In this document: positions 1 to 32,000 of the stretch, in pieces
Layout of the letters: every line of letters begins with the position of its first letter
Position numbering within the stretch: the stretch's first letter is position 1
Assembly: GCA_021740915.1 (NCBI GenBank)
Contig: JAIOYW010000012.1
Location: forward strand, 128,636-160,635
Source: Ignavibacteriales bacterium
GTDB taxonomy: Bacteria; Bacteroidota; Ignavibacteria; Ignavibacteriales; Melioribacteraceae
Direction of reading: 5' to 3'
DNA: 32,000 nucleotides
Made by a program: the position numbers and the translations under genes
The notes under the pieces: generated by a model
Seen by the model: the letters and a program-made list of their open reading frames with translations, nothing else
Databases searched by the model: none
What the model was told of the DNA's origin: nothing

Positions 1-362
1 CTCATAGCTAATTTATCGCGAAAGTATCTGGCTGTTGTATCGCCCATTCCGGGTACACGCAGATGCTCCCGCAGCCTTGCCGCTTTTTCAACATCAAAAT
101 CATCGAGAGCAACAATCCTGTAATAGTCCTCCGACCTTGCCAAAAAACTGACGCTGTTAATAAGTTGCTCCACATCCCATTTTTTATCAATATCGGGCAT
201 ATAGTAAATTTCATCGAGACTCTCGCGGGGCCAGTCAGCATCCTGAAGGCTCTGGGATGTCACAAGAATAACTCTGGCTCCCTCGCGTTTAGCCTGACGG
301 ATAAATTCCTGTCCTTTTTCATAGCTTGAGATACAGAGAATAGTTTTTTGATCTTCTTTCAT
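1..362 (-). CDS. ATP-grasp family protein (carboxylate-amine ligase type), N-terminal ~120 aa only; the gene continues past the left edge
   Basis: Not in the ORF track because no stop lies in the window. My reverse-strand translation from ATG (362-360) stays open to position 1: [120 protein letters not shown]. The [10 protein letters not shown]...LRxxLxxPG pattern matches the pre-ATP-grasp N-domain of this ligase family. Track ORFs 8..241(-) and 63..329(+) are other frames of this gene. Confidence 0.7.
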
Positions 363-597
363 ATCGCTCTCATATTTTATTTTATATTAGTAATATAATT
401 GCTTTTATTTTTGTGTGGGATTATTTAACAACTATGACCTCTTTTAGGAGACAGGCAAAAATTAAGCAGCAATAAGCCTCAATCAGAGCATTTTTAATTT
501 AATGTTTTTTTTATTTATATACGCAAGTAAACATATCAAAATTAAAAACTTAAAAGTTTAATAGCAGGATTTAATAATTTTATAAGTGGGAGTTATA

Positions 598-1788
598 ATG
601 CAGAAAGAAATGATCCTTGAAAAACAGAAACAGGCAGCAGATATTCTAAAAGAAAAAAACATTGATCTCTGGCTTACATTTGTGAGAGAAACCGGAAACA
701 TCAAAGACCCTATGCTTGAAATGATTGTCGGGACAAACGCTACGTGGCATTCAGCATTTATGATCACCTCAAAAGGTGAAAGAATAGCTATTGTCGGTTC
801 ATTAGAAGTTGCCAACATGGAATCGGTTGCAACCTTTCCTGAGATTATTGGTTATCTTAAGTCTGTTAAGGAAGATCTTGTTAATACGCTTAAACGACTT
901 GATCCCAAAACGATTGCAGTTAATTTCTCAAGAAATCAGCCGCTCGCCGATGGTCTCACTCATGGAATGTATCTTGAGCTGAAAGAAATATTAAAAGATA
1001 CACCTTACGGTGAGAGACTTATTTCTTCCGAGGAAATAGTAGCTGCACTTCGCGGAAGAAAATCTGAAACCGAGCTTGAGTTAATGAAAGAATCAATTAA
1101 ACTCTGCCTGAAGTATTTCGATGAAGTCACTAAGATGCTGACGCCGGGAATTTCTGAAAAGGAAGTGGCTGAATTTGTGCAAAAAAGAGTAAAGGAAGAC
1201 GGACTCGAATTATCCTGGGAAGCAGAATACTGCCCATCTGTTTTCACCGGACCTGATACCGCGGGAGCACATTCCGGTCCCACAGATCGTAAAATCCAGC
1301 GCGGGCATGTTATTAATATGGATTTTGGCGTTAAGTACAAGGGCTATTGCTCAGATCTTCAGCGAACATGGTATGTTCTAAGGGATGGTGAAACTGAAGC
1401 GCCCCCGGAAGTTATGAGGGGATTTAATGTAATCAAAGAATCGATAAGCCTGTCAGCCGCTCAACTGCGCCCCGGAAAAATGGGCTGGGAAATTGACGAG
1501 ATAGCAAGGGGTTATGTTGTCGCCAATGGTTATGAGGAGTATCCGCACGGCACTGGTCACCAGGTCGGCAAACATACCCATGATGGCGGCGGAATGCTCG
1601 GGCCAAGATGGGATCGTTATGGTAATGTACCCTATCTTCCGATCGAAAAAGGTCAGATATACACTATTGAGCCCCGGCTTACAATACCCGGATTCGGAAT
1701 CGCCACAATTGAAGAAGAAGTCGTTGTAACCGAGGATGGATGCAAATTTTTATCGCCGAGACAAACCGAATTGTATTTAATTAAATAA
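598..1788 (+). CDS. M24 family Xaa-Pro aminopeptidase/dipeptidase (creatinase-like N-domain plus pita-bread fold)
   Basis: The track ORF 586..1788 starts at GTG. I prefer the ATG at 598, preceded by GGGAG. M24 metal-ligand pattern is present: INMDFGVKYKGYCSDLQRT (two Asp), HGTGHQVG (His), YTIEPRL (Glu), IEEEVVVTEDG (Glu). Confidence 0.85.
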   Translation: MQKEMILEKQKQAADILKEKNIDLWLTFVRETGNIKDPMLEMIVGTNATWHSAFMITSKGERIAIVGSLEVANMESVATFPEIIGYLKSVKEDLVNTLKRLDPKTIAVNFSRNQPLADGLTHGMYLELKEILKDTPYGERLISSEEIVAALRGRKSETELELMKESIKLCLKYFDEVTKMLTPGISEKEVAEFVQKRVKEDGLELSWEAEYCPSVFTGPDTAGAHSGPTDRKIQRGHVINMDFGVKYKGYCSDLQRTWYVLRDGETEAPPEVMRGFNVIKESISLSAAQLRPGKMGWEIDEIARGYVVANGYEEYPHGTGHQVGKHTHDGGGMLGPRWDRYGNVPYLPIEKGQIYTIEPRLTIPGFGIATIEEEVVVTEDGCKFLSPRQTELYLIK

Positions 1789-1936
1789 TTTTTTTGTCAG
1801 CGGTAAATAATTAATTCTGTTCTTAATTATTATTCAGTTTCTTTGATAATAATTAAAAGATTATTGACAGTTTTTCCTTTTGCTGGAAATTTATAATTTT
1901 ATTCATACTGTGGAAAACGATGGAGAGTTAAAGAGA

Positions 1937-3958
1937 ATGCGCTTTTATTTTGTTGCATTATTGACTATAGTGATAATTGCATTAGCACATACGAATATAA
2001 TAACTGCACAGGGAGTTATCTCCCCGGATAAAATAATTGCCCTATTAGACAGCGCTAAAAATCACCGAGATTCAGATCTCGAAAAAGCCGAAGTCTTCGC
2101 CAAGGATGCGTTCAACTACAGCTTCCAGTTACAAAATGACTCCCTGATTGGGAAATCTTCCTATGCCCTTGGTCTGATAAATTATTTTCTGGCAAAGTAT
2201 AATGCATCGACCAATTATTACCGGCGCGCATTAGAAACAAATACTATTAAAAACAATCCCTTATTTGCGTCAGCATGCTGGAATAATATTGGAGTAAATT
2301 ATGATACTCAATCGATGTATCAGGAAGCAATCTATCCTTATCTGCAATCTCTTAAACTCGCTGAATCAACTGCAGATTCAACGGGTATTTTCCAGACTTA
2401 TATAAACCTCGGTTATCTTTATTCAAATATTTTTCAAAACGAAAAGGCTTACCAATACTTATTTCAGGCCGAAAAATATTTTTTATCAACGAAGGATGAT
2501 TACAATCTTGGACTCGTTAACCAGAATTTCGCGATCTATTATGAAAAAATATTGAATTTCAGGCTGGCTCATGAACGAAATATGATGGCGGCGGAATACT
2601 TTACAAAGGCAGGCGCTGAATCAAACGCCATCCAATGCGGGTTGAACAAAATTAGTTTTATGATGAAGGAAGGAATCTTCAATCGAATCGGGGAAGAACT
2701 TGAACAATTAATGAAGAGGATAGAGAATCTTGACAACCCAATTCTTATGGGATCGGCTTATGGTACAATGGCTAATTATTACATAAATACCGGCAGCTTT
2801 GATAAGGCGAAAGATATGTTGGCGCTTGCTGAAAATATTTATAAGGAACTTGGAGCCGAAAGGAAAATCCTTGGACTTTATAAATCCAGAATAATTTTAT
2901 TTTCACACACCGGAGAGACTCAGAAAGTTATCGAAGCTGTAAATAATTACGAATCACTCGTTGAAGTAATCTTTAATTCTGAAACCTCGTCAAAATTTGC
3001 CGAGTACAATTCTATATATGAGGATGAAAAGAAAACATCTCAATTAGTAATACTGAACAACAAACTGCAAGCAAAAAACCAGATCATTACTTTGTGGATT
3101 CTTCTGAGCATAATTTTTATCGCCGGAGCAATAGTTATTTTAATTCTTTATCTGAATATCAGGAAAAAACGTAATGATTTATTGCAGAAATCTGAAAATC
3201 TGAAAATCGCAAAAGAAACTGCTGAAAAACTTGCTGAAGAGGAAAAAACGTTAAGAAGTAAAGCTGAAGAAGAAAACCGCCAGAAAAATGAAATTCTAAG
3301 TATCGTTTCACATGATCTGAAAAATCCTGTTTTTGGTGTAATCGGATTGACCGAAATTTTAGAGGAGGACGGAGAACTCAACCCCAGAGACAGAGAATAT
3401 CTTCAGATGATTGGAGAAGCCGGTCAGAAGATGAAAGACCTGATCACTCAATTCCTCAATTTCAGTACTGCGGAGGGAAATAATTTTGAACCTCATTATA
3501 TATCTATTGATCCGGTGATTGAAATCAAAAAAATTTCACAGGGTTTTCTTCCGGCAGCATCCAAAAAATCTCAAAATGTGGTTTTTGAATCAGAACTCTC
3601 AACTCCGGTATCCATTCAGGTCGATCCGGTACTCTTTAATGCAATTTTTGATAATCTAATCAGCAATGCAATTAAATTTTCCAAACCCGGGTACGATATA
3701 TTACTTAAAATCTTCATTGAACAAGAAAAACTGAATATCTCAGTGAAGGATTTCGGTCCGGGATTCAGTGAAGAGGATAAAGTTCAGATGTTTCAACCAT
3801 TTAAAAAGCTATCAGCCACCCCGACAGCCAATGAACCCAGCAGCGGAATTGGTTTATCAGTAGTTAAGCGTTTCGTTAATTTGAACAGAGCCGAAATGAG
3901 ACTTAACAGCACAATGGGCGAGGGCGCTGAGTTTATCATCAGCTTTAAAATTTCGTAA
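1937..3958 (+). CDS. TPR-repeat sensor histidine kinase (HisKA + HATPase_c), single-pass membrane
   Basis: The track ORF starts at TTG 1880. The ATG at 1937, preceded by GGAGAG, gives a hydrophobic N-terminus MRFYFVALLTIVIIALA. A long TPR-like helical repeat region is followed by the TM helix IITLWILLSIIFIAGAIVILILYL and a coiled coil. Kinase motifs: H-box SIVSHDLKNP, N-box FDNLISNAIKFS, G1 VKDFGPGF, G2 SSGIGLSVV. No response regulator lies adjacent. Confidence 0.85.
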   Translation: MRFYFVALLTIVIIALAHTNIITAQGVISPDKIIALLDSAKNHRDSDLEKAEVFAKDAFNYSFQLQNDSLIGKSSYALGLINYFLAKYNASTNYYRRALETNTIKNNPLFASACWNNIGVNYDTQSMYQEAIYPYLQSLKLAESTADSTGIFQTYINLGYLYSNIFQNEKAYQYLFQAEKYFLSTKDDYNLGLVNQNFAIYYEKILNFRLAHERNMMAAEYFTKAGAESNAIQCGLNKISFMMKEGIFNRIGEELEQLMKRIENLDNPILMGSAYGTMANYYINTGSFDKAKDMLALAENIYKELGAERKILGLYKSRIILFSHTGETQKVIEAVNNYESLVEVIFNSETSSKFAEYNSIYEDEKKTSQLVILNNKLQAKNQIITLWILLSIIFIAGAIVILILYLNIRKKRNDLLQKSENLKIAKETAEKLAEEEKTLRSKAEEENRQKNEILSIVSHDLKNPVFGVIGLTEILEEDGELNPRDREYLQMIGEAGQKMKDLITQFLNFSTAEGNNFEPHYISIDPVIEIKKISQGFLPAASKKSQNVVFESELSTPVSIQVDPVLFNAIFDNLISNAIKFSKPGYDILLKIFIEQEKLNISVKDFGPGFSEEDKVQMFQPFKKLSATPTANEPSSGIGLSVVKRFVNLNRAEMRLNSTMGEGAEFIISFKIS

Positions 3959-4014
3959 TAATTTTCAACTTTATTTATCAGGACAAGAATTTTCCAATAA
4001 ATAAATGGTGTAAA

Positions 4015-5796
4015 ATGAAAAAGATATTTTGTGCAGCGCTTATTTTAATCATTCATTTGCAGGCACAGGAGCTTGTTATCAACTCTTTTGATCAGCCCGA
4101 TCCAGACCCAAATTATTTCCTTCAATTATCCTCTCAATTTGCTGATCCGCAATTTAGTTATATGAATTTATCTTACATCCCCGGGACAGGACATGATGGC
4201 GGCACCGGGATGACTGTTGATTATAGCGTTCATAATTGTGAGGTCTGGGGCGGCTACACAAAACTGGAGCACTGGAAAAGTGAACCTGATCTGGTTTATG
4301 ACTGGTCTGAATACGACAGTCTTTCAATATGGTACAATAATGTAATTCCTGAAAGCCAATCCGGGAGAGTTCATCTGAGAATTAACCTTCACGATGTTAG
4401 TAATTCTCCCAATGGTAACAATACCTATAATGTACTTGATACCGAATATTATTACTCCTTCCATTATATCCTCGATAATGCGCCAGGCTGGCACAATATA
4501 ACATTTCCTCTTGTAAATAATTATTCATGGGACGGGAATGGTTTTAATCTTACAGGATGGTCTGGAATAACCGGCAATGCAATTCTTGACAGGGATAAAA
4601 TTAAAGGATTTTCTTTTGAACTCTCAATTAATGGAGGCGGGGAAGGAGACCATGTCAGCGGTCAATTTATTCTCGATAATTTCACCATCAAAAAAGGTAC
4701 GCATGTTATGTATGGCAGCTTTGTAACGAAATCCGGGTGGAATCTGGTTTCGGTGCCATTGATAACCGATGATATGTCCGTTACAACACTTTACCCCTCG
4801 GCTACCTCGCAGGCATTTGAGTTTAACGGCTCTTACAATGCTGTATCTACTCTCGAGAATGGAAAGGGGTACTGGATCAAGTTTGATGGGATTGATACAA
4901 TTGGAATTTCCGGCACAGCTCCGCCAAGAATAATTTTTGTTGATGAAGGCTGGAATTTGATCGGCCCTTTTTATTCTGTATTCCCGACTACAAGTATAAT
5001 AACAGAACCGGCAAATATTATCGCCTCATCCTTTTTCAAATATGATGGTTCTTACCAAAGCACCAATATACTTATTCCTTTTTCCGGTTATTGGGTAAAA
5101 GTCAATTCGTCGGGCGTATTGATTCTCGAAAACCGGCTTTTAATGAGCAAATCAGATAAAGATATTGTTCATAGTGTTCAGGGAAAAATAAATATAACCG
5201 ATAATTCCGGTAATTTTGCTGAATTGTTTGTTGCCCAAAGGAATTCCGGGGACTCTTATGAACTTCCGCCTGCGCCTCCCTATGGTGCTTTTGATGTGCG
5301 TTTTACCGATGGGACTTATGGTTCCGACCTGAATTCCGGAGAGCAGATTATCAGCATCAGCGGTGCAGAATTCCCTGTCCAAATTACGAATGACGGTCCC
5401 GCCTTGCGATTCAGAGACAACATCAATGGTGAACTGCTGGATTTCACACTTCTGGCAGGTCAAAAAGAAATTATCCGGGACAGCCGTTTCTCTGCTCTGC
5501 ATATATCTATTGCAGAAACCCCGGTAGCATTCGATCTTTTCCAGAATTTCCCAAATCCATTTAATCCGACGACCAAAATTAAATTTTCAATATCCAGCTC
5601 AGAGTCAGGACAGTGGACAACACTAAAAATCTTCGATTTTCTTGGTTCAGAAATTACTACCCTTTTTGAAGGAATTTACGACCCCGGGATATTTGAAGTT
5701 GAATTTAATGCGGCAGATCTTTCTTCCGGCGTTTACTTCTATCGGCTGAACAGCGGCGGCAGGGTAATAACCAAAAAGTGCCTGTATCTAAAGTAA
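4015..5796 (+). CDS. Secreted protein with T9SS C-terminal sorting domain; N-terminal region is possibly carbohydrate-binding-like, function unknown
   Basis: Signal peptide MKKIFCAALILIIHLQAQE. C-terminal ~80 aa reads FDLFQNFPNPFNPTTKIKFSI...LKIFDFLGSEITTLFEG...LSSGVYFYRLNSGG, the canonical Por/T9SS tail. The rest has no motif I can name. Confidence 0.8.
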   Translation: MKKIFCAALILIIHLQAQELVINSFDQPDPDPNYFLQLSSQFADPQFSYMNLSYIPGTGHDGGTGMTVDYSVHNCEVWGGYTKLEHWKSEPDLVYDWSEYDSLSIWYNNVIPESQSGRVHLRINLHDVSNSPNGNNTYNVLDTEYYYSFHYILDNAPGWHNITFPLVNNYSWDGNGFNLTGWSGITGNAILDRDKIKGFSFELSINGGGEGDHVSGQFILDNFTIKKGTHVMYGSFVTKSGWNLVSVPLITDDMSVTTLYPSATSQAFEFNGSYNAVSTLENGKGYWIKFDGIDTIGISGTAPPRIIFVDEGWNLIGPFYSVFPTTSIITEPANIIASSFFKYDGSYQSTNILIPFSGYWVKVNSSGVLILENRLLMSKSDKDIVHSVQGKINITDNSGNFAELFVAQRNSGDSYELPPAPPYGAFDVRFTDGTYGSDLNSGEQIISISGAEFPVQITNDGPALRFRDNINGELLDFTLLAGQKEIIRDSRFSALHISIAETPVAFDLFQNFPNPFNPTTKIKFSISSSESGQWTTLKIFDFLGSEITTLFEGIYDPGIFEVEFNAADLSSGVYFYRLNSGGRVITKKCLYLK

Positions 5797-5818
5797 ATCG
5801 TCAAAATTGTTTGCCTAC

Positions 5819-5847
5819 AAAGTCCGGCTATCCCCGGGCTTTTTTTA
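5819..5847 (+). terminator. Rho-independent terminator after the T9SS cargo gene, between convergent genes
   Basis: Stem aaagtccgg (5819-5827) pairs with ccgggcttt (5834-5842): 9 bp including one G-U, loop ctatcc. A T-run follows to about 5846. It sits 23 nt after the stop at 5796. Confidence 0.7.
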
Positions 5848-5853
5848 TTTGTT

Positions 5854-7041
5854 TCAATCACCTGAGGTTTCTCCGGCAATAGAAGTAACCCTATAATCAT
5901 TTTTCTGCGCTTTTGGTTTTAGGCCGAAAAGCAATCGCGCAGGATTATTCCACCTGATGAGGACCTCATAAATAAGTACTGTTCCGCCGACAGTAGCTAT
6001 AATCACGAGCGCAAACTTCGACCATAGCGAGATATCCCACTGAAGTATATAAAAACCGGCACTCATCATTACCGATTGATGCAGGATATAGAAAGGATAT
6101 ACAGATTCATTCGCATAAGTCAGGAATCGACCTGGTTTGTTTAAGTGTTTTCTTGCAATTCCGAATATTGCAAAATGAATAGCAAGTATATTTACAGATT
6201 TAATGATACCGTAGATATAGTCGGCAAATGTATAATCGGGGAATAGATCAATCACCGGGAACCATGCTGTGAACATAAGCAGCGCTGATAGAAAAAGGGC
6301 GGTTTTTATGCTCAGAGATGTGTTCTTGTCAATTATTTCCCAAAATTTATCGTTGCTGCAAATAATAAATCCAAGAATAAAAAACGTCATCGAATAGAAA
6401 AAATTATACCAGTCGTTTATCAGATCATGCGTCTCAGGCCAATCGAATGCAAACAAATAATAAACAACTGTCAGAGGAATAGCAAACAAAAAAATTCTCC
6501 CTTTGGGAGTCATATAATCCGTCAGCCGGTTAATTATTATTTTCCCCCTGCCTGACATAAAAAACATAAACAGGGGCAGGCAAAGAATACAGAACACAAA
6601 CAGGTAAACAATAAACCACAAATGGTGCCAGGAGAAATTACCTGCCGGATATGATTGAAATTGAAGTACAAGTTTATAGAATTCAAAATATGAGTATTCA
6701 GCTCCTTTCCATATTCTCTCGAAATAAATCTGAGGTGGAACAACTACAAACATTCCAAAAATTAACGGAATCAGCAAACGCCTCGATCTCTCTGCTATAA
6801 ATTGTAAAGGACTGCGCCGCTTCATAGCAAAACGAACCCCCATGCCGGAGACAATAAAAAGCAGCGGCAGCCTCCACTGATGAAAAAATGTTATAAATGG
6901 TGAGAAGATTTCAGAAGTTTCGTTGTTTTTGAAGTGAAAATCATAGGGTACAAAAAACATGGAGGAGTGAAAGAAAATAAGAAAGTAGAATGCTATCACG
7001 CGCACCCAGTCAATATCGTACCTTCTATCTGTAGATTCCAC
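5854..7041 (-). CDS. Acyltransferase family 3 (OpgC/OafA-like) integral membrane protein
   Basis: N-terminal RRYDIDWVRVIAFYFLIFFHSSMFF is the hallmark start of acyltransferase_3 proteins. About 10 predicted hydrophobic helices span the 395 aa. Confidence 0.8.
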   Translation of the reverse strand: MESTDRRYDIDWVRVIAFYFLIFFHSSMFFVPYDFHFKNNETSEIFSPFITFFHQWRLPLLFIVSGMGVRFAMKRRSPLQFIAERSRRLLIPLIFGMFVVVPPQIYFERIWKGAEYSYFEFYKLVLQFQSYPAGNFSWHHLWFIVYLFVFCILCLPLFMFFMSGRGKIIINRLTDYMTPKGRIFLFAIPLTVVYYLFAFDWPETHDLINDWYNFFYSMTFFILGFIICSNDKFWEIIDKNTSLSIKTALFLSALLMFTAWFPVIDLFPDYTFADYIYGIIKSVNILAIHFAIFGIARKHLNKPGRFLTYANESVYPFYILHQSVMMSAGFYILQWDISLWSKFALVIIATVGGTVLIYEVLIRWNNPARLLFGLKPKAQKNDYRVTSIAGETSGD

Positions 7042-7384
7042 ATAATTCTCCGGAAAATATTTGTCAAAATTAAATGAAATTCCAGAAATGTTTAAATATC
7101 AAAATGAAAATATTTATATGTCCGAACGAGTTAAGTTACTCATTACTCTATTGATAAAATAATCTTTTCAGGTTTTTGGAGCATTCTCTGCCTCCAAACA
7201 TGATTTTGCTCTTAGCAATATCTGTTTGCTTAATCCTGAAGAGAATTCATATTGGTTTTCCAACTCATATTGAACTCAACCTCTGCTGTTTCTTGTCCTA
7301 TTCTTTTTGTTGCTTCTCTGACTGTAAACATTTGCTCCTCAATATGTTATCTAAACTTACTCCTTTTTGAGGGGCCATTTTACA

Positions 7385-9178
7385 CTATTTAAGTAAAATC
7401 ATTTTTTTTACTTCCGAATTTACTGAGCCTTCCTGTGAACCAATTGAAATCTTATAAAAATATACTCCGCCTGCCAATCCGGATGAGTTAAATCGCACTT
7501 TGTACCTGCCCGCTTCCTGCGCGGCGCTGACCAGTTCAGCTACATTTCTGCCGAGCATATCAAAAACACTCAGTTTTACAAAATTATCATCAACTAATTC
7601 ATAACCGATTGTTGTTTCAGGATTAAAAGGATTGGGATAATTCTGGAACAGATTAAAATCTTTCACTAAAATATTTGTCTCCTCAACACCTGATGGTTCG
7701 ACCAGTTTATACTTTACAAGAAATTCACCTCCCACACCGGCGGAAAGATTTAATATCCTCTCTTTTTGATTAAAGTCATAATAAGCAACCCCATCAAGAA
7801 GTATTTCATCTATTATCAGCCCGTCATCCTGAAATGCAATGGGATTCATTCTTATCGCTCCGTTCTCAGAAGAAGGAAGAATTCTGTAATAGAGAGATAC
7901 CGGTTGTTTATGGAGCATCAGATTACCATAAAGGTAAGCATAATAACCTGTTTCTATGGAATGATAAGCGGCTTTATACGGTGAACCTTTATTATCCCCC
8001 CAGCCTGGAGGTGGTGTCCCCCATTTAAGCCTGTCCATATATATTTCACCATAAACAGGATCGACAAAATACTGCATAAAAAAATCCAACGATTCATCCG
8101 CCGCTTTCAGATACTTTTCGTCTCCTGTAAGATAATATAACTCAAGACCACCGGTCACCGCCTGTTCCATCTGCCACCATGCTTTTGCAGTATCCTGCCC
8201 GTACATCAGCATAACACCGTTTATGCGGTTATAATCCTTATAAGGCCCGCCAAACTGATGGTCGTAACCTTTGCTTAATACATCGTTAAAAAGAGTTTCG
8301 GCTGCCTCCAGATATCTCGGATCAGGGATGTAGTTATAAATTCTGCCGAGACACCAGGCTGTTTTAAGAACATGCCCCATAATAGTTGTAGTCTCGCTAG
8401 TTTTAATCCTCCAATAGCTGTCATATTTCTCAGCAAAACCGATTACCCCGGCATTCATACTCGTCAGAAGCCTTACAGACATATTTTCCGCCATATCAAG
8501 AAGACGCTGGTAATAAAGGCTGTCTCCCGTCATAAGATACAGACCGAGCAAATGTGTTGTTACTGCGTCAACAGTGGCGTTAAAACTTTTATCGTATCTG
8601 CCTGTCAGGTTATAATTGGCATAATCATAGTAACCGTAAAATTGTGTGCTGCTATCCCAGTATTTCTGTTCGAGAATGTCGAATCCTTTTTTAAGCATTT
8701 TCCAATGGGAAGTGTCCCTTGTTGTCTCATAAAATGCTGTAATTCCGAGAAGAGCGTAATGCTGGTCGAAAGCGCTTTTATTTGCAGTCGGGTTTTTAGG
8801 ATTACCGTAAATATCAAGGTCGCCATACCAGCCGCCGTATGTATCATCCCAGGCATGATCATACATCCATTGTAATATTTCATCTGCCTTATTAAGATAT
8901 TCATCCTTACCGGTAAGCATGTATGCCCGTACATAACCATAAGCATTCCTTGTTTGGGAAAGCATTGCTTTTGTACTGCCGAAAGGATTACCCTGACGGT
9001 TAACATCGCTGTAAAAGCCTCCCCGGGAATTATCCCATGCAGGATACCAGAACTGCGCACAACTGTCAATGTAAGGGATATTACGGGCGGGTTCCGACAA
9101 ATGCCAGGATTTCGGGACATACTGACCTGAAGAGATTGATGCGAAAATTAGTACGAGACTGATTATAAGTCTGTTCAT
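7385..9178 (-). CDS. Secreted (alpha/alpha)6-barrel protein of the N-acylglucosamine 2-epimerase (AGE) superfamily with T9SS C-terminal sorting domain
   Basis: The track ORF starts at 9202. The ATG at 9178 gives the signal peptide MNRLIISLVLIFASISSGQ. AGE-type motifs recur: NSRGGFYSDVNRQGNP, DDTYGGWYGDLDIYGNP, DHQFGGPYKDYNRINGV, DPVYGEIYMDRLKWGTP. C-terminal tail reads FNLFQNYPNPFNPETTIGYEL...LSVFDMLGRNVAELV...AGGVYFYKISIG. Confidence 0.75.
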   Translation of the reverse strand: MNRLIISLVLIFASISSGQYVPKSWHLSEPARNIPYIDSCAQFWYPAWDNSRGGFYSDVNRQGNPFGSTKAMLSQTRNAYGYVRAYMLTGKDEYLNKADEILQWMYDHAWDDTYGGWYGDLDIYGNPKNPTANKSAFDQHYALLGITAFYETTRDTSHWKMLKKGFDILEQKYWDSSTQFYGYYDYANYNLTGRYDKSFNATVDAVTTHLLGLYLMTGDSLYYQRLLDMAENMSVRLLTSMNAGVIGFAEKYDSYWRIKTSETTTIMGHVLKTAWCLGRIYNYIPDPRYLEAAETLFNDVLSKGYDHQFGGPYKDYNRINGVMLMYGQDTAKAWWQMEQAVTGGLELYYLTGDEKYLKAADESLDFFMQYFVDPVYGEIYMDRLKWGTPPPGWGDNKGSPYKAAYHSIETGYYAYLYGNLMLHKQPVSLYYRILPSSENGAIRMNPIAFQDDGLIIDEILLDGVAYYDFNQKERILNLSAGVGGEFLVKYKLVEPSGVEETNILVKDFNLFQNYPNPFNPETTIGYELVDDNFVKLSVFDMLGRNVAELVSAAQEAGRYKVRFNSSGLAGGVYFYKISIGSQEGSVNSEVKKMILLK

Positions 9179-9431
9179 AATAAAAAAATCGTAAATTGAC
9201 AAAAAATAAAGATAGGAAAATCCCTGGATATGGTCTCAGTGAATGACAAAAGCTTATCAGGCAATCTATTACAAAATGGGGTTCCGCTTAACACTCTGGT
9301 CCATCGGTTGGATTAGCTTTTCATTGCGATCAGTTTCAAAAAAAACCACATAAAAGCAGGAGCAGGTAACAAAGCCCGGTACTAAAGTAAAAAATTAAAT
9401 GACAATACCTGCTGTTGGTAAAAATTGTTTT

Positions 9432-11099
9432 CTACTTTCCATACTGATGATTAAATGAATCCAGATATTCCTGAAATTCTGCTTGAACATTGGTTGCTTT
9501 TAAGCTGCCCTTCCGGAAAAGTACGATGCCTCGAGCATCATCTATAAAAACGCTCTCTTTATTGCCAAGAGCTTTTCCATAAACCCATTTTTCAGTTGAG
9601 CCAATAAGGTAAATCTCCTCCCGCGATGGAGGAAGAGTATCATTTAGCGCATAATGATAAATCAATTGGGGCAGTTCGGTGTGAGTTAAAAAACTGTCAA
9701 TCTGGTGATTTGCATTGATGTGTTCACCAATAAACAACAATGGCACACGATAATTCTCTAAAATTGCAGATTTCGATCTGTCCCCATGGTCAGACACAAT
9801 AACCAGCAATGTGTTTTGCCATAGGTTTTCATTTTTCAGTTTATTTGTCAAATCAAACAAATATTCGTCGTGATATTCGTTCTGACTTTTACCGGTTGTC
9901 GCAATCCATTCAGGAGAGTGTCCATAAACCAACTCATGAAGTATAAAACTCCTTTCATTGTTCTTAATTGTTTCAATTATGGTCGATATTGCAGATTTAT
10001 CCTCCGTTGCTTTTTCCATTTTACTGGAACCAAGAGTCAGCCATTTATCGACCTCCCGAATATCTTTTCTTTCATAAATCTTATCCCAGAAGTTTCTGGT
10101 TGGTACAAATGGCTGATACTCGTAACAACTTATGAACACATTATAAAAGCCTCTGTCTCTGAAATCCTTTGTTAAACTTGGTGCAGAATTCACTTTTTCA
10201 AATAAGCTTTCATCGGCATATGCTCTGTATGGAACCTGCACTGCGGTTATCATCGAAATCAAACTGGTGTATGAATCAAGATTAGTTGTATAATAATTTG
10301 AGAAATAAGCCGAGTGTTTTTTATACTCTTCGTAGAAACCATTCTTTATTGATAAAAAACCCTCTTCAAATGATGCTGCTGTCTCCCCTTCCAACACTAT
10401 AAGTAAGATTTTGTTATAATTGAAATTTTCGTTCCCGGAATACCTAAGTTTCTTTACTTTATTCGCAATTATTGGCTTGCCTTTATCTCGGTTTAATGAA
10501 GACACAACCCGTTTTTTTCCACTGGCAATACTCTCTATACTTTTTTGAATACTATATAGAAATGGTTGCGGTGATGGCTGTTGGATTGTTAATGCTAAAA
10601 CAATTAGGCTAAGAACCGAAATCACAATTTTAAGTTTCTTCTGAATAATGATCTGAAACGGTAAATTATATATCAATATTCCGATAACAAGTGCAATTAG
10701 GGAAGGCATAATTGCACTTAAGCCTAAGTAGTCGGAAAGTAAGGTTTCGGCACTGCTAAAATCCGACTCGAAAATATTGACTGGAAAGACCAGATATTCT
10801 CGTAATAATTTGGGATATAATGCAAATAACATGCCTGTAACAACAATAAGTCCCGGAAACATCTTCTCTGGAAAATTTTTATATTTTCTAACAATCACTG
10901 CATTTGCTAGCTGAAATATTCCTCCAAGCACCGCCAATAAAATTGAATCATGAAGAAAAGCAATGAGTGTTGGAGGCAATAATTTCGGGTCTTTTGCGGC
11001 AAGCAGAAAATAGAAATGTAAAGTCAATTGATAAATGATAAACGCTAAAACCAATTTTGGAAAGGTTTTTCCATCATTTTTTGAAGATTCTTTTTTCAT
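9432..11099 (-). CDS. LtaS/MdoB-like phosphoglycerol- or phosphoethanolamine-transferase (alkaline-phosphatase/sulfatase superfamily) membrane protein
   Basis: The N-terminal third has several hydrophobic helices. The C-terminal soluble domain carries sulfatase-superfamily motifs: ILLIVLEGETAASFEEGF and NTLLVIVSDHGD. The start is uncertain: track 11177, but I prefer ATG 11099 (MKKESSKNDGKTFPKLVLAFIIY). Confidence 0.7.
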   Translation of the reverse strand: MKKESSKNDGKTFPKLVLAFIIYQLTLHFYFLLAAKDPKLLPPTLIAFLHDSILLAVLGGIFQLANAVIVRKYKNFPEKMFPGLIVVTGMLFALYPKLLREYLVFPVNIFESDFSSAETLLSDYLGLSAIMPSLIALVIGILIYNLPFQIIIQKKLKIVISVLSLIVLALTIQQPSPQPFLYSIQKSIESIASGKKRVVSSLNRDKGKPIIANKVKKLRYSGNENFNYNKILLIVLEGETAASFEEGFLSIKNGFYEEYKKHSAYFSNYYTTNLDSYTSLISMITAVQVPYRAYADESLFEKVNSAPSLTKDFRDRGFYNVFISCYEYQPFVPTRNFWDKIYERKDIREVDKWLTLGSSKMEKATEDKSAISTIIETIKNNERSFILHELVYGHSPEWIATTGKSQNEYHDEYLFDLTNKLKNENLWQNTLLVIVSDHGDRSKSAILENYRVPLLFIGEHINANHQIDSFLTHTELPQLIYHYALNDTLPPSREEIYLIGSTEKWVYGKALGNKESVFIDDARGIVLFRKGSLKATNVQAEFQEYLDSFNHQYGK

Positions 11100-11743
11100 A
11101 TTCAAATTTCCATAATAGCGCCGCCCGTATGTTCTATTTTGTTCACGGTTGAACATATATGCCCCAAAGGCGTACAAAACAACTAAATACTATCGGACTA
11201 ATGATTTATTTGCCTGGTGTTGTCTGTTATTCAGAATCAAATTTGTAAAATCTTGGGTGTTATTTGTTATAGTATCGACCAAATTTTTTCTCTTCTATCA
11301 TTAATAATACTAAGATTGTTCAATTTCTTAAATAATTCACTGTTATTAACTTATCTGTAAGAGTTTTCTGAGAGTAATATCTTTATTCTCAGATAATTTA
11401 ATGAACTCCGCTTCAATTTATCTATTTCACCAGTCTCAGATTAACTGTAACCATTTCCCGAATAGTTTCTATTAATGATTTATATAAAGAAGAAAAATGA
11501 GTTTAAAATTAGTGCAATTTTAAGAAACTCTTTACCGCTTACGGAGCAGAGAATTTGTAATCGCTCTGCTATTATATTATAACAGCTATTTCCTCCTCTT
11601 AAAACGTTTATTTTTTGGTTGCCGATTCTTATTATTAATGTGTCGTCCACATTCATCTCCTGCCGGAAAAGTTAGGCACAACACATTGGATTTAGTGCTA
11701 TGCAAGCCTCTATTTTATAAGTAACCAGGCGTTTTTCTTTCTT

Positions 11744-12349
11744 CTATTTAGATATCGATGCGCCGAACGCGTGCCCGATTAGCTTGTTTCCAACAAAAAC
11801 ATCGAATCCAACAATGCTTCTTTTTTGCAATATTTTTTGCATCGACATTTGCTCAGATTCAATTATTTCAATCGGTCTTAAAAATGTTATGGTTCTGAAA
11901 AACCATTTTACTGAGTTATCAACTGCATTCTCAAGAAAGAGCTTAGACATGGAAATAACAATATCAATTGTCGTAAAATTGTTATCTGGGTTATTGTAAA
12001 TTATCGATTCTTTCTCATGGTCAATGTGACAGTGCTTCGTGATATTGCTTTCATCAAATGAATATCTTGTTGAAATCAGACTACTCGTGTTTTCGATAAT
12101 TGATCCGAAAAGCTGATCCTGGTCTTTCTTTAGAACAAAATTAACAACTTCACCTTCAAGTTTTTGTTTATTATCCGTAAGGAAACAAGTCAAATTGTGA
12201 CGGCTTATTTTTTTGATGTTTAGTTCAAAATAATGCCAATTATTATATCCAAGTGTATTCAGGTTCTTAATGATTTGTTTGTAAATGTCTGTTCCGTGAA
12301 CATAATCTCTATCACCCTTATAACTAAACTCCAAATTAATTTCTTTCAT
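11744..12349 (-). CDS. Hypothetical protein, 201 aa, no recognisable motif
   Basis: Intact ORF. Its ATG overlaps the stop of the upstream hexapeptide acyltransferase gene by 4 nt (12346-12349), implying co-translation. I recognise no conserved motif. Confidence 0.55.
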   Translation of the reverse strand: MKEINLEFSYKGDRDYVHGTDIYKQIIKNLNTLGYNNWHYFELNIKKISRHNLTCFLTDNKQKLEGEVVNFVLKKDQDQLFGSIIENTSSLISTRYSFDESNITKHCHIDHEKESIIYNNPDNNFTTIDIVISMSKLFLENAVDNSVKWFFRTITFLRPIEIIESEQMSMQKILQKRSIVGFDVFVGNKLIGHAFGASISK

Positions 12350-13224
12350 TGTCTGAGTTTCACCTGATGTTTAATGTTTTTTTTATGATCAATTGCAAAA
12401 TTACCTGAAACAATTTCCTGTGAATTTACATCCTTAATAACTACGCTCCCCAAAAGAACTTTTGCCTTATCTTCAATCCTTATACCGTCAGAAATCATTG
12501 CTCCTCCACCTATCCAGACATCATCGCCTAATATGCAATTTCCAGCAATAGCAGAATTACCGGAAAGCAGAGTCCTGCTTCCGACTTTACTTCCATGACC
12601 AATAACAACATTGGTGCTGATTACAGAATCATTTCCGATTGAAGTATAAAAAGCCTGATAAGGTTTTTGTATGATAGCGCCGGTTAATATTCTTGTTCTA
12701 TCTCCAATAATAACTCCGCCTGCATATTCCAGATGAAATAATTGTCCATCTATTATTGTCCTTTGCATACTTTTTGATCCAATAACAGCAAATGGTTCTA
12801 TTTCACAATCATCGCCGATAATTGTGTTTGATTCAATAATGACAAAATCATTAATAACAACGTTTTTGCCAATAATTACATTGTCACCAATTCTTGAGGT
12901 TGATGAAATTCTCACTGTTTCATCAATATGACTTCCATTCAGGGGAGGCATATGTTTTTCTTTAATCATAAAGTTATGCAACATGTAAAAGTCTTTTTGC
13001 GGATTTTCACTTACAATTACACCTTTTGATTCGATCACCTTTTCAAAAAGTTCTTTCGTGGTTATTACCGTTGAAATACTCGTTGTTTTATTTATAACAT
13101 TAAGTGTGGCAGGTTCATTTGCATAAGCAATAGTGCTTTTCAGTTCCTGACCTTTGGCATAAGTAGATAAGAAATCATTCTCTCTAATTATTTGTTCTCT
13201 TTTAAAAAAAAGAATGGGATGCAT
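12346..13224 (-). CDS. Left-handed beta-helix (hexapeptide-repeat) acyltransferase, LpxD-like architecture
   Basis: The C-terminal two thirds are imperfect hexapeptide repeats: IGDNVIIGKNVVINDFVIIESNTIIGDDCEIEPFAVIG...IGNDSVISTNVVIGHGSKVGSRTLLSGNSAIAGNCILGDDVWIGGGAMISDGIRIED. A non-repeat N-domain precedes them, as in LpxD-type enzymes. Substrate unknown. Confidence 0.7.
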   Translation of the reverse strand: MHPILFFKREQIIRENDFLSTYAKGQELKSTIAYANEPATLNVINKTTSISTVITTKELFEKVIESKGVIVSENPQKDFYMLHNFMIKEKHMPPLNGSHIDETVRISSTSRIGDNVIIGKNVVINDFVIIESNTIIGDDCEIEPFAVIGSKSMQRTIIDGQLFHLEYAGGVIIGDRTRILTGAIIQKPYQAFYTSIGNDSVISTNVVIGHGSKVGSRTLLSGNSAIAGNCILGDDVWIGGGAMISDGIRIEDKAKVLLGSVVIKDVNSQEIVSGNFAIDHKKNIKHQVKLRQ

Positions 13225-13640
13225 AAAATTATTTCATAATGCGAGTAATTTTTTGATTATAATATTCTGTTCTTTGGGCTATGTAATTAACCCGGACGGA
13301 CTTTTTTAAATACTGAGACAATTTAGCCTGAAAAATTTCAACTTTCAATTGTATCCCACAAATATTAACGGCAGCGTTCCCTTGTGTGAATTTGTCGCTC
13401 TTGAAAAGAAAGGAGAATAGTAACGAACTTTCCATTAAATCTATTCATTCTTAATGTGGACATTTTCGGAAATGATTTTTAAGAACGGAATAAATTTTAT
13501 GGACTTTGAAAAATAAGCTAAAGATTGATAATTATTCATAACAAATGATAAAAAAATAACCAATATCCGTAATTAAACGGGAGGATTAGCCCTGCATGAG
13601 GCAGACAGCCGCGAATGCATCAATAGCGGAAATGTGATTT

Positions 13641-13674
13641 TGTTTAAAATAAACAAGGGGACCGAAGTCCCCTT
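13641..13674 (-). terminator. Strong GC hairpin with UUCG loop and U-rich tail (reads as an intrinsic terminator on the minus strand)
   Basis: Plus strand: aaggggac (13655-13662), cgaa, gtcccctt (13667-13674), a perfect 8-bp stem. On the minus strand the loop is UUCG and the hairpin is followed by GUUUAUUUUAAAC. No protein gene ends here, so it would terminate a small RNA or a leader transcript. Confidence 0.35.
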
Positions 13675-13858
13675 GAAATAGCCTTTCCATCTGTGGGCGG
13701 AATGGTTAATAAGGAATTGTGCAATTTACTTGTCCAGTTTAGACAGAACTCGAGCTGATTACTGATGGCAGCAGCCGGATGCAAAAAAACCTTAATTTCA
13801 AGATCAACGGCTTCGTGTGTTTGAAAAGTTTATTTTTCGATTTGTTAATTCCTCAAAG

Positions 13859-13878
13859 TGGGAAAACTTGGGAAAACT
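13859..13878. repeat. Perfect tandem duplication gggaaaactt x2, 30 nt upstream of the first gene of the large cluster
   Basis: Read directly: gtg GGGAAAACTT GGGAAAACTT cttcatg, then the ATG of the first permease at 13909. Function unknown; a possible operator or promoter element. Confidence 0.5.
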
Positions 13879-13908
13879 TCTTCATGTCGAATTTTGAAAC
13901 ATAAATAA

Positions 13909-14778
13909 ATGATAATTCAAATACTAATAAACAGTTTAATCAATGGATTACTACTCGCACTGGTTGCGTTAGGATTCCATATTATTTTTTCAGCCACAAA
14001 AATCTTTCATATTGCACACGGAGGAATTTTTGTTGCAGGAGTTTATTTCTTCTTGTGGGCAAATCCATTTGTGGGATTGGCATACGGAATAATCCTAACA
14101 ATTGTTTTCGCTTTTTTACTGGGAGTTATTATTGAATGGTTGGTTTATAAACCGCTCTTTAATAAATCAGGCAGCGAAAATATTGCTCTGATAAGTTCTC
14201 TCGGAGTTTACGTCATAATAATTAATATTATTGCATTACTTTTTGGCAATGAGACCAAAATCCTCGACAACAGTATCCGTAAAAGTTTAACTTTGGGTGA
14301 AATCATCATCACCAAACCTCAATTGTGGCAATTCTCTTTCTCACTCCCTCTAATCGCTTTGTTTTTGATGTTCATTAAAGTTACCAGATACGGACTGAAA
14401 ATAAGAGCCATCTCCGACAACCCCCTTTTAGCAAGAGTAATGGGAATTAATACTCAGAGAATCCGTTACATCGTTTTTGGGATAGGTTCTGTAATGTCGG
14501 TTTCTGCTGCACTTTTAAAGGGATTCGATACAGGTATTGACCCCTATTCTGGAATGGCAATTACACTTAGTGCTGCGGTGGTGGTAATTATTGGCGGGAC
14601 AGATTCTTTGTATGGCACAATATTCGCCTCGATAATGCTTGCAATAATTCAGAATTTTACGGAGTTCTTTCTCTCAGCCCAATGGAGAGATACAGTCACC
14701 TTTACAATTCTTATCCTCGTGATGTTGTGGCGCACCGAAGGTATCTTACAATTCCGCCTAAGAGTTGATGAGAAATGA
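13909..14778 (+). CDS. HAAT-family (branched-chain amino acid type) ABC transporter permease, LivH-like
   Basis: Polytopic 289-aa protein with the LivH-type segment LKIRAISDNPLLARVMGINTQRIRYIVFGIGSVMSVSAALL and the C-terminal GGTDSLYGTIFASIMLAIIQ. Confidence 0.85.
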   Translation: MIIQILINSLINGLLLALVALGFHIIFSATKIFHIAHGGIFVAGVYFFLWANPFVGLAYGIILTIVFAFLLGVIIEWLVYKPLFNKSGSENIALISSLGVYVIIINIIALLFGNETKILDNSIRKSLTLGEIIITKPQLWQFSFSLPLIALFLMFIKVTRYGLKIRAISDNPLLARVMGINTQRIRYIVFGIGSVMSVSAALLKGFDTGIDPYSGMAITLSAAVVVIIGGTDSLYGTIFASIMLAIIQNFTEFFLSAQWRDTVTFTILILVMLWRTEGILQFRLRVDEK

Positions 14779-15650
14779 ACTATGTCATTAACATATTAAT
14801 AATTCTACAGATTTACATCATACTGGCTTTGTCCCTGAATCTAAAAACAGGTTTTACCGGATTACTTTCATTATGCCAGGCAGCTTTCTATGGCACTGGC
14901 GCATACCTTACCTCCATATTAATGGTTGACATAGGTCTGAACTTTTTTACGGCTCTGTTTTTTGCGATTATTATTAACATTACTCTGAATGCCTCTATTA
15001 CCACCTGGTCTGCCGGCAGGTTGAGGAATCTTTACTTTACACTTGGGACCATAGCATTACAAATCGTATTTTTTGGAGTGATCTATAATTGGCAAGCTCT
15101 CACACGTGGTCCTTTCGGAATACCGGGAATTCCAAAACCCGAATTAGCAGGATTGATTTTTAATACCCCATTGAAGTTTTTTATTTTGACATTGTTTTTT
15201 ACTGCCTCCGCTATTTTGTTCTTTTACTGGTTCGCTAAAACACCATTATGTAAATTACTGGAATGTACACGGGATGATGAAGTCTGGCTTACTGTTTTAG
15301 GCAAACGCCCTGCCTATTACAAATTCGTTAGCATTTCCATTACAGTGGTGTTTGCCACCATTGCAGGGGCACTGTATGCAACTTTCACGAGCTACATCGA
15401 CCCTACGAGCTTCACATTGGATGAAAGTATTCTTGTCCTTACTATTATTCTTGTTGGCGGCACAGGTAATATCATGGGTCCCGTTTCCGGTGCATTGATC
15501 TATGTGCTGTTGCCCGAGGCGCTTCGCTTTGTCAACATGCCAGATTCTATTGCTGCCAATGCCCGAATGATTATCTATGCACTTATTCTGATTTTTATTG
15601 TCCGGTTAAAGCCCAACGGCTTATTTGGTAAATTTGAAATTCGCGGATAA
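14775..15650 (+). CDS. HAAT-family ABC transporter permease, LivM-like
   Basis: LSLCQAAFYGTGAYLTSIL, CTRDDEVWLTVLGKRPAYYKFVSISITVVFATIAGALYA and LVGGTGNIMGPVSGA match LivM-type permeases. 4-nt overlap with the upstream gene. Confidence 0.85.
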   Translation: MNYVINILIILQIYIILALSLNLKTGFTGLLSLCQAAFYGTGAYLTSILMVDIGLNFFTALFFAIIINITLNASITTWSAGRLRNLYFTLGTIALQIVFFGVIYNWQALTRGPFGIPGIPKPELAGLIFNTPLKFFILTLFFTASAILFFYWFAKTPLCKLLECTRDDEVWLTVLGKRPAYYKFVSISITVVFATIAGALYATFTSYIDPTSFTLDESILVLTIILVGGTGNIMGPVSGALIYVLLPEALRFVNMPDSIAANARMIIYALILIFIVRLKPNGLFGKFEIRG

Positions 15651-16375
15651 TGGAAGAACTATTAATCATAAGAGACTTAAACAAACACTATGATGGCATA
15701 ATTGCCGTGGATAAGGTCAATTTCACCATAATGCCGGGTACCATTACAGGTATTTATGGTGATAACGGCGCTGGCAAGACTACGTTATTCAACATTATCA
15801 GCGGTTTTGAAAAGGCTGATATGGGCAATGTTGTATTTGAAGGAGAAGATATCACTCGAAAAAGTGTTATTTACAGATCAAGAAAAGGTATCGGAAGGTT
15901 ATTCCAGATACCCCGTATTTTCAGTGATGTTTCGGTGCTAGATAATTTACTGGCTGCAGGGAACAACCATGAAGCAAAATATTTGCACAACTACGTGCTC
16001 AAACCCGCTGCTATCCGGCAAAATATATTAAAGGATCGCGATAAAGCAAAAAATATACTTAAAGAATTTAATTTGACCAGCAAGGCCGGATTAAAGGCTT
16101 TTGAACTTAGTGTTGGTGAAAAAAGGCTGCTATCGCTATGTTCACTCTTAATGAATGAGGCAAAGTTATTATTGTTAGACGAACCTTTCGCCGGGATAAA
16201 TGAAATTGCCGCACTGCAGATACAAAATTATCTTATTTCCTTAAAAAGCAGAGGCATGACATTAGTGATGATTGAACATGACAAAACGAAACTGTTTGAA
16301 TTAGCTGATTCTGTTTATGAGATGAAACAAGGAAGTCTATTGAAAAAAACGAGCACAAGTCATGCAAATTACTAA
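15650..16375 (+). CDS. ABC transporter ATP-binding protein, LivG-like
   Basis: Walker A GDNGAGKTTLFNIISG, Q-loop GIGRLFQ, signature LSVGEKRLLSL, Walker B LLLLDEPFAG, H-loop MIEHD. The start overlaps the upstream stop by 1 nt. Confidence 0.85.
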   Translation: MEELLIIRDLNKHYDGIIAVDKVNFTIMPGTITGIYGDNGAGKTTLFNIISGFEKADMGNVVFEGEDITRKSVIYRSRKGIGRLFQIPRIFSDVSVLDNLLAAGNNHEAKYLHNYVLKPAAIRQNILKDRDKAKNILKEFNLTSKAGLKAFELSVGEKRLLSLCSLLMNEAKLLLLDEPFAGINEIAALQIQNYLISLKSRGMTLVMIEHDKTKLFELADSVYEMKQGSLLKKTSTSHANY

Positions 16376-17144
16376 GTCAAATATAGTTTTAGAAATCCAA
16401 AACCTCTCCTGTGGCTATGGAGGTAAACCGGTGGTTGAAAATTTTAGCCTGCAGGTGGAGAAAGGAGATTGCATAGCTATTACTGGTCCAAACGGTTCCG
16501 GTAAGAGTACTTTGTTAAAAGCTATTTATCAGCTCTGCGTTATTAATTCAGGCAAAATAATTTATAAAGGGCAATCTCTGAATGGCAGAACTGCTGAACA
16601 GGTGAAGAAAATGGGGATTTCCTACTTCATGCAGAAGAATGCTATTTTTAATAAGTTATCTGTAAAAGAAAATCTTGAAATTGCATATCCCGAAAATATT
16701 CTGGATAATTTGTTTAAGGAAGAATCAACTTTTACAAATAGCGCAGTTTCAAAGTTTAAACTTTTTTTCTTTAGGTTTTATTCGAAAATCCTTTTTTTTA
16801 ATCTTCGAGTTGACCTGAGTAGGCGAGTCAAAAAATACGTTGAAATACTTTGGACATTCTCAGATTTTTATAAATGGACAGACACTAAGAAAGCAGGCTT
16901 GCTAAGTGTCGGGCAACGTCAGCAATTAGCTCTTGCTATGCTTTATGCTCAGGAAGCAGATCTTTGGTTGCTTGATGAACCTACTGCGGGCCTGGATGCA
17001 GATAAATCTGAGATTTTCGTGCAGATGTTATTAAAACACTCATGGAAAACTTCAGATAACCCAAAGACTATTATCTTTGTTGAGCATAAAAATGAAATTA
17101 TAAATAAATTGGCGAATAAAATAATTAATTTTAAGGGTGAATAA
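16362..17144 (+). CDS. ABC transporter ATP-binding protein, LivF-like, with an extra hydrophobic/low-complexity insertion
   Basis: Walker A GPNGSGKSTLLKAIY, signature LSVGQRQQLALA, Walker B LWLLDEPTAGLD, H-loop FVEHK. The spacing between ENLEIA and the signature is about twice what I expect for LivF (see finding). Confidence 0.8.
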   Translation: MQITKSNIVLEIQNLSCGYGGKPVVENFSLQVEKGDCIAITGPNGSGKSTLLKAIYQLCVINSGKIIYKGQSLNGRTAEQVKKMGISYFMQKNAIFNKLSVKENLEIAYPENILDNLFKEESTFTNSAVSKFKLFFFRFYSKILFFNLRVDLSRRVKKYVEILWTFSDFYKWTDTKKAGLLSVGQRQQLALAMLYAQEADLWLLDEPTAGLDADKSEIFVQMLLKHSWKTSDNPKTIIFVEHKNEIINKLANKIINFKGE

Positions 17145-17145
17145 A

Positions 17146-18273
17146 ATGAAAAGAGCAATGAAACACATCGTCCTATTATTTTTTGTACTTTTTTTATTTA
17201 CGGATTGTAATAATGTAAATAAAGGCAAAGAAGTAATAAAAATTGGGGCCACTCTGGACTTTACGGGTCCAAATGCTGTATATGGAATTCAAGTAAAAGA
17301 AGGTATTGACCTTGCAGTGGATTTCATTAACGATACTCTAAAATATGGAAATAATGTTATCGAGGTGGATTATTTAGATTCAAAGAGTAACAGCAAAGAA
17401 GCCATCAACAATGCCAATAGATTTACCAGTATTGATAAGAAGAAATTTATTATTGGGGAAATCTCATCAAATGCAACAAAATCAATGATACCCGTTATTG
17501 AATCAAACAATGCTTTCCTTTTTGCTCCTGCCTCCTCTGGCTCAATACTTGCCGATATTAGTAATAATTTTGCAAGAAATTGGCCATCTGATGATATCGA
17601 GGCTGGTTATGCGGCGAAATTTGCATTAAATAATTTTAAAAGTAATAATCCCATTATTATATACGTAAATAGTTATTATGGTATCGGTTTGAAGGATAAA
17701 TTTAAGAATGTTTATATGCAGAATGGAAAACAAATTATGGACACATTGTCCTTTGAGGTTGATCAAACTGATTTTAAGTCTTTGATTTCGAAAGTTAAAG
17801 AAAAAAATCCTGATTGCATTTATTTAGCAGGAAATCCAAAAGAAATGGGAAGATTTATGAAACAATTATCTGAACAAAATTATAGGAACAATATTGTTTC
17901 CAATACGGGATTTTTACAAACTGATTGCCTTGGTATTGCGGGCATAGCGGCAAATGGAGTAGTAGTCCCAACCCCAAAATCATCTGATTTAAATCTAAAA
18001 TTGAATTCCGTAAAACGTTTTCAAAAAATGTTTTATAACACTTATAAAAAGGAGCCTACTCTTGTAAATGCAAATTCTTTTGATGCCATAATATTGATAT
18101 ATGACGCCATACAAAAAGTAGGTCAGGATGCTATTAAAGTAGCTAGGGACATTCGCAACAAAAAGGGATTTGAGGGAGCTTCGGGAATTTCCAACTTTTC
18201 AGATGGAGAAATTGAGCTGGAGATTATGTATGTCAGAATAGAAAATCAAAAACCAGTTGAAATAACGGAATAG
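17146..18273 (+). CDS. Periplasmic/lipoprotein amino-acid-binding protein (Peripla_BP_6, LivK-like)
   Basis: The track ORF starts at GTG 17137. The ATG at 17146 follows AAGGG. Signal plus lipobox: MKRAMKHIVLLFFVLFLFTDC. Family pattern: IKIGATLDFTGPNAVYGIQVKEGIDLAVDFIN. Confidence 0.8.
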   Translation: MKRAMKHIVLLFFVLFLFTDCNNVNKGKEVIKIGATLDFTGPNAVYGIQVKEGIDLAVDFINDTLKYGNNVIEVDYLDSKSNSKEAINNANRFTSIDKKKFIIGEISSNATKSMIPVIESNNAFLFAPASSGSILADISNNFARNWPSDDIEAGYAAKFALNNFKSNNPIIIYVNSYYGIGLKDKFKNVYMQNGKQIMDTLSFEVDQTDFKSLISKVKEKNPDCIYLAGNPKEMGRFMKQLSEQNYRNNIVSNTGFLQTDCLGIAGIAANGVVVPTPKSSDLNLKLNSVKRFQKMFYNTYKKEPTLVNANSFDAIILIYDAIQKVGQDAIKVARDIRNKKGFEGASGISNFSDGEIELEIMYVRIENQKPVEITE

Positions 18274-18274
18274 T

Positions 18275-19279
18275 ATGAATCTTCCCAAAAGAACCAACCT
18301 ATCAAGGGAGATTATTAAAAGGCAAGATGTTATTGATTTTCTAAATTCAAATAAACCATTAAATTATTTGTTTGATATGCCTTTTAACCTTCCTCTGGCT
18401 CGAATAGAATTATACAAGAGGACCTACTTTGGAATCGGAAACACTGAATGTTATAAAATCAACTTGAAAAATAACAATCAGCTCTACTTAAAAATGGAAT
18501 ATCTTAATTCAATGGGCAACACACATTATTCCAGATTTTGGTTGATCTATCTGTTTTTGTGTGAGGCTTTTGGGATAATCAGCCCTAATAAAACCAAAAT
18601 TCTTGAAGTCACCAGTGGAAGTTCAGGAATTGCATTGGCGAGAGCAGCTAATATATTTCAATATTTCACAACAATTATCGTACCAAACATCCTTCCTCAG
18701 ACACGTACTTCACCAATGAATAACAAGTATGTTAATGTTATTTCTGTCCCAGGCTATATTCCAGAGTGTATTGACAAACTTAGGGTTTTGAATAAGGAAA
18801 CAATCTACTTTGCAACAAATCATTCCGAAGAAAAGTCAGACACGATCATAAAAGTCTTTTCAAGAATTGCACATGAAATCATAAATGAACATATTGATCC
18901 CGATTATTCCATAATTGCACTTGGTAATGGCACCTCAACACTAGCAATTGCAAAGACTCTAAAGTTGCATAATCCCAATACTCAGGTATGGACATATAAA
19001 CCTGACTTTGAACGGAAACCTGACGATATAGTATTTGGCTTAATCGTGCCAAATATCGATTTCAGACACTTAAAACCGGCGCTGTCCTATGTGGATAAAG
19101 TTTTATTTACAACTGGTGTTGACCTTAGCGAAATTAAAAATTATTTTCAGTTCGATACTGAAATATCGAATCTTGGCTTTTCCTCTCTTTACGGGATTTA
19201 TTTTGCGATTGATCTAGCTAAATCGGTTCAGGAAAAAAAAATATTAACTTTAGGTTATGACAAAATTGATAGATATTAA
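18275..19279 (+). CDS. Cysteine-synthase/tryptophan-synthase-beta fold (PALP) protein, apparently lacking the Schiff-base lysine
   Basis: By-eye alignment to CysK. LKMEYLNSMGNTHYSRFW aligns with the K-containing xVESxNPxxSVKxRI segment. ILEVTSGSSGIALARAA aligns with EPTSGNTGIALA. IIALGNGTSTLAIAK aligns with the GVGTGGT phosphate loop. The start lies 1 nt after the binding-protein stop. Confidence 0.6.
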   Translation: MNLPKRTNLSREIIKRQDVIDFLNSNKPLNYLFDMPFNLPLARIELYKRTYFGIGNTECYKINLKNNNQLYLKMEYLNSMGNTHYSRFWLIYLFLCEAFGIISPNKTKILEVTSGSSGIALARAANIFQYFTTIIVPNILPQTRTSPMNNKYVNVISVPGYIPECIDKLRVLNKETIYFATNHSEEKSDTIIKVFSRIAHEIINEHIDPDYSIIALGNGTSTLAIAKTLKLHNPNTQVWTYKPDFERKPDDIVFGLIVPNIDFRHLKPALSYVDKVLFTTGVDLSEIKNYFQFDTEISNLGFSSLYGIYFAIDLAKSVQEKKILTLGYDKIDRY

Positions 19280-19289
19280 AAAAGGTGCC

Positions 19290-22200
19290 ATGGAAAATAT
19301 TTACCGGTTTTATGAAGACATCCTTTCGAAATTAAAACTTTCTATAATCGGTTATGAACATATTTTAAAGGAGGTTAATGATTTTTTTTATTTGCTCACC
19401 TCTTACGCGGATTTTAAAGATAATAAAAACATTAGATTCATTTCATATTCGCTCGCGAAATTAAAGAATGCCAGCAATTGGGAAACCGAGTTATTGTCAA
19501 GTGACTTTTTCTTTCATGCTTTTCAAGAAGACCAATGTCTATATGAGTTAAGTTTTTATAATTACCTAAAATCTCAAAAAGGCATAAAATTTAGCACTAT
19601 AACTTCACTGAGTAATTTATTAGCGACAGACTTAAGTTTTCGAGTTGGTTGCATTGATAGCAATAATAAGAAATTTGAGTATGACGCACAGAATAAATTA
19701 TTATCCTTTTATATACCAAAGTCGGCAGTCTTTCTCGATGTTTTCTCCGATTCTCATGAAAATTATAAAAAAAATATAGATTCGAAGTCCGTTACAGAAT
19801 TTTTTGTTGAACAGGATAAAAGTATTTTTAAAAGAAAAAGTCCAAAGAGTGATTCTGAAATAGAGAAGCTAAGTAAAAAATTATATAAAGAAGGATTCAA
19901 TTTAGTTGGAATTGACTCGCTGGAAGTTTGTCTGATAAACTATTTAACGAATTTCATCGAGGAAAACCCAGAACTTTTTGTCCATTTTGATGATGCTGAA
20001 GAAAAGGAAAAACATATCGTTTACTGGGTTTTTCAAATTGTTTCAATTGCTTTTATTGCAAATATTTACAATTGCTGGGTTGAATATTTGCCAGCTATCG
20101 TTGGTATTATTAACAGGGAATCTGGTGCCGAGAACGCAGGAACGGCACCAGAAAACGTTAAGACTGAATACAGAAATTTGGGCTCATTTATTGTTGGATA
20201 TTCAGTAGGTTATGAGTTAACTAAAGACGAAAGAACGATATCTAAGCTAATTTCTGAAAGAGTAAGTTATGCAATAGGAGGAGAGTATTTAAAGAAAATT
20301 TTAACAGAAATTGAAGATTTTTCCCTGAATGCGGCTATTTCACGTATTATTTTATCTAATACTGCTCACCACCTCATTAGTCACTGCGCTCCATATTGCA
20401 CAACCGATAAGGTTATAAAAAGATTAAATTTCACTTCACTTACGGCTGATCAACTTAACTCAGTAATTAAAATGGTTAATCTTTATACGCTTTATGAAAA
20501 TTCGCGCAACGAATTTGTCGCCGGATTAAATAATAATAATCAACCTGTCGCTTTGCGTTTCTATAAGGACATAATTCAACCACTTGCTGAAAATTGCCTT
20601 CTACTGGATACTATTGCGGCAAGCGAGCAAATAACCTGGGGAAAAAAGGAAAATGGGAAAAATATTAATGACATTCAAGGAATAAGTCGTTTAAGGTTTC
20701 GGATATTCTACCATTGCAATCTCTTCGGTGAGAATAAATGGGAAAAAGGAAATGCCTGCTCAAAGAGAATTGAAAACAATTCAGTTGAGATATGCACTAA
20801 AAATTGTGAAATCAATAATTCAGGTAATGAGATTTATGAAGAAACCTATTTAGAAGCACCTGGTGATTACAGAGAAATGGTTGCTTATTACAAATACTTC
20901 AATGAATATAATAGCTCAAATATCCCAAGTAGTATATATTGTATTCATAGTTTACCTTATTTCAGATACTATAATCAGGATTCATTTCATAATGGGAATG
21001 TGGAATATACGTGTGAAAATGACATTGAAATTTTGGTTCGTGGTACACAGGGTATGCAATCGATTTATTCAATTCTTGAAAATTTTATTCGTAATACAGC
21101 AAAACATGCAAGTAAAAGTGTATTAGAAGACATTTTCCATTTGGATATAATAATAAAACTAAAAAAGGGGGAAACTTCTGATAATATTAATATGGAGCTT
21201 ATATCCAATATCCCAACGTTTAATAATGTGTGCACAGAGAGTGAATTAAGCGCGAATGAAAATAAAAACACCCCGTATGCAAAAATTTTGTTAGAGTCAA
21301 CTAAAGGTATTTACCCAACCACAATCCAGCGCGGAATAGCTGACATGAAAATTAACGGTGTGTTTCTTAAAATGCAGGAGATCACACAAAGAAATCTGGA
21401 AAAGGCGATAAAAGTGGGATATTACCCTAATAAACAGAATAACAAATACTCCATTGCCTACAGTTTTGTTCTTAAGAGACCACAAAAAATCGCATTTGTC
21501 GGCGATTTTAATAAACCCAACAATTACACCACTGATTTCGAAACATTCGGGATAAGAATATTTACTGATTTAAATGATGAACTGTATAGTTTTAAATTTG
21601 TTGTTTTCACAAGCGAATTTTTTAAAATAAGGAAGGATACTATTCTTGCTTCCGGAGACGGTGTAATGAATGAATGGTTATACCGCCTGCCCAGAAGAGT
21701 AATAATATTTGGCGATGATGTAAGTGTGGTTGAAAATATAATAAATAATTTCAACATTAGCTCTAAACGATTTATTATCACGAATGAAAATCCTCTACGA
21801 GGATCAAATTTTGAAACCCTAAAAACCTGCTGGCAAATATGGCTGAAAAGATGGTTGGGAGCTAAAGAAAGGATTTTTCTTAAGGTTGTTCCGGATGAAA
21901 AAACGTCCACAAACATTTTTGATAATCTTACTGATAAAAATATTTTTTCACAAGATTCGAAAATTAAATTAAGGAATATTTCGTTTTTGCGGCACGAAAA
22001 TACGATCGCAGACGATAAAGAAAAAAAAGCAAATTGGTTAAATGAGGATTGGTTTCTTGAAAATATTGAAAAAAACAATAAAGACTTTAATGTTATTTGG
22101 GGAAATAGAGATACTGTCAAATCTGAAAATTCCGATTTTCATTATGATTTATCCGAGACGGGTCTCTTAAAAATACTCATATTTGAGGAAAGATTAATTG

Positions 22201-22715
22201 AGTCATTGGGAAATAAGCAATTTACATACCCCAGTAAGAGCGATTTCCCTTTCCCTGGTGCTGGTTCTTCAAAACAGGTAGAACGAATTAAATTATACCA
22301 ACGCGATTATTTAGATGTGTCCATCGCAGCCAATTTGTATATAGTAACTCATTTTAATGATTTACAAATAAAATCAGTAAAGACAAATAGAAATTGTAAA
22401 TTTTATTCTAAAAATAATGAAATAGAGATCATGTCAGAGGATATGAACAATAAAAAAGTTGCAATTAAAGATTTTGATGTTTTAATAATTCACAGAACTC
22501 AACTTAATAATTTGTTTGAAAAAGATAATAAGAACGATATTTTTAATATTTTAAAGAAAAATTTCCCGATGATATATATTTCAACCGGAGGCGGCAGCAT
22601 TACCGATATTGAAGATAAGACTAAATTTAAGTTTGGTTTAATATCTTTAAATCAACTTCTAAACCATTTAACTCAAAGTGTAATGAAACATTCATTCAAA
22701 ACATATATTACTTAA
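19290..22715 (+). CDS. Large (about 1140-1152 aa) histidine-kinase-like ATPase protein with Cys/His-rich insert and C-terminal pseudo-receiver domain; otherwise uncharacterised
   Basis: The track start is ATG 19257, overlapping the upstream gene by 23 nt. The alternative ATG 19290 is preceded by AAGGTG. A NarX/DesK-style N-box YSILENFIRNTAKHASK lies at nt 21071-21118, followed by HLDIIIKL...MELISNIP...RGIADMKINGVFLK. A His-rich candidate phospho-site region ISRIILSNTAHHLISH lies near nt 20349-20387. HC-x12-C-x10-C-x3-C lies at nt 20711-20806. The C-terminal receiver-like fold has acidic residues replaced: LKILIFEERLIE ... FDVLIIHRTQL ... PMIYISTGGGS. Confidence 0.55.
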   Translation: MENIYRFYEDILSKLKLSIIGYEHILKEVNDFFYLLTSYADFKDNKNIRFISYSLAKLKNASNWETELLSSDFFFHAFQEDQCLYELSFYNYLKSQKGIKFSTITSLSNLLATDLSFRVGCIDSNNKKFEYDAQNKLLSFYIPKSAVFLDVFSDSHENYKKNIDSKSVTEFFVEQDKSIFKRKSPKSDSEIEKLSKKLYKEGFNLVGIDSLEVCLINYLTNFIEENPELFVHFDDAEEKEKHIVYWVFQIVSIAFIANIYNCWVEYLPAIVGIINRESGAENAGTAPENVKTEYRNLGSFIVGYSVGYELTKDERTISKLISERVSYAIGGEYLKKILTEIEDFSLNAAISRIILSNTAHHLISHCAPYCTTDKVIKRLNFTSLTADQLNSVIKMVNLYTLYENSRNEFVAGLNNNNQPVALRFYKDIIQPLAENCLLLDTIAASEQITWGKKENGKNINDIQGISRLRFRIFYHCNLFGENKWEKGNACSKRIENNSVEICTKNCEINNSGNEIYEETYLEAPGDYREMVAYYKYFNEYNSSNIPSSIYCIHSLPYFRYYNQDSFHNGNVEYTCENDIEILVRGTQGMQSIYSILENFIRNTAKHASKSVLEDIFHLDIIIKLKKGETSDNINMELISNIPTFNNVCTESELSANENKNTPYAKILLESTKGIYPTTIQRGIADMKINGVFLKMQEITQRNLEKAIKVGYYPNKQNNKYSIAYSFVLKRPQKIAFVGDFNKPNNYTTDFETFGIRIFTDLNDELYSFKFVVFTSEFFKIRKDTILASGDGVMNEWLYRLPRRVIIFGDDVSVVENIINNFNISSKRFIITNENPLRGSNFETLKTCWQIWLKRWLGAKERIFLKVVPDEKTSTNIFDNLTDKNIFSQDSKIKLRNISFLRHENTIADDKEKKANWLNEDWFLENIEKNNKDFNVIWGNRDTVKSENSDFHYDLSETGLLKILIFEERLIESLGNKQFTYPSKSDFPFPGAGSSKQVERIKLYQRDYLDVSIAANLYIVTHFNDLQIKSVKTNRNCKFYSKNNEIEIMSEDMNNKKVAIKDFDVLIIHRTQLNNLFEKDNKNDIFNILKKNFPMIYISTGGGSITDIEDKTKFKFGLISLNQLLNHLTQSVMKHSFKTYIT

Positions 22716-22720
22716 ATAAT

Positions 22721-23428
22721 ATGAAAACAATAATTATTTTTACAAGAGGTACTGACGACAGTGAATTTAATCATTGGTATGTTCAAGGAAAAACAAAAAT
22801 AGTTGAGATTGCAACAGATACCTGTGAAAAACCAAACGTTTATATTGCAAAATATAACCAGAGTCAGTTTGATCCTCAATCACCCGGTAATAATATTATT
22901 AGACAATTAATAATTGCAAGGGCTTACAATGATTTTCATGATGATGTGAAAAAGTACTTTAAGGACAAGGAGTTTGAGAATGCCCTGATTCTTTACCATA
23001 ATCAGAGTGAAGGTTTCTTGCAATACATTAAAAGCCTAAAGGCTTTAAAATATCAAAAATATAGCAGTACTGAGAACATAAATATTCCGCCGAAAAAAAT
23101 TAATACTTCTTCATACCCCCTTGACAAACTTTTGAATTCTATTCAGATGGAATCAGTATGTGATTTTACTGTTGAATTTGATGAGGTTTGGAATTCTTTT
23201 ATGGGAACCTTGAAATTAAGTGCCACCCTAGAATTTTTACACAAGTGTTTAGGGAAAGAAATTGATAGATTAGTCCTTACAGGGGCTGGTATTAATTTAG
23301 ATTATGAGGTAAATGAAAATAGATCCATCGTTCTTTTAATATCTGAGTTTCAAAAAGGATTTGACATTTCAGCATTAAAAGAATTGCGGGATGCCTTGCT
23401 GGAGATTGCAATAAGGATAAATAAGTGA
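22721..23428 (+). CDS. Hypothetical protein, 235 aa, no recognisable motif
   Basis: Intact ORF 5 nt after the preceding stop, same strand, with N/K/I-rich composition like its neighbours. The N-terminus MKTIIIFTRGTDDSEF suggests a beta-strand-first alpha/beta fold, but I cannot assign a family. Confidence 0.55.
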   Translation: MKTIIIFTRGTDDSEFNHWYVQGKTKIVEIATDTCEKPNVYIAKYNQSQFDPQSPGNNIIRQLIIARAYNDFHDDVKKYFKDKEFENALILYHNQSEGFLQYIKSLKALKYQKYSSTENINIPPKKINTSSYPLDKLLNSIQMESVCDFTVEFDEVWNSFMGTLKLSATLEFLHKCLGKEIDRLVLTGAGINLDYEVNENRSIVLLISEFQKGFDISALKELRDALLEIAIRINK

Positions 23429-23467
23429 ACTCTATCCAAACTAATTTTCACCCTGAGGAGTAGAAAT

Positions 23468-25777
23468 ATGGTTTATTATTTTATATCAGATAATGAGCAG
23501 CATATAGGCGAGATTGTTTCTAAATTAGATTTTGTAAATAAAAAGAATGGAAAAGAATATTTAACTTTCAATACATCGAAATATTGCTATGGTTTTATTC
23601 AGCTTATTTCGGAAATATGGAAACAATACATTGAGAACCCCGATGCTGTTTTTATTATAAATACCGAATTGAAATTCACTGAAAGCGATGAAAGAGCAAA
23701 ATATATTGGTGTGGAATGTGCCATGGCTCTGCGGTTGATGAATAAGTTCCGTTACGAGAAAGAGATTTTCCTTTTCGGCTATTCGCCTCAGTCTTTCATT
23801 GAAAAGACTACTGAACGATGTTTTGAAACTTTTGGGTTTGTATATCAACAATTGCCATTTGAAGATGAAATATTGTCATGTTCAATAAAAACAATCTCCA
23901 ATAGTAAAAATATCAACTATAGTGAATTACCTGAGTATCATTTAATCGGCCTGCTGGATGACCACTTTGATCATTTTGACCGAAAAATAGAAGCTACTTT
24001 GAATTATTATTCATCGGATATTTGCAATATTATATCATACCCTTATTCATTGAATAAATCGCTCAATGAAAATTTTCCCGATATAAAAAAATGGCTTGCC
24101 TGCCATGATATATTGGATTTGTTCCTTCTGGATTTGAATTATGAAAAAATTGGTAATCATTCATCTACTAGCACACAAGATACTGACAAACAAGGATTAA
24201 ATGTACTGCATTATATTGATTCAATAGGTTATCAAACACCAGTCGCAATTTTATCAGTGTCTAAGGATGTTGAAGTAATAAAAAATATCACATTGGGATA
24301 TCATCAACTAATAAACGATTTTATTCCAACCGAATCAATCACGAACAGCCATTCTAAAATAGATATCAAAAATATTGATAATGTTGTAAAAGCAATCATT
24401 AAGTGTTTAAAAGATGCTGGTGCTAAAAGAAATAAACTGGGAATATTATTTACACATGGTACCGACACAATGGCCTGGACTTTAAGTTTACTGCACTACA
24501 GTCTCAAATTGCCAAAATGTAATATAGTTTTAACAGGTTCACAAATTCCACTAAAAGCCGAATTTTCACCCTCTGATGCTCCGGCTAATATCATAGCAGC
24601 TTTGTATTATCTTAATCAATTTGTACCCCCGCAAATAGGTGTTTCATTCGATATGGGGAAAAAATTTTTTAATAATAATCTTAAAAAAGTGCGGATTTGG
24701 AATGAAAATGCCTTTGATGGGCAGGTTAATGCCCAGTTCAATTGGCAGGATATAGAAACTAATCATAAAACTTTATTATTTAACAATTGTCTTGATAAGC
24801 TACTATTACTGACAACCGGAGGAACAATTGCCATGAGATCCGGACCTTGTTCAACAGGTCGGCCTGATGCAAGTGCAATGGAAAAGTTCTTTGACTCATA
24901 TGAGGCGAAATACAGAGTCCCGGAATCTGCCAAATTCCCTTTTTACAAGGATTTTGAACCATTATCAATTGTAAATATTGATTCTTCAGAGATGAATCCT
25001 GATGTTTATATTAAAATACTTAAAACTTTAATTGATCTCAATAATAAATTTGATTTTGCTGAGAAAGTAGAATCCGATTTCCGCTGGGATGTTTACCCAA
25101 TTCAATGTTCTCCTTTTATGAGGGAGGAGGATTATTATATTTACACCAAACATTATAAAACGGTAGACGATAAAGGGAATGTCGCCATTACTAAAAGCAA
25201 TCCAATTGTTTATGTTCTTCTAGGCTATGGCGCAGGTAATCTGCCATTTAAGAGCAATGAAGACAAAAACCAGGACGGCACAAAAAAATTTGATAAAGAA
25301 AATTATAGCCCTATGAACTTTGTTCGCGAAGTTATTCAAGATGGCAATATTGTAATACTTACTTCGCATGTACAACAAGAAACGCCTGATCTGGACTATG
25401 ATGTGTCAGTTAAATATATTGAGGAAGGAGTTCTTTTTGGTGGCAATATGACCCTCGCGGAAATAATGATAAAATGTGCTTATTTGTTAGGGAAAGTAAA
25501 TAATAAGGGATTGAAAAATCTTCAATTCCTAAAGACTTCGATCATGGCCGGAGTTGGTTTCAGGGGTAAATCTTCACGTATTAAATATATTAATCTTTTG
25601 CGTAGATTATTGAATGATAAAAAAAGGATCGAGATGAAGAAACATTACAACTATATTTTGCCGGACACCAATTATTTTAAGGAGTTACCTTTTGAGGACT
25701 ATAGTATTGAAAATGAGGTTAAGAAAGGTTCAAAATCTATCATTTATGATTTAATTAATTCGGTTTCCTATGAGTAA
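23468..25777 (+). CDS. Multi-domain protein: N-terminal receiver-like domain, near-canonical receiver (REC) domain, and asparaginase/GatD-like module with permuted motif order
   Basis: GAGGAG lies 8 nt upstream of the ATG. REC-like core at nt ~23930-24340: YHLIGLLDDHFD, DLFLLDLNYEK, GLNVLHYIDSIGYQTPVAILSVSKD. Asparaginase motifs: ILFTHGTDTMAWT...CNIVLTGSQIPL (HGTDTM = nt 24455-24472), then LLLLTTGGTIAMRSG (nt 24812-24835) ...NIDSSEMNPD. The C-domain follows: VYVLLGYGAGNLP...GNIVILTSHVQQ...GVLFGGNMTLAEIMIKCAYLLG. Confidence 0.7.
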   Translation: MVYYFISDNEQHIGEIVSKLDFVNKKNGKEYLTFNTSKYCYGFIQLISEIWKQYIENPDAVFIINTELKFTESDERAKYIGVECAMALRLMNKFRYEKEIFLFGYSPQSFIEKTTERCFETFGFVYQQLPFEDEILSCSIKTISNSKNINYSELPEYHLIGLLDDHFDHFDRKIEATLNYYSSDICNIISYPYSLNKSLNENFPDIKKWLACHDILDLFLLDLNYEKIGNHSSTSTQDTDKQGLNVLHYIDSIGYQTPVAILSVSKDVEVIKNITLGYHQLINDFIPTESITNSHSKIDIKNIDNVVKAIIKCLKDAGAKRNKLGILFTHGTDTMAWTLSLLHYSLKLPKCNIVLTGSQIPLKAEFSPSDAPANIIAALYYLNQFVPPQIGVSFDMGKKFFNNNLKKVRIWNENAFDGQVNAQFNWQDIETNHKTLLFNNCLDKLLLLTTGGTIAMRSGPCSTGRPDASAMEKFFDSYEAKYRVPESAKFPFYKDFEPLSIVNIDSSEMNPDVYIKILKTLIDLNNKFDFAEKVESDFRWDVYPIQCSPFMREEDYYIYTKHYKTVDDKGNVAITKSNPIVYVLLGYGAGNLPFKSNEDKNQDGTKKFDKENYSPMNFVREVIQDGNIVILTSHVQQETPDLDYDVSVKYIEEGVLFGGNMTLAEIMIKCAYLLGKVNNKGLKNLQFLKTSIMAGVGFRGKSSRIKYINLLRRLLNDKKRIEMKKHYNYILPDTNYFKELPFEDYSIENEVKKGSKSIIYDLINSVSYE

Positions 25778-26042
25778 GATAATGCCATTGGATGTTCTGT
25801 CTTCAATTAAAGGGGCAAATCCTTCAAAAGCTGTTGAAGAGCTTTTTATTAATGTAAAAAATGCAGTGAGTGAAATTGAAGAAAAGTCTGAATTTGAAAC
25901 TCATGATCAAATAATGACTGTTGAAGTCTTACGGGAGGACAAGGTTAATAAGTCTCCGGAGGATGAGATTGAAATTATTAAACGGAATTTTCCTTTACAA
26001 AAGGATAGTTATTTGGTAGTCCCGAGAGTAATTGAAGAATAG
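25770..26042 (+). CDS. gatC: Asp/Glu-tRNA amidotransferase subunit C (GatC)
   Basis: 90 aa, the right size for GatC. C-terminal GatC pattern VEVLREDKVNKSPEDEIEIIKRNFPLQKDSYLVVPRVIEE (LRED...VPxVI). The ATG overlaps the upstream stop by 8 nt, and the gene sits directly upstream of gatA. Confidence 0.7.
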   Translation: MSKIMPLDVLSSIKGANPSKAVEELFINVKNAVSEIEEKSEFETHDQIMTVEVLREDKVNKSPEDEIEIIKRNFPLQKDSYLVVPRVIEE

Positions 26043-26046
26043 AGAA

Positions 26047-27456
26047 ATGGAATCAGAAATAAAGAGAATACATAATCTTCTTTCGAGCGGAGAAATATCC
26101 TGTAAAGACTTGATAGGAGAAAAACTTTTATTGCTCGAAAGAAATGAGTACAATACTGCTAACCTTATATTAAAAGAATATGCCACTCAATTAGCAGAAA
26201 AGGTGGACAAAAGAATACAAGCCGGCAAAAAAATTGGCTTGCTTGAGGGAATTCCCTTTGGAATAAAGGACGTTATTTTATTAAAGGGACATAAAGCTAC
26301 TGCAAGTTCAGATATGTTGAAAGAATATATTGCACCTTATTCGGCAACAGTAGTGCAAAAACTACTGGATGTCGGTGCAATACCTATAGTTAAAGAAAAC
26401 TGCGATAGCTTTGGACATGGAAGCACCAATGAAAACACGATTTTTGGGTCTGTGAAAAATGCTTTGGATTTACGAAAAGTTGCCGGTGGTTCAAGTGGTG
26501 GCAGTGCAGTCAATGTTGCAAAAGGCATTACTGTTTTTAGTATAGGTGGCGATACCGGCGGCTCCATCAGACAACCATCGGGATATAATAAAGTTTACGG
26601 GCTAAAACCTACTTACGGCAAAGTTTCTCGTTATGGTATGATGGCTTACGCCTCATCTTTAGATACTATTGGTCCTATTGCAAACTCGATTGAGGATATA
26701 AGAATATTGCTGGACATTATCTCCGGTGAAGATATTCATGATATGAATACATATGCGGGCACAGTACTTCCTAAGAAAAAATTCGAATCCGAATCAGATC
26801 CTAAAAATTTTACGGTTGGTTACTATGTGGATTTCGTAAAAAGTAATTTTCTACATCCGAAATTAAAAACTGAATTTAATGATTTGATAGAAAAACTAAA
26901 ATTCGAGGGTGTCGAAATTGTTGAGTTAAATTTATTAAATACGGACCTTTTAGTTTCGATCTATTATGTTTTAGCAATGGCTGAAACCGCTTCAAATTTG
27001 GCGCGTCTTGACGGAATAAATTATGGAAAGCGAAGTGATTCCAGAAATTTAAAGGAGTCATACTCTGAAACGCGCTCTGAAAACCTTTCAGAAGAAACAA
27101 AAAGGAGAATAATCGGAGGTAATCAGGTCCTTTCCCATGGTCATTCTGAGGATATTTATATTAAAGCGATTCATTTACGAAATAATTTAAAAAAAGCTTT
27201 CTTTAATGACCTGCAAACGGTGGACATAATTCTCTCCCCAGTTTCAACAGTTCTCCCTCCGAATATCGGGGAAAGTTTACATGATCCTTACGCGATGTAC
27301 CTGTCAGATATTTATACGGTCGGTTTTAGTCTTAGTGAATTGCCTGTCCTAAACGTACCTTTATTCCTGGAGACCGGATTGCAGATTGCCTCAAATAAAA
27401 ATCAGGAAGCAATGATTTTTAAATTTGCTAATTATCTTAAACAAATAAGCTTATGA
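26047..27456 (+). CDS. gatA: Asp/Glu-tRNA amidotransferase subunit A (GatA, amidase-signature glutaminase)
   Basis: The track start is TTG 26032. The ATG at 26047 gives MESEIKRIHNLL. Amidase signature with a complete Ser-cisSer-Lys triad context: GIPFGIKDV, GGSSGGSAVNVAKG, GGDTGGSIRQPSGYNKVYGLKPTYGKVSRYGMMAYASSLDTIGP. Confidence 0.9.
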   Translation: MESEIKRIHNLLSSGEISCKDLIGEKLLLLERNEYNTANLILKEYATQLAEKVDKRIQAGKKIGLLEGIPFGIKDVILLKGHKATASSDMLKEYIAPYSATVVQKLLDVGAIPIVKENCDSFGHGSTNENTIFGSVKNALDLRKVAGGSSGGSAVNVAKGITVFSIGGDTGGSIRQPSGYNKVYGLKPTYGKVSRYGMMAYASSLDTIGPIANSIEDIRILLDIISGEDIHDMNTYAGTVLPKKKFESESDPKNFTVGYYVDFVKSNFLHPKLKTEFNDLIEKLKFEGVEIVELNLLNTDLLVSIYYVLAMAETASNLARLDGINYGKRSDSRNLKESYSETRSENLSEETKRRIIGGNQVLSHGHSEDIYIKAIHLRNNLKKAFFNDLQTVDIILSPVSTVLPPNIGESLHDPYAMYLSDIYTVGFSLSELPVLNVPLFLETGLQIASNKNQEAMIFKFANYLKQISL

Positions 27457-28880
27457 AAGCAGAAAAACTTAATGAACTCCTTGAACAACATGACTTAGAG
27501 ATAGTGATTGGATTGGAGACTCACATACGTTTAAATACCAATTCAAAATTATTTTGTTCCTGTGAGAATAAAGAAGCAGAAGTTCCAAATTCTAACATTT
27601 GTCCGATTTGCACCGGGCAAATGGGAGCATTGCCATCTCTCAATAAAGAAGCTGTAAGTAAAGCCATTATTTTCGGAAAAGTTATTGGGTCATCTTTCGT
27701 CAATAAATTAATTCACTGGGATAGAAAACATTATGAGTATCCTGATTTACCTAAAAACTATCAGTTAACTCAACACAAAAAACCAATTATTTCAGACGGA
27801 TTGATTAAATGTTATAGAAATGATGGTACCATTTTTACGGTTAATATTGAACAAGTTCATATTGAAGAAGATGCCGCAAAATTAATTCATGACGGAGAAA
27901 TCACATTAGTCGATTTTAATAAATCTGGTGTGCCTTTAATTGAAGTTGTTACCCAGCCGTGTATTCATAATATTACCGATATTCCATATTATGCTCAGAC
28001 ACTTCAACGTATAGTCCAGATTTATAATATTTCTGCTGCAAATCTTGAAAAGGGTGAATATAAATCGGATGTCAGTGTTTCACTGCGTAAAAGAGGGGCA
28101 AACGAATTAAATCCACGTGTGGAAATAAAAAATCTGAATTCATTCAGGTTCATGACCGACGCTGTACATACTGAAGTTGTAAAACAAATTGACTTCTTCA
28201 TTAAGAACAATTCTTTCAATGGGGAGATGACTACTGTATTGTTTGAGCCAACATCAAAGAATACAAAAACCATGCGCAAAAAGGAATTTGCCGCCGATTA
28301 CCGTTTTGCAAAAGAGCCGGATATTCCATCAATTGATATTTCAGATGCTATATTAGAGATTGATATAGACTATGAGGTTTTTCCATTTAATATCGAAACC
28401 GTATTAATTGACCAAGGAATCCGTCCTCAGGACGCAAAATATTTCACTTCAGATATAAAAAGGGCGATTGTCTTTACCGAGATAAACAGACGATTAAACA
28501 ACCCCAAGCTTGTTGCTAAAAATCTCTTTAACCTCATCAAGTCTGAGGATTACGAAAAAATAATTAATATTATTCCTTTTTCTGTTGTGCTCGATTTATT
28601 TTTTAAAGATAAGATTTCCCATAATAAATTAAAACAGATCATTGAAAACCTGCTTAAAAACAATGATTTTGACTTCCAGACTTTTTTAGATACCAATCAA
28701 GTAGATTTTTCGAAAGTTGACCAGATTATTAATAAAATTCTTTTTGACTATAATGAAATCGTTACTCAGATTAATTCGGGTGAATTAAATAAAATCAGTT
28801 TCTTAGTAAGTGCAGTACTTAAAATAACGGGGAAAGAAATTTCCGGTAAATATATAAAAAATAAAATTCAGGAATTGATA
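27453..28880 (+). other. gatB: GatB module of the fusion ORF (cradle domain, helical domain, YqeY-like tail)
   Basis: Motifs listed for the parent ORF. The module ends at ...KNKIQELI, just before the linker ISGEAPLHNSEKHHKSSNLAAFDNKRTLSFEENIIVKE (nt ~28881-28995). Confidence 0.85.
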
Positions 28881-30734
28881 ATTTCCGGGGAAGCGCCTCT
28901 TCACAATTCAGAAAAACACCACAAATCAAGCAATTTAGCAGCTTTTGATAATAAGAGGACGCTTAGTTTTGAAGAAAACATTATTGTGAAAGAAAAGTAT
29001 CGGACACATCTCGTCACCGATATTTCTTTATTAAATATAGGTGATACGGTAACTTTAGCAGGGTGGATTTCTAGCATAAGAGATCACGGGGAGATAGTCT
29101 TTGTTGATTTGCGTGATTCAAGTTTTGAAATCTTCCAAATCAGGTTGACTAAAAGTAATATTGTAAATATTGATTACTATTCTAAAATTCCTGTGGAGTC
29201 AGTTGTTTCAGTTCATGGCAAAGTGATTAAGCGCAAATCTGATGATGTCAACTCCAAAATAAGATCAGGTGAATTAGAATTAGATGCCACTGCCTTCGAA
29301 ATACTTAACTTATCAAAACAAATTCCATTTGAAATCAGAAGATCAACCAAAATCAAAGAGGATTCGAGATTAATCTATAAATTTTTAGACCACAGAAACT
29401 CGGAAATTAGACATATTATTATTAATCGTCATCTTGTGATTCAATTTATAAGAAATTATTTAAGTAAACTTGGGTTTATTGAAATTGAAACGCCAATTCT
29501 ATCAGCTGGCACAGAAGAAGGAGCCAAAGAATTTATTGTACCTGCCCGGAAGTTTGTCGGAGCTTATTATGCACTCCCCCAATCACCACAGCAATATAAA
29601 CAGATGCTGATATGTAGTGGATATGATAAATATTTCCAAATAGCACGTTGCTTCCGAGACGAGGATTCCAGAGGGGACCGGCAGCCTGAGTTCACGCAAT
29701 TTGATTTGGAAATGGCATTTGCCAGCATGCAGGATATTATTAGTTTGAACACGACCTTGTTTAATGATTTGGTGTCTTCGGTATATGGGACCAAGTGGAA
29801 GCTTTTTCCTTTTAAGGTAATTACTTATGAAGAAGCTATTCTGAAATATGGCACCGATAGACCGGATTTAAGATATGGTCTTGAAATGGATGACATTACT
29901 GAGATTGTAATGAAAACAAATTTCAAGGTTTTTACAGATTCCATCAGACTTGGAGGAATAGTAAAATGTTTAAAGATTGATAAAGGCAGTAAAAAAAATG
30001 ACTTGACCCGTACACAAATTGAAAACCTGACTGAAATTGCCAAACAAAATGGTCTTGGCGGATTGGCTTATATAATTTTAAACAATGGAGAATTACAATC
30101 ACCCATAAAAAAATATTTGGGAGAAAGAGCATGTGATGAGATCATCAATAAGATGAAAGCTGTTGATGGTGATATATTATTTTTCTCTGCGGCAATGCCG
30201 AAGATCGCAAATAAAGCTTTGGATGCAGTCAGACAGGAATTGGGAAAAATTCTCGGTCTGGTAAAGCATAAGGAATTACACCCAGCTTGGATCGTTGATT
30301 TTCCTCAATTTGAGAAAACAGATGAAGGAAAATGGACTTTTTCGCATAATCCCTTCTCTATGCCAAGAATTGAGTACCTGAATGACCATTTGAATGCAAC
30401 AAATATAGAGAATATTATCGCCCAACAATATGACTTAGTCGTTAATGGTCATGAGATTGGCGGCGGTTCCGTAAGATCTCATAAAAGAGAAATTTTGGAA
30501 GCGACCTACAAAATTATGGGATATGATTCGTTGAAGATACAAAAAAGCATTGGTCACATGCTAAACGCATTTCAATATGGAACTCCTCCACATGGGGGTA
30601 TCGCCTGGGGAATTGATCGTTTAATGATGGTACTTGAGTCCAAATCTTCTATTCGTGAAGTCATTGCATTCCCCAAAACCGGCTCAGGTGAAGATTTGCT
30701 ATTTGGAAGTCCAAGCAAAAAGAATCAAAAATGA
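27453..30734 (+). CDS. gatB/aspS: Single ORF fusing full-length GatB (amidotransferase subunit B with YqeY-like tail) to full-length bacterial-type aspartyl-tRNA synthetase
   Basis: ATGA overlap with the gatA stop. GatB half: IGLETHIRLNTNSKLFCSC, CPICTGQMGALPSLNKEAV, HIEEDAAKLIH, GVPLIEVVTQP, PRVEIKNLNSFRFMTDAVHTEVVKQ, tail ISFLVSAVLKITGKEISGKYIKNKIQELI. AspRS half: RTHLVTD...GDTVTLAGWISSIRDHGEIVFVDLRD (OB fold), FIEIETPIL (motif 1), LPQSPQQYKQML, CFRDEDSRGDRQPEFTQFDLEMAF (motif 2), GTDRPDLRYGLE plus a GAD-type insertion, HNPFSMP, GGGSVRSH, GTPPHGGIAWGIDRLMMVL (motif 3). Confidence 0.9.
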   Translation: MKAEKLNELLEQHDLEIVIGLETHIRLNTNSKLFCSCENKEAEVPNSNICPICTGQMGALPSLNKEAVSKAIIFGKVIGSSFVNKLIHWDRKHYEYPDLPKNYQLTQHKKPIISDGLIKCYRNDGTIFTVNIEQVHIEEDAAKLIHDGEITLVDFNKSGVPLIEVVTQPCIHNITDIPYYAQTLQRIVQIYNISAANLEKGEYKSDVSVSLRKRGANELNPRVEIKNLNSFRFMTDAVHTEVVKQIDFFIKNNSFNGEMTTVLFEPTSKNTKTMRKKEFAADYRFAKEPDIPSIDISDAILEIDIDYEVFPFNIETVLIDQGIRPQDAKYFTSDIKRAIVFTEINRRLNNPKLVAKNLFNLIKSEDYEKIINIIPFSVVLDLFFKDKISHNKLKQIIENLLKNNDFDFQTFLDTNQVDFSKVDQIINKILFDYNEIVTQINSGELNKISFLVSAVLKITGKEISGKYIKNKIQELIISGEAPLHNSEKHHKSSNLAAFDNKRTLSFEENIIVKEKYRTHLVTDISLLNIGDTVTLAGWISSIRDHGEIVFVDLRDSSFEIFQIRLTKSNIVNIDYYSKIPVESVVSVHGKVIKRKSDDVNSKIRSGELELDATAFEILNLSKQIPFEIRRSTKIKEDSRLIYKFLDHRNSEIRHIIINRHLVIQFIRNYLSKLGFIEIETPILSAGTEEGAKEFIVPARKFVGAYYALPQSPQQYKQMLICSGYDKYFQIARCFRDEDSRGDRQPEFTQFDLEMAFASMQDIISLNTTLFNDLVSSVYGTKWKLFPFKVITYEEAILKYGTDRPDLRYGLEMDDITEIVMKTNFKVFTDSIRLGGIVKCLKIDKGSKKNDLTRTQIENLTEIAKQNGLGGLAYIILNNGELQSPIKKYLGERACDEIINKMKAVDGDILFFSAAMPKIANKALDAVRQELGKILGLVKHKELHPAWIVDFPQFEKTDEGKWTFSHNPFSMPRIEYLNDHLNATNIENIIAQQYDLVVNGHEIGGGSVRSHKREILEATYKIMGYDSLKIQKSIGHMLNAFQYGTPPHGGIAWGIDRLMMVLESKSSIREVIAFPKTGSGEDLLFGSPSKKNQK
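28996..30734 (+). other. aspS: AspRS module of the fusion ORF (OB-fold anticodon-binding domain, class II core, bacterial GAD insertion)
   Basis: Begins at KYRTHLVTD, equivalent to the natural N-terminus of bacterial AspRS. All three class II motifs and the QSPQ and GGGS(V/I)R(S/I)H signatures are present. Confidence 0.85.
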
Positions 30735-32000
30735 ATCCCTTTCACATATCCGATTCAAGTTTAGGTTTATCATTTCCGATTTTGATTGATACTCCTGAAA
30801 CCCTAATTGAAAAAGTAAGAGAGAAACATGCCAATTCAATATTATTTCTAATTAATATCAACTACCAAACAGATAACATTTCCCGTGCTGACAATGCCGG
30901 TATTCAATTCCTTAAATATTTACGATTAAATCATTTCAATCAACATTGTGTACTATATTCCTTTCTGAGCCGTGAACAGTTGATGATTCAAAATCCGCAC
31001 AATTCGATTATCTTCTCAGAAGGTGTTACATTCATCAGGATGCCAGCGGATTTAAAAAAGGTCGATTTTGAATCACTGGCAATAAAGCAAGCCCCCGATA
31101 ATCTCGGTGATTTTTTCAAGGCTGAATTTCGTTTACCGGATGATCGCCATTTCTTTGCGAACTGGTGGGGAGTTCTACAGCTATGGAAAGTGCAAAAAGC
31201 GGTTGAGGGAATCGCGGGGAGTACTACCCTTGCTGAAATTGAAATGGATTTAATGGGGTCAATTACAGAGATGTATTCTTACCCCGGGTTGGTTGCAAAA
31301 TATATAAAATGTGTGCCTGATGAAGATGTCGCAAATAAACTCAAATTACTCTTGAGTAAAAAAAACGAGGTTTATCAAACTGATATCAGGCATAGCTCGG
31401 AAATTGAACGTGAAAACAAAAAATTGCACAGCGAACTTAACAAGATTGATATTCAGTTGAATGTTCTGAATGAAACCCTTTCAGAAAAGCAGAGTGGTGT
31501 TTTCAGCAAACTCCTTTCAAATTTAACTGTTTTACCTTTAACAATTAAGAAGAAGATTGAATCCCTTGAGAAACAAAAGTATGATATCAAATCAAATATC
31601 ATTCAAAATCAAGAATACGTGGAATTGGTTAATCTGATAAAAAAAGAAAAAAACACTGTTTACGATGCACGCAGAAAACTGAACAGAAAGATACTAACTA
31701 ATTTAGATGAAATAACGGCAAAAAAAAGTTTTTCTACACGTAATTTCTCGATTGATAATACCCAAAAGACATTGGCGGATAAAAAACCATCTATCGTTTT
31801 TGTGGATGATCAGGCAAATGATGGTTGGGCTGCAATTTTCCAAAGAATAATCTATGGGAAAACCAACGATAAATTTTCGGTAATACAGCCGGGTAAAAAT
31901 GATTCTGTAAATGAAATTTCAAAGTTGATAGCTAATAGGATAGTTGAGAAAAAAGCTGATTTATTGGTACTCGATCTTCGGCTAAAAGGCGAAAGAGGAA
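30731..32000 (+). CDS. Receiver-domain protein (N-terminal receiver-like domain, coiled coil, canonical REC), truncated by the right edge
   Basis: Not in the ORF track because it has no stop in the window. ATGA overlap with the GatB-AspRS stop. My translation is open for 423 codons: MNPFHISDSSLGLSFPILIDTPETLIEKVREKHANSILFLININYQ...; coiled-coil segment SEIERENKKLHSELNKIDIQLNVLNETLSEKQ...; then REC: KPSIVFVDDQANDGWAAIFQRIIYG...KKADLLVLDLRLKGERG (acidic pair and phospho-acceptor Asp in place). Confidence 0.75.
   Translation, partial: MNPFHISDSSLGLSFPILIDTPETLIEKVREKHANSILFLININYQTDNISRADNAGIQFLKYLRLNHFNQHCVLYSFLSREQLMIQNPHNSIIFSEGVTFIRMPADLKKVDFESLAIKQAPDNLGDFFKAEFRLPDDRHFFANWWGVLQLWKVQKAVEGIAGSTTLAEIEMDLMGSITEMYSYPGLVAKYIKCVPDEDVANKLKLLLSKKNEVYQTDIRHSSEIERENKKLHSELNKIDIQLNVLNETLSEKQSGVFSKLLSNLTVLPLTIKKKIESLEKQKYDIKSNIIQNQEYVELVNLIKKEKNTVYDARRKLNRKILTNLDEITAKKSFSTRNFSIDNTQKTLADKKPSIVFVDDQANDGWAAIFQRIIYGKTNDKFSVIQPGKNDSVNEISKLIANRIVEKKADLLVLDLRLKGERG

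Follow-up and report, generated by a model that had tools for sequence, protein, structure and literature searches.

A modular, two-component-like signalling locus of an Ignavibacteriales MAG encodes a receiver-tagged asparaginase together with a GatB::AspRS fusion

The window analysed here, a stretch of 32,000 nt from an Ignavibacteriales MAG, contains one instance of a large, unnamed, modular two-component-like signalling system. Our reading of this instance, which is tentative, is that a kinase-controlled asparaginase drains free Asn while tRNA-Asn continues to be charged by a fused transamidosome.

Between position 13909 and the end of the window there are thirteen plus-strand genes, joined by overlaps or tiny gaps. 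The list of open reading frames reproduces all the genes and junctions given by an earlier, sequence-only reading of this DNA, including the GAGGAG in the single 39-nt gap, and Pfam matches its domain assignments (importer, PALP, asparaginase, GatA, GatB-AspRS). The 13-gene cluster that it described is real but does not end at 32000: the L001 contig, which is the same locus, carries nine further called co-directional genes beyond this position. Its statement that there is no internal terminator agrees with the number of terminator-like hairpins, 10 where 11.0 are expected by chance; only two are on the plus strand, both weak and both within coding sequence. In the spacer upstream of the operon a strong hairpin with a T-run is read on the minus strand (13675-13654), and a search of the spacer found no Rfam family and no tRNA. 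The features are as follows (indented lines are parts of the gene above; overlaps and gaps are with the preceding gene).

13225-13908, no strand: upstream spacer, 684 nt, presumed promoter site
13909-14778, +: LivH-type ABC permease, 289 aa (Pfam BPD_transp_2, 122.5 bits)
14775-15650, +: LivM-type ABC permease, 291 aa (Pfam BPD_transp_2, 111.7 bits); 4-nt overlap
15650-16375, +: ABC ATPase, LivG-like, 241 aa (Pfam ABC_tran, 109 bits); 1-nt overlap
16362-17144, +: ABC ATPase, LivF-like, 260 aa (Pfam ABC_tran, 99 bits); 14-nt overlap
17137-18273, +: substrate-binding protein, 378 aa (Pfam Peripla_BP_6, 140.9 bits); GTG start codon
18275-19279, +: PALP-fold protein, 334 aa (Pfam PALP, 79 bits); 1-nt gap
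19257-22715, +: histidine-kinase-like protein, 1152 aa (Foldseek and conserved residues); 23-nt overlap
 aa 1-~330: variable N-terminal region
 20367-20384, +: His371 and His376 in a long helix
 21078-21107, +: N-box, E608-H617
 22134-22712, +: C-terminal alpha/beta domain, aa ~960-1152
22721-23428, +: core partner, 235 aa (profile search); 5-nt gap
23468-25777, +: three-part protein of 769 aa, Output 1 (Pfam Asparaginase, 78 bits); 39-nt gap, GAGGAG 7 nt 5' of the ATG
 23468-23851, +: a1 pseudo-receiver, aa 1-128 (a1 profile, E 4e-25)
 23936-24328, +: receiver, aa 157-287 (D164, D165, D217, acceptor D222)
 24131-24133, +: codon of the acceptor D222
 aa ~290-769: circularly permuted asparaginase domain, with K407 and DSS at 505-507
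 24455-24469, +: HGTDT motif, 330-334
 24815-24829, +: TGGTI motif, 450-454
25770-26042, +: GatC-like subunit, 90 aa (NCBIfam gatC, 25 bits, cut-off 47); 8-nt overlap
26032-27456, +: GatA amidase subunit, 474 aa (Pfam Amidase, 373 bits); TTG start, alternative ATG at 26047
27453-30734, +: GatB::AspRS fusion, 1093 aa (Pfam and NCBIfam); ATGA overlap
 27492-28880, +: GatB part, aa 14-476 (NCBIfam gatB PRK05477.1-2, 386 bits, cut-off 338)
 28992-30728, +: bacterial-type AspRS part with GAD insertion, aa 514-1092 (NCBIfam aspS, 673 bits, cut-off 443)
30731-32000, +: gene 13, Output 2, 775 aa in full, leaving the window at 32000 (profiles a1, a2, a3); ATGA overlap
 30737-31165, +: a1 domain, aa 3-145
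 from 31733, +: receiver, starting at aa 335 (Pfam Response_reg, E 9e-5)

The first six genes form an input module. The LivH- and LivM-type permeases are 66% and 73% identical to their copies in locus L016. The substrate-binding protein seems, from its N-terminal residues, to carry a lipoprotein signal; it scores 113 bits against the NCBIfam subfamily of branched-chain amino-acid binding proteins, far under the cut-off. The PALP-fold protein had been described as devoid of the catalytic Lys, and alignment with the cysteine synthase 5xem indeed places Tyr85 (nt 18527-18529) where the Schiff-base Lys is expected; its GNTHYSR motif is also present in the homologue of locus L005. The protein probably binds a ligand or acts as an atypical enzyme.

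The core of the system is a pair of proteins. The 1152-aa protein has no match in Pfam (HisKA and HATPase_c included), NCBIfam or PADLOC. Its predicted structure has low confidence (pLDDT 50), but almost all of the 50 Foldseek matches listed are histidine kinases or their ATP-binding domains, as are the best-fitting ones (E 5e-4 to 1e-2). The two histidines, the N-box and the residues of the C-terminal domain (E978-R979, I1078-H1079, G1111/G1113, K1144) are identical wherever covered in 33 homologues. The Foldseek matches, together with the identity of the two His and the N-box, support a predicted kinase fold, while the receiver fold that had been proposed for the C-terminal domain (a pseudo-receiver) was not confirmed. 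The family comprises 2,771 representatives, and its N-terminus varies from locus to locus together with the type of importer and enzyme. The partner is a protein of about 200-250 aa across loci, with a near-invariant His93 and an LEFLHxCL helix. Its profile matched 17 loci in all (two at other positions), and four additional loci have it as well; in most loci with sequence reaching there, the matching gene is directly 3' of the kinase-like gene. None of 19 members has a Pfam match, and a search of the PDB returned a weak RNase III-like match (E 0.033).

The outputs bear a1, a family-specific pseudo-receiver, alongside a true receiver (REC). The AF2 model of the 769-aa protein (pLDDT 80, pTM 0.83) shows two (beta-alpha)5 domains. 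Its best Foldseek match is the GatD subunit of archaeal GatDE, 1zq1_A (E 7.9e-10), 2d6f_B is among the matches listed, archaeal asparaginases are matched with a TM-score of 0.6 and the PhoP receiver with 0.71. The protein scores 50 bits with the GatD equivalog (cut-off 324) and comes closer to type I asparaginases. HGTDT, K407, TGGTI and DSS are invariant across the members of the asparaginase family that were compared, and the domain retains the canonical Asn/Gln-binding residues; D164, D165, D217 and D222 are kept throughout the family.

In gene 13, a coiled coil separates a1 from the receiver, for which the a2 profile has the residues DD, D, S and K. Beyond the window, the C-terminal domain carries an R-N-x3-H motif and is HEPN-like judging from its sequence; the RNxxxH motif is invariant in seven divergent members. 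Since these acidic and companion residues are kept in both outputs and the model of the 769-aa protein contains (beta-alpha)5 domains and matches PhoP, the receivers of the effectors look competent.

Behind the asparaginase gene comes a set of transamidation genes. The GatC-like subunit is 56% identical to that of L027, and all cassettes and stand-alone operons have a gene for 86-90 aa at this place. GatA scores 430 bits against NCBIfam gatA (cut-off 481), similar to the 424 bits of the stand-alone GatA of Marinilongibacter, and the KD, GGSSGGS and GGDTGGSIRQP motifs can be read directly in it. The fusion has five Pfam domains (GatB_N, GatB_Yqey, tRNA_anti-codon, tRNA-synt_2 and GAD) and is labelled by NCBI 'bifunctional amidotransferase subunit GatB/aspartate--tRNA ligase AspS'. 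Asparaginase, GatA, GatB and AspRS all look active, because the asparaginase motifs are invariant and the signatures of the other three are intact. The fusion family and the operon gatC-gatA-gatB::aspS on its own are widespread; in Algibacter and Marinilongibacter this stand-alone operon, which the earlier reading did not mention, has housekeeping-looking surroundings. Fusions encoded in the islands form a divergent lineage with about 59% identity to all other copies, while the other 92 fusion clusters have a mean identity of 69% to the stand-alone Marinilongibacter copy. This gives some support to the earlier idea of an accessory or resistance copy of the pathway.

Loci of this system are frequent in Bacteroidota and Ignavibacteriota; Acidobacteriota contribute a few, and an archaeal MAG one. 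No relatives were found on viral contigs and no PADLOC model matches the system. Input module, core pair and a1/REC-tagged outputs are shuffled between loci. The order kinase-like gene, partner, a1-REC-asparaginase, gatC, gatA, gatB::aspS recurs in four distinct loci (the window/L001, L027, L030 and L031/L032), so that the genes without assigned function are syntenic with gatCAB-aspS outside the window, as a neighbourhood search had been proposed to establish. Between L027 and the window, the cargo is 56-75% identical and the kinase-like gene only 28%; the upstream enzyme of L027 is a short-chain dehydrogenase in place of PALP. In the Tannerella operon L031 the asparaginase cassette is the sole output downstream of the core; upstream of the importer lies a gene for a 524-aa protein that has an a1 domain. 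The block from asparaginase to gatB::aspS is thus one exchangeable output cassette, and since the same order is kept in four loci despite 28% core identity, its linkage to the core is not chance.

Other loci use the slot differently. L002 has a receiver-fused protein resembling tyrosine decarboxylases (TIGR03811, 333 bits) and a TyrRS (360 bits, cut-off 114); in L009 a decarboxylase::REC homologous to it accompanies a TrpRS (348 bits, cut-off 177). There are therefore three cases in which an amino-acid-destroying enzyme is next to tRNA-charging enzyme(s) for the same amino acid or the same class. The modularity and this use of the slot are likewise points absent from the earlier reading. Elsewhere the outputs include an HEPN-like protein, HerA/DUF87 proteins, REC-DUF87/TraG ATPases and membrane proteins, or, in L024 and L025 from Acidobacteriota, an ordinary NtrC-type response regulator. 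Some loci have an HD protein, Tpt1 or VWA/PP2C/kinase sets as neighbours, and GC falls across the core.

The mechanism that we tentatively favour would start with the Liv-type importer, which would bring in a small molecule that the Lys-less PALP protein may bind or alter and that the variable N-terminus of the kinase-like protein would read. This protein would autophosphorylate on His371 or His376, and the phosphoryl group would pass to Asp222 of the asparaginase receiver, with a1 as a docking handle; we infer both this transfer and the resulting activation. The activated cytoplasmic asparaginase would convert free Asn into Asp and ammonia. The co-translated GatC, GatA and GatB::AspRS would form a covalent Asn-transamidosome, loading Asp onto tRNA-Asn and amidating it on the tRNA, which would uncouple Asn decoding from the free Asn pool. 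The cassette would therefore deplete a single amino acid in a switchable way and carry a built-in safeguard for translation in the cell itself. The same core would fire gene 13, with its HEPN-like putative RNase domain. That Asp, the product of asparaginase, is the substrate of AspRS belongs to an established pathway (PMC3367201), and a cluster-specific tyrS-1 beside an amino-acid-consuming enzyme has a precedent in the enterococcal tyramine cluster (PMC3315439). As to the purpose, we lean towards a stress, dormancy or conflict response over plain nutrition, because of the HEPN-like, DUF87 and membrane outputs, the HD, Tpt1 and VWA neighbours, the shuffling and the drop in GC. Several points count against this reading. 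Depleting Asn has no obvious benefit once translation is safeguarded. The safeguard logic is strict for Asn only, because an ordinary TyrRS or TrpRS offers no way around the loss of its own free amino acid. Known anti-phage systems do not typically include ABC importers, and the NtrC-type output of the acidobacterial loci fits ordinary metabolic signalling.

The same genes could instead be a regulon for nutrient use, in which an imported amide or amino acid is sensed, the asparaginase is switched on so that Asn serves as a source of nitrogen and carbon, and the transamidosome merely sustains translation while Asn is burnt, with no conflict role. AauSR of Pseudomonas and GlnKL of Bacillus, which control the uptake of acidic or amide amino acids and asparaginase or glutaminase, are a parallel, and the importer with its binding protein, the NtrC-type regulators of L024 and L025 and the lack of PADLOC matches and viral-contig relatives all agree with it. 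We consider it unlikely: HEPN-like, HerA/DUF87 and membrane-protein outputs, which are not metabolic, are under this core too, control of a catabolic enzyme after translation by two receiver-fold domains would be elaborate, and the asparaginase cassette is constant across loci whose importers and input enzymes differ freely, from which it follows that the signal is not tied to Asn. Distinctly unlikely is a resistance module, close to the accessory-copy idea, in which an imported toxic analogue or aaRS inhibitor is sensed and destroyed by the amidohydrolase or decarboxylase, while a charging route of its own (AspRS and GatCAB bypassing AsnRS, or an extra TyrRS or TrpRS) restores translation. 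Resistant second copies of aaRS are a known device for self-protection, a degrading enzyme is paired three times with a charging enzyme for the same amino acid, an importer is at the front of the operon and the island fusions are divergent. However, we know of no compound that such a module would target, no biosynthetic genes for one are nearby, the asparaginase retains its Asn/Gln-binding residues, and the HEPN-like and other toxic-looking outputs are left unexplained.

It had also been proposed that a phosphorelay switches tRNA-dependent charging itself. Half of this fits: the element under regulation seems to be the REC-asparaginase and not the amidotransferase. A version in which this protein is a GatD-like ammonia donor docked on GatB::AspRS, and in which phosphorylation turns Asn-tRNA synthesis on or off, would explain the GatD match, the 8-nt overlap of the asparaginase and gatC genes and the constant gene order of the four cassettes. 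It is improbable, given that a complete GatA glutaminase is present, that stand-alone operons do without the asparaginase, that the GatD score is far under the cut-off and archaeal asparaginases fit better by TM-score, and that nothing equivalent applies to the cassettes with TyrRS or TrpRS. That dedicated charging enzymes feed an aminoacyl-tRNA-using transferase making a signal or natural product is quite improbable: L006 has a tRNA-dependent cyclodipeptide synthase in the input position, radical SAM enzymes are found in L004, L009 and L016, and several proteins have no assigned function, but the window, L027, L030 and L031 yielded no aminoacyl-tRNA-dependent transferase, and the Tannerella operon, a minimal one, is left with no gene for a further enzyme. 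Finally, a housekeeping gatC-gatA-gatB::aspS operon lying by chance beside an unrelated signalling island would be in line with the stand-alone operons and the wide distribution of the fusion. This reading is disfavoured as very improbable, since the cassette directly follows the core pair in four loci, from different phyla and with cores as little as 28% identical, start-stop codon overlaps flank it on either side, and the island fusions form divergent lineages.

Among known systems, the closest in anatomy is Detocs, a defensive two-component system made of the kinase DtcA, the receiver DtcB and the receiver-effector DtcC (bioRxiv 10.1101/2023.01.24.525353). In both cases a cytoplasmic kinase-type sensor is encoded with receivers fused to enzymatic effectors that deplete (here, putatively) a central metabolite, and the effector domain is exchanged between loci, nuclease and membrane types included. 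The earlier suggestion of a Detocs-like arrangement therefore fits best, with its kinase fold, intact effector receivers and varying effectors, but the present system resembles Detocs in architecture, and membership is not demonstrated. The sensor belongs to an unrelated family without Pfam match and has its own partner of about 200-250 aa, the effectors bear the additional a1, an input module of ABC importers and small-molecule enzymes is attached, an amino acid and not ATP would be the metabolite, tRNA-charging enzymes accompany the effector, and PADLOC gives no match.

The tyramine (TDC) cluster of Enterococcus, tyrS-tdcA-tyrP-nhaC, also places an amino-acid-consuming enzyme beside a cluster-specific aaRS, a second copy that co-evolves with the decarboxylase (PMC3315439, PMC4932888), and L002 has precisely a TDC-type decarboxylase next to TyrRS. 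Here, however, the precursor/product antiporter is absent, control would be exerted by an enzyme-fused receiver and not by transcription, and for Asn a whole indirect pathway stands in for the synthetase. The Asn-transamidosome (ND-AspRS and GatCAB) shares the co-encoding of GatC, GatA, GatB and a bacterial-type AspRS (PMC3367201, PMC4206432); tRNA-dependent Asn synthesis is also kept by organisms that have AsnRS (PMC4206432). In the window, GatB and AspRS are a single polypeptide of putative tRNA-Asn specificity, and the operon is within a signalling island, behind a putatively regulated asparaginase. Compared to type I L-asparaginases and archaeal GatD, the 769-aa protein has the same fold and both catalytic triads, but the halves of the N-domain are reversed (circular permutation), the polypeptide begins with two fused receiver-fold domains, and it is far under the GatD and asparaginase equivalog cut-offs. 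Lastly, BceS-BceAB, whose BceAB-S structure (8g3a) is among the Foldseek matches listed for the kinase-like model, also associates a kinase without obvious membrane sensor with an ABC transporter. The transporters of the present system are importers with binding proteins, of several families, plus an enzyme gene, and we infer that they are coupled to the kinase because its N-terminus co-varies with the type of transporter.

The sequence-only reading described 13 consecutive plus-strand genes starting at 13909, joined by overlaps or by a few nucleotides, and the list of open reading frames reproduces this arrangement at every junction; the last frame is still open at 32000. The single larger gap, of 39 nt, carries a GAGGAG motif 7 nt before the ATG at 23468 and is the only one of its kind. 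The main features are the following:

1880-3958 and 4015-9202: an ordinary TPR-HisKA-HATPase_c histidine kinase and two proteins with type IX secretion sorting tails
13654-13675, minus strand: terminator-like hairpin
13909-32000, plus strand: the 13-gene cluster
19257-22715, plus strand: 1152-aa kinase-like protein
22721-23428, plus strand: its 235-aa partner (the two form the core pair)
23468-25777, plus strand: 769-aa protein, an a1 domain, a receiver (REC) and an asparaginase
24335-25774, plus strand: the asparaginase part of that protein (aa 290-769)
27453-30734, plus strand: GatB::AspRS fusion (1093 aa)
30731 onward, plus strand: gene 13, the second output protein

The earlier statement that the cluster contains no internal terminator also holds: terminator-like hairpins occur at the rate expected by chance and no strong plus-strand one is found inside it. 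A scan for sigma-70 promoters is uninformative in this phylum. A T-box or another leader RNA in the 684-nt spacer upstream was considered and rejected, as the whole window gives no Rfam match and no tRNA. The same spacer, 5' of the cluster, contains the strongest terminator-like hairpin of the region, on the minus strand (9 pairs, 6 of them G-C, followed by a T-run), and no minus-strand gene lies to its right.

The upstream histidine kinase and the sorting-tail proteins are outside the cluster, and they indicate a host in the Bacteroidota-Ignavibacteriota group. The G+C content is 0.29-0.33 from the binding-protein gene to the asparaginase gene (window 17000-25000), against 0.37-0.42 for the 10 kb before the cluster and 0.38-0.41 for the permease genes; the low value of the core is compatible with a foreign origin. 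An exact-protein look-up retrieved the same locus on the Logan contig L001, where nine more co-directional genes are present. Beyond the window, this contig encodes the remainder of gene 13 (775 aa in full), then proteins of 709, 243 and 306 aa and, 3' of the system (19457-23282), a DA1-like peptidase, a VWA protein, a PP2C phosphatase, a second VWA protein and a Ser/Thr kinase. A VWA-kinase-VWA-LIM/DA1 set is also found in another locus (L017, 502-4136), 5' of a Liv importer and a kinase-like gene. The association with VWA/PP2C/kinase-type neighbours thus recurs, in two loci, and we take these sets to resemble the TerY-P-type triad.

For the 1152-aa, 235-aa and gene 13 proteins, Pfam, NCBIfam and PADLOC give nothing above threshold. 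Only six relatives of the 1152-aa protein came out of a word-based search; a HMMER scan with their alignment retrieved 2,771 representatives (counted at 50% identity) with E≤1e-3, of which 888 reach E≤1e-30. Almost all of them align over profile positions ~356-1148 and differ in their N-termini, and the family is centred on Bacteroidota and Ignavibacteriota. Among 33 homologues from the fetched loci, the residues that are invariant where covered include His371 and His376 in a long helix, an N-box (E-N-x2-R-N-T-x-K-H), Gly693 and, in the C-terminal domain, E978-R979, I1078-H1079, G1111/G1113 and K1144. The AlphaFold model is of low confidence (pLDDT 50). Of the 50 Foldseek matches listed for it, almost all are to histidine kinases or to the ATP-binding domains of such kinases (E 5e-4 to 1e-2), which supports the prediction that the protein is histidine-kinase-like.

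Of the initial proposal, a kinase-like ATPase with a pseudo-receiver, the likeness to a kinase is thus supported. The pseudo-receiver is unproven, since a profile search of the PDB returned nothing significant for the C-terminal domain as a receiver. This α/β domain (nt 22134-22712) has other invariant residues at the positions of a receiver active site: E-R after strand 1, His1079 at the position of the acceptor Asp, G-x-G at that of the Ser/Thr, and a late Lys.

With a profile of the 235-aa partner, homologues were detected in 17 of the first 26 loci, nearly always directly 3' of the kinase-like gene, and in four loci fetched later. In one locus, L011 (8420-15428), tandem kinase-like genes (1070 and 1249 aa) precede the partner gene. 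None of 19 members of the partner family has a Pfam match. An RNase III-like nature was considered and set aside; the sole match is weak (PDB 3o2r, E 0.033) and probably due to chance. The likeness is between the C-terminal helices of the partner (LEFLHxCL ... LRDxLL) and the RNase III signature region.

The 769-aa protein gives a better model (pLDDT 80, pTM 0.83), with (βα)5 domains at 1-128 and 157-287 followed by the asparaginase; the PhoP receiver is among its fold matches (TM 0.71). Residues D164, D165, D217 and D222 are nearly invariant in eleven homologues. In the asparaginase, HGTDT (330-334), the SDAP motif and K407 precede TGGTI (450-454) and DSS (505-507), the reverse of the canonical order, and the swap of the halves is also visible in alignments with PDB entries. 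The N-domain of the asparaginase is therefore circularly permuted. All of the 11 homologues aligned share the permutation; one of them comes from a Heimdallarchaeaceae MAG, and others have a receiver that Pfam recognises. The loop of the Thr nucleophile (TGGTIA), the Thr-Asp pair of HGTDT and the catalytic Lys are invariant in the 11 homologues; with all its catalytic residues conserved, the enzyme is probably active.

The top Foldseek match is an archaeal GatD (E 7.9e-10); archaeal asparaginases come close behind it and have the better TM-scores. Both curated families score below their cut-offs (asnASE_I, 72 bits versus 260; gatD_arch, 50 bits versus 324), while for the Pfam asparaginase domains the N-domain is above (78 versus 22.5) and the C-domain below (28.5 versus 34.6). 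The family scores favour a putative asparaginase over GatD. A metagenome scan with the asparaginase alignment gave 80 loci with ordinary asparaginases, all of them lacking a1, partner and kinase-like gene. L033 encodes a more distant REC-asparaginase (P0134), whose receiver Pfam recognises; no gatCAB adjoins it, and its neighbourhood includes a toxin-antitoxin pair (MNT/HepT), genes of a Liv-type importer, an NtrC-type regulator and a Cas6 gene (2776-3438, 16822-17601).

The genes downstream encode a putative tRNA-dependent amidation machinery. The GatB part of the fusion, with its catalytic and YqeY domains, scores 386 bits with NCBIfam PRK05477.1-2 (cut-off 338) and 305 bits with Pfam GatB_N, and the AspRS part is clearly of the bacterial type (673 bits); the fusion to GatB suggests that the synthetase may accept tRNA-Asn and would thus be non-discriminating. 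GatA matches Pfam Amidase (373 bits) and has the Lys, cis-Ser and Ser motifs. It scores 430 bits with the gatA equivalog, for a cut-off of 481, which is a trait of the lineage because a stand-alone GatA from Marinilongibacter scores about the same (424 bits). The 90-aa gene product is only weakly similar to GatC (25 bits, cut-off 47), and all related operons have a gene of this size where gatC would be expected. Fusions of GatB to AspRS are common: identity is 57-73% for the best 120 clusters listed, and NCBI annotates such proteins as bifunctional. Marinilongibacter and Algibacter carry gatC-gatA-gatB::aspS as an operon of its own, three genes long and with unrelated neighbours. No description of the system or of the fusion was found in the open-access literature searched.

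It had been proposed that a neighbourhood search be used to see whether the block co-occurs as a unit. It does: the genes for a1-REC-asparaginase and gatC-gatA-gatB::aspS lie directly 3' of the kinase/partner pair in four distinct loci, namely the window and L001, L027, L030, and the Tannerella contigs L031/L032. Between L027 and the window, the cargo proteins are 56-75% identical but the kinase-like proteins only 28%; for L031, identity to the window is 41% in the asparaginase and 60% in the fusion. The L031 operon, which has a 524-aa a1-domain protein upstream of its importer, ends after the fusion, leaving the cassette as the sole output 3' of the core. Fusions of the window type share 72-73% identity among themselves and ~59% with all others. 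The 92 other fusion clusters, which include one from Melioribacteraceae, in the class of the source, have a mean identity of 69% to the stand-alone Marinilongibacter copy. The recurrence of the cassette and the divergence of these island fusions argue against a chance adjacency of gatCAB-aspS and the core.

Parallel arrangements involve other amino acids. In L002, the slot after the core pair is filled by TyrRS, a stand-alone a1 protein and an 823-aa protein which has a C-terminal receiver and whose best family match is the enterococcal tyrosine decarboxylase. Similarly, a homologous decarboxylase::REC is found further along the operon of L009, near TrpRS. In all three cases, a receiver-bearing enzyme that destroys an amino acid is located beside the enzyme(s) charging tRNA with the same amino acid or one of the same class. 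We also considered whether the synthetases point to the targets of the RNase, which would be tRNAs with Q-type anticodons (Tyr, Asn, Asp); this was dropped, since the enzyme of L009 is TrpRS.

Iterated profiles define two domains in the output proteins. The a1 domain, of ~140 residues, has the motif GI..L..LRL..SFL..G..F..LP....RH and no acidic pocket; it is present in about 30 proteins of these loci, including the asparaginase (E 4e-25), gene 13 and small stand-alone proteins. The a2 domain is a regular receiver (DD, D, S/T, K). Gene 13 consists of a1, a coiled coil, a receiver (DD, D, S, K) and a C-terminal domain located outside the window, and its sole family trace is a sub-threshold Pfam receiver match. 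The motif R-N-x3-H is invariant in the C-terminal domain of 7 divergent members, and the signature of HEPN RNases is R-x4-6-H in an all-helical domain. This domain is therefore putatively HEPN-like by motif; neither Pfam nor a PDB profile search gave a match. Other outputs in related loci are REC-DUF87/TraG ATPases, proteins with C-terminal membrane helices and NtrC-type regulators, and an HD protein and the RNA 2'-phosphotransferase Tpt1/KptA are recurrent neighbours. The latter, found in two loci (L009, 20628-21011; L014, 17633-18184), hints at RNA damage or repair.

On the input side, Pfam and NCBIfam confirm two Liv-type permeases, two ABC ATPases, a Peripla_BP_6 binding protein and a PALP-fold protein (79 bits, cut-off 35). 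The latter had been read as devoid of its catalytic Lys; indeed, Tyr85 stands in place of the Lys of the internal aldimine, and the homologue of L005 (60% identity) has the same substitution. An all-against-all comparison reveals that the N-terminal ~330-420 residues of the kinase-like protein co-vary with the upstream genes, which are a Liv importer and the Lys-less PALP protein in the window and L005, other ABC importers and a methyltransferase in L003, L004 and L031, an ABC ATPase and a short-chain dehydrogenase in L027, and a Liv importer and a B12-radical-SAM enzyme in L016. In L006 (6880-9170), a tRNA-dependent cyclodipeptide synthase (TIGR04539, above cut-off) and a 494-aa protein replace the importer and enzyme. 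A scan of one genome per species gave 21 loci, most of them in Bacteroidota, with two acidobacterial loci and one from an archaeal MAG.

The anatomy of the operon, the recurrent linkage between cassette and core, the intact catalytic and receiver residues and the kinase-like fold matches are shown by the analysis. The mechanism that we infer is that the N-terminus of the kinase-like protein would read an imported ligand, and that the kinase would transfer a phosphoryl group from His to Asp222 of the asparaginase protein, with a1 as a docking handle. The asparaginase would then be switched on and free Asn lost, while the fused transamidosome would supply Asn-tRNA-Asn from Asp, through a pathway that is itself established (PMC3367201, PMC4206432).

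As for its purpose, a role in stress or conflict, with a design like that of Detocs, is suggested by the toxic-looking sister outputs, the VWA/PP2C/kinase neighbours in two loci, the shuffling of modules and the drop in GC over the core. The importers and the NtrC-type outputs suggest ordinary nutrient signalling, which is also favoured by the lack of relatives of the kinase-like protein on viral contigs and of any meaningful PADLOC match to known defence families for eight proteins, in a model set that may not include Detocs. A further-reaching reading, which we consider rather unlikely, is that these importer-wired, cytoplasmic kinase-like sensors, so far undescribed, run a new type of programmable response: a chemical cue would lead them to starve the cell, or anything present in its cytoplasm or its surroundings, of one proteinogenic amino acid (Asn, Tyr or Trp), as an immune or antagonistic strategy in which a dedicated tRNA-charging route keeps up the cell's own decoding and so provides self-immunity at the aminoacyl-tRNA level.

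If the inferred mechanism is right, a proteinogenic amino acid would join NAD+, ATP and dNTPs among the metabolites that bacteria deplete on command, and keeping the aminoacyl-tRNA while the free amino acid is destroyed would be a new form of self-protection. It would also give a physiological setting to the widespread and unstudied GatB::AspRS fusion, a covalent transamidosome, and a reason for accessory synthetases to travel with amino-acid-consuming enzymes. Whatever the function, the new items for databases are a kinase-like family of thousands of members with no coverage in domain libraries, its obligatory partner, a pseudo-receiver domain with a putative docking role (a1) and a circularly permuted asparaginase. 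The Tannerella-type operon is small (four to six genes) and directly testable.

Among known systems, Detocs consists of a kinase (DtcA), a receiver (DtcB) and a receiver-effector (DtcC). DtcA has recognisable HisKA/HATPase_c domains and a phospho-accepting His. The 1152-aa protein has no Pfam or PADLOC match; its fold matches are overwhelmingly histidine kinases, and two His residues and the N-box are conserved wherever covered. The DtcC-like combination of receiver and effector is present, with D164, D165 and D222 in the asparaginase receiver and DD, D, S and K in that of gene 13, but the effectors differ from the PNP domain of Detocs. DtcB is a stand-alone receiver, or "buffer"; the window has none, and the 235-aa partner shows no similarity to receivers. 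Small stand-alone a1 proteins do exist in related loci (113 aa in L002, 138 aa in L006). The enterococcal tyramine cluster (TDC) shares with the present system the pairing of a consuming enzyme with an aminoacyl-tRNA synthetase, but its precursor/product exchanger is absent here and ABC importers are found in its place. In the enterococcal clusters, tyrS-1 co-evolves with the cluster (PMC3315439), and the divergent lineage of island fusions resembles this co-evolving synthetase.

Follow-up and report, generated by a model that had tools for sequence, protein, structure and literature searches.

The window analyzed here, a stretch of 32,000 nucleotides from an Ignavibacteriales bacterium, carries a run of plus-strand genes that leads from a transporter to the genes of a tRNA-dependent amidotransferase. 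In its middle lies an open reading frame whose asparaginase motifs do not follow the canonical order. The features of this region are as follows.

13909 to 19279, plus strand: tightly spaced genes for a Liv-type ABC transporter, made up of a Peripla_BP_6 binding protein and a pair each of permeases and ATPases, and for a PLP-dependent (PALP) enzyme (Pfam).
19257 to 22715, plus strand: 1152-aa partner protein (AF2 and Foldseek).
20277 to 21512, plus strand: predicted divergent histidine-kinase core (DHp and CA), residues 341-752 of the 1152-aa protein (AF2 and Foldseek).
22721 to 23428, plus strand: 235-aa protein (ORF) between the kinase-like and asparaginase genes.
23468 to 25777, plus strand: whole asparaginase ORF, 769 aa, comprising pseudo-receiver, divergent REC, permuted class-1 asparaginase unit, and C-terminal tail.
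23468 to 23857, plus strand: N-terminal flavodoxin-like (beta-alpha)5 "pseudo-receiver," aa 1-130 (DSSP of the AF2 model).
23936 to 24367, plus strand: probable divergent receiver (REC) domain, aa ~157-300 (alignment to homologous RECs, Foldseek).
24425 to 24763, plus strand: "second half" of the asparaginase N-domain (segment B), aa 320-432, first in the chain (canonical HMM 74-168, Pfam profile 47-172).
24791 to 25060, plus strand: "first half" of the asparaginase N-domain (segment A), aa 442-531, second in the chain (canonical HMM 4-78).
25085 to 25567, plus strand: C-domain of the asparaginase, spanning aa 540-700 and containing GYGAGN (aa 586-591; canonical HMM 231-314).
25568 to 25774, plus strand: helical, clade-specific C-terminal tail with an F698-R699...Y motif (alignment and model).
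25770 to 26042, plus strand: divergent gatC, 90 aa (TIGR00135, E=1.4e-5; Pfam GatC, E=0.019).
26032 to 27456, plus strand: gatA, 474 aa (Pfam Amidase, E=2.5e-111; TIGR00132, 429.6 bits).
27453 to 30734, plus strand: gatB::aspS fusion, 1093 aa (Pfam and NCBIfam).

The asparaginase ORF is real, with an uninterrupted 769-aa frame and a GAGGAG ribosome-binding site 5' of its ATG. Its stop overlaps the gatC ATG by 8 nt (the junction reads tcctATGAGTAAgat), an overlap already described in an earlier, sequence-only reading of this DNA. In canonical asparaginases the TGGT strand and lid come first, followed by the DS(S/T) loop and helix, the HGTDT strand, TGSQ and the Lys, a linker, and the C-domain. 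The order in this protein is instead HGTDT, Lys, TGGT, DS, and C-domain. HGTDTM (aa 330-335, nt 24455-24472) and TTGGTIAM (aa 449-456, nt 24812-24835) both lie where the sequence-only reading had placed them, and HGTDT itself (aa 330-334, nt 24455-24469) precedes the sole TGGTI (aa 450-454, nt 24815-24829) by about 120 aa. A pattern scan of the 769-aa protein found GG[TS], G[TS]D[TS], DS[ST], TGSQ, and GxGxGN once each; thus, as had been claimed, no second HGTDT follows TGGT and no TGGT precedes HGTDT. Segment B further contains TGSQ (aa 356-359), SD (aa 369-370), and K407 (nt 24686-24688), and corresponds to residues 75-183 of PDB 4q0m (pLDDT about 80-95). Segment A, corresponding to residues 17-76 of the same structure, continues from TGGTI into a flexible lid loop (aa 453-463, the one part of this segment where pLDDT is not high) and DSS (aa 505-507, nt 24980-24988). 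Judged by sequence, T453 is the equivalent of the nucleophile of canonical asparaginases.

The pattern of matches to asparaginase profiles is far above chance. The asparaginase N-terminal domain model (PF00710) matched at E=8.7e-22 (78 bits against a cut-off of 22.5) in two stretches, and an HMM built from 44 type I asparaginases of canonical order matched at E=5e-43 in three non-collinear stretches, with aa 320-418 falling on HMM positions 74-168, aa 444-529 on 4-78, and aa 582-680 on 231-314. By this HMM the TGGT half continues directly into the C-domain. The same crossed three-piece pattern was obtained with P0033, P0010, P0011, P0199, P0203, and P0008, and BLASTP of the canonical protein P0012 against the permuted P0033 gave crossed HSPs. 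When the two halves were exchanged in silico, the de-permuted construct matched Pfam positions 1-172 in one stretch at 84.9 bits (the native protein, split over two stretches, scored 76 bits), and the canonical HMM at 4-314 as a single collinear domain; its match to 4q0m improved from E=6.3e-13 to 3.2e-19. Asparaginase_C (PF17763) scored 28.5 bits over aa 582-679, below its cut-off of 34.6, which the homologues P0008 (50.1 bits) and P0010 (53.4 bits) exceed.

The arrangement recurs in homologues, where the sequence-only reading had suggested looking for it. HGTDT stands 117-139 aa before TGGT in 90 proteins, and TGGT stands 72-122 aa (mostly 72-108) before HGTDT in 93 proteins of canonical order. 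In a profile search with the permuted family that covered 1.84 billion representatives, about 55-60 clusters (at 50% identity) matched in one collinear stretch, with E values between 1e-182 and about 1e-42; behind them came the canonical enzymes, in three stretches and at no more than 150 bits. The permuted proteins thus form a discrete clade.

Could the chain instead hold two tandem, partly degenerate N-domains, the first without TGGT and the second without HGTDT? Such a protein, which the sequence-only reading had itself named as the alternative, fits the report of PF00710 in two stretches, and aa 289-322, just before HGTDT, do show a weak alignment to the helix found ahead of HGTDT in normal enzymes (profile positions 47-80). 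The two stretches, however, are complementary halves of the profile (4-78 and 74-168), which is what a swap gives; the residues ahead of HGTDT form, in homologues, the final helix of REC; the chain passes from the TGGT half straight to the C-domain; and no duplication intermediate was found among the four-stretch matches. Moreover, stand-alone members of the family total 385-414 aa and begin 8-15 residues before HGTDT, leaving no space for a second N-domain. We therefore regard tandem degenerate domains as barely credible. Misordering of fragments by an assembly or frameshift artefact has a negligible chance: the window sequence is of metagenome type and the NCBI entry P0001 is a partial protein, but the reading frame is unbroken, and the 90 proteins share the order at a near-constant spacing (about 122 aa) in independent NCBI, JGI, ENA, and Logan assemblies. 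We conclude that the halves of the asparaginase N-domain are almost certainly permuted, in an arrangement that is real and conserved, and that they were swapped rather than duplicated, as first proposed.

The predicted structure is in keeping with this conclusion. The AF2 model of the 769-aa protein has a pLDDT of 80 and a pTM of 0.83, with both halves confident and the lid loop low, and contains all the secondary-structure elements of one N-domain, each exactly once; the last ~20 residues of the C-terminal tail are disordered. Foldseek ranked as its best PDB matches (E about 1e-9, target-normalised TM about 0.6) GatD in the entry 1zq1 and three archaeal asparaginases (5ot0, 9ufq, and 1wls); the sequence-only reading had suggested a comparison with structures of these two kinds. 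Of the label "asparaginase/GatD-like" given in that reading, membership in the asparaginase superfamily holds, but by sequence the module is nearer to archaeal and bacterial type I asparaginases than to GatD. Hallmarks of the class-1 asparaginase/GatD superfamily are Asn or Gln amidohydrolase activity and a homo-oligomeric state with intersubunit active sites. Because the full catalytic set is kept throughout the clade and each N-domain element is present once, the swapped halves would be expected to reassemble into the usual active site.

The nucleophile Thr (T453), T332-D333, the catalytic Lys (K407), and the Ser of the DS loop (S506) are all present in the query. T453 and T332-D333 were criteria by which homologues were selected, and K407 and D505-S506 therefore provide the motif-independent measure of conservation. 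Among 86 domains with a median identity to the query of 30%, K407 is conserved in 85 and D505-S506 in every one, as are D370, N374, and G397. Invariance at this level of divergence is the pattern expected of an active enzyme, and the protein is quite probably a catalytically active amidohydrolase acting on Asn, Gln, or both. A non-catalytic pseudoenzyme that keeps the asparaginase fold as a ligand sensor or scaffold might explain why the lid loop has no obviously conserved Tyr and why the module is fused to signalling domains; it is very improbable given the near-invariant K407 and D505-S506 and the location of T453 and T332-D333 in motifs common to all 86 sequences.

How does the protein compare with known systems? 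With type I asparaginases (Pyrococcus furiosus 4Q0M, T. kodakarensis 5OT0, T. sibiricus 9UFQ, P. horikoshii 1WLS, and Escherichia coli AnsA) it shares the motifs TGGTI, DSS, HGTDT, TGSQIP, Lys, and GxGxGN and the two-domain alpha/beta fold, and these enzymes are its best sequence matches (E=3e-19 after de-permuting) and among its best fold matches. They run in the order A-B-C, whereas the permuted clade runs B-A-C and adds its own helical C-terminal tail and, in the query, N-terminal signalling domains; the NCBIfam type I asparaginase model reaches only 72 bits against a cut-off of 260. In archaea, GatD serves GatE. GatD (1ZQ1, 2D6F), the top Foldseek match, has the asparaginase fold, and the permuted gene is likewise linked to a tRNA-dependent amidotransferase, a likeness that speaks for working like GatD and not for being one. 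By analogy, the permuted asparaginase may serve as an ammonia donor in the manner of GatD. The GatD equivalog models fall far below their cut-offs (TIGR02153, 49.8 bits against 324; NF003217, 48.2 against 310), a Pfam search of the 769-aa protein gave no match to GatD_N (PF18195), and the topology is permuted, the host bacterial, and the neighbors GatC, GatA, and GatB::AspRS in place of GatE, whose models match the GatB part weakly. A recent short-chain variant, the type s class-1 asparaginases of Rhodospirillum rubrum, lacks the C-domain and has the canonical order and the same active site (PMC12951835); the permuted clade, by contrast, has retained the C-domain and permuted the N-domain. The 2026 classification paper on class-1 enzymes does not mention permutation, and we found no description of a circularly permuted asparaginase in the literature searched.

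We turn now to the region upstream of the asparaginase module. A search of aa 1-321 against Pfam gave no match at E<=1, including to PF00072. The pseudo-receiver shows, by DSSP of the AF2 model, elements E2-7, H10-19, E30-35, H43-54, E61-65, H80-90, E100-104, and E124-128, and over residues 12-130 it is similar to the N-terminal part of a protein of 779 aa from a related locus, L008 (blastp, E=2.7e-4). The further receiver-like N-domain that had been surmised from sequence is thus supported as regards its (beta-alpha)5 fold in the model, and not by any Pfam family match. As for aa ~157-300, the motifs earlier taken as REC-like, LLDDH (aa 162), LLDLN (aa 220), and ILSVS (aa 261), are present, with an acidic pair at D164/D165, a putative acceptor at D222, and S263; D164, D165, and D222 are kept in at least 90% of the alignment. 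The conserved Lys of REC domains is absent, as had also been observed, from the query (DFIP at aa 284), and by alignment from its subclade. The aligned regions of homologues match PF00072 (P0008, E=1e-7 and 32.5 bits; P0011, E=1.1e-4, below the cut-off), and Foldseek returned the receiver domains of PhoP (rank 32) and RcpB (rank 46). On the evidence of these homologues and of the model, this region is probably a REC domain.

A candidate partner for this receiver is the 1152-aa protein. Searches against Pfam (including HisKA and HATPase_c), NCBIfam, and PADLOC gave no match, nor did a profile of its family against the PDB. Its core was nonetheless modeled by AF2 with a moderate pLDDT of 62 and a pTM of 0.67, with two helices (2-40 and 57-83) ahead of an alpha/beta domain, and nearly all of its best 50 Foldseek matches in the PDB were to histidine kinases or to the ATP-binding domains of such kinases, among them HK853, CpxA, RetS, WalK, and CheA P4. 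In the model, then, the protein has a histidine-kinase fold. It carries the motifs SNTAHHLISH (aa 367), ENFIRNTAKH (aa 608), and RGIADMK (aa 692), which are kept in the partners from L001, L005, L008, and L010; in a five-sequence alignment (A3), N28, H31, S35, H36, and E-N-x-I-R-N-x-x-K are invariant. Comparison of the partner's N-box with a bona fide histidine kinase from the window by hhalign gave a probability of only 29%. The layout of a REC followed by an enzyme, with the gene next to one for a kinase-fold protein, is that of response regulators with enzymatic output such as CheB, PleD, and RpfG; the query differs from them in its divergent REC without the Lys, its extra pseudo-receiver, and a kinase that sequence profiles do not recognize. 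An asparaginase as the output of a response regulator was not described in the literature searched. Kinase-like partners occur in only five or six of the 13 loci examined, once beside a stand-alone, REC-less member (L010). Control of the enzyme through its REC by the partner is a possibility that we advance tentatively. The partner proteins are fast-evolving and without family assignment. The 235-aa protein has no family match in Pfam, NCBIfam, or PADLOC; at the same position L001 has a weak homologue (248 aa, E=6e-4) and L008 a gene of similar size (256 aa).

As for the downstream side, the window, L001, L007, and L008 are four independent loci in which the gene for the permuted asparaginase lies directly 5' of gatC-gatA-gatB::aspS; all have the divergent gatC and the gatB::aspS fusion. 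The fusion joins GatB_N and GatB_YqeY to a bacterial-type AspRS (OB fold, class II core, and GAD domain), and the amidase-signature motifs of gatA (IKD, GGSSGGS, and GGDTGGSIRQPS) look intact by eye. In L007 the enzyme is stand-alone (402 aa, without REC) and its gene overlaps the next by 13 nt. Elsewhere in the clade, P0202 and P0203 join the permuted asparaginase to a NadE whose SGGKDS P-loop is intact, and other members carry C-terminal GATase1-like domains with ICL(G/S)HQ...FQFHPEL. Glutamine-dependent NAD synthetase likewise joins the ATP-pyrophosphatase NadE to an amide-hydrolysing domain, a design classic among amidotransferases, but there the hydrolase is nitrilase-type and N-terminal, whereas in P0202 and P0203, which are relatives and not the window protein, it has the permuted asparaginase fold and is C-terminal.

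Taking these observations together, we favor with some confidence the view that the protein is a fixed circular permutant that is active, gated by the kinase-like protein, and a supplier of amide nitrogen. With the HGTDT...Lys half first, the TGGT...DSS half second, and a normal C-domain, the chain would form one usual active site, and this Thr-nucleophile amidohydrolase would deamidate free L-Asn, L-Gln, or both, releasing ammonia. The 1152-aa protein would gate it through phosphorylation of D222 or through docking, and the result would be a regulated supply of ammonia to an amidoligase, which here would be the tRNA-dependent transamidation of Asp to Asn (or Glu to Gln). It is the coupling to gatCAB::aspS in four loci, one with a REC-less enzyme, together with the NadE and GATase1-like fusions, that makes amide-nitrogen supply the most likely role. 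That the enzyme is specifically a GatD-like ammonia donor for the transamidosome is doubtful, if plausible: adjacency to gatCAB::aspS is limited to the closest subclade, four of the 13 loci examined; other members are in housekeeping or metabolic contexts or in REC-rich loci; and since GatA is seemingly intact a second glutaminase for GatB is not obviously needed.

The same seemingly intact GatA, which would already give GatB a source of ammonia, fits another reading, in which the asparaginase/glutaminase serves catabolism or nitrogen scavenging, is controlled by a nutrient-responsive two-component system, and channels no ammonia. The Liv-type transporter, found in the gene string of the window and also near homologues in L003 and L005, would import an amino acid or amide that the kinase-like protein senses, and the REC-gated enzyme would deamidate Asn or Gln for carbon and nitrogen; adjacency to gatCAB::aspS would reflect co-regulation or the sparing of Asn, with Asn-tRNA being made on the tRNA and free Asn burnt. 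The adjoining PLP-dependent enzyme is consistent with this, as are the free-standing type I asparaginases, and not GatD, as closest solved relatives and the plain contexts of stand-alone members in L096 (an aminotransferase gene overlapping MTHFR by 4 nt) and L095 (ribosomal proteins and DNA polymerase III). We nevertheless judge it rather unlikely, as four loci, including that of the REC-less enzyme, keep the gene tightly adjacent and translationally coupled to gatC, and the fusions to NadE and GATase-like domains favor amide-nitrogen transfer over plain catabolism.

Finally, several loci of the family are rich in REC proteins and conflict-type genes: L013 has a REC::proteasome-like fusion and a HEPN/NTase pair; L012 an M48 peptidase with TerB, vWA, and an FHA kinase; L014 a REC, DUF87/HerA, a STAND-like AAA_16 protein, and M48; L007 GmrSD and a transposase-associated gene in its flanks; and L005 a HepT/NTase pair. 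This wealth of REC and conflict-type genes, and the rapid evolution of partners that lack a family, would suit an effector in stress or biological conflict, in which a kinase-like sensor activates REC-fused effectors, depletion of Asn or Gln arrests growth, and gatCAB::aspS rides on a mobile island. We consider this improbable: four proteins of the window locus had no match in PADLOC, some clade members are in housekeeping or metabolic surroundings, no toxin-immunity logic is evident, and the literature searched holds no precedent.

Class-1 asparaginases have been heavily studied for leukaemia therapy and acrylamide mitigation, and, to our knowledge, their current classification (types I and II and the recent type s) presumes one chain topology. 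That the nucleophile half follows the Thr-Asp-Lys half throughout a natural, conserved clade means that the fold tolerates a circular permutation internal to a domain, and the clade offers a natural template for engineering, with new termini beside the active site and lid loop. It is because their halves are permuted that such proteins are annotated only as "asparaginase domain-containing," and finding them requires searches that are aware of domain order. The coupling to GatB::AspRS, the NadE and GATase-like fusions, and the cryptic kinase partner suggest regulated routes of amide-nitrogen delivery and make phospho-control over indirect tRNA aminoacylation a possibility. In its broadest and rather speculative form, which we think unlikely to hold in full, the clade would act as a regulated and portable donor of ammonia, a bacterial counterpart of GatD, serving GatB::AspRS here, NadE in Bacteroidales, and GATase-like domains in Heimdallarchaeia and others, and switched through receiver domains by a histidine kinase that sequence does not reveal. 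If the reading as an ammonia-donor module is true, the synthesis of Asn-tRNA would be phospho-regulated and would use a third kind of glutaminase/asparaginase subunit.

The asparaginase gene is read without interruption and encodes both catalytic motifs in inverted order.

23468..25777, + strand: permuted asparaginase ORF, no interruption, 769 aa

A ribosome-binding site (GAGGAG) lies 8 nt 5' of the ATG. In the translation HGTDTM occupies aa 330-335 and TTGGTIAM aa 449-456, just where the sequence-only reading had placed them. The further claim that each motif is present only once was borne out by a relaxed scan of the whole protein, in which GG[TS], G[TS]D[TS], DS[ST], TGSQ and GxGxGN occurred once each. 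The Pfam asparaginase N-terminal domain is recognized (E=8.7e-22) but is split over two stretches, the better of which aligns aa 289-419 with profile positions 47-172.

That reading had held that the two halves of the N-domain, A (TGGT...DSS, aa 442-531) and B (HGTDT...Lys, aa 320-432), are swapped, not duplicated. The alternative, two degenerate domains in tandem, was put to the test and failed. The P. furiosus asparaginase 4q0m, found by phmmer among PDB sequences, aligned in crossed order, as did an HMM built from 44 canonical type I asparaginases of ~330 aa, with TGGT near position 11, DS near 54 and HGTDT near 84.

Segments of the 769-aa protein aligned with canonical asparaginases
aa 323-432: 4q0m chain residues 75-183 (phmmer)
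aa 473-529: 4q0m chain residues 17-76 (phmmer)
aa 621-680: 4q0m chain residues 251-310 (phmmer)
aa 320-418: canonical HMM positions 74-168
aa 444-529: canonical HMM positions 4-78
aa 582-680: canonical HMM positions 231-314

The N-domain pieces are complementary on the HMM, without overlap, and the same three-piece pattern was seen in six further family members, stand-alone proteins of ~400 aa among them. When aa 440-531 were placed ahead of aa 323-439, the de-permuted construct matched PF00710 in one stretch (positions 1-172, 84.9 bits, versus two stretches and 76 bits for the native protein) and the canonical HMM as a single domain (positions 4-314, 151 bits). It was also collinear with PDB asparaginases, the E value for 4q0m moving from 6.3e-13 to 3.2e-19 and one stretch covering residues 3-247 of 9ufq in the PDB sequence search. 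BLASTP of P0012, the best-scoring canonical relative, against P0033, a stand-alone permuted protein, gave crossed HSPs: P0012 93-341 aligned with P0033 5-331, with a large gap at the position of the TGGT half, and P0012 3-72 aligned with P0033 115-191. At 385-414 aa, the stand-alone members have the length of a single asparaginase, and they start 8-15 residues ahead of HGTDT, while in the window protein the segment ahead of HGTDT is the final helix of the receiver domain and holds no decayed TGGT half. Because the crossed profile, PDB and BLASTP matches, the complementary profile coverage, the de-permutation test, the stand-alone sizes and the flanks agree, the scenario of two degenerate domains is rejected. 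The permutation interpretation is supported, and the change from A-B-C to B-A-C is, as judged from these alignments, a circular permutation of the N-domain within a multidomain chain, not of the whole enzyme. Among representative matches with four stretches there was no tandem-duplication intermediate (A-B-A-B-C); these were canonical eukaryotic lysophospholipase-type enzymes carrying insertions. A visual impression of a clade-specific C-terminal tail in P0012 found no support from BLASTP and was dropped.

The same permutation is widespread among homologues. A word-indexed search returned 11 long homologues (28-100% identity), all with the swapped order. Their sources are MAGs of Cloacimonetes (identical, partial), Tannerella and Heimdallarchaeaceae, besides metagenome contigs. 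A profile of the catalytic region, searched against 1.84 billion cluster representatives, gave a bimodal result: some 55-60 representatives matched in one collinear stretch (E 1e-182 to ~1e-42), after which ranked canonical asparaginases, in three stretches and at no more than 150 bits. HGTDT precedes TGGT in 90 of the fetched proteins, at a near-constant distance of 117-139 aa (mostly 120-125), and TGGT precedes HGTDT by 72-122 aa (mostly 72-108) in 93. Since the order comes from many independent sources, an assembly artefact is excluded. A scan of GTDB genome contigs yielded no permuted member among the 80 loci listed, which were filled by canonical asparaginases that matched in the HGTDT half only.

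An alignment was made of 86 permuted catalytic domains, which share 24-80% identity with the window protein (median 30%) and for which T453, the equivalent of the nucleophile, and T332-D333 had served as selection criteria. Among residues not selected for, K407 is conserved in 85 of 86 sequences, S369 in 83, and D505-S506, D370, N374, G397 and G418 in every one. Such conservation of the catalytic set is hard to explain unless both halves still build one active site. Together with the model described below, it strongly suggests that the active site is reassembled and that the protein is an active enzyme.

AlphaFold2, run without templates on an 11-sequence alignment of the full 769 aa, gave a model with a mean pLDDT of 80 and a pTM of 0.83. 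Both N-domain halves and the C-domain lie mostly at pLDDT 80-97, and the model shows the secondary-structure elements of a class-1 N-domain in swapped order. Confidence is low in surface insertions, at aa 360-362 in the loop after TGSQ, and at aa 453-463 directly after the nucleophile Thr, which we take to be the counterpart of the flexible lid in known asparaginases. Foldseek searches of the PDB gave GatD as the top match (1zq1_A, E=7.9e-10), with 5ot0, 9ufq/9ufr and 1wls, all archaeal type I asparaginases, next (E ~1e-9 to 1e-8) and the type II enzymes of E. coli and Erwinia after them; the target-normalised TM of ~0.6 for the archaeal enzymes is roughly what is expected of a sequential aligner that superposes one N-domain half and the C-domain.

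The model also agrees with the proposal that a REC-like core without an evident Lys is preceded by a further receiver-like domain. Residues 1-130 and ~157-300 each form a (beta-alpha)5 unit, the first without a Pfam family match. The second aligns with the Pfam-recognised receivers of two homologues, P0008 (E=1e-7) and P0011 (E=1.1e-4), and the receiver fold was matched by Foldseek to the receiver domains of PhoP and RcpB. D164, D165 and D222, the putative acceptor, are conserved at 90% or more in the homologue alignment; the conserved receiver Lys is missing from the window protein and its closest relatives and is kept in P0004, P0008 and P0011. Phospho-regulation is a reasonable inference. 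Residues 12-130 (window 23501-23857) resemble the N-terminus of a 779-aa protein (33% identity, E=2.7e-4) encoded downstream of gatB::aspS at homologue locus L008 (13270-15609), which is itself related to a 549-aa protein encoded upstream of the stand-alone enzyme at locus L007. The N-terminal pseudo-receiver may be a docking domain shared within the system.

Other members of the clade carry different partners. In a Bacteroidales subclade (P0202, P0203) the permuted module is preceded in the same chain by a NadE-type NAD synthetase whose SGGKDS P-loop is intact. P0203 is encoded at 6001-7914 of locus L009, from a Bacteroidales MAG, and a GMP-synthase-C/ATP_bind_3 gene adjoins it on the opposite strand. 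Amidotransferases are typically built in this way, from an ATP-pyrophosphatase that uses ammonia and an amide hydrolase, and the fusion may represent a Gln/Asn-dependent NAD synthetase of a new kind. About 12 representatives, a Heimdallarchaeaceae protein included, end in a ~400-aa domain whose motifs resemble those of class-I GATases (ICL(G/S)HQ, MLHGDEV, FQFHPEL; Pfam GATase E=1.3e-3, below the cut-off), and thus two putative amide-hydrolysing domains would be brought together on one chain. Such proteins (P0010, P0043, P0054, P0057, P0060, P0061, P0066, P0070-P0072; L014 6001-8394) are 740-840 aa long and have no receiver domain, and one is from a Heimdallarchaeaceae MAG. On a WOR-3 MAG contig (L013, 936-2141 and 2641-4434) Proteasome and weak Response_reg Pfam matches fall in one gene, and a REC::permuted-asparaginase gene lies two genes downstream of it; several receiver-fused enzymes might respond there to a single signalling input.

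The window gene belongs to a tightly spaced + strand string that runs from 13909 to 30734 and includes, besides the asparaginase gene:

+ strand: livH/M/G/F-type ABC transporter genes and a Peripla_BP_6 binding protein
+ strand: PLP-dependent enzyme
19257-22715, + strand: 1152-aa protein, without Pfam, NCBIfam or PADLOC match
22721-23428, + strand: 235-aa ORF between the kinase-like and asparaginase genes, without family match (Pfam, NCBIfam, PADLOC)
25770-26042, + strand: divergent gatC (TIGR00135 25 bits, cut-off 47; Pfam GatC E=0.019)
+ strand, after gatC: gatA, appears intact
27453-30734, + strand: GatB::AspRS in a single ORF of 1093 aa, GatB_N and YqeY followed by AspRS

The asparaginase stop and the start of the next ORF overlap by the 8 nt previously noted, ATGAGTAA. 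The block of large protein, ~240-aa protein, permuted asparaginase, gatC, gatA and gatB::aspS recurs at L001 (Tannerella MAG, 41% identity) and L008 (55%). At L007 the order asparaginase-gatC-gatA-gatB::aspS is kept with a stand-alone enzyme of 402 aa that overlaps the gatC-like gene by 13 nt; because this enzyme lacks a receiver domain, the link to transamidation genes goes with the catalytic module rather than with the receiver. The link is limited to the closest subclade, being absent from nine other loci, and the position of the divergent gatC is conserved in all four cassette loci. The 235-aa ORF has a weak homologue at the same position in L001 (248 aa, E=6e-4), and in L008 that position is taken by a gene of comparable length (256 aa).

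The AspRS part of GatB::AspRS is complete and bacterial-type (OB fold, class II core, GAD), so that the fusion would in effect be a covalent transamidosome. It recurs at L001 (14120-17434, ~60% identity) and, with identical domain layout, at L007 (10886-14206) and L008 (9903-13184); NCBIfam has a model for a bifunctional AspRS/GatC and none for GatB-AspRS. The window holds no tRNA genes, and nothing was found in it downstream of aspS.

The 1152-aa protein is related, by BLASTP and phmmer, to large proteins encoded 5' of the asparaginase gene at L001, L003, L005, L008 and L010, and is a conserved, fast-evolving partner. Common to the partners are G-x-x-E-M, an H-box-like motif, S-R-N-M-S-H-N-x-G-S-H (in the window protein, SNTAHHLISH at aa 367), and an N-box, E-N-x-I-R-N-S-A-K-H, which the window protein has at aa 608. 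In an AF2 model of aa 341-748 (pLDDT 62, pTM 0.67) the core (aa 341-752) shows an extended helical hairpin with an alpha/beta domain after it, and nearly all of its best 50 Foldseek PDB matches, HK853, CpxA, RetS, WalK and CheA P4 among them, are histidine kinases or their ATP-binding domains (E 1e-4 to 1e-2, probability up to 1.00). Hhalign gave a weak alignment (29% probability) of the N-box with that of a genuine kinase encoded at another place in the window. A profile of the family had no match among PDB sequences, its database homologues are all without annotation, and its HMM recovered only the five source loci. We conclude that the 1152-aa protein is a cryptic histidine-kinase-like protein. 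By eye, its C-terminal stretch (aa 975-1128, window ~22179-22640; IFEERL...IIHRTQL...ISTGGG) has a receiver-type (beta-alpha) look with a conserved His at the position of the phospho-acceptor Asp of receivers, and L001, L008 and L010 have equivalents (IDERxx...IHLxxL...SGRG). A conventional TPR-HisKA-HATPase_c kinase and two proteins bearing C-terminal sorting domains for type IX secretion are encoded at window 1880-3958, 4015-5796 and 7385-9202. The sorting-domain proteins would suit a host of the FCB group (Cloacimonadota/Bacteroidota-like).

The kinase-like family is found beside the permuted asparaginase at five or more loci, and its most plausible role in the window is as regulator of the receiver-asparaginase fusion. 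A simple kinase-to-REC model is weakened because the partner also stands beside a receiver-less enzyme (L010) and was detected in only 5-6 of 13 loci. We hypothesize that it controls the asparaginase.

As to what the enzyme is for, a regulated supply of ammonia or amide nitrogen coupled to the transamidosome comes first, as a tentative reading. The asparaginase gene is translationally coupled to gatC-gatA-gatB::aspS, and the NadE fusions and GATase-like C-terminal domains point in the same direction. Archaeal GatD is the one precedent known to us in which an amidotransferase has an asparaginase fold as its glutaminase, which makes a GatD-like role attractive; by analogy, we hypothesize that the window protein might have one. 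But the GatA of the same operon appears intact, the sequence is nearer to free-standing type I asparaginases than to GatD, and stand-alone members lie beside an aminotransferase gene, overlapping MTHFR (L096), or among genes for ribosomal proteins and DNA polymerase III (L095). Ranked close behind, and likewise tentative, is a regulated catabolic enzyme, an asparaginase or glutaminase triggered by nutrients, for which the Liv-type transporter in the same gene string speaks. An effector of a conflict or stress system is very improbable: REC-rich loci with a REC::proteasome-like fusion, M48/TerB, HerA/DUF87, HEPN-NTase pairs and GmrSD would suit it, but it has no PADLOC support and fails to generalise.

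To our knowledge, a collinear order of motifs is common to all described members of the class-1 asparaginase superfamily. By its sequence and catalytic residues the window protein qualifies as a member, but it departs from the others in collinearity. It differs from GatD in having neither a GatD_N domain nor a GatE partner and in scoring 49.8 bits against an equivalog cut-off of 324; judged by these features, it is not a GatD. Full-text literature searches turned up no relevant account of circular permutation in class-1 (non-Ntn) asparaginases, of receiver-asparaginase response regulators, or of GatB-AspRS or asparaginase-NadE fusions, and the names given in databases are unspecific ("asparaginase domain-containing protein", "L-asparaginase/Glu-tRNA(Gln) amidotransferase subunit D"). 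Because permutation is likewise absent from the classification of asparaginases, in which class 1 comprises types I, II and a new short type s (PMC12951835), we rate the protein as a permuted type within class 1.

What the first reader, a model, noticed from the sequence alone, without database searches (positions are those of the whole stretch)
27453..30734. Covalent GatB-AspRS fusion: a hard-wired transamidosome in one 1093-aa polypeptide
The ORF is continuous. A complete GatB (catalytic cradle motifs, KNLNSF segment, YqeY-like tRNA-binding tail) is followed by a ~38-aa polar linker (ISGEAPLHNSEKHHKSSNLAAFDNKRTLSFEENIIVKE). A complete bacterial AspRS follows, with OB fold, motifs 1-3 and the GAD insertion. 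Established knowledge: bacteria lacking AsnRS make Asn-tRNA(Asn) with a non-discriminating AspRS plus GatCAB. These assemble non-covalently with tRNA into the transamidosome described for Thermus thermophilus, which channels the mischarged Asp-tRNA(Asn). Fusing the two enzymes would make that channelling obligatory. I do not recall a characterised example of this architecture, but I cannot search databases here. Catalytic residues of both halves look intact.
Basis: partly seen in the sequence, partly recalled or inferred. Interest (0 to 1): 0.8.

Follow-up and report, generated by a model that had tools for sequence, protein, structure and literature searches.

The report
Fused GatB–AspRS asparagine-tRNA enzyme, already annotated
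The gene really does encode two enzymes of the indirect asparaginyl-tRNA pathway joined in one chain, but this fusion is widespread, is already named in public annotation, and most likely belongs to a three-gene cassette that makes asparagine on its tRNA.

Summary
Window 27453-30734 (+) is one uninterrupted 1093-aa ORF. It holds a complete GatB, a roughly 37-aa variable and disordered linker, and a complete bacterial-type AspRS with its GAD insertion. gatC and gatA lie immediately upstream.

It is not an artefact. Hundreds of full-length homologues exist, including in complete genomes.

It is not new as an architecture. A 100% identical protein is already in NCBI under the name 'bifunctional amidotransferase subunit GatB/aspartate--tRNA ligase AspS'. 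The same fusion occurs throughout the genus Polaribacter, in Algibacter and other Bacteroidota, in Ignavibacteriota, and in a candidate-division SR1 genome. I found no paper that characterises the fusion.

The conserved unit is gatC-gatA-gatB::aspS. In 31 of 73 related loci, and in SR1, it is preceded by an asparagine-codon leader peptide plus a terminator, which is a trp-type attenuator. A published survey lists Polaribacter sp. MED152 with GatCAB and without AsnA/AsnB, while typical Flavobacteriaceae show the reverse. The best reading is therefore a self-contained tRNA-dependent asparagine and Asn-tRNA(Asn) synthesis cassette. Obligatory channelling remains unproven.

In this window the cassette has no leader. 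It sits inside a conserved, uncharacterised cluster next to a rare asparaginase-like protein.

The parts
25770..26042 (+). gatC-like small subunit (90 aa; the N-terminus MSKIM is conserved in relatives). It overlaps the end of the upstream gene by 8 nt.
   Evidence: Weak TIGR00135 gatC match (25.3 bits, below the cut-off). Homologous 86-91-aa ORFs sit at the same position before gatA in the fusion loci where that region is held; tblastn found them in 10 loci (42-56% identity; gene tables).
26047..27456 (+). gatA, the amidase/glutaminase subunit (469 aa from the ATG; the mechanical ORF starts at a TTG at 26032). Its stop overlaps the fusion's start codon (ATGA).
   Evidence: Pfam Amidase E 2.5e-111. 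TIGR00132 gatA scores 429.6 bits, below the cut-off of 481, so it is a divergent GatA. The KD, GGSSGGS and GGDTGGSIRQP signature motifs are visible in the translation. It is 51-75% identical to the gatA upstream of every other fusion.
27453..30734 (+). gatB::aspS fusion ORF, 1093 aa (the reported finding).
27501..28355 (+). GatB catalytic cradle domain (residues 17-301).
   Evidence: Pfam GatB_N E 6.6e-91. Aligns with Aquifex GatB 3H0L_B at 257 bits, with the catalytic motifs conserved.
28473..28880 (+). GatB helical/YqeY-like tail domain (residues 341-476), divergent.
   Evidence: Pfam GatB_Yqey at only 28.6 bits. Helical with pLDDT 74-91 in the AF2 model. Column conservation is 0.53-0.70 among fusions.
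28884..28994 (+). Inter-enzyme linker (residues 478-514). It is polar and variable in length and sequence, and is predicted to be disordered.
   Evidence: Lowest conservation and 36% gaps in the 120-sequence alignment. pLDDT 28-36.
29049..29306 (+). AspRS N-terminal OB-fold anticodon-binding domain (residues 533-618). It contains the invariant RDHG motif (His545).
   Evidence: Pfam tRNA_anti-codon E 1.7e-13. His545 is invariant and aligns with His31 of the P. aeruginosa ND-AspRS in 4WJ3 and with Leu30 of E. coli AspRS.
29358..30680 (+). AspRS class II catalytic core (residues 636-1076) with motifs 1-3.
   Evidence: Pfam tRNA-synt_2 E 1.2e-101. Aligns end to end with 6WOM, 4WJ3, 1C0A and 4O2D.
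29931..30221 (+). GAD insertion domain of bacterial-type AspRS (residues 827-923).
   Evidence: Pfam GAD E 4.1e-18.
23468..25777 (+). 769-aa asparaginase-like protein directly upstream of gatC. This is context, and its membership of the functional unit is uncertain.
   Evidence: Pfam Asparaginase and Asparaginase_C. Weak GatD and type I asparaginase matches. The family is rare, with 17 hits. It lies immediately upstream of gatC-gatA-fusion in 4 loci and occurs without the cassette in 2 loci.
19257..23428 (+). Two co-directional genes of unknown function (1152 aa and 235 aa). They are syntenic with fast-evolving counterparts in related clusters (context).
   Evidence: No Pfam, NCBIfam or PADLOC hit. 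Identity is 28% and 44% to the counterparts in L004.
30731..32000 (+). Start of a 775-aa gene of unknown function whose start overlaps the fusion's stop by 4 nt. It runs off the window (context).
   Evidence: Gene table of L003. 48.5% identical to the 774-aa protein in L004. Only a weak receiver-domain match.

Best explanation
The ORF encodes a genuine bifunctional polypeptide. The GatB subunit of the tRNA-dependent amidotransferase is joined by a flexible linker of about 37 residues to a bacterial-type aspartyl-tRNA synthetase. Together with the co-transcribed GatC and GatA it forms a self-contained three-gene cassette, gatC-gatA-gatB::aspS.

Proposed mechanism (inferred from the known two-step pathway, not shown here). 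The AspRS half, as a dimer, attaches Asp to tRNA(Asn). GatA releases ammonia from Gln. The tethered GatB half phosphorylates and amidates the Asp-tRNA(Asn) to give Asn-tRNA(Asn). The tether keeps the two active sites at high local concentration, so the mischarged intermediate is less likely to escape.

Physiological role. The cassette is a portable route to asparagine and Asn-tRNA(Asn) for bacteria that have AsnRS and GlnRS but no AsnA/AsnB. It carries its own tRNA(Asn)-accepting AspRS, so it does not depend on the host's own AspRS.

What is shown: the architecture, the operon, the distribution, and the Asn-responsive leader in relatives. What is inferred: tRNA(Asn) specificity, channelling, and that the window's organism uses the cassette in the same way.
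For: (1) Both halves pass the curated equivalog cut-offs and keep their catalytic motifs.

(2) The order gatC-gatA-fusion, with the same spacing, is seen in every fusion locus where that upstream region is held. These come from Ignavibacteriota, Flavobacteriales, Cytophagales, Bacteroidales-like MAGs and SR1. The outer neighbours differ.

(3) 31 of 73 related loci with at least 200 nt upstream of gatC carry a 14-17-codon leader ORF with 5-8 Asn codons and no Asp codons (consensus M..NNNN(R/N)NFNNPN(F/L)). It is followed by a strong intrinsic terminator. An alternative antiterminator pairing is possible in 23 of 24 parsed sequences, and the Asn-codon run can pair with the following GUURUUGUU. 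The SR1 genome has the same layout. Expression is therefore tuned to Asn-tRNA(Asn) supply.

(4) The gene table of Alperstein et al. 2014 (PMC4206432, Table S1) lists typical Flavobacteriaceae and Bacteroides with asnB or asnA and no gatCAB. It lists Polaribacter sp. MED152 and Melioribacter roseus with neither asnA nor asnB, but with gatCAB, asnS and glnS. The fusion is found in more than 30 named Polaribacter species and strains and in a Melioribacteraceae MAG.

(5) A GlnRS gene lies 4-5 kb from the cassette in L006, so a Gln-tRNA role is not needed there.

(6) His545 is invariant. It occupies the position of His31 of the P. aeruginosa non-discriminating AspRS, where E. coli has Leu. That His31 favours tRNA(Asn) recognition is recalled from Bernard et al. 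2006, not checked here.

(7) The fusion's AspRS half is only 37.6-43.5% identical to a Flavobacteriales housekeeping AspRS (6WOM). That enzyme is 64% identical to the representative of the AspRS cluster nearest to it (P0193, taxon unnamed). The cassette's AspRS is therefore a separate lineage.
Against: No enzymology for any member was found in the searchable literature. tRNA(Asn) and its U1-A72 pair could not be examined for this organism. Whole genomes could not be read, so it is unknown whether the window's organism lacks asnA/asnB or keeps a separate aspS. The window itself has no Asn leader, because gatC directly follows another gene. The second residue reported to mark non-discriminating enzymes (Gly83 in P. 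aeruginosa) is Asp here, which matches neither type. AlphaFold2 gives no defined geometry between the halves, so channelling is neither supported nor refuted. The terminator shows only one compensatory pair and the antiterminator shows none, because the sequences are closely related.
Confidence: 0.72

Rival explanations
1. The fusion is the cell's only AspRS and only GatB. [quoted passage not shown]
For: Table S1 of PMC4206432 lists aspS = 1 together with gatCAB = 1 for Polaribacter sp. MED152 and Melioribacter roseus. The 1.18-Mb SR1 genome carries the fusion and is unlikely to hold spare synthetases. No standalone aspS or gatB turned up in about 1 Mb of flanking DNA from fusion loci.
Against: The leader peptides sense Asn codons only and contain no Asp codons. 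That would be an odd control for the sole AspRS. The fusion's AspRS is about 40% identical to a Flavobacteriales housekeeping AspRS, so sole-copy status would require displacement of the native gene in each carrier lineage. How the survey counted a fused gene is unknown. The flanks searched are a tiny fraction of each genome.
Confidence: 0.3
2. In this window's lineage the cassette works for the surrounding conserved cluster rather than for ordinary translation. That cluster holds a Liv-type ABC importer, a variable small-molecule enzyme, large fast-evolving unknown proteins and an asparaginase-like protein. The cassette might supply aminoacyl-tRNA to an unknown transferase, or use the asparaginase-like protein as an extra ammonia donor in the way archaeal GatD serves GatE.
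For: The genes are tightly coupled and co-directional from 13909 to beyond 32000. The asparaginase-like gene lies directly upstream of gatC in four loci whose fusions are only 60-73% identical, including a 'Tannerella sp.' MAG. The asparaginase-like family is rare and shows weak GatD similarity.
Against: Most cassettes stand alone as three genes in unrelated contexts. The asparaginase-like cluster also exists without the cassette. No partner protein has a recognisable aminoacyl-tRNA-using domain. The association could be simple co-regulation of nitrogen or amino-acid genes.
Confidence: 0.12
3. The long ORF is an assembly or sequencing artefact that merges two ordinary adjacent genes, gatB and aspS.
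For: The source is a metagenome-assembled sequence, and the linker is poorly conserved.
Against: The same protein sequence is carried by two contigs in the collection. The top-120 lists of two searches are 240 listed proteins, each the representative of a 90%-identity cluster and all full-length fusions. Several of these proteins are recorded on megabase-scale contigs of cultured isolates. At least 572 relatives were found in metagenome contigs. The fusion is conserved at 48.7% identity in SR1.
Confidence: 0.01
4. The GatCAB part mainly serves Gln-tRNA(Gln) formation, and the AspRS fusion is incidental.
For: Bacterial GatCAB enzymes are generally dual-specific in vitro (established knowledge; review PMC2330236).
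Against: glnS is listed as present in Polaribacter sp. MED152, Melioribacter and Ignavibacterium. A GlnRS gene lies beside the cassette in L006. The partner fused to GatB is AspRS, not GluRS. The regulatory leader is made of Asn codons, not Gln codons.
Confidence: 0.07

Closest known systems
RefSeq/PGAP protein name 'bifunctional amidotransferase subunit GatB/aspartate--tRNA ligase AspS' (UniProt label 'Multifunctional fusion protein')
   Same: Identical architecture. The window's protein is 100% identical to a protein already carrying this name (P0001). It is 57-73% identical to many others in Polaribacter, Algibacter, Marinilongibacter, Jiulongibacter, Neotamlana, and Melioribacteraceae and Tannerella-like MAGs.
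   Different: Nothing differs in architecture. The name is an annotation only. I found no paper describing activity, structure or regulation.
Non-covalent Asn-transamidosome (ND-AspRS + GatCAB + tRNA(Asn)) of Thermus thermophilus, Helicobacter pylori and Pseudomonas aeruginosa (PDB 3KFU, 4WJ3; PMC3367201)
   Same: The same enzymes and the same presumed two-step chemistry. The AspRS half aligns end to end with the P. aeruginosa ND-AspRS of 4WJ3 (434 bits). The GatB half aligns with the GatB chains of 3KFU and 4WJ3.
   Different: Here GatB and AspRS are one polypeptide. The known complexes are held together by tRNA and protein contacts, and the bacterial-type complex of H. pylori is described as dynamic. 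The GatB tail domain of the fusion is much more divergent than usual (28.6 bits against 150 bits in a canonical one).
NCBIfam NF009460 / PRK12820: bifunctional aspartyl-tRNA synthetase / amidotransferase subunit GatC
   Same: It is another catalogued covalent fusion between AspRS and a GatCAB subunit. The window protein matches its AspRS part (444.8 bits).
   Different: The fused partner is GatC at the C-terminus of AspRS, not GatB at the N-terminus. The window protein is far below that model's cut-off of 1379, so it is not a member.
Clostridium acetobutylicum extra ND-AspRS/GatCAB genes for tRNA-dependent asparagine synthesis (cited in PMC4206432 as its reference 18)
   Same: An additional AspRS plus an additional GatCAB are dedicated to making Asn on tRNA in an organism that also has AsnRS. 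From memory, that operon is controlled by a T-box that senses tRNA(Asn) charging. That would be the same logic as the Asn leader found here.
   Different: The genes there are separate, not fused. No T-box or other Rfam family was found in the window or in six related loci. Regulation in relatives of the window's cassette is by a leader peptide plus terminator.
Classical leader-peptide transcription attenuators (trp, his, leu, thr, pheST)
   Same: In relatives of the window's cassette there is a short ORF with a run of the regulatory codon, followed by mutually exclusive antiterminator and terminator hairpins.
   Different: The regulatory codon is Asn, and the controlled genes are a synthetase-amidotransferase cassette. 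No Rfam family matched L015, which carries the leader. The element is absent from the window itself.
Deinococcus radiodurans GlnRS with a C-terminal YqeY/GatB-tail domain (PMC1865053)
   Same: A synthetase is covalently joined to GatB-derived sequence (abstract).
   Different: Only the tRNA-binding tail is fused there, to a GlnRS, and no amidotransferase catalytic domain is present.

Membership tests
GatB, B subunit of Asp-tRNA(Asn)/Glu-tRNA(Gln) amidotransferase | GatB/GatE catalytic cradle domain with conserved catalytic motifs, scoring above the curated family cut-off | tested here: met
   GatB_N E 6.6e-91. TIGR00133 at 363.8 bits against a cut-off of 314.8, and NF004012 at 386 against 338. 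Motifs are conserved against 3H0L_B, 3AL0_B and 3KFU_F and invariant in 58 fusions.
GatB, B subunit of Asp-tRNA(Asn)/Glu-tRNA(Gln) amidotransferase | C-terminal helical plus YqeY-like tail domain that binds the tRNA D-loop | tested here: met
   GatB_Yqey at 28.6 bits against a cut-off of 27, so only barely met. It aligns to the end of Aquifex GatB, residues 311-475, and is confidently helical in AF2. tRNA binding itself was not tested.
GatB, B subunit of Asp-tRNA(Asn)/Glu-tRNA(Gln) amidotransferase | Partner subunits GatA and GatC are encoded | tested here: met
   gatC-like ORF at 25770-26042 and gatA at 26047-27456 lie directly upstream. This arrangement is conserved in the other fusion loci examined.
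Bacterial-type aspartyl-tRNA synthetase (AspS) | N-terminal OB anticodon-binding domain, class II core with motifs 1-3, and the GAD insertion, scoring above the equivalog cut-offs | tested here: met
   TIGR00459 at 617 against 373.85, and PRK00476 at 673 against 443. Pfam domains. End-to-end alignments to 6WOM, 4WJ3, 1C0A and 4O2D.
Non-discriminating AspRS (accepts tRNA(Asn)) | Anticodon-domain residues associated with tRNA(Asn) acceptance in bacterial-type enzymes (His31 and Gly83 of P. aeruginosa AspRS; recalled from Bernard et al. 2006) | tested here: inconclusive
   The His31 position is His545, invariant in the fusions. The Gly83 position is Asp597, which matches neither the Gly of the non-discriminating enzyme nor the Lys of E. 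coli. These residues are weak predictors.
Non-discriminating AspRS (accepts tRNA(Asn)) | Measured aspartylation of tRNA(Asn) | not testable with these tools
   An in vitro charging assay or the E. coli trpA34/JF448 complementation assays used in PMC4206432 would be needed.
Asn-transamidosome | Physical complex of AspRS, GatCAB and tRNA(Asn) that hands Asp-tRNA(Asn) from one active site to the other | not testable with these tools
   The covalent link between AspRS and GatB is shown by the sequence. Complex geometry and hand-over are not shown: the AF2 pTM is 0.45 and the linker is disordered.
RefSeq 'bifunctional GatB/AspS' proteins | A single polypeptide with full-length GatB followed by full-length AspS, homologous over its whole length to proteins carrying that name | tested here: met
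   100% identity to P0001, which carries that name, and 57-73% identity at 96-100% coverage to 119 further proteins, each the representative of a 90%-identity cluster.
AspRS-GatC bifunctional family (NF009460/PRK12820) | AspRS with a C-terminal GatC domain, scoring at or above 1379 bits | tested here: not met
   444.8 bits, matching model positions 13-607 only, with no GatC at the C-terminus.
Leader-peptide transcription attenuator (regulating the cassette) | Short ORF rich in the regulatory codon, followed by alternative antiterminator and terminator hairpins upstream of the first gene | tested here: not met
   The feature is absent from the window. gatC overlaps the preceding gene, and no run of five or more AAY codons exists anywhere in the 32 kb. 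It is met in relatives: 31 of 73 loci and SR1.

The most novel reading that the evidence does not exclude
In this window's lineage the fused transamidosome cassette has been captured by a conserved but fast-evolving gene cluster. That cluster is built around a rare, tandem or permuted GatD-like asparaginase, a Liv-type ABC importer, a swappable small-molecule enzyme and several large proteins with no recognisable domains. The asparaginase-like protein might act as a new amide-donor or partner subunit for GatCAB-AspRS. Alternatively, the cassette might feed Asn-tRNA or Asp-tRNA into an undescribed pathway outside translation.
Probability: 0.12. Interest if true: 0.75.

Novelty: already known. 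Interest (0 to 1): 0.4.

Why it matters
As an architecture the fusion is not a discovery. It is named in RefSeq and is common in marine Flavobacteriaceae, other Bacteroidota, Ignavibacteriota and SR1.

It still matters in two ways. First, it appears to be experimentally untouched. It offers a natural test of whether tethering AspRS to GatB enforces substrate hand-over and protects the genetic code from Asp-for-Asn errors. Cultured carriers such as Polaribacter, Algibacter and Marinilongibacter make that test feasible. Second, the comparative work done here gives the cassette a concrete physiological meaning. It looks like a mobile, self-sufficient, tRNA-dependent asparagine biosynthesis module. 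In many relatives it is switched on by an asparagine-codon leader attenuator, which matched no Rfam family where tested. The same layout occurs in an SR1 (CPR) genome and in Flavobacteriaceae.

Tried and rejected
1. Artefact hypothesis. Rejected on the basis of two contigs carrying the same sequence and hundreds of full-length homologues.

2. T-box or another known riboswitch upstream of the cassette. Rfam at gathering thresholds found nothing relevant in the window or in six related loci.

3. Defence-system reading of the surrounding cluster. There were no PADLOC hits, and NCBIfam and Pfam gave only weak hints (receiver-like, HD).

4. The H449N change (HHPF to HNPF) as a sign of lost or altered AspRS activity. 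Rejected because HNPF is shared by 36 of the 171 sequences checked, many of them standalone AspRSs.

5. AlphaFold2 to test transamidosome-like geometry. The result was uninformative: pTM 0.45, a disordered linker, and low confidence in the monomeric class II core. I therefore ran no fold search.

6. Sole versus extra AspRS. I could not read whole genomes. tblastn of all fetched flanks found no second aspS or gatB. The published table gives aspS = 1 but does not say how a fused gene was counted. This remains unresolved.

7. The structural papers on the T. thermophilus and P. aeruginosa transamidosomes (PMC2944067, PMC4299244) are not held. The distance between the GatB C-terminus and the AspRS N-terminus in 3KFU/4WJ3 could therefore not be taken from them.

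8. A nearby tRNA(Asn) gene. None was found; only a tRNA-Gln in L006.

9. The apparent nearest 'standalone' relatives P0124 (AspRS) and P0207 (GatB) sit on 2-4-kb contigs and are closest to the SR1 fusion. They are probably fragments, or fusions split by in-frame UGA codons, rather than true unfused genes.

Full report
OBSERVATION

The window contains one uninterrupted ORF at 27453-30734 (+), 1093 aa. Pfam places GatB_N at residues 17-301, GatB_Yqey at 341-476, the OB anticodon-binding fold at 533-618, the class II core tRNA-synt_2 at 636-1076, and the GAD insertion at 827-923. NCBIfam scores both halves above the curated equivalog cut-offs: aspS_bact at 617 bits against 373.85, PRK00476 at 673 against 443, and gatB TIGR00133 at 363.8 against 314.8.

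Alignment to solved structures shows a complete GatB. The best hit is Aquifex 3H0L_B at 257 bits, and the GatB chains of the transamidosome entries 3KFU and 4WJ3 also match. It also shows a complete bacterial AspRS. The best hits are Elizabethkingia 6WOM at 445 bits, the P. aeruginosa non-discriminating AspRS of 4WJ3 at 434 bits, and E. coli 1C0A at 420 bits. All catalytic motifs are kept.

Directly upstream lie a gatC-like ORF (25770-26042) and gatA (26047-27456). The gatA stop codon overlaps the fusion's start codon.

NOT AN ARTEFACT, AND NOT NEW

A search of 5.8 billion proteins returned a 100% identical protein found on two contigs. NCBI names it 'MAG: bifunctional amidotransferase subunit GatB/aspartate--tRNA ligase AspS [Ignavibacteriales ...]'. 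It was followed by 119 further proteins, each the representative of a 90%-identity cluster. All are full-length fusions at 57-73% identity. They come from Tannerella-like, Dysgonamonadaceae, Marinilabiliaceae and Melioribacteraceae MAGs and from cultured Algibacter, Neotamlana, Marinilongibacter and Jiulongibacter.

A second search, started from a Polaribacter copy, again filled its top 120 with fusions. These included more than 30 named Polaribacter species and strains, almost all with the same RefSeq name. A metagenome scan found at least 572 further relatives.

A 120-sequence alignment is conserved along its whole length except for the linker, which varies in sequence and length. No paper using GatB-AspRS fusion terms was found. 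The fusion looks catalogued but uncharacterised.

THE CONSERVED UNIT

In every fusion locus where the upstream region is held, the order and spacing are the same: a gatC-like gene (86-91 aa), then gatA (465-470 aa), then the fusion. The outer neighbours are unrelated.

The complete 1.18-Mb genome of candidate division SR1 RAAC1_SR1_1 has the same three genes. Its fusion is 48.7% identical to the window's. It contains 17 in-frame UGA codons, which read through under genetic code 25.

At the 50%-identity cluster level, a library-wide HMMER search shows the fusion family as a few clusters: P0121, P0122 and the SR1-like sequences. No genuinely standalone AspRS is closer than about 44% identity. 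The two apparent exceptions sit on 2-4-kb contigs and are probably fragments.

A Clostridia fusion (Aminipila, P0123) is an independent event. Its AspRS half is closest to standalone enzymes (52%), not to the main clade (39%), and its GatB tail is canonical.

The fusion's AspRS half is 37.6-43.5% identical to a Flavobacteriales housekeeping AspRS (6WOM). That enzyme is 64% identical to P0193, the representative of the AspRS cluster nearest to it. The cassette therefore carries a foreign AspRS lineage rather than a fused copy of the host gene.

WHAT IT DOES

Three lines of evidence point to asparagine.

(i) Regulation. Upstream of gatC in Seonamhaeicola (L015) and Polaribacter (L010) there is a 15-codon ORF, MRNNNNNNNFNNPKF and MIINNNNRNFNTPNI respectively. 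It is followed by a strong intrinsic terminator. Across the fetched loci, 31 of 73 with enough upstream sequence carry this leader (5-8 Asn codons, no Asp codons) plus the terminator AAAGCCTTCC...GGAAGGCTTTTTTT.

The element has the layout of a trp-type attenuator. The Asn-codon run can pair with GUURUUGUU just after the stop codon (about -7 kcal/mol). The adjacent GGAAGGUU can pair with the 5' arm of the terminator (about -10.8 kcal/mol, in 23 of 24 parsed sequences). The terminator itself averages -15.9 kcal/mol. On the alignment, 96.5% of terminator cells and 94.7% of antiterminator cells can pair. There is one compensatory GC-to-AU pair in the terminator and no covariation in the antiterminator, so the support comes from conservation and thermodynamics, not from covariation.

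SR1 has the same design: MKIVLTQVNNNNNNLPPRGFF followed by AAACCTTCCTAG...CTAGGGAGGTTTTTTT. No Rfam family matched L015, which carries the leader. Loci without a leader share a promoter-like motif instead.

(ii) Phyletic pattern. In the gene table of Alperstein et al. 2014 (PMC4206432, Table S1), Gramella, Zobellia, Cellulophaga, Flavobacterium and Bacteroides have asnB or asnA and no gatCAB. Polaribacter sp. MED152 and Melioribacter roseus have neither asnA nor asnB, but do have gatCAB, asnS and glnS. Because the fusion is found so widely in Polaribacter, that GatCAB is very probably this cassette. This last step is an inference.

(iii) Specificity hints. His545 is invariant and sits at the position of His31 of the P. 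aeruginosa non-discriminating enzyme, where E. coli has Leu. The second reported position is Asp, which fits neither type, so the residue test is inconclusive. GlnRS is present in carriers, which makes a Gln role unnecessary.

MECHANISM

The mechanism is inferred from the established two-step pathway (PMC2330236, PMC3367201). The AspRS half charges tRNA(Asp or Asn) with Asp. GatA supplies ammonia. The tethered GatB half amidates Asp-tRNA(Asn).

The H. pylori bacterial-type transamidosome is described as dynamic, possibly because of the GAD domain. A covalent tether would compensate for that. However, AlphaFold2 gives a disordered linker (pLDDT about 30) and no fixed arrangement (pTM 0.45). 'Hard-wired' channelling remains a hypothesis.

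Whether carriers keep a separate housekeeping aspS could not be settled. The published table gives aspS = 1. The Asn-only leader and the foreign origin of the fused AspRS argue for an extra copy. I put the sole-copy alternative at about 0.3 for Bacteroidota, and consider it likely for SR1.

THIS WINDOW'S PECULIARITY

Here the cassette has no leader. gatC overlaps the end of a 769-aa asparaginase-like gene (23468-25777). The fusion's stop codon overlaps the start of a 775-aa gene of unknown function. Everything from 13909 onward is co-directional:

- Liv-type ABC transporter
- PLP enzyme
- 1152-aa and 235-aa proteins of unknown function
- asparaginase-like protein
- the cassette
- further unknowns, followed by DA1-like, VWA, PP2C and kinase genes

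The asparaginase-like family is rare, with 17 hits. It lies directly upstream of the cassette in four loci: the window, L004, L120 and a 'Tannerella sp.' MAG at 41% identity. It also occurs in the same kind of cluster without the cassette in two loci. Its neighbours evolve fast; for example, the 1152-aa and 1227-aa proteins are 28% identical while the fusions are 73% identical. They have no recognisable domains.

The asparaginase-like protein has HGTDT near residue 330 and TGGTIAM near residue 455. This is the reverse of the normal order, which suggests a tandem or permuted asparaginase. A functional link to the cassette is possible but unproven. This is the most novel reading left open.

VERDICT

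The architecture is already known and annotated. Interest is moderate, because the family seems biochemically unstudied and because the Asn-leader attenuator and the link to absent asparagine synthetases give it a testable physiological role.

Noticed in passing
L015 8205-8309; L010 8160-8262; 29 further loci among L042-L119 (alignment A2); L011 8074-8197: An asparagine-codon leader peptide (consensus M..NNNN(R/N)NFNNPN(F/L), 5-8 Asn codons, no Asp) plus an intrinsic terminator with a competing antiterminator lies upstream of gatC in 31 of 73 related loci. The same layout occurs in the SR1 genome. No Rfam family matched where this was tested (L015). It is absent from the window.
   Followed up: yes
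window 23468-25777: A 769-aa asparaginase-like protein from a rare family (17 database hits). It has HGTDT near residue 330 and TGGTIAM near residue 455, the reverse of the usual order, so it may be tandem or circularly permuted. It lies directly upstream of the cassette in 4 loci and occurs without the cassette in 2.
   Followed up: partly
window 13909-23428 and L003 13279-23282 (the window's downstream extension): A long co-directional, tightly packed gene string: a LivHMGF-type ABC transporter and binding protein, a PLP enzyme, and 1152-aa and 235-aa unknowns upstream; 775-aa, 709-aa, 243-aa and 306-aa unknowns, a DA1-like peptidase, VWA, PP2C, VWA and a Ser/Thr kinase downstream. In relatives the enzyme slot is swapped (adh_short, methyltransferase, radical SAM). 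No defence or family models match.
   Followed up: partly
L011 9959-13249 (CP006913.1, SR1 RAAC1_SR1_1): The SR1 copy of the fusion has 17 in-frame TGA codons and is intact only under genetic code 25. Short 'standalone' GatB and AspRS sequences closest to it in the protein libraries (P0207, P0124) are probably fragments or products of gene calls split at TGA.
   Followed up: partly
P0123, P0140, P0134, P0136: Other AspRS fusions turned up. There is an independent GatB-AspRS fusion in Aminipila (Clostridia), where other cluster members annotated by NCBI as AspRS are 584-639 aa. There are also HisRS-AspRS fusions in Bacillota and AspRS proteins with a C-terminal YbaK-like tRNA_edit domain.
   Followed up: partly
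P0001 vs P0292: Proteins 100% identical to those of this window are labelled Ignavibacteriales bacterium in one NCBI MAG and Candidatus Cloacimonetes bacterium in another. The taxonomic label of the source is therefore uncertain.
   Followed up: no
L061-L118, about 40-90 nt upstream of gatC: Loci without the Asn leader share a conserved motif, CTTTCGTAATTTTGC..CTTAAAAGTTTGA. It resembles the Bacteroidota TAnnTTTG promoter element and suggests two alternative control regions for the same cassette.
   Followed up: no
window 4015-5796 (+) and 7385-9202 (-): Two proteins carry Por_Secre_tail (type IX secretion) sorting domains. This is consistent with an origin in the Bacteroidota/Ignavibacteriota group.
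   Followed up: no
window 13225-13908: An unusually long 685-nt intergenic region lies ahead of the ABC-transporter gene string. It contains a GC-rich hairpin (GGGGACCGAAGTCCCC). No Rfam match and no Asn-codon run were found.
   Followed up: no
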